From Escherichia phage vB_EcoM_phAPEC6, in the sequence record MK817115.1: 64,000 nt of DNA; one strand, written 5' to 3'. Numbering within the stretch: position 1 is the first letter of the stretch; the number at the start of each line of letters is the position of its first letter. The notes beneath the pieces are model-generated. The model was not told the DNA's origin, searched no databases, and saw nothing but the letters and a program-made list of their open reading frames with translations. The translations under genes and the position numbers were made by a program. Shown one piece after another: positions 1-64,000 of this stretch.

Positions 1-651
1 TTCCATTGTAACTGTATATTTTTCACGATAACCAGTACTAATCACTACTTCGGATATATCACCTTTCATGTATATGTCAATATTGTACATCATTGGTCTG
101 CCTGTGGCAATATCTTTCATGCGAAAGAATGCAGTACTACGATATACAATGCCTTCTGAAACCTGTTCTTGTATAGTGATATTTGAAACTTCACTCTCTT
201 GGAATTTGGACTCGAATGAATGAGTGTAATTTGTTTTTTCATTATCTGTGTGCATAGTACATGTGTATTTTCCAAAATCATCTCTAGATGTATATGATTT
301 ATCACTGCTAGTTTTATAGAACGAAACACCATTAATATGTTGTTCTTTATACATCATCGTGTCATGGGATTTGTAGTATGAACAATTAGGTGTTGAAAGA
401 GATTCAAACTTGTTCACGTCATGACAGTAAGAAATAGAAGAATCGCTATACATTACTACATCACGAATTGCAACTTCTTTTGTAAAACCTTTTTTGACGG
501 AAATTTGAAAGTCATTGTATGGGAAGATTGTATATCCATCGTATGCATCTGATGTACTGATACCAAATGGTGTAGTAGAATTCAGAAATTCGTTGATATG
601 TTCAAGTACTGAATACTTTTTAAAATTAAGAAAATCTGAAATATCTAACAT
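1..651 (-). CDS. hypothetical protein, 3' end beyond window start (partial)
   Basis: ATG at 651..649, frame open to position 1 (no in-frame stop on hand translation); absent from ORF track because it has no stop in window. Confidence 0.5.
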   Translation of the reverse strand, partial: MLDISDFLNFKKYSVLEHINEFLNSTTPFGISTSDAYDGYTIFPYNDFQISVKKGFTKEVAIRDVVMYSDSSISYCHDVNKFESLSTPNCSYYKSHDTMMYKEQHINGVSFYKTSSDKSYTSRDDFGKYTCTMHTDNEKTNYTHSFESKFQESEVSNITIQEQVSEGIVYRSTAFFRMKDIATGRPMMYNIDIYMKGDISEVVISTGYREKYTVTME

Positions 652-672
652 ATACAATCCTCATAAATTTAG

Positions 673-703
673 ACAAAAAATTAGTCGAGAATAAATCTCG
701 ACT
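673..703 (-). terminator. rho-independent terminator
   Basis: perfect 8-bp inverted repeat AGTCGAGA/TCTCGACT with ATAAA loop followed by T-run on minus strand. Confidence 0.5.
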
Positions 704-812
704 TGTGTTTTACTTTACCATTTTTCATTTCTTTTTTACGATCCACATGTGTGTGAGGCTTGTTAAACTCATTCATGTGTTTCTGTACGAAATTGTTTAC
801 TTTCTTAGCCAT
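681..812 (-). CDS. small lysine-rich hypothetical protein (43 aa)
   Basis: ATG with GGAG RBS upstream; stop lies inside terminator hairpin; below ORF-track size cutoff. Confidence 0.35.
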   Translation of the reverse strand: MAKKVNNFVQKHMNEFNKPHTHVDRKKEMKNGKVKHKSRFILD

Positions 813-814
813 AC

Positions 815-1288
815 TTACTCCAAACTGGGATCTTTAACTGTTAGACTTTCTATGTCACTCGCATAAAGAACTACATTGGATTGATTTTCAGACACTTTAA
901 AGTCGTGATAACTGTCTTTGACGATAAAATTATCTAATATAAACCCTTTACTACAGCACATCATAATTTTATCATCTTTGATTGTGTAGGTGTTTTTCTT
1001 TTTACGTACTTCAGATTGTGGCGTAATACTATCGTTATTACGAATAACACAATCAATATATTGTTCATTTGTACTCATAGGCATACCCATGATAAACGAG
1101 TTTTCAGTACTGATTGTTAGTATAAAAACGTTAGTATTTGGGTTGTGAAAAAAATCATGCATTGTCTTGCTACACAAAAATAGACATTGAATAATGTCCT
1201 TCACATTAAACATTATATCATGAACTTTGAATGCGTCCAACTCTAAAATGTCATCAATTTTCCCATTTTCAACAGTTTTAATCTCCAT
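815..1288 (-). CDS. hypothetical protein
   Basis: ORF-track ORF, AAGGA RBS, head of minus-strand tandem array. Confidence 0.5.
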   Translation of the reverse strand: MEIKTVENGKIDDILELDAFKVHDIMFNVKDIIQCLFLCSKTMHDFFHNPNTNVFILTISTENSFIMGMPMSTNEQYIDCVIRNNDSITPQSEVRKKKNTYTIKDDKIMMCCSKGFILDNFIVKDSYHDFKVSENQSNVVLYASDIESLTVKDPSLE

Positions 1289-1330
1289 GATCTATCCTTG
1301 ATCTTCTAATGCACTCCATGTGCGTTTTTA

Positions 1331-1828
1331 TTAAGTCACTGCATTATACTTCTCTATAGCATTAGTAATATTTAATATAGCTTCAGGAACCATTTCTTTA
1401 TTGTATTCACGTTTTAAATTTTCCATTTTCTTAATAATTTCCAAGAAAAATGGCAAAATGCATGAAGTATCTGTGAAATTACATGAGTACAAAGTACTCA
1501 TTTGAAATAATTCACCTGAATCAATATTAAGAGATTTGTATTCCTTAACAATGTTTTCGTTTGTATTGAAAATATGAAATACTGTTCCCATGTGATGAAG
1601 ATATACACCATTCTCATTTTGAATATTGCATGGTGTGATTACAATAGCAGTGTTGTCAATATTATTTACTATTGATAAACGTAGACTATGTAAACCTAAA
1701 ATAACAGTACAATCACTTGAACTGCTTTGAATTTGGTCAGCAGTTTGTGTAACACTTGTAATATTTTCCCCATCAAGACAACTCTTGATTTTATCAAATG
1801 AATTTTTCATTGATTTAGTTAGATACAT
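1331..1828 (-). CDS. FamA paralog (FQxS-motif family)
   Basis: core motif GELFQMSTLY; tandem minus-strand array. Confidence 0.6.
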   Translation of the reverse strand: MYLTKSMKNSFDKIKSCLDGENITSVTQTADQIQSSSSDCTVILGLHSLRLSIVNNIDNTAIVITPCNIQNENGVYLHHMGTVFHIFNTNENIVKEYKSLNIDSGELFQMSTLYSCNFTDTSCILPFFLEIIKKMENLKREYNKEMVPEAILNITNAIEKYNAVT

Positions 1829-2232
1829 TTATGAACACCTTCGAAATATTTGATTAATGATTTTATCTTATCGCTACTAATGCCATGTAAGTCAACACCT
1901 AAACACTCGTATTGAAAAAAATCAATATCCTCAAGCGTGTTTAGATCAATTTCCACCTTATCATGACCCAACGAATTCATAATAACGTTTTTATCATTAA
2001 TTGTCAAGAAAGTTTTTTTATCTGAACCTAAAAAGATTTTTACGTGTTTTTTTGGCATTACATCATAAGATAAAGATTGTGAACCATAAATGTATATGCC
2101 TTCCATTGAACCAATATCTATAAAATATAGACGAATCCCTTTGTGGTATTTTGACTCCTTAGTGATCGCCTCTATTAGTTCATCTGTGGTTGTTAACCTT
2201 GTTTCTTTCTTCTCTAAATTGCTCAAATGCAT
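1819..2232 (-). CDS. hypothetical protein, weak FamA-like
   Basis: DFFQYE remnant of motif; tandem array; start uncertain (53-nt overlap). Confidence 0.5.
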   Translation of the reverse strand: MHLSNLEKKETRLTTTDELIEAITKESKYHKGIRLYFIDIGSMEGIYIYGSQSLSYDVMPKKHVKIFLGSDKKTFLTINDKNVIMNSLGHDKVEIDLNTLEDIDFFQYECLGVDLHGISSDKIKSLIKYFEGVHKCI

Positions 2233-2653
2233 AAAATAATACCTTGATCATTTGTAATGTTTCTGACATTACATCAGCAGAAAATTGAACATCAGTGTAT
2301 TTTACCATAGTACTTTGAGTAAAGAAAGTAGCTTCAATATCATCAAGGTCAAATGGTTCATCAAATAAATTAGTACTGAACATATCAGTTTTTTTCTTAT
2401 AAGTCAACATAAACTTAGCACTGTATCTCAATACAATTTCATCTTTACTTACTAAAATTCGTGCAATGTTCTGTCTACCCAGTGTTGTAATGTTAACATT
2501 AAACGTATTCTTTCGTGCCTCAACAATATCAACGAAATAACCATCACCTTGGTAAACGTTATGACGAACTTCTAATCCTTGTTGAACTGTATTGAACAGT
2601 GCGTCCTGGATAAAATAATTTGCAGTATCGATGTTTCCTAAAATATCTAACAT
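2180..2653 (-). CDS. FamA paralog (divergent)
   Basis: motif variant ATFFTQSTMV; tandem array. Confidence 0.5.
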   Translation of the reverse strand: MLDILGNIDTANYFIQDALFNTVQQGLEVRHNVYQGDGYFVDIVEARKNTFNVNITTLGRQNIARILVSKDEIVLRYSAKFMLTYKKKTDMFSTNLFDEPFDLDDIEATFFTQSTMVKYTDVQFSADVMSETLQMIKVLFYAFEQFREERNKVNNHR

Positions 2654-3183
2654 AACTTCTCCTTTATAGCTGTCATATTTAGAAGAAATTCAGTAAGCAA
2701 TTCCTCCGTAACATGCTCTGTATACCAGAATATCACAATATCTTTTGAAAGTCGTGTATTCATAAAAATATCTACTAACTCTTTGTAGTACTCTAGCGTT
2801 TCGAGATTTGTGAGAATTAACGAGTACTGAAAGAGTAATTCTTCAGTTAGATTAAATTCTGGATAAAGTAAATCATTGAACTCATGTGATGCAGTTTGAA
2901 CTTGAATTCGGTCAAAGTTATTGGTTATACAACCGGAATAAATATTTCGGTGCAACTCTCTGTACAACGCAGCATAATCTATGAATTTTGCTTTAGGGTT
3001 AAAATCAAGAACACTTTCACCTTTATATGACAATCGGTGGAACGCCGAGAACATAGTCACTTCCCACGGTTGCCTAATATCTAGCTCAGTGATATCAATA
3101 TTATTGGACAGAAGAACCGTAAAAATCTCACCAATCTTTAATAGTAATTTTGTACGTGCCAGTGCTACCATCGGGTCAGTCAT
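2647..3183 (-). CDS. FamA paralog
   Basis: core motif EELLFQYSLI. Confidence 0.6.
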   Translation of the reverse strand: MTDPMVALARTKLLLKIGEIFTVLLSNNIDITELDIRQPWEVTMFSAFHRLSYKGESVLDFNPKAKFIDYAALYRELHRNIYSGCITNNFDRIQVQTASHEFNDLLYPEFNLTEELLFQYSLILTNLETLEYYKELVDIFMNTRLSKDIVIFWYTEHVTEELLTEFLLNMTAIKEKLC

Positions 3184-3596
3184 TATACACCTTCATATTC
3201 ATCAAGAAAATCTTCGATAATCATTTCAGCTTCATCCATATGCATAGCATCAACTTCAATGATGCGAACTTTAGATGCATCCCAAATCATATAACTAGGA
3301 ACATTATCAGGCTCGTAGTCATTTTTGTACTGAACAGCATCGTAACCTTTCGAAATACAATGTTCAATTAGTGCACGCCACTCATCATCACTACCTAAAT
3401 CTTCACACAGAAGCACGTTATCAACATCAACTTCTAAGGTATGCAAGTATACTGTACATGCGTCTACTACGTTCAGTGGGCTTCTCAGCTTGCGTAAGGC
3501 AGCTTCCAAAGCACTGTGTTTGCCTCCCATATGAAGTCCACCATACGGGATATAAAAGTTATCAATTTTTACAGTACTCGCATGATACAGTTTCAT
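3183..3596 (-). CDS. hypothetical protein (non-family insert)
   Basis: ORF-track ORF without FamA motif; visibly GC-richer than neighbours. Confidence 0.5.
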   Translation of the reverse strand: MKLYHASTVKIDNFYIPYGGLHMGGKHSALEAALRKLRSPLNVVDACTVYLHTLEVDVDNVLLCEDLGSDDEWRALIEHCISKGYDAVQYKNDYEPDNVPSYMIWDASKVRIIEVDAMHMDEAEMIIEDFLDEYEGV

Positions 3597-3605
3597 ATTT
3601 CATTC

Positions 3606-4190
3606 CTATTTCAGTACTTTAGTCAATGCTTTCACAGCGGTTTCGAGTTGAGCATAGTCGTTAATTGTAAGGTAATGAATACCATGTGCATTCATTTCAG
3701 CATCTATTTTATTATATAAATCAAACATGTCAAGGATATGATTGTATGCATATGAAGTATTTGAAACACACAATTCTTGGAACAAACGTTCTTCCAAGTC
3801 ATTCACAACTTCTCCATGAATATCAAGTACTACACCATCTTTGTAAGTGTAGTACTCTTCACTCCACTCTTCAGAAAGTCGGAACAGTAACGGATTCCCG
3901 CCGAACACTTCCATGTCATAGGAATTTATCTCACTAAGTAGTGTTTCACCTGGTTCTGGTGTGAAGTCAAAATATGCGAGTGTTGTACCATCATAGTCCT
4001 TGAGTGATATACCAGTATGATTTAAGGTTACTTCACCATAATTATTATTCTTGAACTTGATTTTGATATTAATCTCAATGTATTTTATTGTCTCATCATC
4101 ACTGAAATTGTAATCAATTTTATACTTTTTCCAAAGAAGTTTGATATCTTTGAAGTACTTTAATTTACTTTCAATTTCTTTAAAGTCCAT
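3606..4190 (-). CDS. FamA paralog
   Basis: motif EERLFQELCVS. Confidence 0.55.
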   Translation of the reverse strand: MDFKEIESKLKYFKDIKLLWKKYKIDYNFSDDETIKYIEINIKIKFKNNNYGEVTLNHTGISLKDYDGTTLAYFDFTPEPGETLLSEINSYDMEVFGGNPLLFRLSEEWSEEYYTYKDGVVLDIHGEVVNDLEERLFQELCVSNTSYAYNHILDMFDLYNKIDAEMNAHGIHYLTINDYAQLETAVKALTKVLK

Positions 4191-4782
4191 CTGGAACCAC
4201 CATTTCTTGAATGTGCTTACATTTTATATTTGCCATATTGGTATGTAATATAATGCTGTGTTTACGCAATGATTTTACTTTGTAGCACTCATTGAGTACC
4301 GAAATAATTCCCCATAACTCTTCTACACTAATAGTGATAGGTTCACTTGTACTCAGTTGCATCAGTGCTGCTTGAACATCATCTTTGTTATTAATAGTGA
4401 ACTGGATTCCTCTTTTGAGAATTTTAGTTTTTGGATTGTACTCAGCTAATACATCACCTTCTGGATAACCCTCATGAAGTAATAATGTTGTTTCAAAATC
4501 ACCGCAGTTGAAGTTAATTTCATCATAATCAGGTACACAAATGTTCCCTTCCCCGTACTCATTAGGTTCAGATTCTAGTGTTAAAATACGCTGAGTCTCA
4601 TTGCTCAGGATGATAGAATCATTCCAGTACTGGGTAGTGAATGCTCTACGTTTCTTTTGAAAGCACATACTCGACATTGACCCATACTTCTTGTATATGG
4701 ACTTCTTGAACTCAATAGCAGCAGGAGCCACCTTGATAACTTCACGAATTAAGTCAATAGCTTCTTGATAACTTTTTCTCAT
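4180..4782 (-). CDS. FamA paralog (divergent)
   Basis: motif variant AALMQLSTSE. Confidence 0.5.
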   Translation of the reverse strand: MRKSYQEAIDLIREVIKVAPAAIEFKKSIYKKYGSMSSMCFQKKRRAFTTQYWNDSIILSNETQRILTLESEPNEYGEGNICVPDYDEINFNCGDFETTLLLHEGYPEGDVLAEYNPKTKILKRGIQFTINNKDDVQAALMQLSTSEPITISVEELWGIISVLNECYKVKSLRKHSIILHTNMANIKCKHIQEMVVPDGL

Positions 4783-5330
4783 TTATCGTATCCATATAAA
4801 ATATGATCTAGTGTACTTTGGACTTCTTCATGAAAGAATGAAGGGTAAACTTGTATTAATTTATCTTTAAGTTCAAGGGAATGGCATAGTTCTAATGTTT
4901 TGTAACAATCCTCGTACTGTGCCAGATCATGTAATGTACTTAACTGAAAATGTTGTTCTTCGGAGTACAATAAATCATAAACCATATTATCGGATAAAAG
5001 ATTAGATTTGATTGAAGGATCAAGTACTGTCTGGTGGTGACCAACCCAAAAGATAGCTTTTGAGTTAATGTTATTACAACCCCATCCTTTCCCCATCTTT
5101 TGGTGAATAGCAAATACACAGGAATCATACAAATTAATGCTCAGACGTTCTTCGTCTGCATGGATAGTTACACCATCAATAGATAGTGTATATTTGAAAT
5201 CCATAGCCCCCTCACTTCGTGCACGAGAACTAAAGACCAGATATCGATGAATTATGGTATTGATTTTATCTGTCCATCCATCAACACATTTGGATGCACA
5301 TAATGTAAAAAGATCATGATTGTAGTTCAT
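4779..5330 (-). CDS. FamA paralog
   Basis: core motif EEQHFQLSTLH; ATGA-type overlap with neighbour. Confidence 0.6.
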   Translation of the reverse strand: MNYNHDLFTLCASKCVDGWTDKINTIIHRYLVFSSRARSEGAMDFKYTLSIDGVTIHADEERLSINLYDSCVFAIHQKMGKGWGCNNINSKAIFWVGHHQTVLDPSIKSNLLSDNMVYDLLYSEEQHFQLSTLHDLAQYEDCYKTLELCHSLELKDKLIQVYPSFFHEEVQSTLDHILYGYDK

Positions 5331-5391
5331 AAAATTCTCCTTTAGGACAATGTATCATACAAAAATACCAGAGTCAACCCCTGGTACGAAT

Positions 5392-5973
5392 TTAATCCAT
5401 CATAAGTGGGATAATTGCCCATATCTTTTTCATAATCATATCTTCAGTAAAAACAAATGTTTTAGGAGCAGTATATGATATTGACACACCAAATGGAAGT
5501 TTGATTGCATCATCAATTATATTATGAATATCAAACCATGTTTTAACATAATCATACGGTGGAAGTTCATGAATTGTACTTAACTGAAAGTAATTCTCTT
5601 CACCAAAATCACTATATTCAATTTCACAAATTTTAGTGAATTGATGATTCCATTTAGATATAATACTATTTTTATTATTGTACATAGTAGTTCTATGCAT
5701 AAAACCATTTTTGCTAGTATGATTTGATATTACGTTTTCTTCAATGTCAGTATCTATTTTAAAATTCATATCAAAGTTGTAGTACGGACTTGACGATTCT
5801 TTGAATTTTAAATGTAAATTGCGATTGTTATTAATTTCAATTTCAATACAAAACACATCTGAATCAAAACGATTAAACTTGTAATCGTTATCTTCCGGTA
5901 GATTCTGTATTTTTTTCATAATACTAAGCATAGGGTGTACTACACTTTTAATAAAATCATTTGTTATTTTCAT
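5392..5973 (-). CDS. FamA paralog
   Basis: core motif EENYFQLSTIH. Confidence 0.6.
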   Translation of the reverse strand: MKITNDFIKSVVHPMLSIMKKIQNLPEDNDYKFNRFDSDVFCIEIEINNNRNLHLKFKESSSPYYNFDMNFKIDTDIEENVISNHTSKNGFMHRTTMYNNKNSIISKWNHQFTKICEIEYSDFGEENYFQLSTIHELPPYDYVKTWFDIHNIIDDAIKLPFGVSISYTAPKTFVFTEDMIMKKIWAIIPLMMD

Positions 5974-6466
5974 AGTATTCCTTTAGAACTTTATATGATT
6001 CAACAATACTATCTTGTGTATAATTTGAACTATATACAACAGCACTTGTTTTAGTTGACCATAGATATGACATAAAGGTTATAACACTACTACATGGACT
6101 TAATGTATTGTTTTGAAATTCAATTTCTTCAATGTTATCAGTACTGGTATAGATGAATTGGAAAGTACCCATTGATTTATTGGACAGCGATACTATAGTA
6201 GAATCCGTACCAGGACTATACATGAATGTCTCATTACTAATTGAACTATCATTAGTATATGATGGTTTGGGAATATAAATCAAACGCATGATATCGCGTT
6301 CAAGACCTGACTTATTACTTTCCACCAAAGAAATCATATCTATATTTGATATATGTTCAACACTGACATGGAACTTTTTGTCGAGAATCACATCTCCATG
6401 AGAATTTTTATATGAAGACAAAATCTCATACATCTCAACTAATTCGCGTGCATTTAATAAACTCAT
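5957..6466 (-). CDS. FamA paralog (divergent)
   Basis: motif variant EEIEFQNNTLS. Confidence 0.5.
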   Translation of the reverse strand: MSLLNARELVEMYEILSSYKNSHGDVILDKKFHVSVEHISNIDMISLVESNKSGLERDIMRLIYIPKPSYTNDSSISNETFMYSPGTDSTIVSLSNKSMGTFQFIYTSTDNIEEIEFQNNTLSPCSSVITFMSYLWSTKTSAVVYSSNYTQDSIVESYKVLKEYYENNK

Positions 6467-6891
6467 GTTTTGTCTCTTAATGAAAGAATATCCTTAGTAT
6501 AAACTGAAACAGAAATATGATTATATTTCATCATTAATTTATACACATAAGAAGCTAGTACTAAATCGTAAATTAATTTAGTATTATACAGTACTTGGTA
6601 TTGTAACGCAAGTGAATCAATATCATCTTTACTTTCAATATCCAGAAATGTACCGAAAAATGTAGTACCGTAGAGATGAAAAGTGGAATTAATGCAATCA
6701 ATGCATTCATTGTCCAATAGAGTAGATGCTGATGCCCTCGGTGAATCCCAAATAGTCACTGCGTGTATGCCCTCAACGAACAAATCTATCCATATTTTGT
6801 GTCGTTGTCTTTTTTTTGTTTTATAATTTTCTGGATTTGAAAGTGTAGTTTCAATTATATCCCATATGTACAAACAATCATCTCTTGTCAT
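6463..6891 (-). CDS. hypothetical protein, weak FamA-like
   Basis: ORF in array; degenerate motif LALQYQVLY. Confidence 0.45.
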   Translation of the reverse strand: MTRDDCLYIWDIIETTLSNPENYKTKKRQRHKIWIDLFVEGIHAVTIWDSPRASASTLLDNECIDCINSTFHLYGTTFFGTFLDIESKDDIDSLALQYQVLYNTKLIYDLVLASYVYKLMMKYNHISVSVYTKDILSLRDKT

Positions 6892-7469
6892 TGTAGCACC
6901 TTATCCATTGCTGCATTTAATGCTTTTAAACGATCAACATTCAAAGTATTGAAGATGTACGTTCCTAAAATGTGGAAATCGAATTGGTTCTTTTTGTATG
7001 TATGATAAATTAAACTACAAAAAACAACAGTACTAAGAACCTCTTCAGGTATAACAGTGCTCATCTGGAACAGTTCTTCTTCAACTGTACTTGAATCTGG
7101 ATTGATAGCTTTTAACACATACTCTTCATCACCGAATAGTACTTTAATATTATATAAAACACCAATAGTACTAATATGGAATGGGTGATGTGAAAAACTT
7201 CCATCATCCTTAATTTGTATATCGGTTCTAATCTCACACTCTTCATTACTTTTACTTTTATTTTTTACAATACAAATATTTCTGGCCCCAGAAATAGTAA
7301 GAATACCGTGGTCGTAATATTCATTTGACCAACATTTAGATGAAATTGATACATCACGGATGAGATATTGTTTTTCAATTTCTTTCGCACTACCAACAAT
7401 TGATAGCATTTTTTTACTGATATCATATAATAACTGATGGCGTTCTGTCATATAACTATAAGCGTTCAT
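6888..7469 (-). CDS. FamA paralog
   Basis: core motif EEELFQMSTVI. Confidence 0.6.
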   Translation of the reverse strand: MNAYSYMTERHQLLYDISKKMLSIVGSAKEIEKQYLIRDVSISSKCWSNEYYDHGILTISGARNICIVKNKSKSNEECEIRTDIQIKDDGSFSHHPFHISTIGVLYNIKVLFGDEEYVLKAINPDSSTVEEELFQMSTVIPEEVLSTVVFCSLIYHTYKKNQFDFHILGTYIFNTLNVDRLKALNAAMDKVLQ

Positions 7470-8040
7470 ATTTTTCCTTAACAGATTCTATATTTTGAAG
7501 TAGTGTATTCAGAACATCAGTCTTGCAATTGATAAAATCATTGTACATAACTAGTTCACCACAATCAAGAATTTTTGCAGTATCGTAACAAAGCATTAAG
7601 TACTCGAATTCTTTGTAATTGTCCAACAAGGATTTCTGGAAAATGAATGCATCTCGAATATCTTCACTTTGGTCTAATTCTGGTGGAACATCCAACCCAA
7701 TAAATCCATCATCTTCACTGAAATTAGATTCTACAATTTTATTCATTTTTTCATGTAATGCATTCGCAAATACCATATTAGAAGAAATAGAACCAATACG
7801 TTCACGATTTCTGGATGTGCGAATGTACATAGTAATCGTATCCCATGAACTTTTAATTTTTTTAGAAAATTCATAAGTTTTATATACATCCAACTGAACT
7901 GATCCAAAACGATGTTTGGATTTGTTTTCAATTTTCAGTCGATAATCATCAAATTCAACAATTTCTGTAATGTCATGAATCTCTGAAAGTTCTGCAATGT
8001 CATGCATGAGTCTCAAAATTTTAGTTCTGATATGGTTCAT
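7456..8040 (-). CDS. FamA paralog
   Basis: core motif DAFIFQKSLL. Confidence 0.6.
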   Translation of the reverse strand: MNHIRTKILRLMHDIAELSEIHDITEIVEFDDYRLKIENKSKHRFGSVQLDVYKTYEFSKKIKSSWDTITMYIRTSRNRERIGSISSNMVFANALHEKMNKIVESNFSEDDGFIGLDVPPELDQSEDIRDAFIFQKSLLDNYKEFEYLMLCYDTAKILDCGELVMYNDFINCKTDVLNTLLQNIESVKEKYERL

Positions 8041-8615
8041 TGTGCATCCTCGAATTTAACAGGTACATGTTCATTAATGAAATTCTTAAGAGCCTGTACT
8101 AAATCCTCTAATTCTTTTGTACTGTATTTTAAAATAGTTTTAAAGTGAATCAAATCTTTTCTTTCCATGATCTTTGGAATTTTATATGCTAACTCTAAAC
8201 AGCGTACAGTACTGGCATCATACAAAAGGTTTGCGTTGAACATTAGAACATTGTATTCATCAGATGAAATTTTATAATTATATGTATCAATCACTTCATG
8301 TGTGTATAAATTCTTATACACAATTTTATTCTCACTGAAGTTTGAGCAAACACACAGATGATCGTTGTAAAATGAAGAACGATAATCTTGTTTACGTTGT
8401 ACATCTGCTATGATTTGTAATACTGTATATTTTTCTTCAGAATCCAACTCAATGTTAGCATAACTGCTCGCAGTTTCAGATACAAGGATATTGATGTTAT
8501 ATTTCTCATTAACTTTAATGTACTGGCGTGAGCCAGTATCAGGAATGAACTTAAAACAATGCTTCAGAAGTAATGTGACTTCTTTAATTAATTCAGTACT
8601 CATAGATTCCTCCAA
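8037..8615 (-). CDS. hypothetical protein
   Basis: ORF-track ORF in array, motif not recognisable. Confidence 0.5.
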   Translation of the reverse strand: MEESMSTELIKEVTLLLKHCFKFIPDTGSRQYIKVNEKYNINILVSETASSYANIELDSEEKYTVLQIIADVQRKQDYRSSFYNDHLCVCSNFSENKIVYKNLYTHEVIDTYNYKISSDEYNVLMFNANLLYDASTVRCLELAYKIPKIMERKDLIHFKTILKYSTKELEDLVQALKNFINEHVPVKFEDAQ

Positions 8616-8690
8616 CTCTAGTTAAAATCAAGTATAACACACCTGAATGCTCTTGTAAAGCCATAAACACAAAAAGACCCATACGGGTCT

Positions 8691-9209
8691 TTATTTTGGT
8701 AAAACACTGTCAATGTACGCTAGAACCTCATCTCGAAGGTACGTTCCATCTATAGTTAGGTAATAGTTCATGGGAATATCACTCCCAACCTTCTCATAAA
8801 TTTTCATACATGATATCACATCTTCATCACAAATGGTACTCAATTGAAAAAGAACTTCATCGGTTAACGGTACGATATCATGTTTAGATAGGGGATTTGT
8901 ATTTTCATTCAACACAATATTAATCAAGTTAGGAGTATTCTTTGACGAAATATAACGATGCTTACTACGAATTACCATTCTCGATAGTGAAATACTGGAA
9001 CTCCATCTTGGATCAACATCTTCATATGATAACGATATTAACATCTCGTGAAAATCTTGAAATTTCATTGACGCATAATATGTTTTATCCTCACCGTACA
9101 TACCAAATGATTTAAATTCAATATCCCCCACTTTGTATGTATCGACATCATTATTTGAGAACTTTATTAAACTATTAATTAGTCTAATTAGAATATCATC
9201 TTTATCCAT
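8691..9209 (-). CDS. FamA paralog
   Basis: core motif DEVLFQLSTIC; start moved to internal Met with GGAG RBS (track ORF runs to 9257). Confidence 0.55.
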   Translation of the reverse strand: MDKDDILIRLINSLIKFSNNDVDTYKVGDIEFKSFGMYGEDKTYYASMKFQDFHEMLISLSYEDVDPRWSSSISLSRMVIRSKHRYISSKNTPNLINIVLNENTNPLSKHDIVPLTDEVLFQLSTICDEDVISCMKIYEKVGSDIPMNYYLTIDGTYLRDEVLAYIDSVLPK

Positions 9210-9765
9210 TCTTAAATAACTCCAAGTGCATGTCGTATAAATCTCTGAAGTCTTCATAGAAATCTTTTTCTACCAGAATATCCTTTAAACTAGGAAACTC
9301 TTCCATAATTTCTTCTATATCCGATTCTATGAAAAACCCTGATGGTTTATCGTAGTTTTGTAACAGATAACTGAAAGTAATAATGTAAAGAAGTTCATTA
9401 GGATTGTGAATTAAACTTAGCTGGAACATAGCTGATTCTAAATCGGATTCAGTACTAAGATCAACCCAACGTGAATTTCTATAATCAATTCGTACTTGAC
9501 TTGTATTTGGATTCCATGTGAAGCAATGTGTACCAATATGACCTATACAACCAACCCTTGTACTGTCTCCGGTATCAACACTGATATCAACAAATAGTTC
9601 AACACAGATATCGGATGATGTTACACGACCTTTTTTCAGAAATAAATCATTATCCTTACGAAATTGTTTGGATGAAAGAGTGTCAATGATGCACATCAAT
9701 GTTTTTGCAAATGCAACACAATGACGAAATTCAAGCCTATGAAATTGGTAATCATTGATATTCAT
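9202..9765 (-). CDS. FamA paralog
   Basis: core motif ESAMFQLSLIH. Confidence 0.6.
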   Translation of the reverse strand: MNINDYQFHRLEFRHCVAFAKTLMCIIDTLSSKQFRKDNDLFLKKGRVTSSDICVELFVDISVDTGDSTRVGCIGHIGTHCFTWNPNTSQVRIDYRNSRWVDLSTESDLESAMFQLSLIHNPNELLYIITFSYLLQNYDKPSGFFIESDIEEIMEEFPSLKDILVEKDFYEDFRDLYDMHLELFKNG

Positions 9766-10304
9766 AATTCAACCCCCAATATTTTATCAGCAATTGATAT
9801 AACCTTATCATTGAATACATTACCAATCTCAATCCTTATATACATAGCAGGTGGAATCTTTCCTTGTAGTGAATAATATGTTTGTATACCTAAGTACTCA
9901 TTATCTGATAATGAAAATTTGATTCTCTCCATATCAATGTCTGTTACTGGTAAATCAATCATTTCATAATGGTAGTCAACGTTTTCAGTGTATATTTTAT
10001 CGAAGTAATTTGAATAATCACTACTAATATAGATGCTATCATCACGAATAATCACTTTATAATCAGAAGGTTCAAATTTATCTTTAGAAGAAAAGAATGC
10101 ATCATCTATCTTCTCTTCTCTTATACCGAATAACATTTTACCATCATATTTTACATCAAGAATACTACCTAGTATATTAATGGTACAATGCTCATCAATA
10201 TTATGACGTAAAGAACGAGTCTTGTATTTTGGGTTAATGAAAATTTTCATTAATTTTATACAAATGTCAGTAATGCATTTTACATTCTCATTTTCTATGT
10301 ACAT
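9762..10304 (-). CDS. hypothetical protein
   Basis: ORF in array; motif degenerate. Confidence 0.5.
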   Translation of the reverse strand: MYIENENVKCITDICIKLMKIFINPKYKTRSLRHNIDEHCTINILGSILDVKYDGKMLFGIREEKIDDAFFSSKDKFEPSDYKVIIRDDSIYISSDYSNYFDKIYTENVDYHYEMIDLPVTDIDMERIKFSLSDNEYLGIQTYYSLQGKIPPAMYIRIEIGNVFNDKVISIADKILGVEL

Positions 10305-10791
10305 TAAAAGCCCTCTTTAATTCTTTTACATTTTTAATGAATACTTTCATTGCAGAAATCTCAAAAGATAATGTATTAAATTTGCAGTACTTTTTAAAGT
10401 ACGACATTATGAATAACATTTTGAGTTCTTTTTCTGTATAAATTAAACTGTTTTGAAAGTAACTTTCTTCGGAAATGTCCGTAAGAAAAGAATAAAATGT
10501 ATTTTGCTTGTGCACAATTTTAATACTATCAGACCAAGATTTGTATGAAACGTAATCAGTACGTGCAAAATCATATAGTGAATTAGATGTATCTGTGTAT
10601 GTTTCCGAGAACACAATCTTATATATCTTATCTTGAATTCGAGAACATATGTACCTATGGTCATCTGTCTCACTGATTGCAATGTATCTATGGAGTAAAT
10701 CTTTATGAGCATTGATGAACTCAAACACTTCTAAACACTCCTTAGCGAACTTCATAGTTTCTCTGTACTTTCGGTTCATTAGTCTCTCCAA
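10288..10791 (-). CDS. FamA paralog
   Basis: core motif EESYFQNSLIY. Confidence 0.6.
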   Translation of the reverse strand: MERLMNRKYRETMKFAKECLEVFEFINAHKDLLHRYIAISETDDHRYICSRIQDKIYKIVFSETYTDTSNSLYDFARTDYVSYKSWSDSIKIVHKQNTFYSFLTDISEESYFQNSLIYTEKELKMLFIMSYFKKYCKFNTLSFEISAMKVFIKNVKELKRAFNVHRK

Positions 10792-11192
10792 ACTTTACCA
10801 GGGAAGTGTTTCTCGTAGTACTCATCATCACTTAACATATAATCAGGAGTTTCTACTTCTATGGTTTTGAAGATTGTTTCTGGAATGTGTGTGACTTTAT
10901 TGGGTTGTACTTTATGTTCGCGTAAAACCTTCTGTATCGCTCCTAGACGTTGTAAATCGATACATGTAGGAAAGACTAAGCTGTACTGAAATAACTCATC
11001 AGGGGTCATTATAGACACATCTTTAGCTTGTTTGATTTGATAATTAGTACTAATGAATATATCAAATCCTTGTACAGCATTATAGCTTACATAGGTTGTT
11101 TTATTTTTGTCAATAGGAGCACTTAAACGATATCCATATATCCCGTGTTGGTCAACAAGACAGCGTTGCATAATTTTAATCATTTCTAACAT
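10779..11192 (-). CDS. FamA paralog
   Basis: core motif DELFQYSLVF. Confidence 0.6.
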   Translation of the reverse strand: MLEMIKIMQRCLVDQHGIYGYRLSAPIDKNKTTYVSYNAVQGFDIFISTNYQIKQAKDVSIMTPDELFQYSLVFPTCIDLQRLGAIQKVLREHKVQPNKVTHIPETIFKTIEVETPDYMLSDDEYYEKHFPGKVWRD

Positions 11193-11538
11193 AATTTACC
11201 TCATATGTATTGTAACACCACGGTTTAACAATATCGATTTGTATATCATTTGCTTCATGAAAATGTTTAAGTACCTTCTGGTATTCCATTATTTCGTACA
11301 CATCTTCAGTACTTATAGTGCTCTCCTGAAATAATTCCTCTTCTGATAAAGTACTATAATCAGGGATTTTTATTTCTGAATATATATCATTTATCTTTCC
11401 ATTATATTGATAAATCTGGATATAAAATTGATTGTATTCTGGAATATAGGTTACATAATGGTTGTGGTTGATTACATATCTTGAAACAAAGTATTCAGTA
11501 CCATCAGTCATGTACTGAATTGTTGTCGTATTTTGCAT
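11176..11538 (-). CDS. FamA paralog
   Basis: core motif EEELFQESTIS. Confidence 0.6.
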   Translation of the reverse strand: MQNTTTIQYMTDGTEYFVSRYVINHNHYVTYIPEYNQFYIQIYQYNGKINDIYSEIKIPDYSTLSEEELFQESTISTEDVYEIMEYQKVLKHFHEANDIQIDIVKPWCYNTYEVNYVRND

Positions 11539-11998
11539 TCAAATAATCCACGCATTTATAGTATACTGCTAAATCTAAAAAGAATCGTTGTTTGTATTTG
11601 TAATGATGAAGTAGTGCACCATAAAATAACATAGCATTAAGTACTTTTGTATCATTAATCAATGATTTCTGAAAGTACATTTCCTCTGACATGAATACTA
11701 AATCATTATATGGAACTTGTACTGCTTCTCTAAATGTATCAATATTAATCTTCAAATCAGACCCAGGGCAATATGAAATGTATTCTGCTTTGTAATGAAA
11801 GTCATTATTATCAAAGTACTCCGCGTAGATTTGATTACCTCTACCATTAGTAAATGCTAGTCTTCCTTTAGATGAACTGAACTCATCGTATTGAAACATA
11901 CCACCAAAAGGTTTAGGACTTCTGAACTCCTTTGCAATGCGATAGATATTTTCTGCAAATTCTAAAACACCATCGTAATCATATTCTGTAGTAATCAT
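11504..11998 (-). CDS. FamA paralog
   Basis: core motif EEMYFQKSLIN. Confidence 0.6.
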   Translation of the reverse strand: MITTEYDYDGVLEFAENIYRIAKEFRSPKPFGGMFQYDEFSSSKGRLAFTNGRGNQIYAEYFDNNDFHYKAEYISYCPGSDLKINIDTFREAVQVPYNDLVFMSEEMYFQKSLINDTKVLNAMLFYGALLHHYKYKQRFFLDLAVYYKCVDYLNAKYDNNSVHD

Positions 11999-12471
11999 AA
12001 ACCATTTTTCTCCAGGTACTCAATAATACAATCGACATTGTTCAGGTCCAAGTAGAAATGATCACTATCGGAATTTAGTTCATTTTTAAGGGCTGTTAAA
12101 ATCACTGAACTGAAAACAATCCTCTCTGGATACACAGTACTGTACTGGAAGAACTCTTCTTCAGTGTTAATTACAATCGTATCAAATGCTTCATTTATAA
12201 GAAGATGATTGTAGTATTTGAAATTATCTGAACTTGGGAAATGGTATGAAATAAAATCACCACTTGGTACTTCATCAAGCACTCTAATACTACAAGTTGA
12301 TTCATCTGAGCTATAGAGTAACCCATCCATAAAGGAAAGATATCCATTTCGTTTAATAACTTTATTTTTATCAATTAAAAAATCTTCAGTAACATTCGCA
12401 AGGAATTTATAAACCCTGATAATGTCTTTTGCTATTTTTTGTGCATTGCTAAATGATAGGTCTTTGGACAT
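11995..12471 (-). CDS. FamA paralog
   Basis: core motif EEEFFQYSTVY (verified by hand translation). Confidence 0.6.
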   Translation of the reverse strand: MSKDLSFSNAQKIAKDIIRVYKFLANVTEDFLIDKNKVIKRNGYLSFMDGLLYSSDESTCSIRVLDEVPSGDFISYHFPSSDNFKYYNHLLINEAFDTIVINTEEEFFQYSTVYPERIVFSSVILTALKNELNSDSDHFYLDLNNVDCIIEYLEKNGL

Positions 12472-12530
12472 TGTGTTATAACCCTTTACAATTAATATAA
12501 AGGGATTATATCACAAAAAATCGGTGGGTG

Positions 12531-13067
12531 TCAAGAGTGGTTGCGAAGTTCTACCATTTCTTCCCAAACTAATTGGTAATCTTCTAAGTCCAGATAGAAG
12601 TCTTCATTCCAGTGCTCATGAAAGTACTTATACATGAATAGAACTCCTAAATCGTATGCAGGAAACAATAATGATAGTTGAAAGTAGTATTCCTGATTTA
12701 AAACTATATCAATAAACTCTAATGTACGTATGCCACCTTTCGATGAACGTATCTCAATGTGTGAGGTATCCTTCATACTGTAACACATGAAACCACCTCT
12801 AAATTCTGGATCATATTCACATTCGAACTGCTCACTGTTGTTATAGAAATCTCTCCCACTTTCTTGATCTTTCGGTCTACGTACTGATACATGAATATTT
12901 TTATCACGGTACATTGAACGATTTAGTATTTTCAAACATTTGAACTTATCTTCTTTAATGAACTTGATAATATCAATTATATCTTGTGCTGTACTGATAG
13001 CTGATTCGAATGTATCCAACTTAAGATGATTATATTGGGTTCCAGAGTTCATTTTTTTATCTAACAT
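12531..13067 (-). CDS. FamA paralog
   Basis: core motif QEYYFQLSLLF; start moved to Met17 with GAGG RBS (track ORF to 13115). Confidence 0.55.
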   Translation of the reverse strand: MLDKKMNSGTQYNHLKLDTFESAISTAQDIIDIIKFIKEDKFKCLKILNRSMYRDKNIHVSVRRPKDQESGRDFYNNSEQFECEYDPEFRGGFMCYSMKDTSHIEIRSSKGGIRTLEFIDIVLNQEYYFQLSLLFPAYDLGVLFMYKYFHEHWNEDFYLDLEDYQLVWEEMVELRNHS

Positions 13068-13074
13068 ATAAACC

Positions 13075-13416
13075 TCATAATTCATACATTTTTGATTTGA
13101 ACTGCATATGACCACCTATTTCACATGGATAACAATTCATAATTTTGTTCAATAGAATCTGGTATTTTTTAATAACTTCTATATCAATTTTTATATTACT
13201 ATTAAAAACTAATGATTCTTGAAATAATTCCCCCTCGTCAAGTGAAGTAAAATCATTTATCTTCAAGGGTATATTGTTGCATCGCAAGGAGAATGTATTT
13301 TCATCACGAATTAAAGTATAGAAATCATTATGTTTTTTATTATAATCAAATTTAACAAGTAGTAGTTTAATATGAGTAGCGTACATTACTTTAACTAATT
13401 CAGATTCACGTCGCAT
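13075..13416 (-). CDS. FamA paralog
   Basis: core motif GELFQESLVF. Confidence 0.6.
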   Translation of the reverse strand: MRRESELVKVMYATHIKLLLVKFDYNKKHNDFYTLIRDENTFSLRCNNIPLKINDFTSLDEGELFQESLVFNSNIKIDIEVIKKYQILLNKIMNCYPCEIGGHMQFKSKMYEL

Positions 13417-13838
13417 ACAATACCTCTCTTATGATGCAAACATTCTTGCATAATGTGTTGTATTTTTCGTAACAGAAACACATCCAGTTCATTAAAAACA
13501 GTACTGTACTGGAACATCTCTTCTTCCCCGTACTCAGTTAAATCATCAATTTCATCTCTAGAAACAGCTACAATATTAAAACCACGTGTACTACAATAAC
13601 CCTTAGTAAGATAATATATGTACTTGTACTCTCCGTTGATATCTAAGAGATCTTGTGTGATACAGAAGCTTTTGGGTGACAGTTTATCATCAGGAACCAT
13701 ATGCCTTGCTTGTACATAGCAACGGATACCATCACCTATACTATATGTAATAACTTCAAATTCAATCTTCATAGGTGAATATAATCCTTTTATATTGCTC
13801 AGGTGCAGTACTGAAACGTTTGATTGGATAATTATCAA
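13395..13838 (-). CDS. FamA paralog
   Basis: core motif EEEMFQYSTVF; start uncertain (possible internal Met near 13772). Confidence 0.55.
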   Translation of the reverse strand: MIIIQSNVSVLHLSNIKGLYSPMKIEFEVITYSIGDGIRCYVQARHMVPDDKLSPKSFCITQDLLDINGEYKYIYYLTKGYCSTRGFNIVAVSRDEIDDLTEYGEEEMFQYSTVFNELDVFLLRKIQHIMQECLHHKRGIVCDVNLN

Positions 13839-14124
13839 AGATTCTTTTCATTTCTTTCTGGATTAAACATAAGAAATCAAAGTTACAATCGTACTTATTA
13901 TCCCATACTAAACTTTCTTGGAATAACTCATCCTCTTGCATTAGTGTAGTGTCAATTACATCTTCACGGACATAGCTATATACTTCATAGCTCTTGAAGC
14001 CATCTTCTGATAATTCTAATTCATATGCAGCCATATCAAACATATCATCATGGTTTGTCTTCAAAGATATTAAACAAGTAACTAATTTTTTAGTTGTATA
14101 GTATGTAATACTTAATGTGTTCAT
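13762..14124 (-). CDS. FamA paralog (FDKKY subfamily)
   Basis: motif DELFQESLVWDNKYDC. Confidence 0.6.
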   Translation of the reverse strand: MNTLSITYYTTKKLVTCLISLKTNHDDMFDMAAYELELSEDGFKSYEVYSYVREDVIDTTLMQEDELFQESLVWDNKYDCNFDFLCLIQKEMKRIFDNYPIKRFSTAPEQYKRIIFTYED

Positions 14125-14129
14125 TTGTT

Positions 14130-14732
14130 TTATACCTCAGTATATAGCTTACAATAGCTTTCATCGAAATTACAAACACTTCTCAAGTACTGACACAGGT
14201 CATTGAAAATATTTACATTTGATATATATACATTATCAAATTCTGTTCGTTGAAAGAATGTATACATAGAATTTGTAATATATCGCATTGCATCTTCACG
14301 TCCCATAGTTATATCATTTGTGAACATTGCATCTTCATCAGTACTGATGTGTTCTATTTTAAATGATTTCATAAATGGAATACTCTTTCCTAGGGCATAA
14401 CCATCACCATATGATGCTTCTACTGCACCTTTGGAATAAAGGAATTGATATAAGTCCGAATCACGATTATAAAAAGTACGACATACGGAGGAACATAATT
14501 TATTATCTATATGAAATAAAAATCTTTTAGCATTTTTGTCTAATACTATTCGCAATGCATCACTCTCTAGAAATATATCACCATCAAGCATAAATGAGAA
14601 CTGTACTAATGCTTTTTCTAAATCCGCTCGTTTGTGATAAATCATTTCCTGCATATATATAATATCATTTGCTAATTTCTTAAAAAACAAATGCACATCT
14701 GCACTACAACATTTATTTGCATTTATTGACAT
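14130..14732 (-). CDS. FamA paralog (divergent)
   Basis: motif variant DEDAMFTNDITM. Confidence 0.5.
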   Translation of the reverse strand: MSINANKCCSADVHLFFKKLANDIIYMQEMIYHKRADLEKALVQFSFMLDGDIFLESDALRIVLDKNAKRFLFHIDNKLCSSVCRTFYNRDSDLYQFLYSKGAVEASYGDGYALGKSIPFMKSFKIEHISTDEDAMFTNDITMGREDAMRYITNSMYTFFQRTEFDNVYISNVNIFNDLCQYLRSVCNFDESYCKLYTEV

Positions 14733-15283
14733 AATAGTTCCTTATACATATGATGTACTTTACAAATCTCATTATAGTATTTCATATCAATGTCATTTGT
14801 ATTAAAAACGGAAACAGACAATACTGCTAACTTATCAATTAAGTAATTATTATCGGCGTACTGTTTTAACTTATTGAACATATAGATGCATTTTATACTT
14901 AATTCATCATGCAACACACTGTTCTGAAAAATATTCTCTTCAGTATTAGGAGATAAGTAATCTTCAATTATATACGATAAACTACTATCGCAATCTTTAT
15001 AGATTGAAATTGATGGATGTAATGTGTCATACATTACACTAAACAGATCACCGTCATATGTGGATATTAAACTATTATTGGAAACAGTAGGATGATAATA
15101 TTTCAGTACTGAAAACTTTGAACAATCAGTGCAGTAAAAATGATCCATCCCTCGACGACTTTCGTATGAGAATAGTTTACTTGTATATTCAATCCCTTTG
15201 GTGCGACGGATTGTTTCATGCATTTCTGCACATTGCATTAAAATTACCATACGTTCAAACGCAAGATCTAAATCATCGTACAT
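14723..15283 (-). CDS. FamA paralog
   Basis: core motif EENIFQNSVLH. Confidence 0.6.
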   Translation of the reverse strand: MYDDLDLAFERMVILMQCAEMHETIRRTKGIEYTSKLFSYESRRGMDHFYCTDCSKFSVLKYYHPTVSNNSLISTYDGDLFSVMYDTLHPSISIYKDCDSSLSYIIEDYLSPNTEENIFQNSVLHDELSIKCIYMFNKLKQYADNNYLIDKLAVLSVSVFNTNDIDMKYYNEICKVHHMYKELLCQ

Positions 15284-15464
15284 AACGGATATCCTTCTTC
15301 AACGAATTAATATATTCCAAAATAACTTGTTCCTGATATTGGGTTCCCAAGTACATCAGTACTTTCAACTCTTTGAATTCAGTACTATATGAGTCTGTTT
15401 GCATCATTCTAGTAGAATATATATTGAATAGTTTAGCAATATCATCTTGGTCTATTATTTTCAT
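15273..15464 (-). CDS. FamB-like small protein
   Basis: C-terminal YLGTQYQEQVILEYI motif; dispersed copy inside FamA array. Confidence 0.55.
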   Translation of the reverse strand: MKIIDQDDIAKLFNIYSTRMMQTDSYSTEFKELKVLMYLGTQYQEQVILEYINSLKKDIRYVR

Positions 15465-15660
15465 TAACCCTCTTCTGTATTAGTTCCTGTAAGTGCTGAA
15501 TATAACCCTTCATTGCAACATCCTGTTTGTTAGAGCCAACGAAGAACAAGAGCTTAAAGTCATGGTAATCCATTTTTGGTTTAGTAGTGAACCATATGTC
15601 CCACACTGCACTCACAGTTCTCATGTATTCAATTCGATTAAATGTTTTTGAATACTTCAT
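15442..15660 (-). CDS. FamB-like small protein (divergent)
   Basis: FVGSNKQDVAMKGYI variant of FamB motif. Confidence 0.5.
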   Translation of the reverse strand: MKYSKTFNRIEYMRTVSAVWDIWFTTKPKMDYHDFKLLFFVGSNKQDVAMKGYIQHLQELIQKRVNENNRPR

Positions 15661-16174
15661 CGATGTTCATTGCCAATAAGTTAATATACAAATTACTGTT
15701 AAATGCTATCTGCAATTCCATATAGAACTGAATGATTGCATAGTCAGGGTCAGTACACGATAGTTGAAAACACTGTTCGTCGAATGCATTGTAATTGTAC
15801 TTAGGGATGTGAATTTCACGCTTCAAATCAGGTTGCCCCCACTTCATCGCGTACACACCAATGTTATTGTTCTTTTTCCTTTTCTTAAATGTTAATTGTT
15901 GAATATTTCCTGCGTTATCCAGGAAAATAGAATTATTCGACACAGGTGCACCAATAGAAAACAATGATGTATCAATTACGTGTTTCTCACGTACATCACA
16001 CTTCTGAAATGCACCTGTACCCTGTAATACACGATGAAAATTGTACTTCTCATTAACAACAGTACTAGGATCAATTAAACCAGTACTGCATTTTTTGAGT
16101 ACTGGTACGATGATACGAATCTTTTTTGATAAATCTTGTAATGCATCAAAGTCATTGATGTTAACTTTCATCAC
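15638..16174 (-). CDS. FamA paralog
   Basis: motif DEQCFQLSCTD. Confidence 0.55.
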   Translation of the reverse strand: MMKVNINDFDALQDLSKKIRIIVPVLKKCSTGLIDPSTVVNEKYNFHRVLQGTGAFQKCDVREKHVIDTSLFSIGAPVSNNSIFLDNAGNIQQLTFKKRKKNNNIGVYAMKWGQPDLKREIHIPKYNYNAFDEQCFQLSCTDPDYAIIQFYMELQIAFNSNLYINLLAMNIDEVFKNI

Positions 16175-16620
16175 TCAAATGTGGCCTCTTCAGTAGTAAC
16201 AAAATTGATTAGTGTATCCAGTTCAGCAGTGTCAAGATAAAATACATCCAGTACTGATTTCTGATATATTACACTGAATGTGCATAGATTGTCAAGCGTT
16301 CCTTGTTCATAAACAGTACTACCCTGGAAGTACCCTTCTTCAGTACTCAGGGATAAAATGTCTGAAATTTTAAAAGATTCTTCAGTCGCATGTCTTTCTA
16401 TATTAACTAAATGTCCGTTTCGGTTCAATGAAATATAATCGTATGCTAACTCAATTAGACTATAATTATCCGCATTAGTGTCAAATAAAGCGACAATTTT
16501 TCGTCTCAATCTCTCATCGTGATCATGGTTTTCATCAGCTAAGTATTCAGGATTTTCTTTGAAGAACTTAACAACTTTTAGAATATCATTTGCTTTCTTG
16601 ATTGCACTTTCGTAACTCAT
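16171..16620 (-). CDS. FamA paralog
   Basis: core motif EEGYFQGSTVY. Confidence 0.6.
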   Translation of the reverse strand: MSYESAIKKANDILKVVKFFKENPEYLADENHDHDERLRRKIVALFDTNADNYSLIELAYDYISLNRNGHLVNIERHATEESFKISDILSLSTEEGYFQGSTVYEQGTLDNLCTFSVIYQKSVLDVFYLDTAELDTLINFVTTEEATFE

Positions 16621-16925
16621 AATAATTCAACCACTCCATCTCTAAAGTACATATAACTACCACCATTGGATACTGTGAATTCTATTGTCCCCAATAATAT
16701 ATTATATTTTTTTATTTCACATGTAGTACTTGTAGTGTAAGGCTCACCATCTCCTAAGTACATTGACATATGACATAGAACTTTTCTACCAGCATATTTC
16801 TCTTCAAACGATTGTTCAAAACTATGCATAATTTGATTTAAAGCTGAAATGTAATTAATAAAGTCAGGTATTTCTGTCAATGAATTATAAACCGTACAAA
16901 GTGAATCAAATTCATTTTTAGTCAT
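16617..16925 (-). CDS. hypothetical protein
   Basis: ORF in array, no family motif. Confidence 0.5.
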   Translation of the reverse strand: MTKNEFDSLCTVYNSLTEIPDFINYISALNQIMHSFEQSFEEKYAGRKVLCHMSMYLGDGEPYTTSTTCEIKKYNILLGTIEFTVSNGGSYMYFRDGVVELL

Positions 16926-17239
16926 TATATTTCTATCTCAATGTAATCCTGTGTGATTAAGTAATCCCAATGATACTTCACCTGCTTTTGTAATTCAATT
17001 AACGTAAAGAAGTTGATCGATTTATCCCATACGAGCGATTCCTGGAAAATAAATGATTCATGTTCATCGTAATAATCACACTCTAAAAAATCAGGTATAT
17101 ATTCACTATCGTGAATGTATTCAACAAACGAACTAGCTTGGCATTTCTTTACTACTAGTAATAATGAATTATCATGATCAAACAGATACAATAAACTAAT
17201 TTCACCAGGGACGTACTGAACACTGAATAAGTTTTTCAT
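16925..17239 (-). CDS. FamA paralog
   Basis: core motif ESFIFQESLVW. Confidence 0.6.
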   Translation of the reverse strand: MKNLFSVQYVPGEISLLYLFDHDNSLLLVVKKCQASSFVEYIHDSEYIPDFLECDYYDEHESFIFQESLVWDKSINFFTLIELQKQVKYHWDYLITQDYIEIEI

Positions 17240-17688
17240 TCTATACCTTCTGGATCTTTACGAAGTTCTTCGAAATCCAAATAAAATCGAGGACAGTTAA
17301 CACTCTTTAAATACCACATAATAACTAATGCTTCAAGTACTTCATCATCGTAAACAGTACTGTTTTGGAAGTAATACTCTTCACTATCCCACGGACCATC
17401 CAGTACTTCATAATTCAAAATTAATGGTTTTTTGCGATTAATAAAACGAATGCTACCATTTTCAACATAACTAATAAATTCTGCATCTCTATTGTATTCA
17501 GAAAACGATATAGGACTATTGGAATTCAACCCAAGAATAACCCTTACACCAACGGAGTTATTATACATTTCATCTTTGTAGTAGTTGCCGTTCTCGGCTT
17601 TGTACACTTCTTTGAACTTTCCTGCCTTTATATCGTCAAAGTATCCATGTAGTTCTTTTGCTTTTTCAAGAGCACTTTGTAATGACAT
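17236..17688 (-). CDS. FamA1 subfamily paralog
   Basis: N-term MSLQSALEKAK, LDGPWDSEEYYFQNSTVY. Confidence 0.65.
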   Translation of the reverse strand: MSLQSALEKAKELHGYFDDIKAGKFKEVYKAENGNYYKDEMYNNSVGVRVILGLNSNSPISFSEYNRDAEFISYVENGSIRFINRKKPLILNYEVLDGPWDSEEYYFQNSTVYDDEVLEALVIMWYLKSVNCPRFYLDFEELRKDPEGIE

Positions 17689-18154
17689 TACCTTCTCCTA
17701 CAGTATTCTCTACATATTCATAATCAAAATAGAAACTACTGGAGTCAATACTTTTGAAATACCACATAATCACAATAACATCCAGTTCTTCTTCATTGTA
17801 CAACGTACTATTCTGGAAGTAATACTCTTCACTATCCCACGGACCTTCTAGTACTGAATAAGGAATGATAGTGTCATCAGCATCACTATCTGTGTTGTAG
17901 ATGGTAATATCTTCATTACGGCAATAACTAATGTACTGATTGTACATATGATATTCACAGTTATCACTGTCACCAGTATCAGTGTGCAGTACTAATGTTT
18001 CTGCACATATCTCGGACTCGTCATAATCGTCACGGTCTTTTACAAAAAATTCAGTATCAGATGTTTTATATACACCTGGAACTGAACCTTCTTGTACCAT
18101 AATCATATACTCATGAATCTTCTTTGCTTCTTTCAATGCACTTTGTAACGACAT
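17666..18154 (-). CDS. FamA1 subfamily paralog
   Basis: N-term MSLQSALKEAK, LEGPWDSEEYYFQNSTLY. Confidence 0.65.
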   Translation of the reverse strand: MSLQSALKEAKKIHEYMIMVQEGSVPGVYKTSDTEFFVKDRDDYDESEICAETLVLHTDTGDSDNCEYHMYNQYISYCRNEDITIYNTDSDADDTIIPYSVLEGPWDSEEYYFQNSTLYNEEELDVIVIMWYFKSIDSSSFYFDYEYVENTVGEGNVITKCS

Positions 18155-18597
18155 TACAAATCCCCTGAACTTAAATATTCACATGCTCCCCAGTCAAGAA
18201 AGAATGGTTCAAAATTCAATTCCTTAAAGTACCACAACACAACCAAGGAATCAAGCATTTCTTGGTTAAAAATGAAACTCTGTTGGAAGTAATACTCTTC
18301 AGTACCCCACGGGCCATCAAGTACCCCGAAGTCAACAGGTGCATTTGATGTGTCAAACGTAATCTTAGTACCTGGAATATATACAAAAAAACTAGTATAT
18401 TGACTACATGAAGAGTACTGTATAGTATTGTCTTTATCCTGTCCCATAAGTAAAATATCATCAGAGTATGTCTTTATACCTGATAGATAATACTCATCAC
18501 CAAATGCACTTACTTTATCACCATAGAACCCACTTTTTATGTTATCGTGGAAGTGATGTATTCTGTGTGCTAGTTCAAGTGCACTTGCTAAACTCAT
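18154..18597 (-). CDS. FamA1 subfamily paralog
   Basis: N-term MSLASALELAH, LDGPWGTEEYYFQQSFIF. Confidence 0.65.
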   Translation of the reverse strand: MSLASALELAHRIHHFHDNIKSGFYGDKVSAFGDEYYLSGIKTYSDDILLMGQDKDNTIQYSSCSQYTSFFVYIPGTKITFDTSNAPVDFGVLDGPWGTEEYYFQQSFIFNQEMLDSLVVLWYFKELNFEPFFLDWGACEYLSSGDL

Positions 18598-19064
18598 ATA
18601 TCCTCTTTAATAACTCGTAGTAGATCCAAGTCCAAATAGAAGCTAGGACAATCTGTATTATTAAAGTACCACAGAATGACAAGCTTGTCAAGTACATCTT
18701 CCTCGTAGATAGTATTCTGCTGGAAGTAGTACTCTTCACTTCCCCAGTCATTATCCAGTACTGAATACGGAAGATGTTTCTCTGCTGCACCAGATATAAT
18801 GTCAGAATCTTGTATTAAAATATCAGCATCACGACAGAAGTACATGTAATTATCTTCCAAATTAACATCACACCCATTGAGTGTTGTTTCAGAAGAATCT
18901 AAGTTTTCTTCATACATGTGAATGTACTCACTACTGTCATCGTATCTCATTCGACAATAAGATTTACCTTCCTTGAATAGATATCCATTGAGACAATTTG
19001 CTACAATTTCTTTGCTGCATAAATCAATTAACTTCGCAATCTCTAATGCTCTTTCTAAACTCAT
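18594..19064 (-). CDS. FamA1 subfamily paralog
   Basis: N-term MSLERALEIAK, LDNDWGSEEYYFQQNTIY. Confidence 0.65.
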   Translation of the reverse strand: MSLERALEIAKLIDLCSKEIVANCLNGYLFKEGKSYCRMRYDDSSEYIHMYEENLDSSETTLNGCDVNLEDNYMYFCRDADILIQDSDIISGAAEKHLPYSVLDNDWGSEEYYFQQNTIYEEDVLDKLVILWYFNNTDCPSFYLDLDLLRVIKEDI

Positions 19065-19065
19065 T

Positions 19066-19557
19066 TTAACCCCTGTTAATACCGTTATCTACAGTTTTCT
19101 TTACGTATTTGTAATCGAAATAGAAGTTCCCAGAACCAATACTTTTAAAGTACCACATAATTATAATAACATCAAGTACTTCATTATCGTATACAGTACT
19201 TTGTTGGAAGTAATACTCTTCACTATCCCACGGACCTTCCAGTACTTCACTCGGAATTATAATGTCATCGGAATCGCTATCAGTACTGTAGATGGTATCT
19301 GTATCATTAATATAGACCATGTACTCATTATGCATATTAATGAAGCATTCATAATCATTAGGGTCGGTATCCAGTACACACGTTTCTGTATCCAGTACGC
19401 ACGTTTCTGTATCTGAGCAGTCATTATAAAGGAGGTTATCCGGTACATAATATTGAGTACTTGTGTCTTTGAAAACACCGTAAACTGAACCTTCTTTTGC
19501 CATATTCATGTACTCATGAATCTTCTTTGCTTTTTCCAATGAACTCTGTAATGTCAT
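19066..19557 (-). CDS. FamA1 subfamily paralog
   Basis: N-term MTLQSSLEKAK, LEGPWDSEEYYFQQSTVY. Confidence 0.65.
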   Translation of the reverse strand: MTLQSSLEKAKKIHEYMNMAKEGSVYGVFKDTSTQYYVPDNLLYNDCSDTETCVLDTETCVLDTDPNDYECFINMHNEYMVYINDTDTIYSTDSDSDDIIIPSEVLEGPWDSEEYYFQQSTVYDNEVLDVIIIMWYFKSIGSGNFYFDYKYVKKTVDNGINRG

Positions 19558-19566
19558 TTTATAATC

Positions 19567-19926
19567 TCATATATTGAAATAATAATTATTCGTTCTTGAT
19601 GGGGATGGATTAAATACGTTTTCTTTTTCAAATCTCTTCATTTCATTTTGCAAAGAAACCATTTCTTCAAATGTACAGGAGTACTTATTCTTATCAAACA
19701 CTAATGCAGCCTGAAATAGTTCACCATCGTCCAGTACTGTATAATCTATAAGACTCTCAGATTCATAGTCATAGTCGTCATGTGATACATGAATAAATTT
19801 AAAACAAGAATCTTTGTAATGCATATATAAACTCAACTCATGTTCCGAGTCGCCCTTAATAAGATTACAGCACAAGTCCCATCCTTTAGGTAACTTATAA
19901 TAGTACATAGAATAATCATATGTCAT
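19567..19926 (-). CDS. FamA paralog (FDKKY subfamily)
   Basis: motif GELFQAALVFDKNKYSC. Confidence 0.6.
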   Translation of the reverse strand: MTYDYSMYYYKLPKGWDLCCNLIKGDSEHELSLYMHYKDSCFKFIHVSHDDYDYESESLIDYTVLDDGELFQAALVFDKNKYSCTFEEMVSLQNEMKRFEKENVFNPSPSRTNNYYFNI

Positions 19927-20279
19927 TCTTGAATTCCTAAATTGAATTTGTATTCTTGATTAATACTTGCATTGGGTTTATGCAAAGCAGCATACTCTTT
20001 CATTTCATTTTGTATTGCAATAACTTCTTCAAATGTACACAAGTACTTCTTATCAAATACTAATGATTCTTGGAATAGTTCTGCGGTATCCATTAATGTA
20101 TAGTCCGGCATATCTTGGTGTGGATACTGTAATGAACTGTAATCAATGAATGTAAATTTACCCTGAGTGTAATGAATATACTCATTTGCACTGTGCATTA
20201 AATCACCTTTGTTTAAATTACAAAAGTACTGATAACTGTGCTTGAAAGTATGTACTGATATTAAAAAATCAAATTCCAT
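19923..20279 (-). CDS. FamA paralog (FDKKY subfamily)
   Basis: motif AELFQESLVFDKKYLC. Confidence 0.6.
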   Translation of the reverse strand: MEFDFLISVHTFKHSYQYFCNLNKGDLMHSANEYIHYTQGKFTFIDYSSLQYPHQDMPDYTLMDTAELFQESLVFDKKYLCTFEEVIAIQNEMKEYAALHKPNASINQEYKFNLGIQE

Positions 20280-20650
20280 CAGTACTCAACCTCTACATAA
20301 ATAGATTCAGGAAACTTAGTCATATAATCTTCTGGATAGTTCTGCATTACTTTGATCATTTCTGCCTGTGTAGCACGGACGTATTCAATTGGTGCTCCTG
20401 GTAAATTCCAGACAGTACTTTCCTGAAAGAATTCCTCTTCTGACAGTACTGTCAGATTTACAAAATCATTACGGTAATTTTTTGAATCATCATATGTGAA
20501 GATTTTAAAAGACCCATTTTCATATAGTACAAGAACAAAATGGGAGAATTTTTGTAATGCACCACCAAGGCTTTCCACGACCGCATGATTCAGTGTACAG
20601 ATGACCTCTTTTTTCCTCATACCGAATTGAATTCTAATTTCTTTTTTCAT
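20279..20650 (-). CDS. FamA paralog
   Basis: core motif EEEFFQESTVW. Confidence 0.6.
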   Translation of the reverse strand: MKKEIRIQFGMRKKEVICTLNHAVVESLGGALQKFSHFVLVLYENGSFKIFTYDDSKNYRNDFVNLTVLSEEEFFQESTVWNLPGAPIEYVRATQAEMIKVMQNYPEDYMTKFPESIYVEVEY

Positions 20651-20808
20651 AAAATCTCCTTCAGATTAGTACTGAATTTGTACAGAATATTAGAACTGTA
20701 TACAGCCTCTGTATCTGTATCCATAATCAAATCACCTTTGTTTAAATTACAAAAGTACTGATAACTGTGCTTAAAAGAATGTACTGATATTAAAAAATCA
20801 AATTCCAT
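20647..20808 (-). pseudogene. truncated duplicate of the 5' end of FamA gene 19923..20279
   Basis: 53-codon ORF; first ~27 aa (MEFDFLISVHSFKHSYQYFCNLNKGDL) and ~85 nt of DNA near-identical to start of 19923..20279, then diverges; no FQxS motif. Confidence 0.45.
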
Positions 20809-21185
20809 CACTCTTCCCCTAGATTGAAATGATTACAAAAATCATCTTCACCAGTACTGCACCAGATATCTATACATTCCCTGTGAATACATTTAATTCT
20901 ACGCTGTAATTCAATCATCTCTTCTAATGTACAGATGTACTTCTTATCAAATACTAATGCCGCCTGAAACAGTGCAGCATCATCAAGTACTGTATAGTCC
21001 AACATCTCGGTTGCTTTACCCCTAAACCCAGTACTAAAATCCATCAAATAAAAGTCAGCATTCCAGTACTTTAAAATCTTGTCCCTAGCGTAGTTTAAAT
21101 CACCCTTGTATAAGTTAGAGTGCGTAACTAACTCACCAGTGTACATCCATGTCCTTGCACAAAATTCATTATATTTTATTTCCAT
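20808..21185 (-). CDS. FamA paralog (FDKKY subfamily)
   Basis: motif AALFQAALVFDKKYIC; start moved to Met37 (MEIKYNEF), track ORF to 21293 reads through intergenic DNA. Confidence 0.55.
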   Translation of the reverse strand: MEIKYNEFCARTWMYTGELVTHSNLYKGDLNYARDKILKYWNADFYLMDFSTGFRGKATEMLDYTVLDDAALFQAALVFDKKYICTLEEMIELQRRIKCIHRECIDIWCSTGEDDFCNHFNLGEE

Positions 21186-21381
21186 CTTAATCTCTACTAT
21201 AATTAATAAGGTAAACTCCAATATAAGGAGCACGTTGCGGGGGCGGGGTATTTTTTGTTTCAGGAAACATGAACTGTACTCTGAAAAACACAATATAAAA
21301 CTTTATATTAAACATATACCTTAGCATGTTTTTCAGCGGAAATTTTTTTGACCCCCTGCGGCCTGTCAAAACGAAACGTCT

Positions 21382-21606
21382 CTATTTATTCAGCCTAGAA
21401 ACCTTGATTTCTTCAATCCTTTTCATTGCACAAAGCCTTCGACTCGTCCTCTCGTATATATTCAATACTCGCTGTAATGCATTATCTGTATTATCTGCAA
21501 CTGCAATCTGAACCAAATATGTATCCTTCAAAATAGAATCCATCATGAATTCAAAACCTTTCACACTAAAGCAATATGCCACTTCCGGCTCTTCAAACGT
21601 AATCAT
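21382..21606 (-). CDS. hypothetical protein
   Basis: ORF-track ORF, same strand, no family motif. Confidence 0.45.
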   Translation of the reverse strand: MITFEEPEVAYCFSVKGFEFMMDSILKDTYLVQIAVADNTDNALQRVLNIYERTSRRLCAMKRIEEIKVSRLNK

Positions 21607-21796
21607 AATTCCAATCCCCTATTCCCTCTAACCTTCTAAGATATCTTGCGTAAATTATTTCGAAATATCTGTGCAACGAAATTACGGATTGCTCATAATC
21701 ATCATTCCTGTACATTGTGCATGTCAGAAAATCATTTAACCCAAAATCTAAACTGCACTTGAACTTCTCCTTAGCAACATCTCTAAAATTATTCAT
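21593..21796 (-). CDS. hypothetical protein
   Basis: ORF-track ORF, same strand. Confidence 0.45.
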   Translation of the reverse strand: MNNFRDVAKEKFKCSLDFGLNDFLTCTMYRNDDYEQSVISLHRYFEIIYARYLRRLEGIGDWNYDYV

Positions 21797-21950
21797 AATA
21801 TGTCCTCTGTACAGCGTAGGTGTACTGTGAACTCAGCACCACTAATAGGTAATCTATATTGTAAGCACGATTTCCTCGTTGACTAGCACGGCTGGAATAA
21901 AGAATATTATCCACATATGTATTGAACTGATCTTCAAATAACTCTTTCAT
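21789..21950 (-). CDS. small hypothetical protein (53 aa)
   Basis: hand-translated ORF, no internal stops, overlaps start of downstream gene. Confidence 0.35.
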   Translation of the reverse strand: MKELFEDQFNTYVDNILYSSRASQRGNRAYNIDYLLVVLSSQYTYAVQRTYYE

Positions 21951-21978
21951 CAGCATTATACCATCACATAATCATACA

Positions 21979-22530
21979 TCATACATTAACAACTTTATCG
22001 ATGTAATCTTCTAACATATCAATATATCTGGTATTGGTTCTAACTAAAAGGTATGCAAATCCAGAGAACTCCTGTGTATAATGCTTTACAGCGTACATAC
22101 AACGAAGCTTATCATTGTCATACATTGTACTGTACTGAAACAAACTCTCGTCTGATAGCTCTAATAACGCTTGGGCTTCACTTCTCGTGAACTTCATAGG
22201 GTCATGTACTGCATCACAAAAACAAACCTGTGTCTCGCTATTGAAACCCTGTGATAGATATATACCTTCACACTCTGAACGCACCGATACTGCATTATAA
22301 CTATGTGTTGCCCCCATCATATCTGAACTCAAAACTAAAATCAACCCATTTTTATTTTTAATCAACAAATCTGACTTAAGGGATTTGATCTCCGTATGGG
22401 AAATATCACCAAATCTTCCTGGGACTTCAAACTTATCAACGTTGTATACAATCTTTTGTACTTGCTCTTTTAAACGCTTAATTGCACTTCTGTCTTTTTC
22501 TAATGTATCTAATAAACTCATTGAACTCAT
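21979..22530 (-). CDS. FamA paralog
   Basis: core motif DESLFQYSTMY; start at Met25 behind AAGGAAAG RBS (track ORF to 22602). Confidence 0.55.
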   Translation of the reverse strand: MSSMSLLDTLEKDRSAIKRLKEQVQKIVYNVDKFEVPGRFGDISHTEIKSLKSDLLIKNKNGLILVLSSDMMGATHSYNAVSVRSECEGIYLSQGFNSETQVCFCDAVHDPMKFTRSEAQALLELSDESLFQYSTMYDNDKLRCMYAVKHYTQEFSGFAYLLVRTNTRYIDMLEDYIDKVVNV

Positions 22531-22540
22531 TGTACTTTCC

Positions 22541-22882
22541 TTACATATTTGTACCGAACAAAACGGAACTGCGAACGTCATTGATCGACAATTCATGTAC
22601 ATATATATTTTGTCTGAACAAAGGAACTAATTGAACTAAACTTTGTTGCATAACAATATGCATATGTAAATTGTCATATGCCGTTTCGTATTGGAAACGT
22701 GCTGCTTCATCTTCTATGAAATTAGGAACTTGGACTGGATTTTCAAAATTTGTTCTTGAACTGAACTGCACATCATTATCCTGTACTTTAATACCATATG
22801 CATTATCATCATCATATACATCTAATTCAATTAAACTACCATCACTTTTTATGTTTACCACACAAACCGAAAATCGACTCAT
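22541..22882 (-). CDS. FamA paralog (divergent)
   Basis: motif variant EAARFQYETAY. Confidence 0.5.
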   Translation of the reverse strand: MSRFSVCVVNIKSDGSLIELDVYDDDNAYGIKVQDNDVQFSSRTNFENPVQVPNFIEDEAARFQYETAYDNLHMHIVMQQSLVQLVPLFRQNIYVHELSINDVRSSVLFGTNM

Positions 22883-23394
22883 AAACCTATTTCCTCTAAA
22901 TCTTTGACAAATGTATCATAATCCGATAATGACAAAAATATGTCTGTACTGATGTTTTGACGTAATGTATTAAACAAATTATGTACCTGTAATAAATCAG
23001 GTGCATAAATCAGGGATTGCTGGAAATACGATTCTTCTGTATCTAATATATCCCTGCACTCAATTTCACGAACTCGTTGGTATATTGAATTTAATAATAC
23101 ATTTTCATCTTTGAGCATTGGAAGGTATCTGATGTACATGTGCTCCATCAACTCATCCTGGATTGAACCCCTGAACTGCAACACGTATTCAAAACACATC
23201 ACTACATCTTGTAGGTAATTGGCACTGTAATTATTGCTGTAAACAATCTTATGACTTCTGAACTCATCATCATTTCTGAACCAATCGTCACCCACTTTGG
23301 TGTACTTATGACTAAGCTTCCCATCCTCCAACGCTCGAATGAACTTCATAATGTTAATTGCAAAATCATATGAATGATGCTTGTGTTGATGCAT
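22879..23394 (-). CDS. FamA paralog
   Basis: core motif EESYFQQSLIY. Confidence 0.6.
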   Translation of the reverse strand: MHQHKHHSYDFAINIMKFIRALEDGKLSHKYTKVGDDWFRNDDEFRSHKIVYSNNYSANYLQDVVMCFEYVLQFRGSIQDELMEHMYIRYLPMLKDENVLLNSIYQRVREIECRDILDTEESYFQQSLIYAPDLLQVHNLFNTLRQNISTDIFLSLSDYDTFVKDLEEIGL

Positions 23395-23402
23395 TTTTTA
23401 CC

Positions 23403-23597
23403 TCAATTCTGTCCGAAAAAATAACCAAAATGTTTAAAACAAGAAAGCATTACTATGTTCATCACTCTATCATCAAATTCATCTTGTGTTTCTGCACATA
23501 ATGTTTCACAGATATTCAAATGTAATAATTCAAGCTGGAAACTGTCGGTGAACCAATCAAACTTACGGTATTTTTGTTTAACATCAACTGTAAGCAT
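23403..23597 (-). CDS. hypothetical protein
   Basis: ORF-track ORF in array. Confidence 0.4.
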   Translation of the reverse strand: MLTVDVKQKYRKFDWFTDSFQLELLHLNICETLCAETQDEFDDRVMNIVMLSCFKHFGYFFGQN

Positions 23598-23598
23598 A

Positions 23599-24222
23599 CT
23601 ATATATCCAACCCTTTTACAACATCTACGAAATGTTCAAACACTTCTTTTGAAAAATAACCACCTTCACAAAAAAGCATACTAAACGGTGGCAGCATGTC
23701 CGATAACTCTTTAGCTAAATTGATTTCTGCTCTTAACTCTTGAACATCAATGATATCATGTACTAACGATAATTGAAACATGAATGCATCTACATCTTCA
23801 TTCATTTCTGAATTGTAATATAACTCTTCAGGGAATTTGTCGGTTTCGTAATAATAAAAAACTTTATTGTTGAACACACCACTAATAGGAACATCATTTT
23901 CATCTTTCTTTGAAATGTTTGTTTCCCATGACTCTATATTATTAGGAACAAAAAAATCATAGGCTGATTTTGAACCCTGTACTGAATCCAACTTTATTCC
24001 ATAATATTCCGTATCCATGTATTTCTGCTGTAATGTAATACCACGTGTACTGACATTCACTTGGAATATATCATCTTTATCTGGAACACTAAATGGAATA
24101 CATAACACTGAATTCTCAGGGTATTTGGCAATGAATGCATCCAGCACTTTATTAAGCACCGGAATGGCAATTTTACTGTACTGCATCAAATCATACATTT
24201 TAATTCTGGTCATATCATTCAC
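23599..24222 (-). CDS. FamA paralog
   Basis: core motif DAFMFQLSLVH. Confidence 0.6.
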   Translation of the reverse strand: MNDMTRIKMYDLMQYSKIAIPVLNKVLDAFIAKYPENSVLCIPFSVPDKDDIFQVNVSTRGITLQQKYMDTEYYGIKLDSVQGSKSAYDFFVPNNIESWETNISKKDENDVPISGVFNNKVFYYYETDKFPEELYYNSEMNEDVDAFMFQLSLVHDIIDVQELRAEINLAKELSDMLPPFSMLFCEGGYFSKEVFEHFVDVVKGLDI

Positions 24223-24742
24223 CTGTGTATGTTTTCACCCTTAGCGATTCAAAATCCCATACATCACTGATTGTACCATTGTGCCTGTAATCATAATATT
24301 CTACTAATACATTATACAATAACTTCAACGATACAAATTCATGATTCCACGGAGCTTTATTCTCATGAACACATTTGGTGATATAAGGTATAATATATAA
24401 ACTAAACAACACTAATGGTGAATGTATACATTGCATTTGAAAATATTCTTCTTCTTGCATACAATGCTCAGGAATAATCAATTCCGTATGTGACCCTAAG
24501 CTATACGAACCTGCTGTGTATTTTTTCGTATCACATGCGTACCATATTGTACTATCCGAAATAAATGGAATGATACCATTATTGTTTGCAATGTACATCA
24601 TATGGTAAGAGCGATTTGTCTTGTTAAATATCTCAATACTTTCGATATTACTACAAATCATGTATTCAATGCAATCAATAATCTTATCTTTAAATGCACC
24701 AATTTCATTGAATGTCATTGATTTCTGCACTTCACTGCTCAT
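24215..24742 (-). CDS. FamA paralog
   Basis: motif EEEYFQMQCIH. Confidence 0.55.
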   Translation of the reverse strand: MSSEVQKSMTFNEIGAFKDKIIDCIEYMICSNIESIEIFNKTNRSYHMMYIANNNGIIPFISDSTIWYACDTKKYTAGSYSLGSHTELIIPEHCMQEEEYFQMQCIHSPLVLFSLYIIPYITKCVHENKAPWNHEFVSLKLLYNVLVEYYDYRHNGTISDVWDFESLRVKTYTGE

Positions 24743-25281
24743 ATGTTCTCCTTAAAAAAATTCAAATACTCTTCATTGAAAGCATATGTATCATCTTTTT
24801 TGTTATGCACCACATAATCATAAAGAGCTATGAATGCAGGGATTATGATCTTACATGATTTATTATTGTATTTGTACTGCTCCAAATCAACGGTGTTCAA
24901 TTTAGCAATAAGCATAGCAGCAAAGATATCTTCATGGCGGTGTACTGTGCTGTACTGAAAATATTCATCCTCTCCAATATCGGGATGATATAACGGTATA
25001 ACCAAATTATTACGAATTGACATCTTATATTTTTGTAATGCAGCTAAATGTATGAACCACAATCTATCTTCATTGAAATATGGAAAAATAATTTTGTCTG
25101 TGCTAATAAAAATTTCTTCATTTCGATTATTTGTCACAAGAGGTGCATACATTTTAATTTTTGCAGATTTAATAATTAAATTAAAAATATAATGAATCTT
25201 ATGAACTGCACTTGATGCATCTTCGTATGTACTTGGGATTATGAAACTCACTATATGTTCTCCTTTAAAATGAATACACAT
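24739..25281 (-). CDS. FamA paralog
   Basis: core motif EDEYFQYSTVH. Confidence 0.6.
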   Translation of the reverse strand: MCIHFKGEHIVSFIIPSTYEDASSAVHKIHYIFNLIIKSAKIKMYAPLVTNNRNEEIFISTDKIIFPYFNEDRLWFIHLAALQKYKMSIRNNLVIPLYHPDIGEDEYFQYSTVHRHEDIFAAMLIAKLNTVDLEQYKYNNKSCKIIIPAFIALYDYVVHNKKDDTYAFNEEYLNFFKENI

Positions 25282-25333
25282 GATAACAGCTTTGGTCTTC
25301 TATGTCAATACCAAAACGAAAAAAGCCCATATC

Positions 25334-25840
25334 TTACGATACAGGCGTTCTGGGCATGTTGATTTGAATTTCATTGTACAAATCATCAATATATAGACAT
25401 GAAAAAAATACACTATCTTGTACTATATTGTTGTGATAAAGCATTTTAAATACTACATAAAAAAATAAATCAATATCATCGTGGACTAAATTCTGCTGGA
25501 ACCACCACTCGTCTGTTAAATCTTGTGCATTAAAATCATCAGGAACTTCAATGAACGACATATCACAATCTTCTTTGTACTCAAACCACATGTCGTCATT
25601 CGGATAACGTTCATGCTTCTCTGGGTAACAATTGCTGGGATTAAATGTTAAAATATTAAACCCCGTAGAGCAACGTTCTTTATTTAAAAATGTATTATTC
25701 CATACCTGATATTTTTCACCAACATCAAGCTCTTCTGTTACTGATTTTATTGCACATAATGTACTGTATATTGTTTCTATCTTGTGAACATATTTAAATG
25801 CAGCATCTAAGCTGAACTCTAAATCATACATGTACTGCAT
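25334..25840 (-). CDS. FamA paralog
   Basis: motif DEWWFQQNLVH. Confidence 0.55.
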   Translation of the reverse strand: MQYMYDLEFSLDAAFKYVHKIETIYSTLCAIKSVTEELDVGEKYQVWNNTFLNKERCSTGFNILTFNPSNCYPEKHERYPNDDMWFEYKEDCDMSFIEVPDDFNAQDLTDEWWFQQNLVHDDIDLFFYVVFKMLYHNNIVQDSVFFSCLYIDDLYNEIQINMPRTPVS

Positions 25841-26160
25841 AAAATTACCTCAACTAAAGCAAGGACTGTATTGAATTCCACTATACTTGTAATTCCTTGA
25901 AGGTACATATACTTTGCTACTACATATTTCTGTACTAAATTATAATTATTAAATTCCTCAAAATTGTAATTTAGAACAAAATCTGTACTCAAAAATATCT
26001 TATGCATCTCTAATGCACTTTGATAATACGCGTACAACTCACTGATATCAATACTGGTTAAATTATATTGTTCATATCTATGATACGGGATGGCTTCAAT
26101 TTCAATACTATAAAACCATTCTCTTAACTTATTAATATCAAATGTATTATTCAGCTTCAT
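25819..26160 (-). CDS. hypothetical protein
   Basis: ORF in array, no motif. Confidence 0.5.
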   Translation of the reverse strand: MKLNNTFDINKLREWFYSIEIEAIPYHRYEQYNLTSIDISELYAYYQSALEMHKIFLSTDFVLNYNFEEFNNYNLVQKYVVAKYMYLQGITSIVEFNTVLALVEVILCSTCMI

Positions 26161-26713
26161 AACTCAATACCTCCATTAAACACTCATACACACCATCAAT
26201 CGCATAAGCACAAAAATTGAAATTAATTTTGTGATTCTTGTGTAATGGACTATTGTGTACTGTACTCATTATGACATTATAAAATAACAAACGCACTGGT
26301 ACAAGCATTGAACCTTGGAAAAATTCTTCCTCTGATTTATATGTATTGTACTCTATTGTTTTGTTCGTTTCTTTATCATATGTTACCATTACTAATGGGG
26401 CATTTTTATTATACCATGCGTACTCTAAATCATTCTTTCCAATAACAGCACCAGGTGCGAAATCCAAAAGACCAATAACACTACGGGAATTTGGGGTATC
26501 AGGTGTATTGAATCGTTTATCAAAATGACTCGTGCACGCAATATATGTATTGTACTTCGATGGAATAATACCAATACATTTGTGGAAATGACGCTTGTGA
26601 TATTTCTGGGCATTATATAAGGCTGCAACAATACAAGCTAACTTTTGTCCCATAAGGATTGCATTAGCGTAGGTGTACTGAATTTCATTGCTGGTACGGT
26701 ACTTCGAGGTCAT
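26147..26713 (-). CDS. FamA paralog
   Basis: core motif EEEFFQGSMLV. Confidence 0.6.
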   Translation of the reverse strand: MTSKYRTSNEIQYTYANAILMGQKLACIVAALYNAQKYHKRHFHKCIGIIPSKYNTYIACTSHFDKRFNTPDTPNSRSVIGLLDFAPGAVIGKNDLEYAWYNKNAPLVMVTYDKETNKTIEYNTYKSEEEFFQGSMLVPVRLLFYNVIMSTVHNSPLHKNHKINFNFCAYAIDGVYECLMEVLSYEAE

Positions 26714-26996
26714 AATATTTCCTTTGCCATATCATGGGCTTAAAATCAATAACAGCTTTCTGTATCTTTTTTAATAATAAGACATCATAACCACCCGTGT
26801 CAATCACTAATTGCTGTTGGAACAATTCTTCATCGGATAATGTATTGAAATCTACAAAATAATCTGTAACTATCGAATCATTTAAATGTGCCATGTACCA
26901 ACCTGAACTTCTTGAATAAATCAAATTCCACCCATCGTCATCATCTTCTAATTCAACATAAATCATATCTGGGGTATACATCATTTTATACTTCAT
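26685..26996 (-). CDS. FamA paralog
   Basis: motif DEELFQQQLVI. Confidence 0.55.
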   Translation of the reverse strand: MKYKMMYTPDMIYVELEDDDDGWNLIYSRSSGWYMAHLNDSIVTDYFVDFNTLSDEELFQQQLVIDTGGYDVLLLKKIQKAVIDFKPMIWQRKYYDLEVPYQQ

Positions 26997-27534
26997 AACT
27001 ATATCCTTGCATTAATAAATCATAAACTACATGGACTAAATTTAATTGAATATAAAATTTTAAACCTTTAATTAATGGATTCAAATGCATTGTACTGAAT
27101 AACATTAGATACATCATCTCATGCGGTTTTGTGATTAATGATTTTTGAAATACTTCAGCTTCATCATAAGGGTCTATGAACTGAAATTTGTCTTCATCAT
27201 AATTTGTATTGGAATGCTGATATATAAAATAATCATCATTGGTATTGTACCACAAATATCCTTCGAATCCTGTACTAACATCTTTGGTCAATGGGGATGC
27301 TGATACTGGATTTGAACTGATTAATGCACCTACATCAACAATCCCCGTTGTATCATATTCGATTTCAACATCAATATCAATGTATTTCCTTGCGATATCC
27401 GCGTTTATGGACAAATATAAACTACCACCTGTCCTCTGACTCAGGATTCCATCTATATGCGATATAGGATGGTTGTTATTGAGGATAAGCATTATTGTAC
27501 TTATCTTGTGTGCTAATAACTCTATCTCATTCAT
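26986..27534 (-). CDS. FamA paralog
   Basis: core motif EAEVFQKSLIT. Confidence 0.6.
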   Translation of the reverse strand: MNEIELLAHKISTIMLILNNNHPISHIDGILSQRTGGSLYLSINADIARKYIDIDVEIEYDTTGIVDVGALISSNPVSASPLTKDVSTGFEGYLWYNTNDDYFIYQHSNTNYDEDKFQFIDPYDEAEVFQKSLITKPHEMMYLMLFSTMHLNPLIKGLKFYIQLNLVHVVYDLLMQGYSYEV

Positions 27535-27734
27535 AATTTACCTATCGATGGATACCTAGGATTTGTAGGATGTAAAATCCTGTCCTGTACTGAAAGGTGC
27601 TCAAATGTAATTAAACTCAAATAATAATCGTAATTATCAATACCACCCTTCAAATGTATATTGTAATACATCTTAATACTATCTAATAATGAATCCTGTA
27701 ATGCATTTAATGTTATCGTATTAATCTTTTGCAT
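27531..27734 (-). CDS. hypothetical protein
   Basis: ORF-track ORF. Confidence 0.45.
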   Translation of the reverse strand: MQKINTITLNALQDSLLDSIKMYYNIHLKGGIDNYDYYLSLITFEHLSVQDRILHPTNPRYPSIGKL

Positions 27735-27882
27735 TAATGTTCTTCTCTTAAAAATCGTTTGATAGCATAATCTAAATAAAATTCATAACACATGCTATCT
27801 CTGTTCTTTATCCATATTTTGTAATCGGATTTTATATTACGCAACAAATAATTTGTATTAATTGTGTAATAATCTAATCGCC

Positions 27883-28275
27883 CTAATCTTTCCATTTAAT
27901 AGGATACTCCTTTCCTTGTACTATATATGACAAAATCCATCCGTAATGAATAGGATGATTTTTGTCTGAATCAGGAATAAAATATAAAGCTGTACTTGGA
28001 TTATGACTGAATAAATCTTTATTGTCAAATGTAAAATGTGATAATATAATTTTCCTTGCACTTGGACGAATAACATTCTTAACACTGAACTCTGAACCTT
28101 TGTATTTCTCCGATAATTCAAATAATGCATCTGTAATTAAATCACTGATCTCTTGGATTACAAAATTCTGATAAAATGCATTAATCTCTTTTAACTCTGT
28201 ATACAATTCACTTCTGGTATTCAAAAGAAATATTACTTTTTTAAGATCCTGAACTATTTCTGGATTCATATTCAT
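27883..28275 (-). CDS. hypothetical protein
   Basis: ORF-track ORF; weak INAFYQNFVIQ motif. Confidence 0.5.
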   Translation of the reverse strand: MNMNPEIVQDLKKVIFLLNTRSELYTELKEINAFYQNFVIQEISDLITDALFELSEKYKGSEFSVKNVIRPSARKIILSHFTFDNKDLFSHNPSTALYFIPDSDKNHPIHYGWILSYIVQGKEYPIKWKD

Positions 28276-28507
28276 TTATCTCATTCTGTATCTTAAGCAT
28301 CAAAATTTGCATATTAATTTTTTGTACAAGGTGCTTGATAAATTTCTGTGCCATTTCTTCTTGTTCTTTTGTACCAAGATAAAATAACAGATTAAATTCT
28401 GATAATCGCAAAGAAAAATCTTCATCACCACCCTTTAAACAAAAATCCCTGTACTTTGTAGCGTACAAATATTGGTTTACCTTTTTATAATACCCTGTGT
28501 TTTGCAT
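28241..28507 (-). CDS. FamB-like small protein
   Basis: YLGTKEQEEMAQKFI motif. Confidence 0.5.
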   Translation of the reverse strand: MQNTGYYKKVNQYLYATKYRDFCLKGGDEDFSLRLSEFNLLFYLGTKEQEEMAQKFIKHLVQKINMQILMLKIQNEINEYESRNSSGS

Positions 28508-28695
28508 ACTATCTCCGTTCGCAACGAATTTATATAATAATGAACAAATTGTTCTTGTGAACGTGTTCCAAGAAAAATAAACATATCAAACTCTGTTGTT
28601 TTTAAATTCAATGCATCTTTTGTAAAATTCCTGTTGAATTCCCTGTACTTTTGGGTCTTCCATTCTTGATTAATTGTCTTGTATATCGATTTCAA
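28477..28695 (-). CDS. FamB-like small protein
   Basis: FLGTRSQEQFVHYYI motif. Confidence 0.5.
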   Translation of the reverse strand: MKSIYKTINQEWKTQKYREFNRNFTKDALNLKTTEFDMFIFLGTRSQEQFVHYYINSLRTEIVCKTQGIIKR

Positions 28696-28996
28696 TGATT
28701 CTCCCTGATGTACCTTGTATTAGCTTATCATACATATCGAGCATCACTTTTTGAATACTAATTAGTACTGGCATCGTGCAAATATCAATGTCGTATACTA
28801 AGCTGTACTGGAATAATTCATCTTCCTGCATTTGTACTAAATTAGGTAAAGGATAATTGTCTGCCTCTTCATCCTGGTACTTGAAATGCATAACACCATC
28901 CTTTTTGTACAAAAGAATGTCAATATCACCTAACTCATCAGCATAACCAAAAATACATATACTCGATGTTTTTGCTATATTAAATTTCATCTCCAC
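28670..28996 (-). CDS. FamA paralog
   Basis: core motif EDELFQYSLVY. Confidence 0.6.
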   Translation of the reverse strand: MEMKFNIAKTSSICIFGYADELGDIDILLYKKDGVMHFKYQDEEADNYPLPNLVQMQEDELFQYSLVYDIDICTMPVLISIQKVMLDMYDKLIQGTSGRIIEIDIQDN

Positions 28997-29232
28997 CTCT
29001 CTCCGTCAGCACAAGAGTACTGGTACGTTGTCGTTAGGGTAGGGACCATGTTTGTAATGGGCATGTTGTTAACAATAACCGTAACAGGCATAAGAATCGT
29101 CTCTACTCTACTCTGTCCTGTCCTTGTGCAATTCATCTTCTGCATTTCATCTGAATCCATGAAATACAATACAAATGGTGCAATCCCAAGAACAATACAC
29201 AAGACGATAAGGAAATTTAAAAAATTTAACAT
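28987..29232 (-). CDS. putative small membrane protein
   Basis: N-terminal hydrophobic stretch FLNFLIVLCIVLGIAPFVLYF; syntenic strand; weak RBS. Confidence 0.4.
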   Translation of the reverse strand: MLNFLNFLIVLCIVLGIAPFVLYFMDSDEMQKMNCTRTGQSRVETILMPVTVIVNNMPITNMVPTLTTTYQYSCADGERWR

Positions 29233-29291
29233 AATTTTTACCCTATGATTAACGTTAGTGTACTATATCAGTAATGAAAAGTACTGTCAAG

Positions 29292-29696
29292 CTAGTATTG
29301 CACTGTTCTAATGAAAGTACCTTTACTCATGGATTTAAGCTTATGAACCTCTTCCTGCATACCCTTAATTAACCCTAAAGGTATAGGTAAATCATGTACT
29401 AAGCTGTACTGAAAGTATTCTTCTTCAGATAAAGTACTAACATCTGGAACGCCAATTTTAGTTATATAATCTTGATGTGTTGACCAATAAATTATATCTT
29501 CAGTACTATTGTACTCCCCATATACTGAACAATATTGATGAATATCTTTCCTGTACCCTTGAGCAATAAAGAACTTATCTAATGCATTACCAGCATTAAT
29601 AGAATTTACTTCGATTGTCACAGTACTTGAGCTTGTATAACTCTTAATATTATCAGTACTCTTAATACTCAACGATGTGTTCTTCATAATCACCAT
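29292..29696 (-). CDS. FamA paralog
   Basis: core motif EEEYFQYSLVH. Confidence 0.6.
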   Translation of the reverse strand: MVIMKNTSLSIKSTDNIKSYTSSSTVTIEVNSINAGNALDKFFIAQGYRKDIHQYCSVYGEYNSTEDIIYWSTHQDYITKIGVPDVSTLSEEEYFQYSLVHDLPIPLGLIKGMQEEVHKLKSMSKGTFIRTVQY

Positions 29697-30006
29697 TAGG
29701 CTCCTGTTTAGATTCTTTCATTAGTACTATCATCTTATGTACTAATGGCATAGGAAACTCTAAATCCCATACTAATGATTCCTGAAAGTATTCCTCTGGT
29801 GATAAAGTACTTAAATCTTTAATATCAACGTGCTTGTATATTTTATTTTCGTAATTAACAAATGATATATATAAATCACTAACATAAGAATCATAGGTAA
29901 TTGTGAATGGTTTACCCTTGTAATCCATTACATCTCTACATAGACTACTTTTGATATATGTATGTTCAAATGATTTATATACCTTGAGTTGTATATTAGT
30001 TTTCAT
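29662..30006 (-). CDS. FamA paralog
   Basis: core motif PEEYFQESLVW. Confidence 0.6.
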   Translation of the reverse strand: MKTNIQLKVYKSFEHTYIKSSLCRDVMDYKGKPFTITYDSYVSDLYISFVNYENKIYKHVDIKDLSTLSPEEYFQESLVWDLEFPMPLVHKMIVLMKESKQEPNGDYEEHIVEY

Positions 30007-30256
30007 ATTTCTCTTTATTAGCTTGTTTGGTTTTATAGTGAATTAAATCTATTAATGTAATCAAGTACAACGTCAAATAGTACTCTTGTTGATCTGTACC
30101 TAATGATACAAAGAACTTGTGCTCATAGATTAAAACCTGTTTCTCTTCAAATGGACATTTAATCCTCTGTATAGGCTTAAGTAAATGATAGTACTTATTA
30201 AATCTATGATACATTTCTAGTTCTGTCAGTACTTTCATATTAAACACATACTCCAT
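29996..30256 (-). CDS. FamB small protein
   Basis: motif SLGTDQQEYY; start of 28-gene tandem array. Confidence 0.55.
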   Translation of the reverse strand: MEYVFNMKVLTELEMYHRFNKYYHLLKPIQRIKCPFEEKQVLIYEHKFFVSLGTDQQEYYLTLYLITLIDLIHYKTKQANKEKYEN

Positions 30257-30461
30257 TAGCAGTAGCAGTACTTAAAGCACTCAAATACCTCTGTACGGCT
30301 TGCTCTTGATGATCTGTACCTAAAAGTATATACACCCATAATTCATTGTAGTGTACATCTTCTGTATAAGGGTTGTTGTAACTTTTTGATAATATAGCAT
30401 CAAATTCAGATGCATAATCCCTTGTGAACTTAAACATATCTTGTTGTGTTATGATTCTCAT
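30240..30461 (-). CDS. FamB small protein
   Basis: motif LLGTDHQEQAV. Confidence 0.6.
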   Translation of the reverse strand: MRIITQQDMFKFTRDYASEFDAILSKSYNNPYTEDVHYNELWVYILLGTDHQEQAVQRYLSALSTATANGVCV

Positions 30462-30673
30462 AACTTTTCCTGTATAAGCTTCTTAAGTATTTCTATGTGT
30501 GAATTAACAGTTCTTTCTTGATGCTGTGTTCCTAAGAGTGTCAGTACTATCATCTCTGAACGCAAAAGATTTTTTTCAAGTTCACTTATATCAGTTCTTG
30601 AATCAAGTGCCATATATTTGTGATTATTCTTCCTGAATAGTGCCAAGTACTCTTGATTTGATATTTCCTTCAT
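30458..30673 (-). CDS. FamB small protein
   Basis: motif LLGTQHQERTV. Confidence 0.6.
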   Translation of the reverse strand: MKEISNQEYLALFRKNNHKYMALDSRTDISELEKNLLRSEMIVLTLLGTQHQERTVNSHIEILKKLIQEKL

Positions 30674-30900
30674 AGTTTATTCCTGATGCCATTTAAAAGT
30701 GCTCTAATATGCTCATTGACAAATCGCTCTTGGGAATCTGTTCCTAGAGTGAGTAGCAATCTTAAATCTGAACTTTTGATGTGATATTCTAAATCATTCT
30801 TTGATTCTTGCATCAGTTTCTTAAAGGATGAGAAGTTTGCAGCCATTAGTTCAATGTATTCTGCTGTTCCTAGGGGTTTGTGTGTGTGCTGTCTGTGCAT
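30670..30900 (-). CDS. FamB small protein
   Basis: motif TLGTDSQERFV. Confidence 0.6.
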   Translation of the reverse strand: MHRQHTHKPLGTAEYIELMAANFSSFKKLMQESKNDLEYHIKSSDLRLLLTLGTDSQERFVNEHIRALLNGIRNKL

Positions 30901-31112
30901 TTTAATTGTATTACCCTTTTGAGTGTATTAATGTAATTATACACATTGGCTTCTTGATAGTTTGTTCCTAGAGTAGCTTGAACGTAGATTTCATTTAACT
31001 TAATAATTTTATCAGAATCTGGAAGTTTTGATGTGTTAATGGCAAATAACTTCGAAAACAGTCCATTTATGATTGTTAGGTATTCTACTTCGGTAATGAT
31101 TCGCATTTGCAT
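30870..31112 (-). CDS. FamB small protein
   Basis: motif TLGTNYQEANV. Confidence 0.6.
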   Translation of the reverse strand: MQMRIITEVEYLTIINGLFSKLFAINTSKLPDSDKIIKLNEIYVQATLGTNYQEANVYNYINTLKRVIQLKCTDSTHTNP

Positions 31113-31324
31113 TGGATAAACCTTTTTAGTTCATTGATGTAATCATTAATATTGCATTCTTGATAGTTAGTCCCTAGTGTAGCTTGAACATAGATTTCAC
31201 TTACTAGAATACTTATTTCATCATCTGGTAATTTCATGCTTTTTGTTATAAACAGCTTTAGAATTAAACTACTTAATAGTTGGTTGTATTCTGTGGGTGA
31301 AATGATTTTCATTTGCATTTGCAT
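31085..31324 (-). CDS. FamB small protein
   Basis: motif TLGTNYQECNI. Confidence 0.6.
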   Translation of the reverse strand: MQMQMKIISPTEYNQLLSSLILKLFITKSMKLPDDEISILVSEIYVQATLGTNYQECNINDYINELKRFIQCKCESLPK

Positions 31325-31530
31325 TTTCTCAGTACTGATTCTTTAAGTTCATTAATGTAGCACTCTACATATTCTTCTTGTAGGTTTGTTCCGATATGTA
31401 ACAGTACTCTTAAATCTGCTCTCAGTACTTCTTTATCATCTTCATCTATATCAGACAGTGTTATGTTTAAGAATTTACTTGAACTCTCTATAAGTAATAT
31501 TACTGAATCACCTTTGCTTAAAATTTTCAT
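31309..31530 (-). CDS. FamB small protein
   Basis: motif HIGTNLQEEYV. Confidence 0.6.
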   Translation of the reverse strand: MKILSKGDSVILLIESSSKFLNITLSDIDEDDKEVLRADLRVLLHIGTNLQEEYVECYINELKESVLRKCKCK

Positions 31531-31738
31531 AATCTCTTTTTGCTTTCCTCGCCAAAAGGTACATATACGATTCTTCGTATTGTGCTTGGTAGTTTGTGTT
31601 TAAGAGTCGAAACAACTTCTGTTCTGCTAGAACGAGTTGCTTATCTTCATAACAACGATAGCGTATCAACTTTTTGTATTCGATGTTGATTACATCCATT
31701 ACTATAAGCCCATGTTCATCATCTGTCAAGTGTTTCAT
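31508..31738 (-). CDS. FamB small protein
   Basis: motif LLNTNYQAQYE. Confidence 0.55.
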   Translation of the reverse strand: MKHLTDDEHGLIVMDVINIEYKKLIRYRCYEDKQLVLAEQKLFRLLNTNYQAQYEESYMYLLARKAKRDYENFKQR

Positions 31739-31977
31739 GCATTTTTTCTTTTTCTTATATGTTTAGTTAAAAGGTATATTAGTTTTCTATTGTATTCTTC
31801 CTGATAGTTTGTTCCTAATAGTGCAAGAAGTTTTGCTTCAACTAAAGCTAATTGACGTTCTTCAAATGTGTGTTCCAGTATGTACTTGGGGTTTGATTTT
31901 TTAGCGTAAGCACTATTAGTCTTCATTACAATCTTATGATATTCATTAGCAGTTAGGATTTTTAAATACTTGATCAT
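31735..31977 (-). CDS. FamB small protein
   Basis: motif LLGTNYQEEYN. Confidence 0.6.
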   Translation of the reverse strand: MIKYLKILTANEYHKIVMKTNSAYAKKSNPKYILEHTFEERQLALVEAKLLALLGTNYQEEYNRKLIYLLTKHIRKRKNA

Positions 31978-32197
31978 GTATCTTTTCCTTTATAGAGAAT
32001 TTAAGATATCGAAGCATACTTTCAATGTAATACTCTTGTCTGTCAGTGCCAAGAAAGTACATGAGTTGAATGTATAAAACTTCTGCACTCCTTTCCGCTG
32101 GAGACTTGTTTGTGTCGTTTGGAAGTTGATTTGTATGTTTTCTTGATTTAATTAGTCGTTCTTTTAACTCATCGTCTGTTAAGTATTTCATTTGCAT
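31946..32197 (-). CDS. FamB small protein
   Basis: motif FLGTDRQEYYI. Confidence 0.6.
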   Translation of the reverse strand: MQMKYLTDDELKERLIKSRKHTNQLPNDTNKSPAERSAEVLYIQLMYFLGTDRQEYYIESMLRYLKFSIKEKIHDQVFKNPNC

Positions 32198-32423
32198 TTA
32201 CTTTTTCCTTAATAGTGATTTTAAGATATCTAATCATACGTGCAACATATTCCTCTTGTCTATCAGTTCCCAGAAGATATGGTAGTGATTGGAATAATAC
32301 TTCTGCACTCCTTTCTGCTGGGGTTTGGTTTAGGTCAATTGGACGTTTATTGGTATATCTCTTGGCACGAACTAATCTCTCGACGTATTCATTATAGGTT
32401 AAGTATATCATTTCATTTTGCAT
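32169..32423 (-). CDS. FamB small protein
   Basis: motif LLGTDRQEEYV. Confidence 0.6.
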   Translation of the reverse strand: MQNEMIYLTYNEYVERLVRAKRYTNKRPIDLNQTPAERSAEVLFQSLPYLLGTDRQEEYVARMIRYLKITIKEKVNANEILNRR

Positions 32424-32643
32424 TTACTTTTTCCTTAATACTCATTATAAGATGTTCAATCATATTTTGAACCATAAATTCTTGTTTATCAGTTCCAAGA
32501 ACGTATGGTAGCTTCTGAAACAATACATTTGCAGATACTTCAGATATTGATTGATTTGGACCGAACTTAAGAGTAATGTTTTTGGTTTTTAACATCTTCT
32601 CTTGAAATTCTTCATTCGTTAAGTATATCATTTCATTTTGCAT
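32413..32643 (-). CDS. FamB small protein
   Basis: motif VLGTDKQEFMV. Confidence 0.6.
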   Translation of the reverse strand: MQNEMIYLTNEEFQEKMLKTKNITLKFGPNQSISEVSANVLFQKLPYVLGTDKQEFMVQNMIEHLIMSIKEKVNAK

Positions 32644-32859
32644 TTACATTCTCTCATATATATTTTGGGTTAAAAGGTCAATCCAGATTTCCACATATCG
32701 TTGTTGGTGTTGCGTCCCTAACAGTACACCCAACTTAGCTTCACACTCTAATAACAATCTGGTTTTGTATGGTAGACTTTGGAATCCTATAGTAGCATCT
32801 AATTTGGTAATTGCATAGTTGATTCGGATGAATCTTTCTTGCAATGTGATGTTGATCAT
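32644..32859 (-). CDS. FamB small protein
   Basis: motif LLGTQHQQRYV. Confidence 0.6.
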   Translation of the reverse strand: MINITLQERFIRINYAITKLDATIGFQSLPYKTRLLLECEAKLGVLLGTQHQQRYVEIWIDLLTQNIYERM

Positions 32860-33119
32860 TTCTTAGTACACCTCAGTGGTTGGGTCATTTGATGAAAGTA
32901 CAGCTTACCTCTGATTTCCAGTAGCAACTCCGCGATTAAGCGATTTACTTCTGTATCTTGATAGTTTGTTCCTAAGAATACACCCATCTTTAACTCACGC
33001 ATCATAATCATTTTCTTACTGTGTTGAATTTCTGGGTTGTGATAGATTGTATTACGTTTGTGCGTAATTTTTGTCATACGCTCGGTATATTCATCTTTAC
33101 TTAAATTGATCATTTGCAT
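32856..33119 (-). CDS. FamB small protein
   Basis: motif FLGTNYQDTEV; start at Met10 (MQMINLSKDEY) behind GAGG RBS, track ORF to 33146. Confidence 0.55.
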   Translation of the reverse strand: MQMINLSKDEYTERMTKITHKRNTIYHNPEIQHSKKMIMMRELKMGVFLGTNYQDTEVNRLIAELLLEIRGKLYFHQMTQPLRCTKK

Positions 33120-33148
33120 GTTCATCAACCTCACATTTATTTTCAATA

Positions 33149-33388
33149 CTATTCTTTAGTTTGTAGATATAGTTTTCTTCCAATATATCTCTTAAGTGCG
33201 ATTATGTATTCATCTACATAATACTCCTGATAGTTTGTTCCTATGAATGCACCCACCTTTAACTCAAGTTTCATAATCATCTTATTTCCGTGTTTAATGA
33301 CTTCTCCGTGATGGATTTCATTAAGTCCAGGTGCAATTTTTACCAGGCGTTCTTTATATTTTGCTTGAGATAATTTAATCATTTTCAT
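33149..33388 (-). CDS. FamB small protein
   Basis: motif FIGTNYQEYYV; start at Met10 (MKMIKLSQ) behind AAGGG RBS, track ORF to 33415. Confidence 0.55.
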   Translation of the reverse strand: MKMIKLSQAKYKERLVKIAPGLNEIHHGEVIKHGNKMIMKLELKVGAFIGTNYQEYYVDEYIIALKRYIGRKLYLQTKE

Positions 33389-33389
33389 G

Positions 33390-33620
33390 TTAATTACCCT
33401 TACATTTATTTTCAATACTATTCATGAGTTCTATAAGATAGTTTTCTACCTTACCTTCCTGATAGTTAGTCCCTAGGAAGTTGCACAACACGGCTTCTAT
33501 GATTTTGATTTTCCTGATATCAGGCTTCAATCTTTTGTTATTGAATATTTGAATCCTTATATCTCTGGATGCATTTAAACGTTTTTGATATTCATGGTAA
33601 GTTAAATTAATCATTTTCAT
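33390..33620 (-). CDS. FamB small protein
   Basis: motif FLGTNYQEGKV. Confidence 0.6.
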   Translation of the reverse strand: MKMINLTYHEYQKRLNASRDIRIQIFNNKRLKPDIRKIKIIEAVLCNFLGTNYQEGKVENYLIELMNSIENKCKGN

Positions 33621-33835
33621 TTACGTTTAACCTCTCGCTGGAGGGCATCAATTAACATCAGTACAGCATTCTCTTGATAGTTTGTTCCTAAGACTGAAAG
33701 CATCTTTATCTCATTTACTAAAATCAACTTCTTTGAGGGTTCAATAATGTGACTATCATAAACGGCCTTACGTGCTGGATAAGTTTTCGCCAGTATAACA
33801 TAAAATTCGTCTTTACTTAAATTAATCATTTGCAT
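33617..33835 (-). CDS. FamB small protein
   Basis: motif VLGTNYQENAV; AAGAGG RBS 9 nt upstream of ATG. Confidence 0.6.
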   Translation of the reverse strand: MQMINLSKDEFYVILAKTYPARKAVYDSHIIEPSKKLILVNEIKMLSVLGTNYQENAVLMLIDALQREVKRK

Positions 33836-34044
33836 TTACTTTTAACCTCTTTCTGTAGAGCGTCAATCCATAGATCCACATACATTTGTTGATAGTTTGT
33901 GCCTAAGAGTGCACCTACATAGAGTTCAGTTACTAGTGCGTGCTTAAGGTTAGCTTGGATGCTCTTATCGCTTGATAAGATTTTCCTTCTGCTGGTGCAT
34001 GTTTTCAGGAGTCTGATGTATTCAAAGCCTTGTAAATTTCTCAT
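33826..34044 (-). CDS. FamB small protein
   Basis: motif LLGTNYQQMYV. Confidence 0.6.
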   Translation of the reverse strand: MRNLQGFEYIRLLKTCTSRRKILSSDKSIQANLKHALVTELYVGALLGTNYQQMYVDLWIDALQKEVKSKCK

Positions 34045-34256
34045 ATTTTGGATACCACCTTGTTACGTAAGGCACTTAACAATACGTCAGTGTAGATGTT
34101 TTGATAGTTTGTCCCTACGAAAGCACCCAACTTCATTTCAGCTATTATAACACATTTGTCCTCTTGTGCAATAGATTTGTTTAACACAATACTATACACT
34201 TTTGATTTGATAGTTTGTAACCTCCAATGATACTGAAACTCATTTAGTGTTATCAT
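34041..34256 (-). CDS. FamB small protein
   Basis: motif FVGTNYQNIYT. Confidence 0.6.
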   Translation of the reverse strand: MITLNEFQYHWRLQTIKSKVYSIVLNKSIAQEDKCVIIAEMKLGAFVGTNYQNIYTDVLLSALRNKVVSKI

Positions 34257-34491
34257 TCTCTCGTCTCCATATCTCGGTTCTAATGTGTTGACATTGTGCT
34301 TCGATGAACATATCTATTGATTTGGCAATTGCTTTTTTATCAGTGCCTGTCATCAGTACAAGCATCTCTGCCTCACTATGAATTAAACGCATGATATCAT
34401 AGGGTAATATTTCAGATACAGTGTCATAGTGTTTCTGTGCCAGTGTCTGTAATAGTTTACAATACATTTTGTGATTTAGTCTGTGTCGCAT
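34240..34491 (-). CDS. FamB small protein (divergent)
   Basis: motif variant LMTGTDKKAIA. Confidence 0.5.
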   Translation of the reverse strand: MRHRLNHKMYCKLLQTLAQKHYDTVSEILPYDIMRLIHSEAEMLVLMTGTDKKAIAKSIDMFIEAQCQHIRTEIWRRENDNTK

Positions 34492-34748
34492 TGTTTATTC
34501 CATTCTCTTCTGGCTTGACGGGTTTTATCTGATATTTCGTTTCTCAATGCAGCGATATATCGTAGAGTGAACAGTTCTTGATAGTTAGTCCCTATGAATT
34601 TATTAAGATATACATCAGCGTTGACGATATCAGCTTCACGGGAATTATAAAGTTTATTGTTCGTGCGGAGGGTGTTTAGAAGAGAGAAGAGGGCAGTCTG
34701 ATACTCCACTCCTGATAAAATCTTCATGTTTTGTGAGCAAATAATCAT
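34476..34748 (-). CDS. FamB small protein
   Basis: motif FIGTNYQELFT; true start probably Met8 near 34727. Confidence 0.55.
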   Translation of the reverse strand: MIICSQNMKILSGVEYQTALFSLLNTLRTNNKLYNSREADIVNADVYLNKFIGTNYQELFTLRYIAALRNEISDKTRQARREWNKQCDTD

Positions 34749-34968
34749 CTAGTTTATCCTGTATAACATTCGTTAATTGTTCGATATATTCTGTGCAAAA
34801 CTTATCTTGATATTGAGTCCCCATAAAGTACAGCAACCATAGCTCATTAACTTTAGCTCGCATTTGGTTCCATGTAAGGCTGGGGTCACCGTAGACTATC
34901 CTTGTGATGGGGGTTAGTTTACGAATTATAGTTTCAAATTCATCATCAGTTAAGTGTTTCATTTGCAT
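34654..34968 (-). CDS. FamB small protein with 3' extension
   Basis: motif FMGTQYQDKFC; ORF continues ~30 codons past the usual family C-terminus and overlaps downstream gene out of frame. Confidence 0.5.
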   Translation of the reverse strand: MQMKHLTDDEFETIIRKLTPITRIVYGDPSLTWNQMRAKVNELWLLYFMGTQYQDKFCTEYIEQLTNVIQDKLDDYLLTKHEDFIRSGVSDCPLLSSKHPPHEQ

Positions 34969-35177
34969 TTGTCCCTTATTAAATCAGTGAGGGCAACTAT
35001 GTGTGCAACAACATACTCTTCCTGAAAGTTCGTCCCCAGTACAGCCATCATGCGTATATCGGTGGTGTTTATCCTGTGTTCCCTTACACATAAACCTTCT
35101 GTGTGAGGAAGTGTAAAATATTTGTTTATTGCAGCAACGATAATTTTATTCTTCTCGGAGTTACTTAAATGTTTCAT
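34959..35177 (-). CDS. FamB small protein
   Basis: motif VLGTNFQEEYV. Confidence 0.6.
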   Translation of the reverse strand: MKHLSNSEKNKIIVAAINKYFTLPHTEGLCVREHRINTTDIRMMAVLGTNFQEEYVVAHIVALTDLIRDKCK

Positions 35178-35386
35178 AGTTTACTCCTGATATAATTCTG
35201 AAGTGCAATTAAGTATTCCCCTACATAATACACCTGAAAGTCTGTATCAAGGAATGCACCCATAAGTAAATCTTTTTCTAATACCCTTGATAAGTTAAGG
35301 TCTGCATTTGAAAGGTATATAAGTAAGATTTCACCCTGTGCGGAATTGAAACGTTTCTTATATTCTTCTGGTGTTAAAAAAATCAT
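35174..35386 (-). CDS. FamB small protein
   Basis: motif FLDTDFQVYYV. Confidence 0.55.
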   Translation of the reverse strand: MIFLTPEEYKKRFNSAQGEILLIYLSNADLNLSRVLEKDLLMGAFLDTDFQVYYVGEYLIALQNYIRSKL

Positions 35387-35598
35387 AATTTGCTCCTGAT
35401 ATATTTCTCAAGAGATGACAAATACTTTTCCTCATAATACTTCTGATAGTCTGTTCCTAAGAATGCACCCAATAGTATATCATTTTCCAATACCTCGGCT
35501 AAGTTTAAATCAGAAGTCTCTTCGTATATTATGAGGATTTCAAGTTGTCTGGCAGCGATGCGTTCAGTATATTGATATGAGTTTTCTATAATAATCAT
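35383..35598 (-). CDS. FamB small protein
   Basis: motif FLGTDYQKYYE. Confidence 0.6.
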   Translation of the reverse strand: MIIIENSYQYTERIAARQLEILIIYEETSDLNLAEVLENDILLGAFLGTDYQKYYEEKYLSSLEKYIRSKL

Positions 35599-35804
35599 AA
35601 TTTACTCTTTATATCTTGAATTAAAAATCGAATCCATTCTTCAACATAATCTTCCTGATGGTTTGTGTTCAGTACAGCCAACATGCGGATCTCTGCTCTT
35701 GCAACTTCAATTTCAGTTTTAGGAAGGTCTTTGCTGATATCCACCATTAAGTCCATGTATTTCAAGATAAGACCGTATGATTGGGTTCGTGTTATAGTTT
35801 TCAT
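35595..35804 (-). CDS. FamB small protein
   Basis: motif VLNTNHQEDYV. Confidence 0.55.
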   Translation of the reverse strand: MKTITRTQSYGLILKYMDLMVDISKDLPKTEIEVARAEIRMLAVLNTNHQEDYVEEWIRFLIQDIKSKL

Positions 35805-36001
35805 TGTTTCCTCGTGGACAATATTTTATTTTTCAATGTATCCATATATTGAATCACCCATCTTTCCTGATAGTTAGTTCCCAAAGTAATCAAAAGGTAT
35901 AACTCCATTCGTTCTACGTGTGTGTCTGTATTATAAATCTTTGTGAAGTTTTTACGTAACAGTGATTGATATTCTTCTTTATTTAAAATACGCATTTTCA
36001 T
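35801..36001 (-). CDS. FamB small protein
   Basis: motif TLGTNYQERWV. Confidence 0.6.
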   Translation of the reverse strand: MKMRILNKEEYQSLLRKNFTKIYNTDTHVERMELYLLITLGTNYQERWVIQYMDTLKNKILSTRKQ

Positions 36002-36195
36002 AGTTTACTCGTTATATCTTCAATTAAATACCAAATCCAATCGTTGACATACCTTTCCTGAAAGTTAGTTCCAATGAATAGTGCCATAATTAATTCACGC
36101 TTATAGGCAATACCACGGTCATGGGACTTATACATTATCATAGCCATGTTATTGATAAGTCTTTCGTGGTGCTGTTCTTTAGTTAAAATACGCAT
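35998..36195 (-). CDS. FamB small protein (first gene of array)
   Basis: motif FIGTNFQERYV; start at Met11 behind AAGGGAG RBS (track ORF to 36225). Confidence 0.55.
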   Translation of the reverse strand: MRILTKEQHHERLINNMAMIMYKSHDRGIAYKRELIMALFIGTNFQERYVNDWIWYLIEDITSKL

Positions 36196-36225
36196 AGGGA
36201 CTCCCTTAAAATTATTATCGATCAT

Positions 36226-36444
36226 ATTTTATACGATTCATATAAAAAGTCAATAACATTTTATTCGTAATACCCCTTTATCGAAGTCGCTAAGGTTACC
36301 CGCCCTTTAGCCCCCTACGCATTTTGCCATAGTCCAATCCCTTTTATTTCAAAAAAGTCAAGGGATTACCTATGCATTTTTTTAACGCATAATTTTAAAA
36401 ACGCCTTGACTTTTTTCTGAATCAGTACTAGATCCCTTTACGCA
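36226..36444 (-). promoter_or_regulatory. intergenic control region upstream of FamB array
   Basis: noncoding ~220 bp with minus-strand TTGACT-16-TAAAAT promoter-like site and repeated AAAAAGTCAA, TACGCATT and CCCTTTA words. Confidence 0.4.
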
Positions 36445-36654
36445 TTAATCCTTCGTTACGCTAACGATTATCTGTGTATCCCCGTAGTCCTGCCATACTT
36501 CCACGCCATCGGTCGCCCTGGTTAGTCGTGCTGTCATCTGCTTAATGGTCTTAGGCTTTAGTGGAACCTGTTGCAGTACTGTACGCATAGCATCATTGAC
36601 GTTATCATGTACGCCTGCAATAGTACCTAGAACGCTGTATACTGTATAGAACAT
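36445..36654 (-). CDS. hypothetical protein
   Basis: ORF-track ORF; AGGAG RBS; hairpin AGGCCGC/GCGGCCT immediately upstream. Confidence 0.5.
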   Translation of the reverse strand: MFYTVYSVLGTIAGVHDNVNDAMRTVLQQVPLKPKTIKQMTARLTRATDGVEVWQDYGDTQIIVSVTKD

Positions 36655-36722
36655 ATGTATGTACTCCTGATATAGTTAAGGCCGCTACAAGGCGGCCTAT
36701 GATGTTTGGTGATGTGTAACGC

Positions 36723-37124
36723 TTACAGTCCTAAGATAGTGCGTGCTTCGTTACGTTCCGTACACAGCTGCATGATGTGAGCAAGTAAGTCCTTGCTAAT
36801 GTATCCGTTGTCCATAGCTTCACGGATAGATACATCATAAGCACCGAACCCCGTGCGAACGATACGCACATCATTCAGGTTAGTATTATAGATACCGCCG
36901 AGATCAACGGCTTCGAATACTACATCAACAGAATATTCATTGTTGCCATCGTGGAAGTTTTCCAGTGCAATAGTATTGGATACCGCCCAACGTTTGCAGT
37001 TTCCAATGATGCGGCACTGTTCCGGTTGGATAGTGCCATTACTTACAGCGTACTCCAGTGCATCTTTACCGAAAGTCCGAGCCAGTACTAAAACGTCAGC
37101 GAAGGAATTGATTGAGAAGGTCAT
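36723..37124 (-). CDS. hypothetical protein
   Basis: start at Met12 behind AAGGAG RBS; track ORF to 37157 reads into 5' hairpin of cassette. Confidence 0.55.
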   Translation of the reverse strand: MTFSINSFADVLVLARTFGKDALEYAVSNGTIQPEQCRIIGNCKRWAVSNTIALENFHDGNNEYSVDVVFEAVDLGGIYNTNLNDVRIVRTGFGAYDVSIREAMDNGYISKDLLAHIMQLCTERNEARTILGL

Positions 37125-37213
37125 GATAAAACTCCTTAATTTAGGAGGGAGAACCATTTCCCCCTCTCTATGTAAAACATTATACTTGATTCTAAGTACT
37201 ATGCAAGTACTTT
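37125..37213 (-). promoter_or_regulatory. promoter / 5' stem-loop / RBS cassette
   Basis: TTGCAT -35, TATAAT -10, GTTTTACAT, GGGGG..CCC hairpin, AAGGAG RBS (minus-strand reading). Confidence 0.6.
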
Positions 37214-37546
37214 TTACATTTTAATACCTGGATTCAGGTAGCGGTGAGATCCATATTCTGGATCGGTTTCGGTCCAGTACTGTAAATCTATAGTACCTTT
37301 AGCGTTAATCTTGTCTACCAGCTTATTCATCTTAGCGTATACTACATCAGCATCGATGCGTTTAAAGCCAGTAGCTTTAGTGAAGTAGTAGTGATTTGCT
37401 TCACTATCATTAAGGATATACCGAGCACCGTTTGCAGTCTGTGCGATAATGATTGAGTATTCTACTTCCCGATCCAGACCGTCGATGAATACAGATGAAA
37501 CATTGGTACGGATGAAAGCTTTAACGATAGCGATTGAAGTACTCAT
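37214..37546 (-). CDS. hypothetical protein
   Basis: ORF-track ORF; TTGACA-17-AATAAT promoter and AGGAGA RBS upstream. Confidence 0.55.
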   Translation of the reverse strand: MSTSIAIVKAFIRTNVSSVFIDGLDREVEYSIIIAQTANGARYILNDSEANHYYFTKATGFKRIDADVVYAKMNKLVDKINAKGTIDLQYWTETDPEYGSHRYLNPGIKM

Positions 37547-37649
37547 TTTGAATCTCCTAACTTTGTGGGCCGTCGCACCATTGCCGCCCTACGAGATACA
37601 TTATTGCAGTACTGATATACTTTGTCAATACTTTTTTATTAATAGTTTT

Positions 37650-37790
37650 AGTTCCACCAGCAGATAGTTACTCACCGTTATTAACTATATATTTTGGATA
37701 CACTCCTGCACCCAGTGGGCTAGTTTTTGTCTATGCGTATATAATAGCAAAGGGACTGACCGGAGTCAATCCCTTTTTTATTCTTTTTTG
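37650..37790 (+). ncRNA. conserved intergenic element, candidate small RNA with bidirectional terminator (copy 1)
   Basis: GATACAC..GCACCCAGTGGGC core, TATAATAG box, GGGACTGACCGGAGTCAATCCC hairpin flanked by A-run and T-run. Confidence 0.3.
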
Positions 37791-37991
37791 TTAGATGATT
37801 CTCCAATCTTCTACGATCATGGTAAGATAACGGACCATCGATTCAAGTGATTCGAATTCCCGATAGTCTGCCGCTCCACCAGCGGTACAAGTACAGCCGA
37901 TTAAACCATTTTGCAATTCCTTAATCTGTACATCGATAAGGTTGGCTTTAGCTTCTTTCAGTACTTCAACCAGGGCGATAGCGATAGACAT
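37791..37991 (-). CDS. hypothetical protein
   Basis: ORF-track ORF; cassette upstream. Confidence 0.55.
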   Translation of the reverse strand: MSIAIALVEVLKEAKANLIDVQIKELQNGLIGCTCTAGGAADYREFESLESMVRYLTMIVEDWRII

Positions 37992-38081
37992 AATGTTTTA
38001 CTCCAAACTATTAGCGGGAGAACTATTCCCCCGCTCTATGTAAAACATTATACATTACTGGTTAGTACTGTCAAATAGTTT
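37992..38081 (-). promoter_or_regulatory. promoter / 5' stem-loop / RBS cassette
   Basis: GCGGGGGAATAGTTCTCCCGC hairpin between TATAAT and GGAG RBS. Confidence 0.6.
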
Positions 38082-38339
38082 TTATGAAATATCTTCGATG
38101 TAGTCGGCCCATTTCATTTTTTCAGTACTGTCAATGGCTACCGGATTATTTGGATCAAACCATTCACCATTACCGCAGTACATACCAACGGCTACGGTTT
38201 TATAGCCATCCTGGGCCGTACTCCACGACATTGCACGATAGATATGGCCTTTAACTGGTTGCAGTACTGGTAATGTTTTATGGTCTTCTACGTAGGCCAT
38301 AGCTTGAGGATTTACCCGATATTGTGTGAACTGTTCCAT
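38082..38339 (-). CDS. hypothetical protein
   Basis: ORF-track ORF; TTGACA-17 promoter-like site upstream. Confidence 0.5.
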   Translation of the reverse strand: MEQFTQYRVNPQAMAYVEDHKTLPVLQPVKGHIYRAMSWSTAQDGYKTVAVGMYCGNGEWFDPNNPVAIDSTEKMKWADYIEDIS

Positions 38340-38415
38340 TATGTTTCCCCTTGTAGTTAGTAAAGTTATTACATCAGTACTATCAAGCTATGTCAATAGT
38401 ACTGAAATAAAACTT

Positions 38416-38640
38416 TTAGATTAGATTATTGATGCCTGAAATGGTAGACTCACTTTCTTCTTTCTCCCATTGGCGGTAGTACTTCCACGCTTCATGATAG
38501 GTGGCGATCAGTTCATCTTTTTGATCCTGAGTACATGCCAGTACTGAATCACTGTAAGCGGTGTTATAGATAGAATCGAATGATTTCTTCTCTTCTGCCA
38601 GGTTAGCTACTTCCCGCATCAGTTCATCAAAGTTAGCCAT
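38416..38640 (-). CDS. hypothetical protein
   Basis: start at Met16 (MANFDELM) after cassette; track ORF to 38685. Confidence 0.55.
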   Translation of the reverse strand: MANFDELMREVANLAEEKKSFDSIYNTAYSDSVLACTQDQKDELIATYHEAWKYYRQWEKEESESTISGINNLI

Positions 38641-38708
38641 TTTAGTACTCCTTATTAGTGGGGGAGGATATCTCCCCCTATGCAAAACATTATACTTTGT
38701 TTTAGTTA

Positions 38709-38972
38709 TTATGCAAGTACTTTTTTCATATAAACATTAAATTCTACACCGCCGTAACCTTCTACGATGATATGTTTTGCGTTATCACGTTTGCACATAG
38801 TGAAACCGTTGTTGATGTGTTCTGCATTTTCCAGGGCGACATCACCGATAGCGGCACATACGGCACTAATAACAGTATTCCGCAAAGTACTGGTATCATT
38901 AGCGGTCATAGTAGTTTGCAGTACTACGTTGTCGTATACGTGTGCATTGATAGTGATTTCGATAGTGTTCAT
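38709..38972 (-). CDS. hypothetical protein
   Basis: ORF-track ORF; cassette with AGGAGA RBS upstream. Confidence 0.55.
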   Translation of the reverse strand: MNTIEITINAHVYDNVVLQTTMTANDTSTLRNTVISAVCAAIGDVALENAEHINNGFTMCKRDNAKHIIVEGYGGVEFNVYMKKVLA

Positions 38973-39058
38973 GGTGTATCTCCTGCACAGTCGGGAGAAC
39001 TATTCCCCCGCTCTATGTAAAACATTATACGTTAATCTAACTACAATGCAAGTACTTT
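38973..39058 (-). promoter_or_regulatory. promoter / 5' stem-loop / RBS cassette
   Basis: TTGCAT-16-TATAAT, then CGGGGGAATAGTTCTCCCG hairpin, AGGAGA RBS. Confidence 0.6.
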
Positions 39059-39250
39059 TTAAATTTTATTTCCGATATAGTCCGGTCTATTCTTTTCGGT
39101 CATACGCTTTGCTAATGTTTGCATATGGCTTATTGCGTTTAATGTGTCTTCCTCCAGGGATGAATCAACATAATCAGGATCATTCTTCACCTTGCAATGA
39201 TTATGATAGCGTAGTACTGCCAGTACTTTTTTAACTTCTTCTACTGTCAT
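39059..39250 (-). CDS. hypothetical protein
   Basis: ORF-track ORF; overlaps start of upstream gene (operon). Confidence 0.5.
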   Translation of the reverse strand: MTVEEVKKVLAVLRYHNHCKVKNDPDYVDSSLEEDTLNAISHMQTLAKRMTEKNRPDYIGNKI

Positions 39251-39519
39251 AATAAGTACCCCACTTCGTTAGCTTTCAGGTTAGTATCAATCATCAGTGG
39301 ATTTTTGTAGTTCACAAAACGATTAGTTTTCTCGATAGCGAATCCCATATAATCCAGCTTACTAACAGTACATTCATTCTTAAAAACTTCTTTCGCTGCA
39401 TTGATGGCTGATTCAATTGATAACCGACCATCTAAGTTAATGTTTCCAAATGATCCACCAGCAGAAGTAGGATTACCGTTCATATCTTTAATGATCATAG
39501 TAGCGGAGTAGCTAGACAT
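39247..39519 (-). CDS. hypothetical protein
   Basis: ORF-track ORF; cassette upstream. Confidence 0.55.
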   Translation of the reverse strand: MSSYSATMIIKDMNGNPTSAGGSFGNINLDGRLSIESAINAAKEVFKNECTVSKLDYMGFAIEKTNRFVNYKNPLMIDTNLKANEVGYLL

Positions 39520-39603
39520 AATTTTGTTTCCTTTTAGTATCGGGGAGAACTATTCTCCCCTTGATGTAAACTATTATACAGTACTAAGATACTTTGTCAA
39601 TAC
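39520..39603 (-). promoter_or_regulatory. promoter / 5' stem-loop / RBS cassette
   Basis: TTGACA-16-TATAAT variant, GGGGAGAA..TTCTCCCC hairpin. Confidence 0.6.
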
Positions 39604-39825
39604 TTAATTACGTTTAAAATGATATGTGCCTTTATCATCCTGTACGCCCCATACTGATTTACCATCAACACCAGTGAAACCGGATTGTAATTCAATATGG
39701 AAACCATTATTATCAACTACAAAAACTTTTTTATTTTCATCCCGATAACATTGATATTCTGAATCAACATTAAAGGCCGCATCATTCAGAAGATTGGAAG
39801 CGTAAATGCAAGTCATTGTAGTCAT
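39604..39825 (-). CDS. hypothetical protein
   Basis: start at Met26 (MTTMTCIY); track ORF to 39900 reads through leader hairpin. Confidence 0.5.
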   Translation of the reverse strand: MTTMTCIYASNLLNDAAFNVDSEYQCYRDENKKVFVVDNNGFHIELQSGFTGVDGKSVWGVQDDKGTYHFKRN

Positions 39826-39914
39826 GATTTTATTCCTTATTGCCAGGGAGAACCATTTCCCCCTCTCGATATAAAACATTATACTTGATTCTAAGTACAA
39901 TGCAAGTACTTTTT

Positions 39915-40056
39915 ATCAAATACTTTAAAATAGTTTTCAGTACTGAATACTTATATAATAGATACACTTATGCACCCTGTGGGTCAGTGAGTTATCTCTC
40001 AATGAATATATATTAGCAAAGGGACTGACCGGAGTCAATCCCTTTTTTAATCTTTT
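39915..40056 (+). ncRNA. conserved intergenic element, candidate small RNA with bidirectional terminator (copy 2)
   Basis: near-identical to copy 1: TATAATAGATACACTTATGCACCCTGTGGG ... GGGACTGACCGGAGTCAATCCC T-run. Confidence 0.3.
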
Positions 40057-40641
40057 TTATCGTGTTATAGTTACGGCTTTTACATCACGCTTTTTATAGT
40101 ACTGATTCCAGATATTGCGGGTTAAACCGTAATCAAGTACTTTAATAAGTCCATTACGATCCTGGCCGATATTCTGTTTTCTGATATCTCTTATCGTTAG
40201 TGTTGATAATGTATCATCGACGTGTTGTAGTGCATCAGCAAAGCGGTGCTGGCGTTCAATGGCATTACGTTTAATATTGTACTTTAATTCGTTGCACGCG
40301 TTAACGTGCTTCACACTGCCTTTACTTGCAGTACTCAACCGATCCATAACGATAAACATATTATCAGGATCGCATAAATGCATATGCACCTTTGCAAAGT
40401 ACTGTTTCAATTGAGGGCGGTCATAGTCTAAAAAATTCCATACCTTACATTCAGTTTCATTTTGTTCTACACCCGCATCACAATTGGCGACCTTAATCAC
40501 TAACCGATCATTTAAAGCGAATACGATACGGGAAGAACCCGCCCCGATGATCTCCAGGCCAGCTAACCGACAAGCTGAAAGGATCTCTTTGTTGGTTTCC
40601 ATTTCTGACAGTGTACGGATGAATTTAGTATAATTACGCAT
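40057..40641 (-). CDS. putative protein kinase (Hanks-type catalytic motifs)
   Basis: Gly-rich loop IGAGSSRIVF, VIKV lysine, catalytic loop RDIRKQN, DFG-like LDYG; start at Met20 behind AAGGAGA RBS. Confidence 0.6.
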   Translation of the reverse strand: MRNYTKFIRTLSEMETNKEILSACRLAGLEIIGAGSSRIVFALNDRLVIKVANCDAGVEQNETECKVWNFLDYDRPQLKQYFAKVHMHLCDPDNMFIVMDRLSTASKGSVKHVNACNELKYNIKRNAIERQHRFADALQHVDDTLSTLTIRDIRKQNIGQDRNGLIKVLDYGLTRNIWNQYYKKRDVKAVTITR

Positions 40642-40672
40642 TGCATGTTCTCCTTGAGTTAATGAAACTATC

Positions 40673-40915
40673 TTACAGTACTTTACTATCAATGGCAACC
40701 ACTTTTTTCACACTAACCGCGTGAATCACTTCCTTAGTGTTTTTAGTACTGAATACTTTCGCTGTTCCTTGTTCTACTGCAATGCGATAACGACCGTTAA
40801 CATCAACCATATTAATAAAGTCCGGTGTACTAAACCGAGTAGTACGGCATTTCAGTACTGTTAACAATTCCACCAGCGATGTAGTTTCTTTGATACGTTT
40901 TTCTAAAGTAATCAT
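40673..40915 (-). CDS. hypothetical protein
   Basis: ORF-track ORF; TTGACA promoter-like site upstream. Confidence 0.5.
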   Translation of the reverse strand: MITLEKRIKETTSLVELLTVLKCRTTRFSTPDFINMVDVNGRYRIAVEQGTAKVFSTKNTKEVIHAVSVKKVVAIDSKVL

Positions 40916-40973
40916 TTTGTTTTCCCCCGTGTTGGTATGTACATATAGTACTAAAACATTTGAGTACTGTCAA

Positions 40974-41192
40974 TTAGATAATAGAATATTTCTTTAGTGA
41001 TAATGCGTCTTCTGTCGGTTGATATTCTACACCGTTCCCGTTATCAACCTTAGTGAGTAAACCTTTATCAATGAGTTTTTTGATGGTACGGTTTCCCTGT
41101 TGAAAACTGGTGAAGTGTGAATCATTACGAAAGGTATAACCGTGCTTCACTGCTTCATCAATAGTTTTCTTTTCGATTTTAGATAATTTCAT
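40974..41192 (-). CDS. hypothetical protein, possible winged-helix DNA-binding
   Basis: start at Met21 (MKLSKIEKK); TTGACA-17-TATTAT promoter; weak HTH-like pattern only. Confidence 0.45.
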   Translation of the reverse strand: MKLSKIEKKTIDEAVKHGYTFRNDSHFTSFQQGNRTIKKLIDKGLLTKVDNGNGVEYQPTEDALSLKKYSII

Positions 41193-41248
41193 TTTGTTTC
41201 TCTCTCTGTGTTGGTATAGATACATAATACTAAAACAATTGAGTACTG

Positions 41249-41503
41249 TCAACGTGATATTAGTTTTATTTTTTTATTGTATTGTTGGTGTTCATATAGA
41301 TTAATTTTTCCAGTACTCTCAATTACTATTCTATTGTTAGTGTCTACATCGATAACACGTAGTTTCCCGTTGCTTAACTTCCTGGGTAATAGACTACCAT
41401 TAATAAACTCATTAGCAAGCTGTACGGCCTTTGTGATGATTCTCTGTGGTGCTTTATAGTGTACCCGCAAGATATTATCTTTAGATAGTTGTACCTTCAT
41501 CAT
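41249..41503 (-). CDS. hypothetical protein
   Basis: ORF-track ORF downstream of terminator. Confidence 0.45.
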   Translation of the reverse strand: MMKVQLSKDNILRVHYKAPQRIITKAVQLANEFINGSLLPRKLSNGKLRVIDVDTNNRIVIESTGKINLYEHQQYNKKIKLISR

Positions 41504-41512
41504 TTTAGTTTA

Positions 41513-41545
41513 TCCTATAAAAAAAGGCGGGAACTGAACCCGCCG
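41513..41545 (-). terminator. rho-independent terminator
   Basis: GGCGGG..CCCGCC hairpin followed by T7 on minus strand. Confidence 0.6.
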
Positions 41546-41567
41546 TGTTGTTAGTACTGCAAAGTTA

Positions 41568-41963
41568 TTAGATAACCTGGCGGCGTTTACTGTATACTGT
41601 TACACGGTTTCCTTTACGGTCATGACGGATCTCTTTCTGGTTACGAATCAGTTCACTTGGACGCTTAAGGTTTGCCAGGTGATCCGCGTGAGTCCATGCA
41701 TTTGCGTTAACTGTAACTTCAATATCAGAACCTTTCAAAAAGTCATCTTGAGCGTTCAGTACTTCAGCCAGTTCTTGAGCTTGCTTTAGTTCTGCTTCAG
41801 TAAGTACAGGCTCAGGTGAATTCACAATATCAGAGATCTCTTTGAACTGTACCGCCCAGCGTTGTCCTTTCGGTGCATCTTTGCCCATGTCTTTAAATGT
41901 TTCACCTTCTTCACGAGCAACGATGCGAGCTTGTTCACGGGTAGCGAAGAATTTAGTAATCAT
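41568..41963 (-). CDS. hypothetical protein (FATREQAR paralog 1)
   Basis: paralog of 53585..53851 (KYFATREQARIAAR, DRKGNRVTVY); consensus TTGACA-17-TATAAT promoter; start by analogy at Met4. Confidence 0.55.
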   Translation of the reverse strand: MITKFFATREQARIVAREEGETFKDMGKDAPKGQRWAVQFKEISDIVNSPEPVLTEAELKQAQELAEVLNAQDDFLKGSDIEVTVNANAWTHADHLANLKRPSELIRNQKEIRHDRKGNRVTVYSKRRQVI

Positions 41964-42062
41964 GGTGTACATCCTATTAGTTAAGTTAATTAGTACTACA
42001 AGTTAGAGTCTATTATAAAGTACTATCTGGGCAATGTCAAATAGTACTTTAAATGGATTCTA

Positions 42063-42386
42063 TTACATGTCTTTTTTACGTTTTACATCGTAGTAACGAA
42101 CTGTAATTTCTTTGTTGATCTCATCCTCAATTCTGTGTAGTACTTTCTCTTTCGGGTTGAAACCTATTACAGTTTCTTTAATGATCTCCAAGCCCGTGTA
42201 TTCGCCTTGTGTACCGTAACCGTAAGTAAAGGTTTCATGTCCCAGGTCTTCCCAGCGGTCACCAATCAATGCAGACACGTAGCATGAGTGGTAAGTATTG
42301 CCGTGGCTATCAGTCCACCGATTAACTTTAATGTCAAAGGAAGTTACAATTTTCATTTCTACTTTCTGGGCAAGGATCATAGTCAT
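42063..42386 (-). CDS. hypothetical protein (YGYG/DVKRKKD paralog 1)
   Basis: paralog of 48255..48599; cassette upstream. Confidence 0.55.
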   Translation of the reverse strand: MTMILAQKVEMKIVTSFDIKVNRWTDSHGNTYHSCYVSALIGDRWEDLGHETFTYGYGTQGEYTGLEIIKETVIGFNPKEKVLHRIEDEINKEITVRYYDVKRKKDM

Positions 42387-42473
42387 TTTAATTTCTCTCT
42401 TTTTGTTAGGAAGGGAACCATTCCCCTCACTTGATGTAAACTATTATACAGTACTAAGATACTTTGTCAATAC
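42387..42473 (-). promoter_or_regulatory. promoter / 5' stem-loop / RBS cassette
   Basis: TTGACA-16-TATAAT and GGGAACCATTCCC hairpin. Confidence 0.6.
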
Positions 42474-42749
42474 TTAAGTATTGTAAATGTCGTGAATAGT
42501 GATAAAGTTTTTACGACCGTAAACATGTAAATCAGTATCAATGTAGTGCTTATCAAGTACATCCTCGACGCTTAAAGCCGTGTCGTGAATATCTTCATAG
42601 AATTGTGGATCTACAATCTTACTTAAATCATCCGGCGTTAACTTATCATTGAGCCATTGCACCGCCTGGATATCTGCATCACGTTTCCAGTCTTCCAGGT
42701 TAGTAGTCAGTACTTGCTCGATTTCGTTAGCTGTCAGTAGAATCCGCAT
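42474..42749 (-). CDS. hypothetical protein
   Basis: ORF-track ORF; cassette upstream. Confidence 0.55.
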   Translation of the reverse strand: MRILLTANEIEQVLTTNLEDWKRDADIQAVQWLNDKLTPDDLSKIVDPQFYEDIHDTALSVEDVLDKHYIDTDLHVYGRKNFITIHDIYNT

Positions 42750-42838
42750 TTTAATTTCTCTCTTTGTTAGGTGGGGAACTATTCCCCACTTGATGTAAAA
42801 TATTATACAGTACTAAAAACTATTGTCAAACTATTTTA

Positions 42839-43039
42839 TCAAATTGTTTCCCATTTCATGTTACCCGCTTTACGCTGTGAAACAGGAATAAACATGTTAT
42901 TAATGTTACTAATATAACCGACCTGTAAGTCACGCTGTGAACCATACGCCCGACTTGCTGCATTTTTAGCACCGCGTTCTGATTTATAAACGCCGCTGGA
43001 TACTGTAAAGCCTACTACACCGAAAGTAAAATGTTTCAT
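42839..43039 (-). CDS. hypothetical protein
   Basis: ORF-track ORF behind tandem promoters. Confidence 0.5.
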   Translation of the reverse strand: MKHFTFGVVGFTVSSGVYKSERGAKNAASRAYGSQRDLQVGYISNINNMFIPVSQRKAGNMKWETI

Positions 43040-43250
43040 TTTGTATTCCTCTTTGTGGTTGATGTAAGTATTATACTCGTTTAATTTCTATTGTCAAACT
43101 ATTTTATCAGGGGAGGTTTTCGTATGTCTTACTCCTGGACTACTTAACGGGGTTACTTATTTCGTTCCCCGTCCTGATGTAAAACATTATACTTGATTCT
43201 AAGTACAATGCAAGTACTTTTTAAAAATAGTTTTCAGTACTTGATAGTAC
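43040..43250 (-). promoter_or_regulatory. tandem promoters separated by ~80-nt structured leader element
   Basis: two -35/-10 pairs; between them ACGGGG..CCCCGT and CAGGAG..CTCCCCTG stems; element recurs near 49950 and 52910. Confidence 0.5.
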
Positions 43251-43356
43251 TAGCCACCAGCATATAATAGATACATTTATGCACCCTGTGGGTTAGATTG
43301 TTTCTATGCATATATAATAGCAAAGGGACTGACCGGAGTCAATCCCTTTTTTAAAT
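43245..43356 (+). ncRNA. conserved intergenic element, candidate small RNA with bidirectional terminator (copy 3)
   Basis: same core and terminator hairpin as copies 1 and 2. Confidence 0.3.
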
Positions 43357-43360
43357 CTTT

Positions 43361-43510
43361 TTAAACTTGTTTTGGGTTGCGATATGTGATAGCGTTCGGG
43401 TACATTTGTTTAATGTTATTCCATGCCTGGTTAACATTGTAACCACTTGATCGAATCAGTTGGTTACTTCCTACGCCCTGAAACACTACTTCGAATAAGA
43501 ATTCTTTCAT
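43361..43510 (-). CDS. small hypothetical protein (49 aa)
   Basis: hand-translated ORF, ATGA overlap with upstream gene; below track cutoff. Confidence 0.35.
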   Translation of the reverse strand: MKEFLFEVVFQGVGSNQLIRSSGYNVNQAWNNIKQMYPNAITYRNPKQV

Positions 43511-43677
43511 GCTGCAATCCCCTCTGATTTACCTTTACGCCAGGCGTTAGCCAGTTCATTACGTTGCCATACATCCAATGCAATGTATAGTTTAGCAGTA
43601 TCCCCTTTAGGGTATTCGCCAGTAGTGCCTAACCGATAAAACAGATCTTTCAGTACTGATAATTCTACTTGGATCAT
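43507..43677 (-). CDS. small hypothetical protein (56 aa)
   Basis: hand-translated ORF in operon. Confidence 0.35.
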   Translation of the reverse strand: MIQVELSVLKDLFYRLGTTGEYPKGDTAKLYIALDVWQRNELANAWRKGKSEGIAA

Positions 43678-43766
43678 TGTATTACTCCTGATTGTGTTAG
43701 TACTTCTACGATGGCATGAATGATCATAAGTACAGCTAACACAACAATCATCGGATTCATTTGCAT
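43674..43766 (-). CDS. small hydrophobic peptide (30 aa)
   Basis: MQMNPMIVVLAVLMIIHAIVEVL; AAGGAG RBS; overlapping stop/start with next ORF. Confidence 0.35.
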   Translation of the reverse strand: MQMNPMIVVLAVLMIIHAIVEVLTQSGVIQ

Positions 43767-43783
43767 AAGCTGTACTCCTTCTA

Positions 43784-43996
43784 TTAATCTTTCAGCCAAT
43801 GATCTTGAATGAATTTTTCACAGAATCCCTGTTTCATAGATTCTAACAGGCGTTCACGGTGAGCGGCGGCATATTGCTCAGTACTATGCGTTACGCCAGG
43901 TTGATAACGTGAAACACCGTCCGGTCCGATATATTGAACATCCCACGGTTTTTCGTTAGTATCAGACCATTTACGAACGATTAGTTGACCTTGCAT
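43784..43996 (-). CDS. hypothetical protein
   Basis: ORF-track ORF; cassette upstream. Confidence 0.55.
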   Translation of the reverse strand: MQGQLIVRKWSDTNEKPWDVQYIGPDGVSRYQPGVTHSTEQYAAAHRERLLESMKQGFCEKFIQDHWLKD

Positions 43997-44081
43997 GTTT
44001 CTTTCCTCTTAGTGGGGAGAATCATTTCTCCCCTTCATGTAAACTATTATACAGTACTATAATCTATTGTCCAGTACTTTT

Positions 44082-44270
44082 TTACAGTTTATGAATCAAT
44101 TCTTTATCTAAGCGATAGCGTACATTATTAATGGTAACAGCATTATTTTTAATGCTACGCTGTACTGGCCCACCAGCAATAACAAACGTTGCTTTATTAC
44201 CCCGAACAATGATAGCACTACCAGGATTGCCAAAATCATCTTGTACTAAAATACTTGATAAGTTTTCCAT
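44082..44270 (-). CDS. hypothetical protein
   Basis: start at Met3 behind AAGAGG RBS (track ORF to 44276). Confidence 0.5.
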   Translation of the reverse strand: MENLSSILVQDDFGNPGSAIIVRGNKATFVIAGGPVQRSIKNNAVTINNVRYRLDKELIHKL

Positions 44271-44348
44271 TTTCATTTCCTCTTAGTAGGGGAAGACGTT
44301 TCCCCTTGATGTAAGTACTATAACAGTACTGGAAACTAAATGCAAGTA

Positions 44349-44705
44349 CTACGATAAAATCATGATAGGATATTCACTATCGATCAGTACTTCAAATCCA
44401 AAACTTTCATACCATTCTTTAAGATTAAAGGCGTTATCTTCTCCCGTATCGCATTCTAAAATGATACAATCTGAATCATCGGCGGCATCAATAAAGGCGT
44501 TCATCAATTCCGTACCTTCACCATTACCCCGACTAGCAGGATCAACATAAAGAGAATCAATAAACGCTACACGGTCATAATCAAGATCCGGTGCAATGAT
44601 TCCACGTTTAACAAACCAGTACTGCAATTGTGCTACTTTGCCCTGTACTTGATAGCCAGTGATCTCGCCATTGTCAGTAGTACGCGTGGTATGTTGTATT
44701 CCCAT
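44349..44705 (-). CDS. GNAT-family N-acetyltransferase
   Basis: motif A-like RGNGEGTELMNAF; consensus TTGACA-16-TATAAT promoter and GAGGA RBS. Confidence 0.55.
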   Translation of the reverse strand: MGIQHTTRTTDNGEITGYQVQGKVAQLQYWFVKRGIIAPDLDYDRVAFIDSLYVDPASRGNGEGTELMNAFIDAADDSDCIILECDTGEDNAFNLKEWYESFGFEVLIDSEYPIMILS

Positions 44706-44768
44706 GATTTCTATCCTCAGTTAAGATATAAAATATTATACACTATCTTTCAGTACTGTCAATACTTT

Positions 44769-45026
44769 TTATCTCATAGATCTATGCCAACAATTACGCG
44801 GATCTCTTTTAAAAGTACTATCATGATCCTCCTGGCAAGTTATGCAATACTTACATCCCTTAACAGCCTGGCGGCGATTCTCAGGGATTTTATCGCCACA
44901 GTCGAGGCAATGTATCAGTGATTCTATTTGTGCGTTAATTTGCTTTCTAGCGTGGTTTACGGCGGCCTGAATCACTGCGTTAATCTCGTCTTGCTCGGCC
45001 CCGTCTTTCGCGAATCCTACAGCCAT
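44769..45026 (-). CDS. TraR/DksA-family C4 zinc-finger protein
   Basis: CLDC-x17-CITC with IPENRR between cysteines. Confidence 0.6.
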   Translation of the reverse strand: MAVGFAKDGAEQDEINAVIQAAVNHARKQINAQIESLIHCLDCGDKIPENRRQAVKGCKYCITCQEDHDSTFKRDPRNCWHRSMR

Positions 45027-45223
45027 TATTTTAACTTTTTTCTGTCATTGATTAATGCTTTCAGTACTATACTAATGATTTGCAATGATTCATCAATAAC
45101 TATAAAATTATTTTCTTTCATTAGATGATAGTTACCATTGATATTATATTCTAACGAGTACTGTTTACGTTTAATTTTTGATAATGTTTCTATTTGTTTT
45201 TGTACTGATTTCATGCTAATCAT
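45026..45223 (-). CDS. hypothetical protein
   Basis: ORF-track ORF; stop overlaps start of the zinc-finger gene. Confidence 0.45.
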   Translation of the reverse strand: MISMKSVQKQIETLSKIKRKQYSLEYNINGNYHLMKENNFIVIDESLQIISIVLKALINDRKKLK

Positions 45224-45328
45224 TGTTAAACGTCCTGTAACGCATTCTAACGAGATAAACGGTTTAGTACTGGCATTGTATAGGGTAATGGATTAAAGCC
45301 CACCAGCGTTAACCAGTGGGCTATAATC

Positions 45329-45472
45329 TTACATCTTGCGGATAATCTTAACAGTATCTTTCACCGATTTACCGTTTTGCTGACATTGTTCGATCATCGC
45401 GTATTGTTCTGCGGTCAGATCCTCGCCAGTTTTTGCCAGTACTGCATCGATGAATGAATCTAGTGCGATCAT
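45329..45472 (-). CDS. small hypothetical protein (47 aa)
   Basis: hand-translated ORF between cassette and terminator hairpin AGCCCAC..GTGGGCT. Confidence 0.4.
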   Translation of the reverse strand: MIALDSFIDAVLAKTGEDLTAEQYAMIEQCQQNGKSVKDTVKIIRKM

Positions 45473-45570
45473 TTTGTTTCTCTCTTAGGTTAAGTTAACT
45501 ACTGTTTATAAAACTTATTATACAGTACTATCAAACTATGTCAATATCTTTAATAGTACTGGTAATATAT

Positions 45571-45741
45571 TTTAGCGGTAGTCGTCGTATGCTTTATTCA
45601 CCTGGCGAATGTAACTTTCAAAGGCTTCGTCTACCGTTTCATACTCCCGAACATAATCACCATAGGAAACTACATACATCCCTTTTTGATCTTCAAACGT
45701 CATGATGATAGAATCCAGGCCGATGATTTCAGTTTTTGCGA
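45571..45741 (-). CDS. small hypothetical protein (56 aa)
   Basis: hand-translated ORF preceded by cassette. Confidence 0.4.
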
Positions 45742-45832
45742 TGATAGCCATTTTTAATTCCTTAGTAGTGTAGTTGATAAAACTTATTATACAGTACTAT
45801 CAAACTATGTCAATAGTACTGTGATAATATTT

Positions 45833-46045
45833 TTAGTTAATGATAGTCAGTGTAAAATTGTAATCCCCTGCCTGGTATAGTACTTTGTCGCCGAACGTAC
45901 CAACACGTTTCATATTGCAATAGATACCCATAACACTTTTTACATCTTTGATATTCCGAACGCCTGTGATATCCTTGTTGAAATTTTCATGATCAGAAAA
46001 TAAAACTTGTTTTGCATTTTTCAGTACAGTGCAGATATTAGCCAT
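45833..46045 (-). CDS. hypothetical protein
   Basis: ORF-track ORF; cassette upstream. Confidence 0.55.
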   Translation of the reverse strand: MANICTVLKNAKQVLFSDHENFNKDITGVRNIKDVKSVMGIYCNMKRVGTFGDKVLYQAGDYNFTLTIIN

Positions 46046-46138
46046 TTTGATTTCTCTTTGTTAGTGGGGAGAACTATTCTCCCCTTGATGTAACTTATTA
46101 TACAGTACTATAATCTATTGTCAAACTATTTTTTAATA
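46046..46138 (-). promoter_or_regulatory. promoter / 5' stem-loop / RBS cassette
   Basis: TTGACA variant, GGGGAGAACTATTCTCCCC hairpin, AAAGAGAAA RBS. Confidence 0.6.
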
Positions 46139-46480
46139 TTATTCAAAATCTTCTGGACCGGACTGATAATCATCTTCACCGTATGCACTTTCTAACTTCT
46201 CGCCAGTGTGATCATCAGTTAGTGAGTCATCCTCATAGTTCACGTCTACGCCCGTGATGTAAAACTGGCTATCGTCTGGATCATTGAAATTAATTTTCTG
46301 AATGTTTACAATAACGGTATTGATGCCCAGGACACCGCCATCAGCAGTTACAAAGTACTGATAGTTTTCACAACCGCCTGTATTGAAACCGTAATTAATT
46401 TCGGCCCGACCATCATTTAAACGCAGTGCCTGGGCGATGATTTCGTTTTCAAAGTTAGATTGAGCAATTGAGATAGTCAT
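46139..46480 (-). CDS. hypothetical acidic protein
   Basis: start at Met22 (MTISIAQ); track ORF begins at TTG inside leader. Confidence 0.55.
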   Translation of the reverse strand: MTISIAQSNFENEIIAQALRLNDGRAEINYGFNTGGCENYQYFVTADGGVLGINTVIVNIQKINFNDPDDSQFYITGVDVNYEDDSLTDDHTGEKLESAYGEDDYQSGPEDFE

Positions 46481-46564
46481 GATTCGTTTCCTTATTACCA
46501 GGGGAAACCGTTTCCCCTCTCGATGTAAAACATTATACGCCAATTGAGATAGTTTGCAAGTACT

Positions 46565-46690
46565 TTTTAAAAATAGTTTTCAGTACTCAATACTTATATA
46601 ATAGATACACTTATGCACCCGGTGGGCTAGTGAGCTATCTCTCAATGAATATATAATAGCAAAATGGCTGACCGAAGTCAACCACTTTTT
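46565..46690 (+). ncRNA. conserved intergenic element, candidate small RNA with bidirectional terminator (copy 4)
   Basis: same architecture, hairpin variant GGCTGACCGAAGTCAACC. Confidence 0.3.
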
Positions 46691-46694
46691 TCAT

Positions 46695-46829
46695 TTATTT
46701 TTTAGCTTTCAGTACTGCCGCCTTTCGCGTCATGCCTTGCTTAATGTACTCCTTTACTTTCGCTTTACGTGCTTTCGCTTTATCTGCTTTCGTTTTAGGA
46801 GTACTGTAAATTAAACCGTTAGGATTCAT
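46695..46829 (-). CDS. small lysine-rich hypothetical protein (44 aa)
   Basis: hand-translated ORF. Confidence 0.35.
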   Translation of the reverse strand: MNPNGLIYSTPKTKADKAKARKAKVKEYIKQGMTRKAAVLKAKK

Positions 46830-46919
46830 TTAAATCACCATAAAGAATAGATAGGTTACTAACAATGCCGCGATCAATGCACCGATCACCGCTGAACTGT
46901 AATAAGCTAATGATTTCAT
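46830..46919 (-). CDS. small hydrophobic peptide (29 aa)
   Basis: MKSLAYYSSAVIGALIAALLVTYLFFMVI. Confidence 0.3.
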   Translation of the reverse strand: MKSLAYYSSAVIGALIAALLVTYLFFMVI

Positions 46920-47068
46920 TTTTTAGCCTGGAAGTAATGTTTAATTTGTGCGGCGGTCAGTGCACAATTACGCAGGAAGTTTTCTGTATAACTGCGGCGA
47001 GTACTGAAAGAGAATTGACCTTTGCCGTTACCGATAGTAACATCAAACCGAGCGTTGTATTGTTTCAT
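46916..47068 (-). CDS. hypothetical protein
   Basis: start at Met11 (MKQYNARF) after cassette; track ORF to 47098. Confidence 0.5.
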   Translation of the reverse strand: MKQYNARFDVTIGNGKGQFSFSTRRSYTENFLRNCALTAAQIKHYFQAKK

Positions 47069-47149
47069 TTTGTTTCTCCTGTTATTGGGGAGAATCATTT
47101 CTCCCCTTCATGTAAAACATTATACAGTACTAAAAACTAATTGCAAGTA
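47069..47149 (-). promoter_or_regulatory. promoter / 5' stem-loop / RBS cassette
   Basis: TTGCAA -35, TATAAT, GGGGAGAATCATTTCTCCCC hairpin. Confidence 0.6.
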
Positions 47150-47296
47150 CTATTTTTTAGATTTACGCAAACTTTCTACCATCTCAGGAGTAAGGCCAGG
47201 CGGGTAGGAAACCACTTCATCAACGAAACGTAAAGGGAATACCCCAGCGAAAGGTGAACATGCTTTCTTAGTATTACTCTTTTTTGATGCTTTCAT
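47150..47296 (-). CDS. small hypothetical protein (48 aa)
   Basis: hand-translated ORF with cassette upstream. Confidence 0.35.
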   Translation of the reverse strand: MKASKKSNTKKACSPFAGVFPLRFVDEVVSYPPGLTPEMVESLRKSKK

Positions 47297-47365
47297 TTCA
47301 TATTCCTTAATTAGTGGAGAGAATCATTTCTCCCCTTCATGTAAAACATTATACGCGTTTAAAAA

Positions 47366-47575
47366 CTAATTGCAAGTATTATTTGAAAGTAAATGCTCAT
47401 ACGCTGCATTAACTACGTTTTCAATAACCGACTGTACAGAAAGATCCCCCACGTCCTGGCTATAGTAGAAATCGCTTACAGTACTATCATCGTATGCAAA
47501 TACTTTACCAGGATCTGCATCAATCACATACATATTAACCTTTAAGATGTCGATCTTATCCTGTACAGTAAGCAT
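47366..47575 (-). CDS. hypothetical protein
   Basis: ORF-track ORF; AAGG RBS. Confidence 0.5.
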   Translation of the reverse strand: MLTVQDKIDILKVNMYVIDADPGKVFAYDDSTVSDFYYSQDVGDLSVQSVIENVVNAAYEHLLSNNTCN

Positions 47576-47580
47576 ATTAA

Positions 47581-47853
47581 TTAACCTTTTAAGTACTGGC
47601 TTAAGTAGTCTTGTTGATCTTCGGTGATTGCAGCCATCTTCCCTAGTACTGGATTGATGATATAATCCCCTGTAACGTCCTGTAACGCATTCTCAGGCGG
47701 TTTAACGGCTGGGGTAGCCATAGCCATTGCCTGGACTTGTTCGACGCTGTAACGCTCATAAAGGCGGCATTCTTCCGGTGTTAACATAGCATCAGTACGC
47801 TTCATCGGTTTAATGATGCTTTCGATCTCATTCAGTACTTGATTAACGTTCAT
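47581..47853 (-). CDS. hypothetical protein
   Basis: ORF-track ORF. Confidence 0.5.
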   Translation of the reverse strand: MNVNQVLNEIESIIKPMKRTDAMLTPEECRLYERYSVEQVQAMAMATPAVKPPENALQDVTGDYIINPVLGKMAAITEDQQDYLSQYLKG

Positions 47854-47904
47854 GGTATAATCCCCAATATAAGCGGCCTAAATCGACCGCTAACGATGTT
47901 TTGA

Positions 47905-48174
47905 TTAATAGGTGTATGGTTGACGCTCAAACAATGAATAGACGTTATACGCCCCGCTTATGGGCTTCGCTGGTAAATCAATTTTATATTGTTCACGCTT
48001 AAAGATAATAAAACGGCAATTGTTTTTAACATCAAAATTGATTGAACGTTCCAGGAGTTTACCATCGTGCACAAATACAAGATAACCGCTCGCTACTTGT
48101 TTTGTAGTACTGGTTGCAACCATAGACCGCCGAACATGTGTACCTGCATCAATTAAAGTACTGATATTTTTCAT
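47905..48174 (-). CDS. hypothetical protein
   Basis: ORF-track ORF. Confidence 0.5.
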   Translation of the reverse strand: MKNISTLIDAGTHVRRSMVATSTTKQVASGYLVFVHDGKLLERSINFDVKNNCRFIIFKREQYKIDLPAKPISGAYNVYSLFERQPYTY

Positions 48175-48254
48175 TATACTATCTTCTTAAGTTAATTTAA
48201 TTTCTTTCCCCTATGCAGACACTATATCAAAGTATCTGCATAAAGTAAAGCTAA

Positions 48255-48599
48255 TTAAAGATCTTTTTTGCGTTTAACATCAGTTACCGAACTGTAAACA
48301 GTGATATTATTGTCACGGCAAAAACGGGAAAGATAAGAACCGCGTAAAAACTCTTTATCTTCCATATTAATAACCTTGCTAAATTCTTCCATTGCTACAG
48401 TGTCAAAGTGATCCCCGTATCCATATTGGAACGGCACGTTTACTACTTCAATAAAATTACCATCAATTTCTACGTCTACACTTAAAGAGAAATAAGTGTT
48501 ACCATATGAAGCCTGGAACCAACGCCGAGCGGCAATATGTACAACTTCAACAGAAGACAGGTTGATATTTTGTTTTGCGATAGTGTTGATATTAGCCAT
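48255..48599 (-). CDS. hypothetical protein (YGYG/DVKRKKD paralog 2)
   Basis: paralog of 42063..42386 (GNTY, YGYG, C-terminal DVKRKKD). Confidence 0.55.
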   Translation of the reverse strand: MANINTIAKQNINLSSVEVVHIAARRWFQASYGNTYFSLSVDVEIDGNFIEVVNVPFQYGYGDHFDTVAMEEFSKVINMEDKEFLRGSYLSRFCRDNNITVYSSVTDVKRKKDL

Positions 48600-48680
48600 T
48601 TTAATTTCCTCTTAGTTGTCTTGATAAAATCTATTATGCCAGTACTATCAAACTATGTCAATAGTACTGTGATAATATTT

Positions 48681-48824
48681 TTACTTACTTTTTGCTTTCT
48701 TTGCTGCTTCCACCTGGTCGGCCCATTCTTTACCCCATACTTGTAAATTATAATGGTACTGGCAAAGTGCAACGCCCCGCTTTAAACCAGTAATAGATTT
48801 TTTACCACATTGACAAGTTTTCAT
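48681..48824 (-). CDS. small Cys-rich protein (47 aa), possible zinc ribbon
   Basis: CQCG...CQYH spacing; cassette upstream; hand-translated. Confidence 0.35.
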   Translation of the reverse strand: MKTCQCGKKSITGLKRGVALCQYHYNLQVWGKEWADQVEAAKKAKSK

Positions 48825-48910
48825 ATTAGTTTCCTCATTATCAGGGAGAACCATTTCTCCCCTTGATGTAATGTATTATACTTTATCTGATTTACTTTGC
48901 AAGTACTTTT

Positions 48911-49138
48911 TTAATTTAATTCATCCAGGCAAAGGATACGCTCAACGCCCAAATCAGTTAAACTAATCGACGGCACTTGATAGGTTTCAATGTATGCTAC
49001 ACTTGCCCACTGACCGAACTCATTAACGGCCCATTTATCCATTGCAAAATGCAATTCCGCACCTTTCTTATTAGTAATTACAGCAACAGTAGAAGAATTG
49101 CCAGTAGTACCAGTTACGCGAGTGATTACGATAGCCAT
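48911..49138 (-). CDS. hypothetical protein
   Basis: start at Met20 (MAIVITRV); track ORF to 49195 reads through leader. Confidence 0.5.
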   Translation of the reverse strand: MAIVITRVTGTTGNSSTVAVITNKKGAELHFAMDKWAVNEFGQWASVAYIETYQVPSISLTDLGVERILCLDELN

Positions 49139-49422
49139 TGTTTTAATTCCTTTGATTTGGAAGGAGAACCGTTTCCCCCTCTCGATGTAAAACATTATAC
49201 GCTAATCTCTTAATCGTGCAAGTACTTTTTATTACTTTTTGCAAAATACTTTAAACGCACTCAATCGCGTTCTTACAGCCTTAACGCCACCAGCTAGGGC
49301 AATGCATCAGATAATCAGTTTAATGCGTTAGAATCGATTCTAGGCGGTGCTGGTGGCCTGGTAAACGTTAAACACAAAAAAGCCCACTTATGCAGTGGGC
49401 TAGTGATTCAGTACTTTAATTG

Positions 49423-49905
49423 TTATGCTTCCACTTTGCGATGAGCTTCGATCCATTCCTCGCGAGTCATACCGCTGGAGTTAATCGCATCCAGTACTAC
49501 CGCAATGCAGTTACCACGCACCGGAATCAGATATTCTTCCCCGTTGTCCAGTACTACCGCTACACGTTTTTGAATCCATTTTTTAGGCTTAGATTCCGGC
49601 TTATCTTCCCCATACTTAACCGCCAGGGCTTTTTGTGCCATCTCTGTAACTACTTCCAGATCCAATCCAACTACTGCCGCCTGAATACTTTCAATTGTTG
49701 CTTGTAGTTCTGCTTCACGGGCCGCCTTTGCCGCTTCAATTTCTGCCGCTTTATTTGCTTGTAGTTCTTTCGCAGTACTATAAGCGATGTTAAAATTATT
49801 GCGTACCGCTTTCATGGTATCGTTATCCAGATCAGCCAGGATCTCTGCCGCGACGTTAGTTTCATTTGCTACCAGTGCTTTGATGAATGATTTTACATTA
49901 GCCAT
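49423..49905 (-). CDS. hypothetical Ala-rich coiled-coil protein
   Basis: start at Met6 behind GAGGA RBS; tandem promoters with structured leader upstream. Confidence 0.5.
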   Translation of the reverse strand: MANVKSFIKALVANETNVAAEILADLDNDTMKAVRNNFNIAYSTAKELQANKAAEIEAAKAAREAELQATIESIQAAVVGLDLEVVTEMAQKALAVKYGEDKPESKPKKWIQKRVAVVLDNGEEYLIPVRGNCIAVVLDAINSSGMTREEWIEAHRKVEA

Positions 49906-50103
49906 TTTATAAATCCTCAATTAAAGTTTAGTTTACGTTGGTTAGTGTATCAAAGTTTTCTCGACGTGTCCAGTTTTTCGTTCGACTTACTGGCGGTCTA
50001 CTTAGTGCTCCCCGTCTTGATGTAATATATTCTACGCCTTTTTGCGGTAATGTCAACTATTTTTTAAAACTATTTTCAAAGTATCTCAGTACTACGATAC
50101 TAC

Positions 50104-50132
50104 AAAAACAAAAAAAGCCCACCAGGTGGGCT
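50104..50132 (-). terminator. rho-independent terminator
   Basis: AGCCCACC..GGTGGGCT hairpin followed by T-run on minus strand. Confidence 0.6.
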
Positions 50133-50138
50133 ATGTAC

Positions 50139-50369
50139 TTAATCAGTAATTAAAACATTAAACACTTTATCATTTAACGTTATGGGTGTACTGCTACCAG
50201 GCTTGAGATCAGTTAGTACACCTGCAATAGCTTTTTCATTGGCGACCTTTCCAGTGTCCAACAGTACTACAGTACTGATAAGATTAACGCTCGTTTCAAT
50301 ATCATAATGCACGGCGTTAAGTAGTTGTGTAGTACTGCTTTCGTTAAGTAAAACAATTCGCTTAGTCAT
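50139..50369 (-). CDS. hypothetical protein
   Basis: ORF-track ORF. Confidence 0.5.
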   Translation of the reverse strand: MTKRIVLLNESSTTQLLNAVHYDIETSVNLISTVVLLDTGKVANEKAIAGVLTDLKPGSSTPITLNDKVFNVLITD

Positions 50370-50390
50370 GATGTTACCCCGTAGTATCTA

Positions 50391-50690
50391 TCAACGGCAA
50401 TTAATAACGCCAGTATGAGTTACTTTCTCAGTATCCATAACAGTGACCGAACCGCGTTTAGTACTTGCATCGTAATAAATTGTCGTGCTACCGTTTTCGT
50501 CTTCTTCATGGAACGGGCCGTTTTTAAATGCTTCCGGCTGGATCTCTAAATCCTTTAAAACAATCTCGCCAGTACTTTCATCGGTCATTGCAACAGTGCA
50601 CTGAATGAATTTTTCACTACTTACATCTAATGACGCATTAACAGCGAAAGAGGAAACAGATAAAGCCAGGGCGATGATTGCAATTTTCAT
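50391..50690 (-). CDS. secreted/periplasmic hypothetical protein
   Basis: classical signal peptide MKIAIIALALSVSSFAVNA with AXA site; two Cys; cassette upstream. Confidence 0.55.
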   Translation of the reverse strand: MKIAIIALALSVSSFAVNASLDVSSEKFIQCTVAMTDESTGEIVLKDLEIQPEAFKNGPFHEEDENGSTTIYYDASTKRGSVTVMDTEKVTHTGVINCR

Positions 50691-50775
50691 TTGATTATCC
50701 TTAGTTACCAGGGGGAACCGCTCCCCCCTTGCGATGTAAAATATTATACAGTACTAAAAACTAATTGCAAGTACT
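50691..50775 (-). promoter_or_regulatory. promoter / 5' stem-loop / RBS cassette
   Basis: TTGCAA, TATAAT, GGGGGAACCGCTCCCCCC hairpin. Confidence 0.6.
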
Positions 50776-51012
50776 TTATGATTTTTTATAAAACATTTCG
50801 GCAGTGATATTTTTACCCGTTGGTTGTACTTTATCCAGAATTTTTTGATGTCCAGGGCGACCAAATGAATAAGATCCGTAAACCGTAAACCAGTAGTTAC
50901 CCTCAGTGTTTACATGTACAGCACAATAGGGAACGCCCCGCGATTCATCACTAGTAAAGTGTGATACCGTACCCGTTACATTCGCAGACGTTGATTTGAT
51001 TTGTTCGACCAT
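50776..51012 (-). CDS. hypothetical protein
   Basis: ORF-track ORF; cassette upstream. Confidence 0.5.
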   Translation of the reverse strand: MVEQIKSTSANVTGTVSHFTSDESRGVPYCAVHVNTEGNYWFTVYGSYSFGRPGHQKILDKVQPTGKNITAEMFYKKS

Positions 51013-51120
51013 TTTCTTATTCCTTAGTTACCAGGGGAACCGCTCCCCCTATGCAAAACATTATACGCGTTTAAAAACTAATAGCAAGTATTTTAATAAA
51101 AAGTATTTGGAAAATAATTG

Positions 51121-51149
51121 TTGACAAGTGCATCCAGTACTGGCATAAT
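51121..51149 (+). promoter_or_regulatory. plus-strand sigma70-like promoter
   Basis: TTGACA-17-CATAAT; followed by CCCACCGGGTGC-containing ~100 nt and a terminator hairpin. Confidence 0.45.
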
Positions 51150-51262
51150 TACTACATCAAGACGAAACAGTCACTAACCCACCGGGTGCCGAGATCCGTC
51201 TATTAAATGATTCAGTACTAAAAAAAGAAAGGGGATCAATTGATCCCCTCGTTGTTATTTTG
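51150..51262 (+). ncRNA. candidate small RNA
   Basis: bounded by promoter above and GGGGATCAATTGATCCCC hairpin plus T-run; no ORF. Confidence 0.3.
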
Positions 51263-51476
51263 TAAGGTATAAACAGAAGTCACCTTTATTTGCTACGCCG
51301 CCAGTGTAACGCGAGGAATAGTTAGAAACGTCCTGGACTTCTGCTATTACCAGGGTATCATCATTCAATTCGTCGCAGAAGCAAACGGCTGGATCTTGTA
51401 CGCCGATATTGTCGGCATGTTCCCGCATAGATTTAACCAGTGCTTCAAGTTGGGAAAGAGTAGTGATATTAGCCAT
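51255..51476 (-). CDS. hypothetical protein
   Basis: start at Met11 (MANITTLSQ); track ORF to 51506. Confidence 0.5.
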   Translation of the reverse strand: MANITTLSQLEALVKSMREHADNIGVQDPAVCFCDELNDDTLVIAEVQDVSNYSSRYTGGVANKGDFCLYLTK

Positions 51477-51559
51477 TTTATTTTCCTCATTACCAGGGAG
51501 AACCATTTCTCCCCTTGATGTAAACTATTATACAGTACTAAAAACTAATTGCAAGTACT

Positions 51560-51841
51560 TTAACTGTAAGATCCGCAACGGTCGCAGTAGTGCCCCTCGT
51601 CATCGTCAACGAATTGACCAACGAAATTATCTACTTTCGCTTTCAGGTTATTATAATCGTTTTCTACTTCATTTAAACGCTTCTGGTAGTATTCCAGTGC
51701 TTTAAGATATGCCGCATCAGCAGTTTTCTCCTGCATAGCTAAATTCATGCCACGCGTTTCATCGTACAGCCAAAAACCATCGGTGCACTGGCTAATAGAT
51801 AATGACTTGCTTAGTACTGTATAGTTAATTACTTTACTCAT
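51560..51841 (-). CDS. hypothetical protein
   Basis: start at Met28 behind GAGGG RBS; track ORF to 51922 reads through GGCGGGG..CCCGCC hairpin. Confidence 0.5.
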   Translation of the reverse strand: MSKVINYTVLSKSLSISQCTDGFWLYDETRGMNLAMQEKTADAAYLKALEYYQKRLNEVENDYNNLKAKVDNFVGQFVDDDEGHYCDRCGSYS

Positions 51842-51899
51842 TAGATAAACCCTCAATAAAGGCGGGAACCATTCCCCGCCATTGTTACAGTACTGAATA

Positions 51900-52139
51900 T
51901 TACATTCCAACCATTGCAGCACGGATCGCAGTAGTGCTATACTTAAAGCCGTCCGGCGTTGTAGTAGTACCGTTGGCTTTTAATCTGCGGTACATGCATT
52001 CCGCTGCAATATCTTTAGTTCTACTTTGTGCGATACAACTTTGTGCAAGCCGATACAATGACTCACCGTTATTAATCCATAAGGAAACATTCCAATGAGT
52101 TTTGTTTTTGTGCCCGTTGTAAGTTTTAGTACTAGCCAT
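51900..52139 (-). CDS. hypothetical protein (THWNVSLWINN paralog 1)
   Basis: paralog of 53937..54176 (GHKNKTHWNVSLWINN, TPDGFKYSTTAIRAAMVGM). Confidence 0.55.
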   Translation of the reverse strand: MASTKTYNGHKNKTHWNVSLWINNGESLYRLAQSCIAQSRTKDIAAECMYRRLKANGTTTTPDGFKYSTTAIRAAMVGM

Positions 52140-52231
52140 TTTTTTTAATCCTCGTTTGAGCGGGGAACCACTCCCCGCCTCGATATAAAGTATTATACGC
52201 TTTTAAACTTAGTTTGCAAGTACTTTTTAAA
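52140..52231 (-). promoter_or_regulatory. promoter / 5' stem-loop / RBS cassette
   Basis: TTGCAA, TATAAT, GCGGGGAACCACTCCCCGC hairpin. Confidence 0.6.
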
Positions 52232-52843
52232 TTAATATTCGATTGATTCTACTACGCCATCAATAACATTGAATTGATATTCGTTACCCTCAATCAGTGC
52301 TGTAATGTTTTCAGTAGTGAATTGATCCTCATATGCATTCTCTAAATCACGGTACAACTTGCGGGATAATTCACGAATAGTTTCAGTGAGTAGTTCCTCA
52401 AGCTCATTAACTAACGTTTCTTGTTTTGCGGTTAAATCAGTGTAAGCCGATTCAATGTACCCGCTTACAGTGTTTTCATGCGAGTAGTGGGAGTGAGAAC
52501 GCTTTACACTCATCGCCAAATCATCTTCATTCAGCAGGTGACGGATTGAGCGATACTTAGTTAATGCTCTTACCTTGCGTAAAAACTTCACTGCGTCAAC
52601 GTGGTCAGTACTGATTGATGCACCGTCACCCTGGGACCAAAAACCACTGAATTGTATTTCAGCGTCATTAATGCCATATTCCGGCAATACTGTTTCTTTA
52701 TAGTGTTCAATTTCACTTTCAGAAAAATAATCGTCGTTTGAGTTTTTTTCACGTTCCCGAACCAGTTCGATAGCTGACGTTTTTTGTTCTGCGTTCAATT
52801 CAGAAAAATCCATAACATAAGTAGTAGTAGTGATAGTTTTCAT
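52232..52843 (-). CDS. hypothetical acidic protein (203 aa)
   Basis: ORF-track ORF, strongly Asp/Glu-rich; tandem promoters with structured leader upstream. Confidence 0.55.
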   Translation of the reverse strand: MKTITTTTYVMDFSELNAEQKTSAIELVREREKNSNDDYFSESEIEHYKETVLPEYGINDAEIQFSGFWSQGDGASISTDHVDAVKFLRKVRALTKYRSIRHLLNEDDLAMSVKRSHSHYSHENTVSGYIESAYTDLTAKQETLVNELEELLTETIRELSRKLYRDLENAYEDQFTTENITALIEGNEYQFNVIDGVVESIEY

Positions 52844-53060
52844 TTTGTAACCCTCATTCAGTAGTTTATGTAAGTATTATACGCTTTTAAAAACAATTGT
52901 CAAACTATTTTATCAGGGGAGTTTTTCGTGTGCCTTACTCCTGGGCTACTTAACGGGAAGTTACTTATTTCGTTCCCCGTCCTGATGTAAAACATTATAC
53001 GCCTTTAAACATAGTTTGCAAGTACTTTTTAAAAATAGTTTTCAGTACTGAATAGTAAAA
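52844..53060 (-). promoter_or_regulatory. tandem promoters separated by ~80-nt structured leader element (copy 2)
   Basis: near-identical to 43085-43170 element with compensatory stem changes. Confidence 0.5.
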
Positions 53061-53065
53061 AGGTA

Positions 53066-53094
53066 TTGACAGCACTATCCAGTACTGGTATAAT
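53066..53094 (+). promoter_or_regulatory. plus-strand consensus sigma70 promoter
   Basis: TTGACA-17-TATAAT; downstream CCCACCGGGTGC and GATACACTCCCGCACCC elements, no ORF. Confidence 0.45.
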
Positions 53095-53268
53095 ATACCC
53101 CATGACAACAGCTAACCCACCGGGTGCACAATTGTAACTGTACTAAACTACTTTTTCTATAGATACACTCCCGCACCCTATGGGCTACGGCTTATCTGCC
53201 AATGAATACATTATGCCAGTACTGACAAAATAAGTCAATACCGGCAATTGTAAAGATTTGTAAACTAC

Positions 53269-53499
53269 TTATACTGCAATCGCGTCCAGGCTATAATAAT
53301 AATAAGTGCCGTATTGGTGTACTTTATTACCTTTTATTTCAGTACTGAATGAATCCGAACGATTGGCATATGATGTTAATTTATAGTACTTTACTTTACT
53401 AATACGTTGCCATACACCGCAGATCCGCTGTAAGTAAGTAGTTTTATTTGTGGTAGTATCTTTTACGGCTTTCAATTCGATCATATACATAGTGGTCAT
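53269..53499 (-). CDS. hypothetical protein
   Basis: ORF-track ORF; AAGGAG RBS and cassette upstream. Confidence 0.55.
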   Translation of the reverse strand: MTTMYMIELKAVKDTTTNKTTYLQRICGVWQRISKVKYYKLTSYANRSDSFSTEIKGNKVHQYGTYYYYSLDAIAV

Positions 53500-53584
53500 T
53501 TTATTACTCCTTGCTTTAGTGGGGAACTATTCCCCACCTGATATAAAGTATTATACGCGTTTAAACTTAGTTTGCAAGTACTTT

Positions 53585-53851
53585 TTATTCAAGTACTGCG
53601 ATCTTTTTAATACGGTACACGGTCACGCGGTTGCCCTTTCGGTCGAGCTTTATTTCTACCACTCGACGCGATACACTATCAGGACTTTTCAACGCCGCTA
53701 ACCAGTACTGTAATGATCTGGCGGTACTACGCTTTACAATGGCCCAACGTTTACCACGTTCCGATTGTACGCCCATATCTTTAAACGTTGCCCCGTCCTG
53801 GCGTGCGGCGATCCGAGCTTGTTCACGCGTCGCAAAATACTTAATATTCAT
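53585..53851 (-). CDS. hypothetical protein (FATREQAR paralog 2)
   Basis: start at Met13 (MNIKYFATREQ); promoter region also paralogous to that of 41568..41963. Confidence 0.55.
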   Translation of the reverse strand: MNIKYFATREQARIAARQDGATFKDMGVQSERGKRWAIVKRSTARSLQYWLAALKSPDSVSRRVVEIKLDRKGNRVTVYRIKKIAVLE

Positions 53852-53936
53852 GCTGTTGCCCTTATCGTTGGTGTATGAATAAAACACTATTATAAAGTAC
53901 TATCGCAAAAAATGATAGTACTTTAAATAAATTCTA

Positions 53937-54176
53937 TTACATTCCAACCATTGCAGCACGGATCGCAGTAGTGCTATATTTGAATCCGTCCGGTGTTTTA
54001 TCTTGTCCAGTCTGTTCTAAAAATAACATCATATGACGGGCCGCATCATTACGATTAGTATTGGCGGCAATAAAGTCCTGGGCCAACCGGTATAATGATT
54101 CATCGTTATTAATCCAAAGGCTTACATTCCAATGAGTTTTGTTTTTGTGACCTAAGAACATTTTTGATTTAGCCAT
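53937..54176 (-). CDS. hypothetical protein (THWNVSLWINN paralog 2)
   Basis: start at Met14 (MAKSKMFLGHKNKTHW) by analogy with 51900..52139. Confidence 0.55.
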   Translation of the reverse strand: MAKSKMFLGHKNKTHWNVSLWINNDESLYRLAQDFIAANTNRNDAARHMMLFLEQTGQDKTPDGFKYSTTAIRAAMVGM

Positions 54177-54269
54177 TTTTTTAATCCTCTTATATAGTGG
54201 GGAACTATTCCCCACCTGATGTAAAACATTATACGCTTTTAAACATAGTTTGCAAGTACTTTATTAAAC
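54177..54269 (-). promoter_or_regulatory. promoter / 5' stem-loop / RBS cassette
   Basis: TTGCAA, TATAAT, GGGGAACTATTCCCCAC hairpin. Confidence 0.6.
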
Positions 54270-54632
54270 TTATTCGTAAATTTTGCCACTGTCAGCCCAT
54301 ACCAGGAAACGAGGCATATTATCCCATGCATCTTGTTTTAAATTTAAACCGTGTAATACTTCTGTACTTTCCATTCCTGGTACTGGTTTACTATACACCG
54401 CAAATAGTTCACCCATATACTGATAAGCCATCGTTAAATCACTGGCGATCATCTTATGGATCATCGCATCAAGCATCACGGTAGCGGCGTATTGTTCACG
54501 CTTAAGCGGTAACATTGCAATAAGTTCCCGATAAGCTGAAATGTGAATTTTTACCGTTTCAGCCGGAAGACCTTTCATCTCTTCACGGAAGTTAACCAGG
54601 TTAGCAATAATTTTATTGATTTGAGTCGCCAT
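54270..54632 (-). CDS. hypothetical protein
   Basis: start at Met20 (MATQINKII) behind AAGAGAGA RBS; first gene after the noncoding hub. Confidence 0.5.
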   Translation of the reverse strand: MATQINKIIANLVNFREEMKGLPAETVKIHISAYRELIAMLPLKREQYAATVMLDAMIHKMIASDLTMAYQYMGELFAVYSKPVPGMESTEVLHGLNLKQDAWDNMPRFLVWADSGKIYE

Positions 54633-54746
54633 CGTTTTCATCTCTCTTACAGTGTAGCGGGAAGTGTTCCCGCTCTCGATGTAAAACATTATACGCTTTT
54701 AAACATAGTTTGCAAGTACTTTCTACATGTACTTTTAAAATAGTTT

Positions 54747-54840
54747 TCTTTCTATATAGGAGTACTATTATTCAGTACTGCAACCATCCAGGGGAACTAT
54801 CTTTCTATATAGTAGTACTATTATTCAGTACTGAATCAAT
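54747..54840. repeat. direct repeat, 2 copies of ~36 bp
   Basis: CTTTCTATATAGGAGTACTATTATTCAGTACTG repeated ~60 bp apart. Confidence 0.55.
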
Positions 54841-54995
54841 CAACCAAATCACTACTACACCCCGTAAAACGGCCTCAGACGCATTCTAACGCATTAATAC
54901 ACCCAAGCTATACATTTGCACCATTCCAATCATTCCAGGGCTTTACGGGCCGTTTAAACGCGTTAAATTATTTTCAATTATTTTGTTTTTAGGTA

Positions 54996-55023
54996 TTGAC
55001 TCAGTACAGAAAAAGCGTATAAT
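54996..55023 (+). promoter_or_regulatory. plus-strand sigma70-like promoter
   Basis: TTGACT-16-TATAAT; followed by GGGTGCGG..CCGCACCC inverted repeat. Confidence 0.45.
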
Positions 55024-55210
55024 TACTATATAGACGCGAGAAAGCGGAAACCCCAGAGGGTGCGGAATTACGCCCAAAATTCAAGATATAAAAAAAGGAT
55101 ACACTCCCGCACCCTAGCAGGTAAACGCACTTTCTCAGTACTGAAATATAGTACCATAGTCCGGCCCAGGATAGCAAGCAAATTAATTAAAACTTTTTTC
55201 ATCCAGGGTA

Positions 55211-55238
55211 TTGCTTTATTTTTCCAGTACTGTATAAT
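55211..55238 (+). promoter_or_regulatory. plus-strand sigma70-like promoter
   Basis: TTGCTT-16-TATAAT; followed by GAGAAAG..CCCACCGGGTGC..TTACGCCCAAAATTCA element shared with 55040-55100. Confidence 0.45.
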
Positions 55239-55469
55239 AGTTCCATCAAGTCGAGAAAGACTCAAGCCCACCGGGTGCATAGTTACGCCCAAAATTCAGT
55301 ACTAGATTATTTTTTAAAAATATTCATCCAGGCGGTTGACATTGCCCCCAGTTTATAAGATAATGATTCCAGATTCAGAAAAATCTAACTCCAGATACTG
55401 CGGGGAAACTATCCCCACGCGGTAGGGGAACTATTGGAAAAAACAAAATAAAATTTTGATTTAGCCGTC

Positions 55470-55600
55470 TATACTTCCAGACGTGTAACCATCTAGCCGT
55501 TTAGCCGTCCAAACGTCTAGCCATCCAGCCCTCCAGAAATCTAGCCGTTTAGCCGTCTAGATGGATAGCCATCTTTACTTCCAGACTTCTGGAGGGCTAG
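55470..55600. repeat. iteron-like repeat cluster with inverted repeat
   Basis: CTAGCCGTTTAGCCGTC twice, multiple TAGCC(G/A)T words, 11-bp inverted repeat GCCCTCCAGAA/TTCTGGAGGGC. Confidence 0.5.
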
Positions 55601-56631
55601 ACATATCTACGTCCAAAATCCACCCAGGGTAACTACGCCCAAAATCCGTCAGTACTATACCATAGATCTATCTTTTGAAAGGGAGTATTCAGTACTGCCA
55701 TCATAGCCCTCACTATGTTACCCTAGGAGGATGAAGACTATCATGTAGTACTGAATACTGTTAGAGGGAATCCACCAGCACAAGCTGGTGGCATAATGCT
55801 TTAGATTAAAATCAGTACTGACACCATTCTGTTAATATCAGTACTGTTATTACGATTTTCATATGAGGTTCAAAAAGATGTACCACCACAGGAGGAACTA
55901 TCTTTTCTGTACTGTCTCACGACAGGAGGTAGAGTAAATGAATTGTTCGCAGCAACTCATCACCCTATGTAGAACATTATACAGTACTGAATCATAATGT
56001 CAATAGCTTTCTTTCATTATTCAGTACTGATATTCTTGAGAACTACCCGACTACAAACATCATTATATCCCACAAATCATAAACGTCCCAACGTAAATTT
56101 CAACTTTCGAAGATCCAACTTTTATTTCATAGGTACTCCAAAATTTTTAGGATCGAGATTTAGGATGGAGTACTAACCAACTTTTTGCTGGAGCCTCAAG
56201 GGGTAATGGAATTTTACCCCGAAGGGTAAAGGGGTAATTGAAATTAAGGTGAAAGTAATAATTCAGTACTAATCATTGCGTGATTACTTTTGATTACATT
56301 TGATGTAATTTGAAAAATGGAAAAGGAGCTTGGAAACTACAAAGTACGGCAGACTTCCTCTGCCTACTTAGTGGCATATCAGTACTGAATCCTTCCCGTG
56401 CATTCTTGAGCATTCTTGTCTATACTAATCAGTACTGAATCATATATAATCATTCTGTGATTCTACGGTGCTCATATAAATGTTTATATATGATTACTTA
56501 TGACTACCTATGATTACGGGGTTTAGCCTGGGGAGAATCCTAGTGATCGCATTTGTCCAGGCTGAATTTTAACAATTCGCCTGTACATAAAGGTTGTTCA
56601 CTAGGAGCTTCCCCTGTCTCTATGTGTTTAA

Positions 56632-56823
56632 TTACTTTCTATATATAAGCATTAAGATATAGTAGTACTGATTATACTGTACATTCTCTTTAATATTATA
56701 AGGGTCTATAGCAATCTCGGTACATCTGTTAAATGCATATCTATTAAATGCCAGTGGAATTATAGATCTAATCCATACTTGTTCATTTTCTTTTAGTTTA
56801 CTTATATAGAAGTTTTTATACAT
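56632..56823 (-). CDS. FamC mini-protein
   Basis: N-term MYKNFY, C-term ILMLIYRK; tandem array. Confidence 0.55.
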   Translation of the reverse strand: MYKNFYISKLKENEQVWIRSIIPLAFNRYAFNRCTEIAIDPYNIKENVQYNQYYYILMLIYRK

Positions 56824-56838
56824 AGTATTCTCTATTAA

Positions 56839-57021
56839 TTAATATGATAGTACTAGTGTTAGTACTGAGCACAATTGTTCTTTATAGTTCTTAGGGTATA
56901 TAGAATCTTTTATGCACTCATTGAAGTGCCATAGGTATAATCTTGGGTCGCATTCTTTATATATTCTTACGGGGACGAATGTTAGTTTTCTTATATAGAA
57001 TTCTTTATGTTCTTTATTCAT
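56839..57021 (-). CDS. FamC mini-protein
   Basis: N-term MNKEHKEFY, C-term LTLVLSY. Confidence 0.55.
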   Translation of the reverse strand: MNKEHKEFYIRKLTFVPVRIYKECDPRLYLWHFNECIKDSIYPKNYKEQLCSVLTLVLSY

Positions 57022-57022
57022 A

Positions 57023-57211
57023 TTAGTACCTGAATATAAGTAGGATTATGTTATAGTACTGGTTAGTACTGCAATGATTCTCTATACATCGATTAACAGT
57101 TATGGAATAGCTATATCTGGCGTAAGCATTATCCAGCGGGATTTTACATTGAGCACTTAGAGAAAGTACAGTAGGTAGTGTATTCAAATAGAAGTCTTTG
57201 TAATTATTCAT
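57023..57211 (-). CDS. FamC mini-protein
   Basis: N-term MNNYKDFY, C-term ILLIFRY. Confidence 0.55.
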   Translation of the reverse strand: MNNYKDFYLNTLPTVLSLSAQCKIPLDNAYARYSYSITVNRCIENHCSTNQYYNIILLIFRY

Positions 57212-57413
57212 ACAGGAATAGTATACCTATGATACCTGAGTACAGGTTAGTACTGTTACCATCTTCGTTTGCGTTTAAAGTCATTTGAATACAATTATTG
57301 TAGCATACTCTGCCGAAAAATGTATTAGTACTTAAAGGTGGAGTAGTCCTTAGAAACATTTGTTCTGAGGGGCTTATGTATTTGGAGTAGAATTCTTTAT
57401 GTTCTTTATTCAT
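57204..57413 (-). CDS. FamC mini-protein
   Basis: N-term MNKEHKEFY; near-duplicate of 60216..60425. Confidence 0.55.
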   Translation of the reverse strand: MNKEHKEFYSKYISPSEQMFLRTTPPLSTNTFFGRVCYNNCIQMTLNANEDGNSTNLYSGIIGILFLYE

Positions 57414-57418
57414 ATTAG

Positions 57419-57604
57419 TTAGTGTCTGTATATAAGTAATAGTAAGAATACGTACTGCACATCTTCATCTTTAGTATTGAGTACTGTACGTATTGCGTCA
57501 TTAAACAAGAATATAGTACTTGGGTCATGAGAATTTAAAGGGGTTCTGGGTACGGCATGTTTGTAGTTCCCTTTAACAAATTGTGTGTAGTATTCTCTAT
57601 GCAT
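57419..57604 (-). CDS. FamC mini-protein
   Basis: N-term MHREYY, C-term LLLLIYRH. Confidence 0.55.
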   Translation of the reverse strand: MHREYYTQFVKGNYKHAVPRTPLNSHDPSTIFLFNDAIRTVLNTKDEDVQYVFLLLLIYRH

Positions 57605-57605
57605 A

Positions 57606-57791
57606 TTAGTACCTATATATTAGGGCGATAATGTAGTACAATTCATATGGAATGTAATTTGGGGTGATCGCACACTGTGTATGGTAAATGAATTGTTCGG
57701 TATTTTTCTTATCCTTGATATCTATTGGGATTAGTGGTATAAGCATTTGGGAGTTTAGATCGAGATGGCTTAAGTAGAATTCTTTATGCAT
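57606..57791 (-). CDS. FamC mini-protein
   Basis: N-term MHKEFY, C-term IALIYRY. Confidence 0.55.
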   Translation of the reverse strand: MHKEFYLSHLDLNSQMLIPLIPIDIKDKKNTEQFIYHTQCAITPNYIPYELYYIIALIYRY

Positions 57792-57800
57792 ATTGTTCTT

Positions 57801-57989
57801 TTAGAATACGAAAGCTAGGTACAGGGTATGATACAGTACTCGATGATAGCTGTCAAAATCTAGTATACATGCTTTAGTGCACATAGTAAAGTACACTTTA
57901 TCGTTTTGTGCATTGATACCGCGAGGTTTATCTAATAGATTAGTACTGAGGTACATTGGGAAATATTTTGTGTAGTATTCTTTATGCAT
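57801..57989 (-). CDS. FamC mini-protein
   Basis: start at Met16 (MHKEYYTKYF); track ORF to 58034. Confidence 0.5.
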   Translation of the reverse strand: MHKEYYTKYFPMYLSTNLLDKPRGINAQNDKVYFTMCTKACILDFDSYHRVLYHTLYLAFVF

Positions 57990-57990
57990 A

Positions 57991-58173
57991 TTAGTACCTG
58001 AATATAAGTAGGATAGTGTTATATAGCTGGTCATAACTACTACTATTTTCTATACTTCGTTCTATGCAGTTATTGAATCCCAGTACTGCCAAATCGTTAT
58101 CCATAGGGACTTTGTATCTGGCGTAGTGTTCAAAAATGCTGGGGAGAAATTGTGTGTAGTATTCTTTGTGCAT
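57991..58173 (-). CDS. FamC mini-protein
   Basis: N-term MHKEYY, C-term ILLIFRY. Confidence 0.55.
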   Translation of the reverse strand: MHKEYYTQFLPSIFEHYARYKVPMDNDLAVLGFNNCIERSIENSSSYDQLYNTILLIFRY

Positions 58174-58174
58174 A

Positions 58175-58360
58175 TTAGTACCTATATATTAGTAAAAGGA
58201 TGTGATACAGTACTCGATTATAGTCTTCAATATATATCGAGGATTTAGTGCACTGAATGAAGTAGTCTTTTTCGTAGTTTTTTTCTATACCCAATGGTTC
58301 TGTTGGTACAAGGTGTTGGAGATACATTGGGAGTTTCTCTATGTAGTATTCTTTATACAT
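58175..58360 (-). CDS. FamC mini-protein
   Basis: N-term MYKEYY, C-term LLLIYRY; AAGGA RBS. Confidence 0.55.
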   Translation of the reverse strand: MYKEYYIEKLPMYLQHLVPTEPLGIEKNYEKDYFIQCTKSSIYIEDYNRVLYHILLLIYRY

Positions 58361-58369
58361 ATATTATCC

Positions 58370-58567
58370 TTAGTACTGGAACGCAAGGTACAGGGTGTGG
58401 TAAAGTTGTACTTGATAATTGTTTTCATTAGCTTCTTCATTAAGTACTTGTTCAGTACATGTACGGAAGTAATCAGCTTCATATATACAGTCAATACCGC
58501 GAGGTTCATCTTCTAATAGATTTCCTTGTAGAAACTTTGGTAGTTCTTTTATGTAGAATTCTTTATA
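58370..58567 (-). CDS. FamC mini-protein
   Basis: start at Met23 (MYKEFYIKELP); track ORF to 58633. Confidence 0.5.
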   Translation of the reverse strand, partial: YKEFYIKELPKFLQGNLLEDEPRGIDCIYEADYFRTCTEQVLNEEANENNYQVQLYHTLYLAFQY

Positions 58568-59234
58568 CATAGTTTGTAATATACGTAATGAGGTGATGCA
58601 TTTTCTTATCAGTACTGATAATTTCCTGTACATGTTTTGTCAGATTGTACGCGTTTTTATAGAGTACTGGATTATCGATTACAGTACTGTACATGAATAG
58701 TTCTTCTTCCTGTAGTTCTTTGTGTTCTAGTTCTTTGAGGAATTCTACAATTGATTTAGTTTCTTCTGTACGTTGTGCTTGCCAGAAGTGCATATTCTCG
58801 TGTACTTTTTTTGCACCTATACTGTATATACCACCCATTTGGAATTGTGCTGTATTGACATCGTGGGAGGTGTTACAATTCCCGAAGAAGTATGTATTCC
58901 CGAAGTATAGCATTAAAGTGCACGGGGTATTATCCAACTGCATATGGATGATGAAGGATGCGTTCTTTAGTACCTTTGTGCTCGTATTAGTACTCAATAC
59001 TTTTAAATCAGTATTATAGATATTCATATAATGAACAGCTATATTATTTTTCTTCATGTACAATCCCAGGTTCTTTGATACGTTAACTCCATTTGTACTG
59101 GATTTTTCCTTTTTATTTCGTTTCTTTAGTACATTCGGGTGATACGTATATGCAGATGTAACTGATTCTGCCTGAATACTATTGAGGTACTTAAAGTGCT
59201 TAAGGTATTGTTTGCTGTGTGCATTAAGTTTCAT
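58563..59234 (-). CDS. FamA-like protein embedded in FamC array
   Basis: 223 aa with QEEELFMYSTVIDN (FQxS-type core with M for Q). Confidence 0.55.
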   Translation of the reverse strand: MKLNAHSKQYLKHFKYLNSIQAESVTSAYTYHPNVLKKRNKKEKSSTNGVNVSKNLGLYMKKNNIAVHYMNIYNTDLKVLSTNTSTKVLKNASFIIHMQLDNTPCTLMLYFGNTYFFGNCNTSHDVNTAQFQMGGIYSIGAKKVHENMHFWQAQRTEETKSIVEFLKELEHKELQEEELFMYSTVIDNPVLYKNAYNLTKHVQEIISTDKKMHHLITYITNYV

Positions 59235-59244
59235 TTGGTTTCCT

Positions 59245-59424
59245 TTATATAGATGCCAGGGCGAGGATTTCCCTGTAGGGATTATCTTGTGTTAGTACAG
59301 CATAAATGCAGTTATTGAGATTAATATTTTTAGTACTTTTTGTTCCTAGTTTGTAGTACTTCACGAAGGTGTCGTACATGAAACGGTCTTTTATGGTTAT
59401 ACGTTCTCTATAGAATTGTTGCAT
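59245..59424 (-). CDS. FamC-like mini-protein (59 aa)
   Basis: hand-translated; N-term MQQFY, C-term EILALASI; just below track cutoff. Confidence 0.4.
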   Translation of the reverse strand: MQQFYRERITIKDRFMYDTFVKYYKLGTKSTKNINLNNCIYAVLTQDNPYREILALASI

Positions 59425-59432
59425 AGTATTCC

Positions 59433-59615
59433 TTAAATAGCGATTAGTTTCATTACTTCTCTGTATGTGTACTTTTCGTTTTGTGCATCTCTTGTGACGA
59501 CATATAGGAAGGTGTGTTTATCTTTTTTGTTCCCGCAATTGTAGAAAATATTGAACTTATTGAAGTTGAATCTTTCGGCGTGTTGTAGTTTAGTTAAATA
59601 GAATTCTATGTTCAT
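59433..59615 (-). CDS. FamC mini-protein
   Basis: N-term MNIEFY, C-term KYTYREVMKLIAI. Confidence 0.5.
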   Translation of the reverse strand: MNIEFYLTKLQHAERFNFNKFNIFYNCGNKKDKHTFLYVVTRDAQNEKYTYREVMKLIAI

Positions 59616-59623
59616 TTTCTTCC

Positions 59624-59809
59624 TTACATTTCAATAAGTTTCAGTACTGCTCGGTACGTGTACTTAGTTGTCAGTGCTTCTTTAATAGAAATACAGAAGT
59701 AATGTTGTTTGTCTCTTATACTGCCGCGTTTGTAGTACCACACATGGGAGTTGTGACTGTACTTGTCTCTGTCGGATAGTTGTTGGTAGTAGTAGCTTAT
59801 ATGATTCAT
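59624..59809 (-). CDS. FamC mini-protein
   Basis: C-term TKYTYRAVLKLIEM, paralog of 59433..59615. Confidence 0.5.
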   Translation of the reverse strand: MNHISYYYQQLSDRDKYSHNSHVWYYKRGSIRDKQHYFCISIKEALTTKYTYRAVLKLIEM

Positions 59810-60018
59810 TATAATGTAATTAGCCTTACTATATTAAAGTACTCGGTCCCTGGTGTACCTTGTAGTATATTACGCACGACATTTTTTTGGTGCTGGATGA
59901 TTGCTGAAGGTGCGGTTCTTTTTAGTTTTTTTAAAGTACTGAATTCTTGTTTAAGTATGAACTGTACATCTTTAGGGAGAATATCTATGTAGTACTGATG
60001 AATGTTTGTAGTTTTCAT
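59809..60018 (-). CDS. FamC mini-protein (QYYID subtype)
   Basis: HQYYIDILP and RNILQGTPG; paralog of 60427..60630. Confidence 0.5.
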   Translation of the reverse strand: MKTTNIHQYYIDILPKDVQFILKQEFSTLKKLKRTAPSAIIQHQKNVVRNILQGTPGTEYFNIVRLITL

Positions 60019-60028
60019 ATAGCACCTT

Positions 60029-60223
60029 TTAGAACTTAAAGATGAGGTTCAGGATAGAGCGGTACTTAGTTTCAGGGAACTGATGTTCTATTGCATAACG
60101 TGTCGCCATCCTGAAATCGTAATTGTAATATAGATTATCCTTTCTCATAGGTGGTGCTAAAGAGAATGATAGCTGGTCTTGCTTGTGTAGTTTACTACCA
60201 TAGAAATCTTTATGATTATTCAT
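60029..60223 (-). CDS. FamC mini-protein
   Basis: N-term MNNHKDFY, C-term LNLIFKF. Confidence 0.5.
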   Translation of the reverse strand: MNNHKDFYGSKLHKQDQLSFSLAPPMRKDNLYYNYDFRMATRYAIEHQFPETKYRSILNLIFKF

Positions 60224-60425
60224 AGAAGTAGATTAGTCCTATTAAACCTGAGTACATAATATTTTTGTTATTGCATTCGATTGCTTCTAGAGTACTACGT
60301 ATACAATTATTAAAGCAATCTCTACCGAAGTGAGTATTGGTACTTACAGGTGATACACTCCTTAGAAACAATTGTTCTTCGTTGCTAAGGTATTTGGTGT
60401 AGAATTCTTTATGTTCAGTATTCAT
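60216..60425 (-). CDS. FamC mini-protein
   Basis: N-term MNTEHKEFYTKYLS, near-duplicate of 57204..57413. Confidence 0.55.
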   Translation of the reverse strand: MNTEHKEFYTKYLSNEEQLFLRSVSPVSTNTHFGRDCFNNCIRSTLEAIECNNKNIMYSGLIGLIYFYE

Positions 60426-60426
60426 A

Positions 60427-60630
60427 TTAGTACTCGATTAAAAGGGCAAGGATATAATAGTATTGCATACTTTCTGCCCCTTGTAAAGCATTTCTTATGA
60501 TATTATTCCTGTACGAGTTCAGGAGTTTAGGACAACGTTTGTAGTGTATAATAGTATTTTGTGTATACAGTAGGCTTTCTCGTAGACCTTTTGTTGGTAG
60601 TGCATCGATGTAGTACTGTTCGATATTCAT
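60427..60630 (-). CDS. FamC mini-protein (QYYID subtype)
   Basis: EQYYIDALP and RNALQGAES. Confidence 0.5.
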   Translation of the reverse strand: MNIEQYYIDALPTKGLRESLLYTQNTIIHYKRCPKLLNSYRNNIIRNALQGAESMQYYYILALLIEY

Positions 60631-60854
60631 ATAGATAGCAGTACTAAGATTTTTGATAATTGTTTATTGCTATCCCCGCAGATGTTGCTGTGTAAAATAC
60701 TCACAATGAGGGTATCAATTGCATTGTTCATCATAAGGGTGCATCCTGGACTATTATAATTTTTTAGCTCAATTAGCCACGAACTATCCGAGAGAAACTC
60801 CCCGTACTCTAGTTCATTTAGAGTATTGAGGTAGTACTTAAGAGTATTTGTCAT
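60627..60854 (-). CDS. FamC-like mini-protein (first gene of array)
   Basis: ORF-track ORF, C-term KILVLLSI; divergent point of transcription. Confidence 0.45.
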   Translation of the reverse strand: MTNTLKYYLNTLNELEYGEFLSDSSWLIELKNYNSPGCTLMMNNAIDTLIVSILHSNICGDSNKQLSKILVLLSI

Positions 60855-60899
60855 GTGTAGTTCTCCTTATATTCCTTCTATAGTACAACAGTACTGAAA

Positions 60900-60956
60900 G
60901 GATGTCAAGGGTTTTCTTTATGGGGTAAATATGATATAATGAATAAGGAGGGATTT
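60900..60956 (+). promoter_or_regulatory. promoter-like region and RBS for first RCC1-like gene
   Basis: TATAAT box then AAGGAGG RBS 5 nt before ATG; -35 not obvious; same block repeated before the two downstream paralogs. Confidence 0.4.
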
Positions 60957-62105
60957 ATGTTACCTTTTGCAAGAATGATTAAGTACGGGAATATTGCCCC
61001 TGGTGATGATGGACGTTTTAAAATATATTCCAGTGATTCCATGTATCTTCATGATACTTATACTGATAAGTTGTATGCATCTTCTGCGACGAATTGGGGT
61101 ACTGGTACAGGTGTAGCATCGAGTAAATTTATTCTTTGTGCGGAGAATGTTAAACGAGTTCTATTGGAAGATAACAGTAGTGATTGTCAATTGTACGAAG
61201 AGAAAGGTACGGGAAAAGTTTTTATCACTGGCAACACGAAGGCATTCACTGGTGTAACTGATAGAAAAACTTTGTGGACGGACTGTACTACATGGATAAC
61301 ATCAGGTGGTATTAATGTTTCTGATATAAAATACATGAGTAGTTTTTATGATATGAAGGTGAATTTGATAACAAACGATGGTACATTGTATTGTTGTGGA
61401 GCTAACAATATATCGAACATATCATCATTTGGTGATGGCACAAACATTAATTCTTTTAACACATTCAAAAGAGTAGATACTATAACTTCGGTTAAAAAGG
61501 CAGTTGGTAACATTTATTTGCGAGAAGATAATACTTTATGGGGTTGTGGTTTTAACTATTACTACCAGTTGGGTACGGGTAATCAAACTTCTATTACTGG
61601 GGTGACGATGATTTCTTCGGATGTTATAGATTTTAATGTAAGTTATCAGAGTACATTTTTTATCAAATCGGATAATAATTTGTACGCTTGTGGTAAACAG
61701 TTCGGTGCACAATATGGGAACGAATTTGGTACAGGTGGTACTTCTACATCTACAGATATACAATATAAAACTCCGACATTATTGAGTTCAGGAGTTTATA
61801 CTCTATATACTTGTGTTGGTAACATGGCATCACATATTGTCAAAGCAGATGAAGTTCTATATGCTTCTGGAACGAATGGGTTTGGGCAATTAGGTGTTGG
61901 TAATAATAATAATCAGTACTCCTATACTCCTTCTTATACTTCTTTTAATAGTTCGTGTGATTTGGTACGCAGTCCATCTGGATCACTTATACTTACGGAT
62001 ACTGGAAAATTATATTATTGTGGCATTGCAATAGTAGTAATGGGTGGTATTTCTGGACAGAACGTTCTTAATTATACAGAAGTAGATATGTCATTTATAC
62101 AATGA
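60957..62105 (+). CDS. RCC1-like repeat (beta-propeller) protein, FamD copy 1
   Basis: repeated LWGCGFNYYYQLGTGN, LYASGTNGFGQLGVGN blocks; start at MLPFARMIKYGN behind AAGGAGG (track ORF begins 18 nt upstream). Confidence 0.6.
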   Translation: MLPFARMIKYGNIAPGDDGRFKIYSSDSMYLHDTYTDKLYASSATNWGTGTGVASSKFILCAENVKRVLLEDNSSDCQLYEEKGTGKVFITGNTKAFTGVTDRKTLWTDCTTWITSGGINVSDIKYMSSFYDMKVNLITNDGTLYCCGANNISNISSFGDGTNINSFNTFKRVDTITSVKKAVGNIYLREDNTLWGCGFNYYYQLGTGNQTSITGVTMISSDVIDFNVSYQSTFFIKSDNNLYACGKQFGAQYGNEFGTGGTSTSTDIQYKTPTLLSSGVYTLYTCVGNMASHIVKADEVLYASGTNGFGQLGVGNNNNQYSYTPSYTSFNSSCDLVRSPSGSLILTDTGKLYYCGIAIVVMGGISGQNVLNYTEVDMSFIQ

Positions 62106-62113
62106 ATTAATAT

Positions 62114-62142
62114 GCCAGTACTTGATACTGGCTTTTCTTTTT
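62114..62142 (+). terminator. rho-independent terminator
   Basis: GCCAGTA-CTTGA-TACTGGC hairpin followed by TTTTCTTTTT. Confidence 0.6.
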
Positions 62143-62177
62143 GTATTAAATATAGTATAATGAATAAAGGAGGAATT

Positions 62178-63320
62178 ATGTTACCTTTTGCAAGAATGGT
62201 TAAGTACGGGAATATTGCACCTGCACAAATCGGTAGATATAAAATATACAGTTCATCTTCTTCACTATTTTTATTGGATACCCAAAAACACAATTTGTAC
62301 AGTACATCGAACATTAATTATACTAGTGGTACAGGTAATGTTGAGCCTAAATTTGTGTTAAGTGCAACTAATGTTAAAAGATTATTACTATCTGATAATA
62401 GTTGTGCAATGCAAATATATGAAGATATGAATGGGCGTGCAGCGATGTGTGGCACAAGAACTGCATATAGTGGGGTTGCAAATGATAATGTACTGGTATG
62501 GACGGATTGCACTACATGGTTCACAAATGTAGGGTTGAATGTATCAGATATTCAGTACATGTCTGGTTTTTATAATCTGAAACTAAACATAGTTATGAAT
62601 AATGGTGATTTGTGGTGTAGTGGGAAAAACAACACTACTACTATGTCATCATTTGGTAATAGCACAAATATCGATTCATTCAATCAGTTTACCAAAATAA
62701 CAACAATATCAAATGTTATTAAAGCCACCGGGAATATATACTTATGTGCAGATAATACTTTATGGGGATGTGGTTTTAACTCTTACTATCAGTTAGGGAC
62801 AGGTAATCAAACATCCAGTATTAATTTGATTATGATGGCTTCTAATGTTATCGACTGTAATGTTGGTCTTCAAAATACTTATTACTTGACTAATAATAAA
62901 GAACTTTATGGATGTGGTACACAATTTGGTACAACTTACGGGAATGAATTTGGAACAGGAAGGCAGGGAACATCAATACAATATAAGACTCCTACTATAA
63001 TTTTCACAAATGCAGATGGTCTGGCTGTTTGTGTCGGTAATATGTCTACTCATGTTATTCAATATGATAAAGTTTTTAGTTCTGGTAATAATGCCCTTGC
63101 ACAGTTGGGTGTAGGCAACCGTGACAATGTGTACACATATACACAATCATTTGATAATTTCAAAATGGATTCTTCTATAGTACGTGCAAACGTTGGAACA
63201 TTGATAATGACAGCGGACAATAAGTTATATTACAGTGGGAGAAATGATGTTGTTATGGGTGGAACAAGCACACAATACACGACGGTTTTCAGTGAAGTTA
63301 ATATGTCATTTATACAATGA
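62178..63320 (+). CDS. RCC1-like repeat protein, FamD copy 2
   Basis: same N-terminus MLPFARMVKYGN and C-terminus EVNMSFIQ as copy 1; LWGCGFNSYYQLGTGN; start behind AAGGAGG. Confidence 0.6.
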   Translation: MLPFARMVKYGNIAPAQIGRYKIYSSSSSLFLLDTQKHNLYSTSNINYTSGTGNVEPKFVLSATNVKRLLLSDNSCAMQIYEDMNGRAAMCGTRTAYSGVANDNVLVWTDCTTWFTNVGLNVSDIQYMSGFYNLKLNIVMNNGDLWCSGKNNTTTMSSFGNSTNIDSFNQFTKITTISNVIKATGNIYLCADNTLWGCGFNSYYQLGTGNQTSSINLIMMASNVIDCNVGLQNTYYLTNNKELYGCGTQFGTTYGNEFGTGRQGTSIQYKTPTIIFTNADGLAVCVGNMSTHVIQYDKVFSSGNNALAQLGVGNRDNVYTYTQSFDNFKMDSSIVRANVGTLIMTADNKLYYSGRNDVVMGGTSTQYTTVFSEVNMSFIQ

Positions 63321-63326
63321 ATTAAT

Positions 63327-63357
63327 GCCAGTACTTGATACTGGCTTTTCTTTTTTG
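63327..63357 (+). terminator. rho-independent terminator
   Basis: identical GCCAGTACTTGATACTGGC hairpin plus T-run. Confidence 0.6.
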
Positions 63358-63392
63358 TATTAAATATAGTATAATGAATAAAGGAGGGAATT

Positions 63393-64000
63393 ATGTTACC
63401 TTTTGCAAGAATGGTTAAGTACGGAAATGAAGCACCAGAACCAAAACCTCTATTTAAAAATAGATTACAAGCAAATTATAATACTCGTTTTTATTTGCAT
63501 GTTAATGGTGACTTGTACTGGTATGGTTCATCTTCATTTGGACAAGGTGGTAATGGTTCATTACAATCATCCACCGTATGGACCCGTGTGAATAATAATA
63601 TTGAACGTTACTGGGGTGGTGTTCTTGGTTCCATTGCCATTAAGAATGATGGAACTATTTGGTTCACAGGTGCTAGTATAGTAATGCCACAAATCGGAAC
63701 AAATACAAATGGGGTTTGGATTGATGTAACCCAGTACTTCACTGATTTTGGTGTCAGTGCTGATGATATTGATGGTATTGCTGTTGGACAGAATTTGCGT
63801 GTATTTTTGAAAAATGGAAAATGGTTCTACTGTGGTGCTGGCGAGGGTGGTGTATTTGGTAACGCATCAACAGCTAATGTCACATCGTTCAGATACAGCA
63901 CTATAGAAAATGTTAAAAGTTATGGCTGTTCTTTGCTCAGTACTGGGTTAGTTCTTGATGATGGTTCCTATTGGTATGCAGGAAATACTGTTGCTCCTGG
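63393..64000 (+). CDS. RCC1-like repeat protein, FamD copy 3 (partial, continues beyond window)
   Basis: ATG behind AAGGAGGG; frame open to window end on hand translation; N-terminus MLPFARMVKYGN; SFGQGGNG and CGAGEGGVFG glycine-rich repeats; not in ORF track (no stop). Confidence 0.55.
   Translation, partial: MLPFARMVKYGNEAPEPKPLFKNRLQANYNTRFYLHVNGDLYWYGSSSFGQGGNGSLQSSTVWTRVNNNIERYWGGVLGSIAIKNDGTIWFTGASIVMPQIGTNTNGVWIDVTQYFTDFGVSADDIDGIAVGQNLRVFLKNGKWFYCGAGEGGVFGNASTANVTSFRYSTIENVKSYGCSLLSTGLVLDDGSYWYAGNTVAP

What the first reader, a model, noticed from the sequence alone, without database searches (positions are those of the whole stretch)
37650..46690. Four copies of a ~120 nt intergenic element: candidate plus-strand small RNA ending in a bidirectional terminator
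At about 37650-37790, 39915-40056, 43245-43356 and 46565-46690 the plus strand carries TATAATAGATACAC, a GCACCCnGTGGG(C/T) core, a second TATAATAGCAAA box, then the hairpin GGGACTGACCGGAGTCAATCCC flanked by an A-run and a T-run. The hairpin can terminate the upstream minus-strand gene and also close a short plus-strand transcript. The reverse complement of the core (CCCACCGGGTGC) recurs after the plus-strand promoters at 51121, 53066 and 55211, so the same word is used in both orientations, as for a palindromic operator or a structured RNA core.
Basis: partly seen in the sequence, partly recalled or inferred. Interest (0 to 1): 0.65.

Follow-up and report, generated by a model that had tools for sequence, protein, structure and literature searches.

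The report
Promoter-proximal RNA motif in jumbo-phage repeats
The four repeats are real, but they belong to a family of about ten copies in this phage's 20-kb terminal repeat: each is a host-type promoter followed by a small conserved folded RNA that reads from the promoter's strand (the gene strand for these four, not the plus strand); the motif occurs in all six RaK2-like giant-phage lineages I scanned, matches no Rfam family, and has no known function.

Summary
The core word occurs 9 times in the window against 0.18 expected. The interpretation needs turning round. The window comes from an Asteriusvirus (121Q/PBECO4-like) jumbo coliphage, and positions 36.3-56.4 kb correspond to its direct terminal repeat.

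All ten copies share one layout. A sigma70-type promoter comes first. 21-30 nt after its -10 lies the invariant word RCCC-AYN-GGGUGC. Between them sits a short hairpin (P1) that covaries strongly. After the core comes a 3' arm, (G)YRUCY, that can pair with GGGUG.

The "hairpin" is the upstream gene's terminator and carries the -35 TTGACT. The "second TATAAT box" is the -10 (TGcTATTAT) read backwards.

A covariance model finds 77 copies in six phage lineages. In a complete 352-kb genome it finds copies only in one 16-kb stretch. No Rfam family matches, and I found no description in the papers searched.

My best reading is a new family of abundant early small RNAs, or 5'-terminal RNA modules, made by host RNA polymerase, with the conserved core acting as a binding handle. 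Function is inferred, not shown. The main rival is a put/nut-like element acting in cis on RNA polymerase.

The parts
36290..56368 (.). Equivalent of the phage's direct terminal repeat (DTR). All element copies lie inside it.
   Evidence: Base 1 of fEgEco12 (termini confirmed by restriction digests; DTR 20,993 bp; PMC13070987) aligns to window 56368. The DTR end maps to about 36290.
37693..37776 (-). Copy A. Terminator hairpin 37749-37776 carrying -35 TTGACT (37769-37764); -10 TATTAT (37746-37741); RNA element 37735-37693 with core CCCACTGGGTGC (37719-37708).
   Evidence: Model hit of 31.1 bits.
39957..40045 (-). Copy B. Terminator hairpin 40018-40045 with -35 at 40038-40033; -10 TAATAT (40015-40010); predicted start near 40003; P1 UGAG/CUCA; core 39983-39972; 3' arm GUAUCU.
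   Evidence: Model hit of 59.3 bits.
43266..43349 (-). Copy C. Terminator hairpin 43322-43349 with -35 at 43342-43337; -10 at 43319-43314; core 43292-43281. It also holds the only good opposite-strand promoter, 43241-43268 (+).
   Evidence: Model hit of 42.6 bits.
46600..46688 (-). Copy D. Terminator hairpin 46661-46688 (GGUUGAC-UUCG-GUCAGCC on the minus strand) with -35 at 46681-46676; -10 at 46658-46653; P1 UGAG/CUCA; core 46626-46615.
   Evidence: Model hit of 55.6 bits.
51121..51250 (+). Copy E, a lone copy antisense to the genes. Promoter TTGACA-17-CATAAT at 51121-51149; element 51158-51204; two-way terminator 51229-51250. Predicted RNA of about 100 nt.
   Evidence: (41.4 bits).
53066..53142 (+). 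Copy F, a weak or degenerate family member that converges on F'. Promoter TTGACA-17-TATAAT (12 of 12); core 53116-53127.
   Evidence: 22.1 bits, E 0.009.
53158..53238 (-). Copy F'. Promoter TTGACT-17-CATAAT at 53238-53210; P1 UGGC/GCCG; core CCCATAGGGTGC at 53184-53173.
   Evidence: 42.6 bits.
54996..55078 (+). Copy H, converging on H'. Promoter TTGACT-16-TATAAT; P1 CGC/GCG; core CCCCAGAGGGTGC; 3' arm CGCCC.
   Evidence: 30.5 bits.
55096..55177 (-). Copy H', a variant. Promoter TTGCTA-18-TACTAT (55177-55148); core CCTGCTAGGGTGC; P2 followed by a U-run.
   Evidence: (terminator-like site 55115..55096). The model did not detect it at E<=1.
55211..55293 (+). Copy G. Promoter TTGCTT-16-TATAAT; P1 AGUC/GACU; core 55267-55278; 3' arm CGCCC.
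   Evidence: 50.2 bits.
55622..55650 (+). Degenerate copy: CCACCCAGGGTAACTACGCCCAAAAT.
   Evidence: Read directly. Not scored.

Best explanation
Each 'copy' is a compact module read on one strand.

1. A sigma70-type promoter. In the sense-oriented lone copies its -35, TTGACx, is built into the terminator hairpin of the upstream gene.
2. A start at the A of a conserved CA, about 7 nt after the -10.
3. A 3-5 bp hairpin, P1, starting 2-5 nt from the 5' end. Its sequence differs between subfamilies and its loop is purine-rich.
4. A 3-5 nt linker.
5. The invariant RCCC-AYN-GGGUGC.
6. A 3' arm, (G)YRUCY.

The core can form either a mini-hairpin (RCCC/GGGU) or a helix P2 (GGGUG(C)/(G)YRUCY). The two exclude each other.

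Shown here: the repeat family, its fixed link to promoters, P1 covariation, wobble-only variation in the core helices, restriction to the terminal repeat, and conservation across the six lineages scanned.

Inferred: host RNA polymerase transcribes these modules immediately after infection, from the first DNA expected to enter the cell. The RNA itself is the product, either a free small RNA of about 50-100 nt or the 5' end of a longer early transcript. P1 protects the 5' end. The invariant core serves as a binding handle for a conserved host or phage partner, so the RNA would act as a decoy, sponge or ribonucleoprotein component.
For: - Promoter link: every true copy has a promoter scoring 8-12 of 12, with its -10 ending 21-30 nt before the core. 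Chance matches inside genes score 5-6, except one (CBB 34717+) that scores 8. The annotators of fHe-Yen9-03 independently marked -35 and -10 at the same place.
- Model search: R1 finds 77 copies in 8 sources.
- P1 pairing: 95% of cells are paired. 117 cells are changed on both sides, against 39 in shuffles (0 of 500). Partners slid by 1-3 columns give 32-56% pairing for the whole structure. At least 25 distinct stems occur.
- P2: 91% paired. Its 3' arm varies only by G-U to G-C and U-A to U-G changes.
- Mini-hairpin: 97% paired, with the outer position always A or G opposite U. RNAalifold predicts P1 plus the mini-hairpin by itself.
- Strand: on the opposite strand P2 pairing would fall to 48% (my recount).
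- Orientation: 55 copies are sense and 27 antisense to the flanking genes, counting model hits and pattern matches together. This argues against a purely cis leader role.
- Defined 3' ends: of the lone antisense copies checked in the window, L036, L038, L039 and L040, four (window E, L036 11169- and 18006-, CBB 10245-) are followed about 40 nt later by a two-way terminator.
- Distribution: in the complete 352-kb TH47 genome all hits fall in one 16-kb stretch. In the window, all lie inside the DTR equivalent.
- P1 subfamilies recur across genera, for example UGGC-AGAUAA-GCCG and AGCA-AGAACAA-UGCU.
Against: - I have no transcript data.
- The sense lone copies mostly lack a terminator. They are followed about 40-50 nt later by the next gene's own promoter. 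A discrete small RNA from them would therefore need processing.
- Single-sequence folding is no better than shuffled sequence (z about 0 for copies B and D).
- Sense and antisense folding energies do not differ significantly (p = 0.12).
- GGGUG is invariant, so neither core helix has true double compensatory support. Only one or two such cases exist.
- The P1 counts come from an alignment fitted to the model.
- No partner was identified. A Pfam scan of 48 DTR ORFs found no RNA-binding or antiterminator domain.
Confidence: 0.5

Rival explanations
1. A nascent-RNA element acting in cis on the RNA polymerase that makes it. It would work either alone, like HK022 put, or as a loading site for a small phage protein, like lambda nut with N. 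Transcripts started at these promoters would then resist pausing and read through the many terminators of the terminal repeat.
For: - The element begins within 2-5 nt of the predicted 5' end, directly after a strong early promoter. It has two stem-loops, as putL does: putL starts at A3, has two stem-loops, and carries a -10-like sequence at +23-28 (PMC9378689).
- Half the copies carry a -10-like hexamer just after P2 (39 of 79 match NANNNT).
- The sense copies sit at the start of 2-3 kb gene blocks bounded by terminators.
- 67% of copies are sense-oriented.
Against: - One third of copies point away from genes or into a converging partner, and at least four lone antisense copies run straight into two-way terminators.
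- The element is about 48 nt with 4-6 bp helices, against about 73 nt with long stems and a triplex in put.
- No boxA or ops word lies near any copy.
- No N, Q or NusG-like protein was found among the DTR ORFs.
- The -10-like hexamer is absent from half the copies.
Confidence: 0.2
2. The conserved part has no function of its own. The modules would be mobile or recombining terminator-promoter cassettes, like the PeSL cassettes of T4-type phages. In this reading the 5' hairpins only stabilise early mRNAs, and homogenisation between copies keeps the sequence alike.
For: - A stem-loop plus early promoter between small, variable ORFs matches the PeSL layout as I recall it (Arbiol et al. 2010, from memory, not read here).
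- A hairpin at the 5' end is a known stabiliser.
- Gene content between modules varies among related phages.
Against: - Ordinary early promoters in the same region use a different leader hairpin, so stabilisation does not need this core.
- The 12-nt core is invariant across six lineages that share only 74-83% identity around it, while the neighbouring loops drift freely.
- P1 subfamilies are kept across genera.
- Antisense and converging copies have no mRNA to stabilise.
Confidence: 0.12
3. The core is read as DNA. It could be an operator, a signal in the non-template strand seen by a factor in a paused complex (ops/RfaH-like), or the upstream box of a second promoter (CCCACA-N17-TATAAT) used by a phage-modified polymerase.
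For: - The core is 12 nt, invariant and orientation-specific, as ops is.
- The consensus of the six bases at positions 13-18 after GGGTG is TATAAT.
- CCCACA lies 17 bp upstream of that hexamer.
Against: - P1 covariation needs single-stranded folding.
- The 3' arm varies only in ways that preserve RNA wobble pairs.
- The 'palindrome' has G opposite T in half the copies.
- Only 28 of 79 copies match TANNNT at the hexamer.
- The word is absent from the other 336 kb of a complete genome, so it is not a general middle-promoter box.
Confidence: 0.08
4. One reading: a plus-strand small RNA of about 80-120 nt. It would start at TATAATAGATAC, contain GCACCCnGUGGG, and end at the two-way terminator.
For: - Copy C has a strong plus-strand promoter (TTGATA-16-TATAAT, 11 of 12, at 43241-43268).
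- Copies B and D have a perfect -10.
- The hairpin is followed by a long T-run on the plus strand.
- The plus-strand RNA of copy B folds better than shuffles (z = -2.35), mainly because of the terminator.
- Antisense transcription across the element also occurs by design in the converging pairs.
Against: - Copy A has no such box.
- Copies B and D have no -35.
- The TATTAT hexamer underlying the box occurs in only 7 of 79 family members.
- The hairpins have C-A mismatches on the plus strand but U-G pairs, and a UUCG loop in copy D, on the minus strand.
- P2 is lost on that strand (48% paired).
- The other six window copies show that the conserved promoter always lies on the CCCAC...GGGTGC strand.
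Confidence: 0.05

Closest known systems
HK022 putL/putR antiterminator RNAs
   Same: A nascent RNA placed directly after an early sigma70 promoter. It starts within a few nt of the 5' end, has two stem-loops, and has a -10-like sequence nearby (PMC9378689).
   Different: This element is about 48 nt with short helices, against about 73 nt with long stems and a triplex. It has 10-15 copies per genome rather than 2. One third of copies are antisense or converging. I made no sequence comparison, and no activity is known.
PeSL (promoter-early stem-loop) cassettes of T4-type phages (from my own knowledge: Arbiol, Comeau and Krisch 2010)
   Same: A terminator-like stem-loop joined to an early sigma70 promoter, repeated between small variable ORFs in a plastic early region.
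   Different: Here the -35 lies inside the stem, and the cassette carries an extra, invariant transcribed RNA motif (P1 plus core) that PeSLs are not described as having.
Lambda nut sites (boxA plus boxB hairpin) and rrn antiterminator leaders
   Same: A variable small hairpin with a purine-rich loop next to a conserved single-strand word in a promoter-proximal leader.
   Different: No boxA word is present. The order is hairpin first. No N-like protein was found. Many copies have no operon downstream.
ops element / RfaH
   Same: A 12-nt invariant, orientation-specific word in the leader that can form a mini-hairpin with a 3-4 nt loop.
   Different: The sequence is unrelated to GGCGGTAG. The variation pattern fits RNA wobble pairing, not DNA.
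ncRNA001 and ncRNA002 in the terminal repeat of Pseudomonas jumbo phage PA5oct
   Same: Highly transcribed non-coding RNAs encoded in the long terminal repeat of a related jumbo phage (PMC7318152).
   Different: The model finds nothing significant in the first 26 kb of PA5oct's 39-kb repeat, which holds both ncRNAs (best E 0.23). Those RNAs are 236-451 nt, and no motif is shared.

Membership tests
Any Rfam 15 family | A score at or above the family's gathering threshold. | tested here: not met
   The whole window gives 0 hits at gathering thresholds. E-value searches of 37-56.5 kb and of two single copies give only sub-threshold chance or terminator hits, none on the core.
tRNA / tmRNA | Cloverleaf detected by ARAGORN. 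| tested here: not met
   0 genes in the window.
Sigma70-type promoter | TTGACA and TATAAT-like hexamers 16-18 bp apart, upstream of the element on the same strand. | tested here: met
   8-12 of 12 matches in all 10 window copies and in every true family member. Activity was not tested.
   The minus-strand scan lists 37776..37749, 43349..43322 and 46688..46661, each with 12 pairs. These lie 15 nt after the stop for copy A and 12 nt after it for copy B. The U-run (UUUGCUAUUAU) is interrupted because it doubles as the -10 region.
HK022 put RNA | Sits at the 5' end of a transcript directly after an early promoter. | tested here: met
   The predicted start is 2-5 nt before P1.
HK022 put RNA | About 70 nt, two long stem-loops, with a triplex in stem I. 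| tested here: not met
   About 48 nt. P1 is 3-5 bp and the core helices are 4-6 bp.
HK022 put RNA | Terminator read-through through the beta' zinc-binding domain, with no protein factor. | not testable with these tools
   Needs in vitro transcription or genetics.
Lambda-type nut site | A boxA word (CGCUCUUA or GCUCUUUAA) next to the hairpin. | tested here: not met
   Neither boxA word occurs in the terminal-repeat region. The 6-nt core GCTCTT occurs once there, at 52566, away from every copy.
ops / RfaH site | GGCGGTAG in the non-template strand of the leader. | tested here: not met
   The one occurrence in the region is at 38472, not at an element.
PeSL-type regulatory cassette | A stem-loop joined to an early promoter, repeated between small ORFs of a variable early region. 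| tested here: met
   Sequence relatedness to T4-type PeSLs was not tested.
Palindromic DNA operator | Two-fold symmetric half-sites kept as Watson-Crick complements. | tested here: not met
   The outer position is G opposite T in 38 copies and A opposite T in 35 of 79. The inner loop is 3-4 nt and variable.

The most novel reading that the evidence does not exclude
The motif is a two-state RNA, in which the mini-hairpin RCCC/GGGU competes with helix GGGUG/YRUCY. It would be made in large amounts from more than 10 consensus promoters on the first DNA to enter the cell. It would either reprogram host RNA polymerase directly, as a short protein-free put-like device used genome-wide, or soak up a conserved enterobacterial regulator or defence protein. 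Either way it would be a previously unrecognised class of early RNA effector in RaK2-like jumbo phages.
Probability: 0.25. Interest if true: 0.8.

Novelty: new variant of a known kind. Interest (0 to 1): 0.6.

Why it matters
RaK2-like jumbo phages are candidates for therapy against E. coli, Klebsiella, Salmonella and Erwinia, yet their 20-kb terminal repeats are annotated almost entirely as 'hypothetical protein'.

A 12-nt word that stays invariant across six lineages, always sits 21-30 nt after a near-consensus host promoter, and is repeated 10-15 times on both strands points to a dedicated RNA-level function in the first minutes of infection.

The prediction is testable: exact start sites, strand, helices and mutations are all specified. 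The finding also corrects annotation. These intergenic stretches contain promoters nested inside terminators, and likely RNA genes.

Tried and rejected
- Rfam at gathering and E-value thresholds: no family. ARAGORN: none.
- Exact-pattern scan of IMG/VR: only the 121Q contig matched in the expected context. The other 30 loci were single, presumably chance, matches.
- BLAST of a consensus element against 5,426 E. coli genomes: no match. This test is insensitive for a 50-mer.
- PA5oct terminal repeat, first 26 of 39 kb: nothing significant.
- Pseudoknot between the P1 loop AGAUAA and the 3' arm UAUCU. By my reading of the alignment, complementarity is present in 8 of 13 copies with that loop, which is about the background frequency of UAUCU. 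Other loop types have no complement. Rejected.
- A sigma-dependent pause or second promoter at the TATAAT-like hexamer after P2. Only 39 of 79 copies have A2 and T6, so it is not a family feature.
- Strand choice from folding energy: not significant (p = 0.12). Single-copy z-scores are about 0.
- Base triple between CCC and the P2 helix: rejected on strand polarity (my reasoning, not computed).
- Pfam scan of 48 DTR ORFs for an RNA-binding or antiterminator partner: only DksA/TraR zinc finger, ParE-like, GNAT and DUFs.
- Literature. The CBB, PA5oct and fEgEco12 papers do not mention the motif. A full-text search for the core word returned only unrelated titles among the 15 of 33 hits listed.

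Full report
**Origin of the window**

Megablast of 37-47 kb hits Asteriusvirus jumbo coliphages (JP4, 121Q, PBECO4, G17, TH47) at 90-95% identity. The closest match to 53.05-53.25 kb is vB_Eco_slurp01 at 99%.

Base 1 of phage fEgEco12 aligns to window 56368. That phage's ends and its 20,993-bp direct terminal repeat (DTR) were confirmed by restriction digests (PMC13070987). Its DTR end maps to about window 36290. The finding therefore lies in the DTR equivalent.

This region is an array of small minus-strand genes. Most have their own sigma70-type promoter and a leader hairpin. Related records annotate it almost entirely as hypothetical proteins.

**Check of the observation**

The four stretches read as described, with small deviations:
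- Copy A has no first TATAAT box.
- Copy B's second box is ATATTAGCAAA.
- Copy D's hairpin has diverged.

The core word GCACCCNGTGGG occurs 9 times with up to 1 mismatch, against 0.18 expected. The hairpin word occurs 3 times against 0.

**Re-orientation**

I laid all GGGTGC-containing copies out in the direction CCCAC to GGGTGC. All ten window copies then share one layout: -35, a 16-18 bp spacer, -10, then the core 21-30 nt later.

- The hairpin GGGAUUGACUCCGGUCAGUCCC contains TTGACT.
- 17 bp later comes TGcTATTAT, the reverse complement of the 'TATAATAGCAAA box'. The promoter scan lists these sites at 37769..37741, 43342..43314 and 46681..46653.
- On the minus strand the hairpins contain U-G pairs, and copy D has a UUCG loop. 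On the plus strand the same positions are C-A mismatches (read).

**Family and distribution**

BLAST of one copy finds 2-12 places per genome in RaK2-like phages of Escherichia, Salmonella, Klebsiella, Cronobacter, Pectobacterium, Erwinia, Yersinia and Serratia. Several hits fall under features annotated as terminal repeats. In Yersinia phage fHe-Yen9-03 the annotators marked -35 and -10 signals in the same position and on the same strand.

A pattern scan of loci from six lineages gave about 80 copies. All had a promoter scoring 8-12 of 12. Chance matches inside genes scored 5-6, except one (CBB 34717+) that scored 8.

A covariance model built from 17 copies finds 77 copies in 8 sources. In the complete 352-kb TH47 genome all hits lie within 16 kb. 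In CBB and GAP32 the copies lie at 1.0-20.9 kb and 3.8-23.6 kb. CBB's annotated repeat is 1-22,456.

The first 26 kb of the Pseudomonas phage PA5oct repeat, which holds two RNA-seq-defined ncRNAs (PMC7318152), gives no significant match.

**Structure**

*P1.* On the model-fitted alignment 95% of cells pair. 117 cells are changed on both sides, against 39 in shuffles (0 of 500). Partners slid by 1-3 columns give 32-56% pairing for the whole structure. An alignment-free test finds at least 3 Watson-Crick pairs at the fixed position in 86% of copies, against 54% of shuffles, with at least 25 different stems. Loops are purine-rich (AGAACAA, GCGAAA, GAGAAA, AGAUAA, GGACACAA). Whole P1 types recur across genera, so the paralogues are old.

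*Core.* Two helices are possible, and they exclude each other.
- RCCC/GGGU, with a 3-4 nt loop, is 97% paired. Its outer base is always A or G opposite U. One CCU/AGG double change occurs, in CBB 16131+.
- GGGUG(C)/(G)YRUCY is 91% paired. Its 3' arm varies only by G-U to G-C and U-A to U-G changes.

GGGUG never varies, so shuffle tests say nothing about either helix. RNAalifold chooses P1 plus the mini-hairpin. RNAfold favours the mini-hairpin in 45 copies and P2 in 19 of 79.

Read on the opposite strand, the G-U pairs become C-A. P2 pairing would fall to 48% and the mini-hairpin to 84% (my recount). This, together with the promoters, sets the strand. Folding energy alone does not (p = 0.12; z about 0).

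**Context of the copies**

Counting model hits and pattern matches together, 55 copies are sense and 27 antisense to the flanking genes.

- **Sense lone copies** follow a terminator that carries their -35. About 40-50 nt after them comes the next gene's own promoter.
- **Antisense lone copies**: four of those checked (window E, L036 11169- and 18006-, CBB 10245-) are followed about 40 nt after the core by a two-way terminator, which predicts RNAs of about 100 nt.
- **Converging pairs**: two or three per genome, clustered mostly near the left terminus. Their cores lie 68-91 nt apart, and 68-70 nt apart in the Asteriusvirus and Mimasvirus pairs found by the pattern scan. In the window these are F/F' and H/H'.

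**Interpretation**

The orientation mix, the defined ends of the four antisense lone copies and the invariant core argue that the RNA itself is the product. I take it to be an abundant early small RNA or 5'-terminal module with a protective 5' hairpin and a conserved binding handle. The partner and the effect are unknown (confidence 0.5).

A put- or nut-like action in cis on RNA polymerase fits the 5' position, the two hairpins and the sense copies (PMC9378689). It does not fit the antisense copies, the small size, or the absence of boxA, ops and N/Q-like proteins. I give it 0.2.

DNA-level readings are weakened by the RNA-type variation and by the word's absence elsewhere in the genome.

**Novelty**

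No Rfam family matches. Neither the genome papers for CBB, PA5oct and fEgEco12 nor a full-text search for the core word mentions it. I rate it a new family within a known kind: phage early non-coding or leader RNAs attached to terminator-promoter cassettes.

Noticed in passing
window 37000-56000, minus strand (for example 46501-46575 and 42771-42845): Nearly every ordinary early promoter (TTGCAA or TTGACA, 16 bp, TATAAT) is followed by a conserved leader hairpin, GGGGAGAAnnnTTCTCCCC, just before the ribosome-binding site. There are 13-19 copies (families D1-D10). This is a second repeated leader structure, distinct from the element studied here.
   Followed up: no
whole window: The palindrome AGTACT is about 20-fold over-represented: 139 occurrences in the DTR part against 6.5 expected, and 94 against 12 in 1-36.3 kb. 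It often appears as CAGTACTG inside promoter spacers and after the elements. The cause is unknown. It could be a promoter feature, a protein site, or linked to restriction or modification.
   Followed up: partly
window 55462-55560: An 8-bp tandem repeat, TAGCCGTC, about 12 copies and iteron-like. It lies 0.8 kb from the position that matches the physical left end of fEgEco12 (window 56368), in a largely non-coding stretch that also holds the converging element pairs.
   Followed up: partly
L036 (Klebsiella phage OU509535) 7248-24738; window 53248-53257: The word ATCTTTACAA lies just upstream of many element promoters in the Klebsiella phage and appears there in GAP32, CBB and Hallingskeid too. 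L036 has 8 exact copies against 0.35 expected, all on the same genome strand whatever the element's orientation. The window has only one exact copy.
   Followed up: partly
L001 (JP4, PQ330092.1) locus 1-11400 versus 20100-31500: The JP4 record holds the gene series of the terminal repeat twice, about 20.1 kb apart and inside the sequence. This looks like the DTR assembled as an internal duplication.
   Followed up: no
window 17241-19297 and 30480-35883: Two arrays of diverged direct repeats, with periods of about 450 bp and about 210-450 bp. They look like tandem paralogous small genes (families D8 and D11-D15).
   Followed up: no
window 35804-54689, minus-strand ORFs: Among 48 DTR ORFs, Pfam finds a DksA/TraR C4 zinc finger (1e-11), a ParE-like toxin domain (3e-10), a GNAT acetyltransferase, two DUF7249 proteins, and a weak protein-kinase hit. 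I did not map which ORF carries which domain.
   Followed up: partly
window 56355-56390 and L036 about 6180-6247 (minus): The word CTTAGTGGCATATCAGTACTGAAT, next to the presumed genome terminus in the window, also occurs beside a promoter-less CCCACAGGGTGC copy in the Klebsiella phages. It may be a conserved sequence near the terminus.
   Followed up: no

Follow-up and report, generated by a model that had tools for sequence, protein, structure and literature searches.

A 194-residue kinase-like protein, in which all catalytic residues are kept and the back half of a normal kinase domain is missing, is encoded in a 64,000-nucleotide stretch of Escherichia phage vB_EcoM_phAPEC6 (MK817115.1; the whole stretch analysed is referred to as the window). 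On the combined evidence given below, it is probably an early effector protein kinase with a minimal kinase-like fold, acting on a substrate that we infer to be protein.

The 194-aa reading frame at 40057–40641 was confirmed as originally predicted, and was assigned to the minus strand, which the prediction had not stated. The gene and its flanking signals are as follows.

40057..40641 (stop codon included), minus strand: coding sequence of the 194-aa minimal kinase-like protein, from the reading-frame list and orthologues
40650..40655, minus strand: Shine-Dalgarno sequence AAGGAG, 8 nt 5′ of the ATG, read from the sequence
40673..40915, minus strand: 80-aa reading frame 5′ of the kinase gene, with which it shares a predicted transcription unit as the leading gene
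40945..40973, minus strand: sigma70-type promoter TTGACA-17-TACTAT, preceding the 80-aa reading frame and the kinase gene
40018..40045, minus strand: stable hairpin, probable terminator with a weak U-tail, just 3′ of the kinase stop codon

The ATG lies at 40641–40639 on the minus strand, and the stop codon ends at 40057. A longer version with a TTG start (40698, 213 aa) was rejected as unsupported, since every orthologue begins at the same Met. The kinase gene comes second in this predicted two-gene unit, which ends at the hairpin (−21.4 kcal/mol, z −4.8); in a repeat copy at 46.5 kb, two compensatory changes preserve the stem of this hairpin. The upstream 80-aa reading frame gave a weak match only in Salmonella phage SE_PL and no match in RaK2, Kaldavass or CBB, and since it is therefore not a conserved partner, a two-component system was rejected. 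A search for a paralogue of the kinase gene within the 64-kb window found none.

The setting of the gene is of early type, in agreement with the original prediction. Sigma70-like promoters numbered 36 on the gene strand vs 1 on the other, with less than 1 expected by chance. They fall into two classes (TACTTGCA-N15-18-TATAAT and TTGACA-N16-18-TAYWAT, with 18 + 18 minus-strand matches), class A promoters having an invariant AAAAAGTACTTGCA...GTATAATGTTTTA core, and most lie between 37 and 56 kb (e.g. 39908, 40973, 43216 and 46562, minus strand). In relatives, the kinase gene is located inside annotated direct terminal repeats, at 16,690–17,274 within the repeat 1–21,525 of vB_Ec-M-J, and at 16,233–16,823 within the repeat 1–19,736 of Klebsiella phage fENko-Kae01. 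This location was thus seen in two genera; a gene in the direct terminal repeat is therefore present twice per genome, and two copies were found in records that span both repeats. The related phage PA5oct relies on host RNA polymerase (PMC7318152). Given the dense sigma70-type promoters, the hairpin-closed two-gene unit and the terminal-repeat position in relatives, the kinase gene is very probably expressed early.

Further repeated elements were recorded around these promoters. Class A promoters are followed by a conserved 5′-UTR hairpin (GGGGGAAATGGTTCTCCC) immediately before the Shine-Dalgarno sequence, which could be a translational or RNA-stability element. An intergenic cassette of ~100–135 nt, present at 39924–40058, 46567–46701, 43262–43362 and 37689–37789 with 64–88% identity, consists of the terminator hairpin and a conserved CCCACAGGGTGCATAA block, and shows compensatory changes in the stem; the terminator hairpin itself includes a promoter-like TTGACT-17-TAATAT match. 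A 155-aa plus-strand reading frame (38767–39234) and others with 'TISPS.CKTLYLILSTMQVLF' were rejected as artefacts, being minus-strand promoter cassettes read on the wrong strand.

Sequence searches placed the product within a large family with a remote kinase signal. Using HMMER, the single sequence matched Pfam Pkinase (PF00069) at 17.9 bits (E 0.002, cut-off 31.7), with residues 46–181 aligned to model positions 26–152 of 263, and matched phrog_4301 ('unknown function') over its full length (E 7.9e-42, residues 3–188); the distant relatives P0042, P0079 and P0084 also matched phrog_4301. An indexed search returned 13 close homologues, and an exhaustive profile search returned 2,065 cluster representatives (E<=1e-3), the majority of them stand-alone proteins 180–250 aa long. 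When the family profile was compared with the PDB, residues 29–182 were in register with the MKK7/MKK4 kinase domains (E 2e-4), a match that improved to E 1e-5 with a broader family profile. The catalytic positions line up with those of MKK4/7, CDPK and PKA, E64 corresponding to the αC Glu of CDPK, and the motifs line up with solved kinases at subdomains I, II, VIb and VII; the lack of such an alignment, which had been named as a refuting outcome, was thus not seen. In a Pfam scan of 55 members, Pkinase was the commonest match (11/55, best E 5.7e-6), followed by ABC1 (6), and no APH, choline-kinase, RIO1, Kdo or Kae1-associated kinase model was matched. A curated bacterial or defence family was rejected, as the kinase matches in NCBIfam and PADLOC (PknB, PD-T4-6) were all generic and far below threshold. 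Pkinase is the only consistent family-level sequence signal, alongside eukaryote-like protein kinases of the PDB; this similarity is remote, and alone cannot separate protein kinases from small-molecule or RNA kinases.

For structure prediction, an AlphaFold run with 12 close homologues gave a pLDDT of 49 and the model was discarded; a 55-sequence alignment was needed, producing a model with a pLDDT of 94.2 and a pTM of 0.90. Structure searches with this model returned protein-kinase-like folds only, the best PDB chain having a TMq of <=0.47, and the non-kinase fold that had been named as a refuting outcome was not seen. The model comprises two N-terminal helices, β1-Gly loop-β2, β3 (K50), a long αC (E64) and β5/hinge, then two helices equivalent to αD and αE, the catalytic loop, β7–β8, DYG, a helix at 175–182 and the C-terminus. 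It thus has the features of the protein-kinase-like (PKL) superfamily, namely a bilobal fold, a five-stranded N-lobe with αC, a hinge, and catalytic and metal-binding loops, and with this confident prediction the kinase fold assignment is firm. The shortness of the protein and the possible loss of C-lobe elements, both noted in the original prediction, were also borne out: the C-terminus lies 22 residues past D170, the only element after DYG is the helix at 175–182, and subdomains VIII–XI are absent (APE/activation segment, P+1 loop, αF DxWxxG, αG–αI and the subdomain XI Arg). Many relatives stop 13–15 residues beyond DYG. The description as Hanks-type accordingly stands at superfamily level only, and fails at family level, where the Pkinase match is sub-threshold and subdomains VIII–XI are lacking.

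The four motifs that had been proposed, IGAGSSRIVF (32–41), VIKV (48–51), RDIRKQN (151–157) and LDYG (169–172), are present in that order and beyond chance. The corresponding positions are given below, with conservation figures from 191 full-length domains aligned to the family model.

40528..40545, minus strand: glycine-rich loop G33-A-G35-S36-S-R38, subdomain I; G35 96%
40492..40494, minus strand: K50 of VIKV, β3 ATP-binding lysine, subdomain II; 100% conserved
40450..40473, minus strand: start of helix αC, G57/Q60/N61 and E64 (αC glutamate, subdomain III); E64 99.5%
40171..40191, minus strand: catalytic loop R151-D152-I-R-K-Q-N157, subdomain VIb; D152 97%, the remainder Glu
40126..40134, minus strand: D170-Y-G172, the DFG equivalent, subdomain VII; D and G 100%

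Within these motifs, the Gly loop, K50, D152 and D170 proved to be family-conserved, whereas the R of 'RD' and N157 are variable. R151 is replaced by Gly in 49% of the family, and the N157 position is N, H, S or Q in the wider family, the Mg-binding Asn being H, S or Q in two thirds. The catalytic loop has no HRD His and does not fit HRDLKxxN, and the Lys that Ser/Thr kinases carry two residues past the catalytic Asp is not conserved here (K155, only 23%). The Tyr of DYG is Y in 75% and F in 16% of the family. Near-invariants specific to the family are R38 (GxGSSR), which stands at the third Gly of the glycine-rich loop and is 99% conserved, G57/Q60/N61 at the start of αC, and G159. Since K50, E64, D152 and D170 are 97–100% conserved, the protein is predicted to be an enzyme and not a pseudokinase, and the pattern argues for that of an active enzyme. 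Classification as a putative non-RD kinase fits the missing activation loop.

The 3 kb around the kinase gene is 92–95% identical to the Asteriusvirus E. coli jumbo phages slurp01, 121Q, PBECO4, G17 and Sharanji, and the kinase protein is 100% identical in phages slurp01 and UB. A related-locus search with a narrow alignment returned a single locus, phage 121Q itself, and relatives were located by tblastn against phage records and by contig look-ups. The Sharanji orthologue, gp063 (WNN14351.1), is the subject of one sentence in the paper on that phage, as 'another protein kinase, which function is unknown' (PMC11895373). A few GenBank records of the gene are labelled 'serine/threonine-protein kinase' or 'putative protein kinase' and the majority 'hypothetical protein'; the kinase label thus pre-exists as automated annotation, and the kinase call itself is not new or surprising. 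A literature search found no experimental or biochemical work on any member of the phrog_4301 family, and the kinase is not mentioned in the phAPEC6 proteomics paper (virion packaging in Asteriusvirus was examined).

Among sequenced phages, the gene was found only in RaK2-like jumbo phages of Enterobacterales and Xanthomonas, and metagenomic relatives lie on contigs of 100–350 kb carrying T4-like or jumbo-phage genes. With about 2,000 clusters, phrog_4301 is a large family without a Pfam model or a characterised member. A constant neighbour gene was sought among the family loci sampled and none was found; the neighbourhoods of individual members, identified by locus, were as follows.

L014/L019 (one lineage) and L011: RNA-repair genes
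L017 and L018: DNA-replication block
L016: tail and baseplate genes
L013: capsid and GmrSD genes

In the metagenomic T4-like contigs L014 (6001–9967) and L019 (6001–11941), a Pnkp-like kinase/CPDase comes directly after the family member, and T4 RNA ligase 1 genes, in L014 also NUDIX, lie farther downstream; this arrangement may reflect a functional RNA-repair link, or mere co-location in an accessory region. In Pectobacterium phage CBB (L010, 2374–3483), the adjacent paralogues CBB_444 and CBB_445 lie inside a six-tRNA-gene cluster. Fused or tandem domains were found in the metagenomic relatives P0134, P0111, P0021 and P0023: the kinase domain occurs within a 3,248-aa tape-measure/minor-tail protein (at 857–1032), together with GNAT, 2H-phosphoesterase and CCA-adding domains in a protein of 2,130 aa, and as tandem domains with 2–4 copies per reading frame, 3–4 of them complete in frames of 693–923 aa. 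P0111 looks like a polyvalent effector protein. Paralogue expansion, polyvalent fusion and fusion to an ejected virion protein are marks of phage-host conflict effectors (PMC5512222).

The mechanism that we propose is modelled on the kinase of phage T7 (T7 gp0.7, hereafter T7K). Host sigma70 RNA polymerase would transcribe the gene from its consensus-like promoter right after DNA entry. The protein would bind Mg-ATP through the Gly loop, K50–E64 and D170, with D152 as the presumptive catalytic base for phosphate transfer. Since there is no activation segment, the kinase would be constitutively active, and since there is no P+1 or αG docking surface, its sequence specificity would be low. It may then phosphorylate many host (possibly also phage) proteins on Ser/Thr/Tyr early in infection, as does T7K, and by analogy with T7 gp0.7 would be a takeover or anti-defence effector.

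Several other readings of the same evidence were weighed. An RNA- or tRNA-directed kinase, phosphorylating an RNA hydroxyl, for example to mark or protect tRNA or as a step of RNA repair against host anticodon nucleases, would account for the RNA-repair neighbours of some distant family members, for the CBB paralogues inside a tRNA cluster and for the presence of ArkI among the structural matches. Large phages often carry RNA-repair genes in their accessory regions, and for that reason proximity to such genes counts little. Moreover, four further contexts are unrelated to RNA (DNA replication, tail/baseplate, capsid/GmrSD), tRNA genes are absent from the 64-kb window and RNA-repair genes from the vicinity of the kinase, ArkI ranks under about 30 other listed matches, mostly protein kinases, and P0111 fits the polyvalent pattern, a class that mixes unrelated activities (PMC5512222); an RNA or tRNA substrate is on this balance unlikely. 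A small-molecule kinase of the aminoglycoside-phosphotransferase type, acting on a metabolite, an antibiotic-like compound or an immune signalling nucleotide, is suggested by APH-like structural matches. APH-type enzymes bind their substrate through a C-terminal helical subdomain, and it is this substrate-binding subdomain that is missing here. APH, choline-kinase, Kdo and RIO models were matched by 0/55 members compared with 11/55 for Pkinase, and the nearest characterised viral neighbours are protein kinases, which makes this reading improbable.

The protein could also bind ATP without being a kinase, as a pseudokinase or scaffold, or with another chemistry (AMPylation as in SelO, glutamylation as in SidJ). 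The extra near-invariants around the active site (R38, and G57/Q60/N61 on αC), the non-conserved metal-binding Asn and the unusual missing C-lobe point in this direction. Pseudokinases usually lose the catalytic K/E/D/D set, and that set is 97–100% conserved in the family; T7K is truncated in the same way and is highly active as a kinase (PMC13645617), and we regard a non-kinase role as very unlikely. A chance resemblance of motifs on an unrelated fold, for which the sub-threshold single-sequence Pfam match might speak, is effectively refuted by a confident model that matches kinase-fold proteins and by motif residues that are the invariant positions of a family with about 2,000 clusters. Finally, the protein may combine the smallest catalytic kinase fold (about 165–175 residues, counted from the Gly loop to the C-terminus) with a second lineage of phage effector kinases and an RNA, tRNA or immune-signal target, and so represent a new class of counter-defence enzyme; phages would then deploy such kinases as terminal-repeat genes, as multi-kinase proteins with tandem domains and even within tape-measure proteins that are ejected. 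As a whole we think this combination has little chance of being right, and the evidence favours a protein substrate over RNA/tRNA or an immune signal. An early effector protein kinase is thus the preferred reading.

Other features of the window were recorded separately. At 30240–36225 on the minus strand lies an array of about 27 back-to-back paralogous genes (66–104 aa, mostly with overlapping stop/start codons), with a shared C-terminal core like 'LGTNYQE..V..YI..L...I..K'; the DNA repeat families D3, D7 and D13 are the coding repeat of this array. About 35 consecutive reading frames of 150–207 aa, many abutting or overlapping, occupy 1–28000 on the minus strand, a pattern that points to additional large arrays of paralogues; the frame at 26147–26713 belongs to phrog_19795. 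On the plus strand, 60939–62105 and 62112–63320 are adjacent RCC1-repeat ('regulator of chromosome condensation') paralogues of phrog_4219, and in Sharanji this pair stands at the head of about a dozen consecutive genes on one strand, all alike in size (gp106–117).

A 2026 study of T7K reported that a truncated, unregulated phage kinase disarms many bacterial defence systems, and left the generality of this open. The present family is a second one, sequence-separate from T7K, with the same truncated architecture and widespread in large phages; RaK2-like jumbo phages hold its gene in a region present at both genome ends. It bears on how general early phosphorylation is as a means of takeover or anti-defence, and on the minimum kinase fold needed for catalysis. 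With the broad anti-defence action of T7K only recently demonstrated, members of this family are well worth experimental study, and jumbo coliphages of the Asteriusvirus group are phage-therapy candidates, in which early effectors are of practical value.

Among known systems, Hanks-type kinases (PF00069; PknB, MKK4/7) share with the jumbo-phage kinase subdomains I–VII in order and the same catalytic residues, and gave the best sequence-level matches; they differ from it in having subdomains VIII–XI, the HRD His/Arg and the conserved Lys past the Asp. Rio, Bud32/PRPK and archaeal ArkI retain C-lobe helices equivalent to αF and αI, and their biological roles are unrelated to that of the jumbo-phage kinase. 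Comparison with APH, ChoK and MTR kinases gave no family-profile match, and the C-terminal helical subdomain is absent, so that the similarity is structural only; one distant member matched NCBIfam APH(2'') at 14 bits vs a cut-off of 625.

Kinase-PolyVal (PF18762) is a domain of the Ser/Thr/Tyr-kinase superfamily that has lost its entire C-terminal subdomain and kept its active-site residues (Iyer et al. 2017, PMC5512222). In phages it is found stand-alone or within giant multidomain proteins, and its predicted role is the modification of host proteins (PMC5512222). The jumbo-phage family is alike in that the C-terminal subdomain is gone with the active site intact, and in that it too occurs inside giant proteins. 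It differs in lacking the Kinase-PolyVal signatures (Glu before strand 2, Gln in the last N-lobe strand and a His-Asp insert) and in host range, which for Kinase-PolyVal is Verrucomicrobia, Chlamydia and Bacteroidetes. The jumbo-phage kinase had no match to PF18762 at E<=10, and one relative, CBB_445, matched at E 0.021 (15.3 bits vs a cut-off of 27).

T7K (Pfam PF27024), whose kinase domain spans residues 1–242 with DPV at 213–215, is an experimentally proven hyper-promiscuous protein kinase (PMC13645617). The parallel with T7 gp0.7 drawn in the original prediction was borne out as a remote relationship, between separate PHROG families. The jumbo-phage kinase matched none of the T7K PHROGs (phrog_2828/15752/18305) at E<=1, whereas T7K and Sharanji gp144 matched them at 1e-46 to 1e-169. 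Using hhalign, single T7K-type sequences gave a probability of about 2%, and a 6-sequence T7K profile gave 61% (E 8e-5, 140 columns in register), with the Gly loops, VIKV/VIKV, and D152/N157/D170 aligned to T7K D195/N200/D213. In a viral structure library, family members in RaK2 and CBB ranked first, followed by annotated phage protein kinases including the T7K type (TMq 0.53–0.58, E about 1e-5 to 1e-6), which exceeds the value reached by any PDB chain. Both are phage-encoded genes of early type under host RNA polymerase, as we infer for the jumbo-phage kinase, both kinase cores end about 22–27 residues past the DFG-equivalent Asp, and both are non-RD with no activation segment. In contrast, T7K has DPV where the jumbo-phage kinase has DYG; the latter is without the C-terminal shut-off/DNA-binding domain and has signatures of its own (GxGSSR, QNxxE), and its activity is predicted whereas that of T7K is proven. 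Sharanji gp144 (L005, 4183–4857) is a separate T7K-family kinase (224 aa, phrog_15752, E 1e-97), and this Asteriusvirus T7K-like protein stops about 19 residues past its 'DP'. Asteriusviruses thus carry two predicted truncated kinases, whose families are distinct in sequence, and since the same phages also carry the T7K-like kinase, two early kinases may be in use.

Judged by profile matches, the jumbo-phage kinase belongs to phrog_4301, and falls outside the T7K family, the Kinase-PolyVal profile and Pfam Pkinase. T7K and Kinase-PolyVal already provide precedent for phage kinases without a C-lobe, and the jumbo-phage kinase represents, in our reading, a family apart, which shares the design of T7K and is remotely related to it.

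What the first reader, a model, noticed from the sequence alone, without database searches (positions are those of the whole stretch)
41568..54176. Duplicated single-gene modules including their promoters
Three paralog pairs lie within the early-type region: 41568..41963 and 53585..53851 (KYFATREQARIAAR, DRKGNRVTVY), 51900..52139 and 53937..54176 (GHKNKTHWNVSLWINN, TPDGFKYSTTAIRAAMVGM), 42063..42386 and 48255..48599 (GNTY, YGYG, DVKRKKD). For the first pair the upstream promoter DNA (GTAATAGAAT..ATTTAAAGTACTAT..AGTACTTTATAATAG) is also duplicated, but the TTGACA -35 is degraded in the second copy. Whole transcription units are being copied and then diverge in regulation.
Basis: seen in the sequence. 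Interest (0 to 1): 0.5.

Follow-up and report, generated by a model that had tools for sequence, protein, structure and literature searches.

The report
Shuffled early-gene cassettes in jumbo phage
The three gene pairs are real but old relatives lying in the early region of a giant E. coli phage, where about a hundred-base promoter-plus-hairpin cassettes in front of most small genes let genes be swapped, lost and replaced, a mechanism already described in T4-type phages.

Summary
All three pairs are true homologues (BLASTP E 3e-20, 4e-38, 2e-10) and are the only paralogues in 36-56 kb. The 66 nt upstream of pair 1 occurs at exactly these two sites, and the second copy lacks TTGACA. The window is an Asteriusvirus (PBECO4/121Q-type, RaK2-like jumbo coliphage). 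Positions 36-56.7 kb are its early region, annotated as direct terminal repeat in a relative. It carries 33 sigma70-type promoters, 22 of them followed by a GC stem-loop, SD and ATG at fixed spacing. This is the anatomy of PeSL cassettes of T4-type phages. Nothing is recently copied: the longest internal DNA repeat is 349 nt at 75%, and synonymous sites are saturated. Pair 1 is an old duplication present in every Asteriusvirus checked. Its upstream block is a conserved ~20-bp hairpin with a variable loop. Pairs 2 and 3 are divergent alleles. 2B and 3B are closer (83-96% aa) to Phapecoctavirus genes than to 2A and 3A (67%, 30%). Their slots hold other alleles or unrelated genes in relatives. 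25 of 41 synteny breaks fall in cassettes. Verdict: a new member of a known kind, of modest interest. A side finding remains unexplained: the palindrome AGTACT is about 13-fold over-represented.

The parts
35800..56700 (-). Early region of small genes with repeated promoter/stem-loop cassettes. It corresponds to the direct terminal repeat of Asteriusvirus genomes; the boundaries are approximate.
   Evidence: There are 33 sigma70-like promoters on the - strand in 36-56.5 kb, against 5 elsewhere on that strand. 31 of 55 genes have their own promoter within 130 nt. The annotated DTR 1..21525 of vB_Ec-M-J contains the 1B and 1A homologues. The G17 record starts at window 36293.
41568..41963 (-). 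Gene 1A (131 aa, phrog_8127, function unknown)
   Evidence: 84-99% identical in other Asteriusvirus
41964..42062 (-). Upstream element of 1A: an extended imperfect hairpin (arms TAGAATccATTTAAAGTACTAT / ATAGTACTTTATAATAGacTCTA). TTGACA (42040-42035) lies in the loop and TATAAT (42017-42012) in the 3' arm.
   Evidence: RNA fold -22 kcal/mol, z -3.4
41526..41544 (-). Intrinsic terminator after 1A (GGCGGGTTCAGTTCCCGCC + T7)
53585..53851 (-). Gene 1B (88 aa, phrog_8127), paralogue of 1A with an internal deletion
   Evidence: 89-99% identical in other Asteriusvirus
53852..53936 (-). Upstream element of 1B: the same hairpin arms and TATAAT (53894-53889). The loop is CATTTTTTGCG, without a -35.
   Evidence: RNA fold -17.1 kcal/mol, z -3.2
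51900..52139 (-). Gene 2A (79 aa, DUF7249 / phrog_871), a divergent allele limited to some Asteriusvirus
   Evidence: its slot holds an unrelated gene in G17
52140..52224 (-). Promoter/stem-loop cassette of 2A (TTGCAA-16-TATAAT, GGCGGGGAGTGGTTCCCCGCT, SD)
51861..51880 (-). Stem-loop directly after 2A (GGCGGGGAATGGTTCCCGCC), right-hand junction of the module swap against G17
53937..54176 (-). Gene 2B (79 aa, DUF7249), the allele type shared with Phapecoctavirus and rV5-like phages
   Evidence: 88-95% aa identity to homologues on 135-155 kb contigs; 96% aa and roughly 90% nt identity to L006
54177..54260 (-). Promoter/stem-loop cassette of 2B. It probably also drives 1B, because no terminator lies between the two genes.
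42063..42386 (-). Gene 3A (107 aa, phrog_6246), an allele found only in Asteriusvirus
42387..42481 (-). Promoter/stem-loop cassette of 3A; 98% identical over 51 nt to the cassette at 39560-39610 of an unrelated gene
   Evidence: (family D7)
48255..48599 (-). Gene 3B (114 aa, phrog_6246), a Phapecoctavirus/phi92-type allele sitting in a polymorphic slot
48600..48684 (-). Promoter of 3B, of the AGTACT-hairpin class (CAGTACTATTGACATAGTTTGATAGTACTGGCATAAT), with no GC stem-loop
42839..43057 (-). Example of a cassette-bounded indel. This gene, together with the adjacent cassette at 42750-42838 that precedes the next gene downstream, is missing from SHEFM2K. The junction lies in the repeated TATAATAnTTACATCAA.

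Best explanation
The pairs are old paralogues inside the hyperplastic early region of an Asteriusvirus jumbo phage. This region is the ~20-kb direct terminal repeat.

How the region is built. It holds about 55 small genes. Most are preceded by a regulatory cassette of roughly 100 nt: an AT-rich/AGTACT stretch, a sigma70-type promoter, a hairpin, an SD and the ATG. This is the design called PeSL in T4-type phages.

Proposed mechanism. The many similar cassettes, together with conserved gene ends, give the phage recombination machinery short patches of homology. Single-gene modules are therefore inserted, deleted, replaced by unrelated genes, or replaced by divergent alleles.

Origin of each pair.
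- Pair 1 arose by one ancient duplication of a gene plus its upstream hairpin, in or before the ancestor of the genus.
- Pairs 2 and 3 are divergent alleles held in different slots. 2B and 3B belong to an allele pool shared with Phapecoctavirus, phi92-like and rV5-like coliphages.
- 2A and 2B have since exchanged their 3' ends by gene conversion.

The pair 1 upstream block stays about 90% identical because the hairpin is functional. Its -35 lies in the loop and is dispensable in 1B, which is probably read through from the 2B promoter.

Shown here: the homology, the cassette anatomy, its copy number, the breakpoint positions, the allele distributions and the codon saturation.
Inferred: promoter activity and early timing, recombination as the cause, the direction of transfer, and the role of the hairpins.
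For: Identity of the genome: 94.5% identity over 97% of 41-55 kb to phage SHEFM2K, and matches to PBECO4, 121Q and G17. Taxonomy is Asteriusvirus.

Cassettes:
- Repeat families of 15-22 copies.
- 33 promoters on the gene strand; 22 have a GC stem-loop starting 9-14 nt after the -10.
- The tool scan independently finds TTGACA or TTGCAA, a 16-nt spacer, and TATAAT.
- The -10 to ATG distance is 53-62 nt in the stem-loop class.
- 5 of 7 stem pairs show compensatory changes across 22 copies.

Shuffling:
- 41 distinct synteny breaks against 5 relatives. 25 lie in cassette intervals that cover 18.5% of the region (binomial p 2e-9). Only 7 lie inside ORFs, which cover 67%.
- A cassette-to-cassette deletion in SHEFM2K.
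- The 2A slot holds the unrelated gene G17_00048 between the same stem-loops.
- The 3B slot holds a third allele in G17, PBECO4 and SD-6, with identical flanks.
- The 2B slot holds a third allele in TH47.

Age and origin:
- The longest internal repeat is 349 nt at 75%.
- Same-codon use in pair 1 is 12 of 41.
- The pair 1 family has 2 copies in every Asteriusvirus record listed and 1 in RaK2, K64-1, Hallingskeid and fHe-Yen9-03.
- 2B is 88-95% identical to homologues from 135-155 kb phages but 67% to 2A.
- 3B is 72-83% identical to Phapecoctavirus, phi92-like and rV5-like genes but 30% to 3A.
- A Phapecoctavirus-like locus carries 3B, then 2B, then homologues of window genes 48911-49138 and 45833-46045, each behind its own cassette.

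Gene conversion: the last 44 nt of 2A and 2B are identical, whereas the Phapecoctavirus gene differs at 4 positions. In the last 19 codons, 13 of 17 conserved residues use the same codon, against 1 of 7 in the middle.

Hairpin: the arms are conserved in 5 relatives, with three different loops at 1B. Folds are -17 to -22 kcal/mol, z -3.2 to -3.6.

Precedent: PeSL papers PMC2839356 and PMC4122927.
Against: - No transcription or recombination data exist for this phage. Promoter activity and early timing rest on consensus matches.
- Breaks in viable genomes will be intergenic whatever the mechanism. Within non-ORF space the enrichment for cassettes is modest: 22 of 34 breaks against a 47% share of that space.
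- Between genera, homology for 2B covers the coding sequence and only loosely the cassette. Cassettes may therefore not be the crossover site in inter-genus transfer.
- The pair 2 tree rests on 79 residues and neighbour joining. A fast-evolving in-lineage duplicate could mimic a foreign allele.
- Most cassette stem-loops lack a T-run, so they are not canonical terminators as proposed for PeSLs.
- 1A is closer to the single RaK2 and Hallingskeid copies (44%) than to 1B (36%). The timing of the pair 1 duplication is therefore uncertain.
Confidence: 0.7

Rival explanations
1. One reading: whole single-gene transcription units, promoter included, are currently being duplicated within this genome, and the copies then diverge in regulation through loss of the -35.
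For: Pair 1 shares gene plus 66 nt of upstream DNA found nowhere else in the window. Only one copy has TTGACA. Pair 2 also shares a near-identical cassette. The genome tolerates much paralogy, with 24-, 11-, 8- and 5-member families elsewhere in the window.
Against: No repeat longer than 100 nt exceeds 88% identity in 36-56.5 kb. Synonymous sites are saturated in pairs 1 and 3. Both pair 1 copies and the -35 difference are fixed in five relatives, so this is an old and stable state. 2B and 3B are nearer to genes of another genus than to their partners. Pair 3 has unrelated upstream DNA. The pair 2 cassette type also precedes unrelated genes.
Confidence: 0.12
2. Pure xenology: none of the pairs arose by duplication in this lineage. 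Each member was acquired separately from the shared coliphage gene pool.
For: 2B and 3B alleles circulate in Phapecoctavirus, phi92-like and rV5-like phages. Slots are polymorphic. 1A is closer to the RaK2 and Hallingskeid orthologues than to 1B.
Against: In the phage collection the pair 1 family is found only in RaK2-like jumbo phages. There are two copies in every Asteriusvirus and one elsewhere. The two copies share a specific upstream block that includes the ATG-TAA end of a neighbouring gene, which points to a segmental copy. 3A and 2A were found only in Asteriusvirus.
Confidence: 0.2
3. The pairs are kept because the copies have different targets: diversifying selection on host-takeover or anti-defence proteins. 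The variable middle of pair 2 and the indel in pair 1 would be the functional difference. Cassette recombination would be only the delivery route.
For: Pair 2 has conserved ends and a hypervariable centre: 8 of 28 residues identical in the middle against 19 of 19 at the C-terminus. At least three alleles exist for each of families 2 and 3 within the genus. The genes lie in a sigma70-driven early region typical of host-takeover genes.
Confidence: 0.3
4. The similarities are chance or low-complexity matches.
For: None. Pair 3 is the weakest, at 30% identity.
Against: Pairwise E-values run from 2e-10 to 4e-38. Each pair shares a PHROG at E 1e-25 to 1e-43.
Confidence: 0.01

Closest known systems
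PeSL (promoter-early stem-loop) cassettes of T4-type phages RB49/phi1, T4/PST and KVP40/nt-1 (Arbiol et al. 2010, PMC2839356; Comeau et al. 2014, PMC4122927)
   Same: An AT-rich stretch, a sigma70-consensus promoter, a GGGG..CCCC stem-loop, SD and ATG, in many copies in a hyperplastic region of small ORFs. Insertions, deletions and replacements between close relatives are bounded by the cassettes. Crossovers fall between the -10 and the ATG, as in the RB49 mini-circles. Subclasses exist with the hairpin downstream of the -10 or around the -35.
   Different: The host phage is a RaK2-like jumbo phage, not a T4-like one. The cassettes lie in the direct terminal repeat. The cassette sequences are different and carry the AGTACT palindrome. 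Most stem-loops sit at the 5' end of the predicted transcript and lack a T-run. Terminator activity and mini-circles are untested.
Pre-early region in the terminal repeats of phage T5 (own knowledge) and RpoD-like promoters clustered over short ORFs and the terminal repeat of RaK2-like phage CBB (PMC5259590)
   Same: Small genes of unknown function with strong host-type promoters, located in or next to a roughly 20-kb direct terminal repeat and presumed to act in host takeover.
   Different: No homology to T5 genes was shown, and two-step DNA transfer is unknown here. The CBB paper reports promoters but neither cassette-mediated shuffling nor the hairpins.
[quoted passage not shown]
   Same: Multiple diverged copies of small genes of unknown function within one genome.
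   Different: Those reports treat paralogues as in-genome duplications. Here two of the three pairs look like alleles exchanged with another phage genus.
Integron gene cassettes and phage morons (own knowledge)
   Same: Single-gene units with their own expression signals, added or exchanged at intergenic sites.
   Different: No integrase or attC-like site is evident. The exchange appears to rely on general homologous recombination between repeated regulatory DNA.

Membership tests
PeSL regulatory cassettes | Promoter matching the E. coli sigma70 consensus | tested here: met
   33 sites with TTGACA or TTGCAA, a 16-17 nt spacer and TATAAT on the gene strand. Activity was not measured.
PeSL regulatory cassettes | [quoted passage not shown] | tested here: met
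   Sequences such as TTTTTAAAAAGTAC and GATAAAATAGT precede the -35 in the cassette listing.
PeSL regulatory cassettes | Adjacent stable stem-loop, often polyG/polyC | tested here: met
   22 cassettes have a GGGGA..TCCCC-type hairpin 9-14 nt after the -10. 5 of 7 stem pairs show compensatory changes. A second class has AGTACT-armed hairpins around the -35.
PeSL regulatory cassettes | SD and start codon of the downstream gene at the 3' end of the cassette | tested here: met
   The -10 to ATG distance is 53-62 nt in the stem-loop class.
PeSL regulatory cassettes | Concentrated in a hyperplastic region of small variable ORFs | tested here: met
   33 of 38 gene-strand promoters lie in 36-56.5 kb. 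Relatives cover only 39-58% of this region, apart from SHEFM2K at 97%.
PeSL regulatory cassettes | Indels and replacements between close relatives bounded by cassettes | tested here: met
   25 of 41 breaks lie in cassettes, p 2e-9.
PeSL regulatory cassettes | Stem-loops act as transcription terminators or attenuators | tested here: inconclusive
   Only a few hairpins are followed by a T-run. Function needs an experiment.
PeSL regulatory cassettes | Formation of cassette-bounded mini-circles during infection | not testable with these tools
   Needs inverse PCR or long reads of infected cells or virions.
PeSL regulatory cassettes | Host genome is a T4-like myovirus, and the cassette is sequence-homologous to those of RB49/phi1 | tested here: not met
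   Taxonomy is Asteriusvirus. No sequence comparison with RB49 cassettes was made. I therefore file it as PeSL-like, not as a member by descent.
Recent segmental duplication of a transcription unit | High nucleotide identity over the whole unit, including synonymous sites | tested here: not met
   The best internal repeat is 349 nt at 75%. Same-codon fractions are 12/41 for pair 1 and 11/33 for pair 3.
Recent segmental duplication of a transcription unit | Each copy is the other's closest relative | tested here: not met
   2B and 3B are closer to Phapecoctavirus genes. 1A is closer to the RaK2 and Hallingskeid copies than to 1B.
Pfam DUF7249 (PF23907) | Score above the curated gathering threshold | tested here: met
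   2A scores 50.7 bits and 2B 45.4 bits against a cut-off of 27.
Direct-terminal-repeat early region (T5/CBB type) | The region lies within the virion DNA's direct terminal repeat | tested here: inconclusive
   This is inferred by homology. The annotated DTR 1..21525 of vB_Ec-M-J holds the 1B and 1A homologues. Records of 366-384 kb carry the genes at 4 places. The termini of this window's own genome are unknown.

The most novel reading that the evidence does not exclude
The AGTACT palindrome sits in both promoter classes and in the arms of the pair 1 hairpin, and it is about 13-fold over-represented across most of the genome. It could be the recognition site of a protein encoded by RaK2-like phages. 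If so, the cassettes would be more than passive homology patches. They would be targets of a dedicated system: a regulator, nickase, recombinase or self-marker that controls early transcription and/or drives exchange of gene cassettes in this jumbo-phage group.
Probability: 0.1. Interest if true: 0.75.

Novelty: new member of a known kind. Interest (0 to 1): 0.3.

Why it matters
It extends cassette-mediated modular shuffling, so far described for T4-type phages, to the RaK2-like jumbo phages and to their terminal-repeat early region. It also shows that small early genes pass between unrelated coliphage genera: Asteriusvirus, Phapecoctavirus, and phi92- and rV5-like phages. In practice, 'paralogues' in jumbo-phage annotations cannot be assumed to be in-genome duplications, and the cassettes mark the variable and probably dispensable gene slots. 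This matters for engineering or comparing these therapy-candidate phages. As a discovery it is incremental.

Tried and rejected
- Ungapped cassette comparison for pair 1 gave only 42% because of the 3-nt loop indel. The gapped alignment and the pattern search were used instead.
- G17_00048, which is the same length as 1B, was tested as a possible third pair 1 member. It is unrelated, E 0.15.
- Rfam search of 36-57 kb at E <= 0.1 found nothing.
- Literature searches found no description of PeSLs in Asteriusvirus or RaK2-like phages, and none of AGTACT enrichment.
- I tested whether AGTACT sites inside genes are more conserved than neighbouring coding positions. They are not.
- I tested whether the AGTACT-free block at 21.2-28.6 kb is a recent foreign insert. 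It is not: it is 94-98% identical in most Asteriusvirus.
- Not used: the metagenome, viral-contig and genome-contig scans, the representative-protein search, and covariance models. The annotated phage collection gave enough relatives.

Full report
**What the window is.**
Megablast of 41-55 kb against the phage collection gives 184 records. The best is Escherichia phage SHEFM2K (94.5% identity, 97% coverage), followed by TH47, SP27, G17, PBECO4 and 121Q, all genomes of about 350 kb. Their taxonomy is Asteriusvirus, the E. coli branch of the RaK2-like jumbo myoviruses. Nearly all genes from 1 to 56 kb are on the minus strand.

**Check of the observation.**
The three pairs are homologous:
- Pair 1: 36% identity, E 3e-20, with a 45-residue gap.
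- Pair 2: 67% identity, E 4e-38.
- Pair 3: 30% identity, E 2e-10.

Each pair falls in one PHROG, and pair 2 is Pfam DUF7249. The SHEFM2K annotation assigns the same PHROGs. An all-against-all BLASTP of 182 ORFs shows these are the only paralogues in 36-56 kb. Large tandem families lie elsewhere in the window.

The upstream DNA quoted for pair 1 is present at both sites and nowhere else. It is about 90% identical outside a short central stretch. The first copy has a perfect TTGACA-17-TATAAT. The second has no -35.

The region is packed with a repeated regulatory cassette, with families of 15-22 copies. On the gene strand I count 33 promoters of the form TTGACA or TTGCAA, a 16-17 nt spacer, then TATAAT, between 36 and 56.5 kb. 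There are five in the rest of the window. The tool's own scan agrees.

In 22 of them a GC-rich hairpin of the type GGGGAGAAnnnTTCTCCCC begins 9-14 nt after the -10. An SD and the ATG follow, and the -10 to ATG distance is 53-62 nt. Across the 22 copies, 5 of 7 stem pairs show compensatory changes. A second promoter class has an AT-rich hairpin with AGTACT in both arms around the -35. In all, 31 of 55 genes have their own promoter.

This is the anatomy of PeSLs (promoter-early stem-loops) described for T4-type phages: an AT-rich stretch, a sigma70 promoter, a GGGG..CCCC hairpin in one of several positions, and an SD (PMC2839356, PMC4122927). I found no paper describing them in Asteriusvirus or RaK2-like phages. 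The CBB paper notes RpoD-like promoters clustered over short early ORFs and in the terminal repeat (PMC5259590).

In phage vB_Ec-M-J the annotated direct terminal repeat 1..21525 contains the 1B and 1A homologues. The G17 record starts at window 36293. Window positions ~35.8-56.7 kb therefore correspond to the terminal repeat.

**Are units being copied now?**
No.
- A self-comparison of 36-56.5 kb finds nothing longer than 349 nt (pair 2, 75%) and nothing over 88% identity beyond about 100 nt. Apart from the two DNA-level repeats of pairs 2 and 1, the listed repeats are non-coding cassettes.
- In pair 1, only 12 of 41 conserved degenerate residues use the same codon. In pair 3 the figure is 11 of 33.

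**Pair 1.**
The family occurs only in RaK2-like jumbo phages in the collection. There are two places in every Asteriusvirus record listed (four in records that include both terminal repeats). There is one place in RaK2, K64-1, Erwinia phage Hallingskeid and Yersinia phage fHe-Yen9-03. This fits one old duplication.

The shared DNA begins at ATG-TAA, the last codon and stop of the upstream gene. That gene is 3A in one copy and 2B in the other. GGAATGTAATA is the native end of family 2 genes, including in the Phapecoctavirus-like locus. A segment spanning the end of a family 2 gene, the intergenic element and gene 1 was therefore copied.

The 66-nt block is an extended imperfect hairpin of about 20 bp (-17 to -22 kcal/mol, z -3.2 to -3.6). 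In five relatives the arms and the TATAAT are conserved while the loop varies:
- TTGACATTGCCCAG or TTGACATTACACAG at 1A;
- CATTTTTTGCG, CATTTTTTTGCG or TGCACGGTG at 1B.

Since synonymous sites are saturated, the 90% identity must reflect constraint on the hairpin. The missing -35 at 1B is a fixed state across the genus. No terminator lies between 2B and 1B, so 1B is probably co-transcribed with 2B. 1A has its own promoter and is followed by a canonical terminator. What the hairpin does is not known. Attenuator, RNase III-type processing site and protein-binding site are all guesses.

**Pair 2.**
2B is 88-95% identical at the protein level to homologues on 135-155 kb contigs (phiWec179, UP17, A73, LTH01) and about 90% to those on 350-kb contigs. 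2A is 67% identical to 2B and 59-71% to those homologues, and it forms a small clade of its own. At the DNA level the 2B module is 82-86% identical in Phapecoctavirus genomes.

The slots are polymorphic:
- In G17 the 2A slot holds an unrelated 88-aa gene between the same stem-loops.
- In TH47 the 2B slot holds a third allele.

The 2A and 2B cassettes are similar (rank 11 of 561). However, each is about as close to cassettes of unrelated genes at 53555 and 54693. The last 44 nt of 2A and 2B are identical, while the Phapecoctavirus gene differs at four positions. Same-codon use is 13 of 17 at the 3' end and 1 of 7 in the middle. That pattern indicates gene conversion between the two copies within this lineage.

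**Pair 3.**
3A is found only in Asteriusvirus. The window's 3B is at least 90% identical in only eight Asteriusvirus records. It is 72-83% identical to genes of about 150 Phapecoctavirus, phi92-like and rV5-like phages.

G17, PBECO4 and SD-6_S16 carry a third allele in the same slot, 33-38% identical to both 3A and 3B. The flanks are identical between the window and G17: the promoter hairpin upstream, and the last eight codons plus 3' DNA downstream. This is allele replacement by recombination in shared flanks. The upstream regions of 3A and 3B are unrelated.

**Shuffling in general.**
Against five relatives there are 41 distinct breaks of collinearity in 20 kb. 25 fall in cassette intervals covering 18.5% of the sequence (p 2e-9). 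Seven fall inside ORFs covering 67%.

A caveat applies. Selection alone would keep breaks out of genes, and within non-ORF space the enrichment is modest (22 of 34 against a 47% share).

A clean example is the gene at 42839-43039. Together with the next cassette it is absent from SHEFM2K, and the junction lies in the repeated TATAATAnTTACATCAA between the -10 and the ATG. This is where crossovers were mapped in RB49 mini-circles.

A Phapecoctavirus-like locus carries 3B, 2B and homologues of two other window genes in a different order, each behind its own promoter/stem-loop cassette.

**Verdict.**
The region is best read as a PeSL-like cassette system in the early terminal-repeat region of a jumbo phage. 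The pairs comprise one ancient duplicate and two sets of divergent alleles, some shared across phage genera. This is a new member of a known kind and of modest interest.

**Side finding.**
AGTACT occurs 271 times against 18.5 expected and is the most over-represented hexamer family.
- Inside ORFs there are 190 copies. Synonymous-codon shuffling gives 62 +/- 6.6, and codon-order shuffling gives 23 +/- 4.6. The copies occur in all three frames.
- It is equally abundant in the RaK2 and Hallingskeid loci but absent from the Phapecoctavirus-like locus, whose equivalent hairpin arms read ATACTAT/ATAGTAT.
- Two blocks, 21.2-28.6 kb and 31.5-36.3 kb, have none, although the first was checked and is conserved in the genus.
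- Individual coding sites are not specially conserved.
- No explanation was found.

Noticed in passing
whole window; none in 21200-28600 and 31500-36300: The palindrome AGTACT (often CAGTACTG) occurs 271 times against about 20 expected. In ORFs there are 190 copies, against 62 under synonymous-codon shuffling and 23 under codon-order shuffling, in all three frames. It is also abundant in the RaK2 and Erwinia phage Hallingskeid loci but not in a Phapecoctavirus-like locus. Two blocks lack it completely. No explanation and no literature were found.
   Followed up: partly
window 37560-37800, 39830-40070, 43130-43375, 46480-46715, 52940-53270 (- strand): A five-copy non-coding element of about 200 nt. 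It comprises a bidirectional-looking hairpin (AAAAAGGGATTGACTCCGGTCAGTCCCTTT) overlapping a TTGACT-17-TATTAT promoter, a conserved AGCCCACnGGGTGC..GTGTATC stretch, then a standard cassette promoter. It could be tandem promoters or a small RNA. There is no Rfam match.
   Followed up: partly
window 55462-55560, within the gene-poor stretch 54900-56600: About 12 tandem copies of an 8-nt unit (TAGCCGTC), lying where GC skew changes sign and near the inferred end of the terminal repeat. This is a candidate iteron/origin or packaging-related site.
   Followed up: no
window 28477-36195; also 5392-29696, 10288-19557, 56632-60425, 60957-63320: Large tandem paralogue arrays outside the finding. There is a 24-member family of 65-105 aa proteins, 11- and 8-member families of roughly 110-190 aa proteins, a 5-member family, and a pair of 380-aa genes on the + strand.
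   Followed up: no
L006 (Escherichia phage MirsaeidiM_Esher1) 430-1660 vs window 45833-46045, 48255-48599, 48911-49138, 53937-54176: At least four small early genes of this jumbo phage have homologues in a 150-kb Phapecoctavirus-like phage. They are arranged in a different order, each behind its own promoter/stem-loop cassette. This indicates a gene pool shared across genera.
   Followed up: partly
window ~35800-56700: The whole early region matches the annotated 21.5-kb direct terminal repeat of vB_Ec-M-J and the start of the G17 record. These genes are therefore probably present twice per virion genome.
   Followed up: partly
window 48585-48599, 46031-46045, 51462-51476, 49891-49905 (gene starts, - strand): Several unrelated small genes begin with the same codons (ATGGCTAATATC..., giving MANI or MANV). 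The repeated cassette seems to extend a few codons into the genes (family D20).
   Followed up: no
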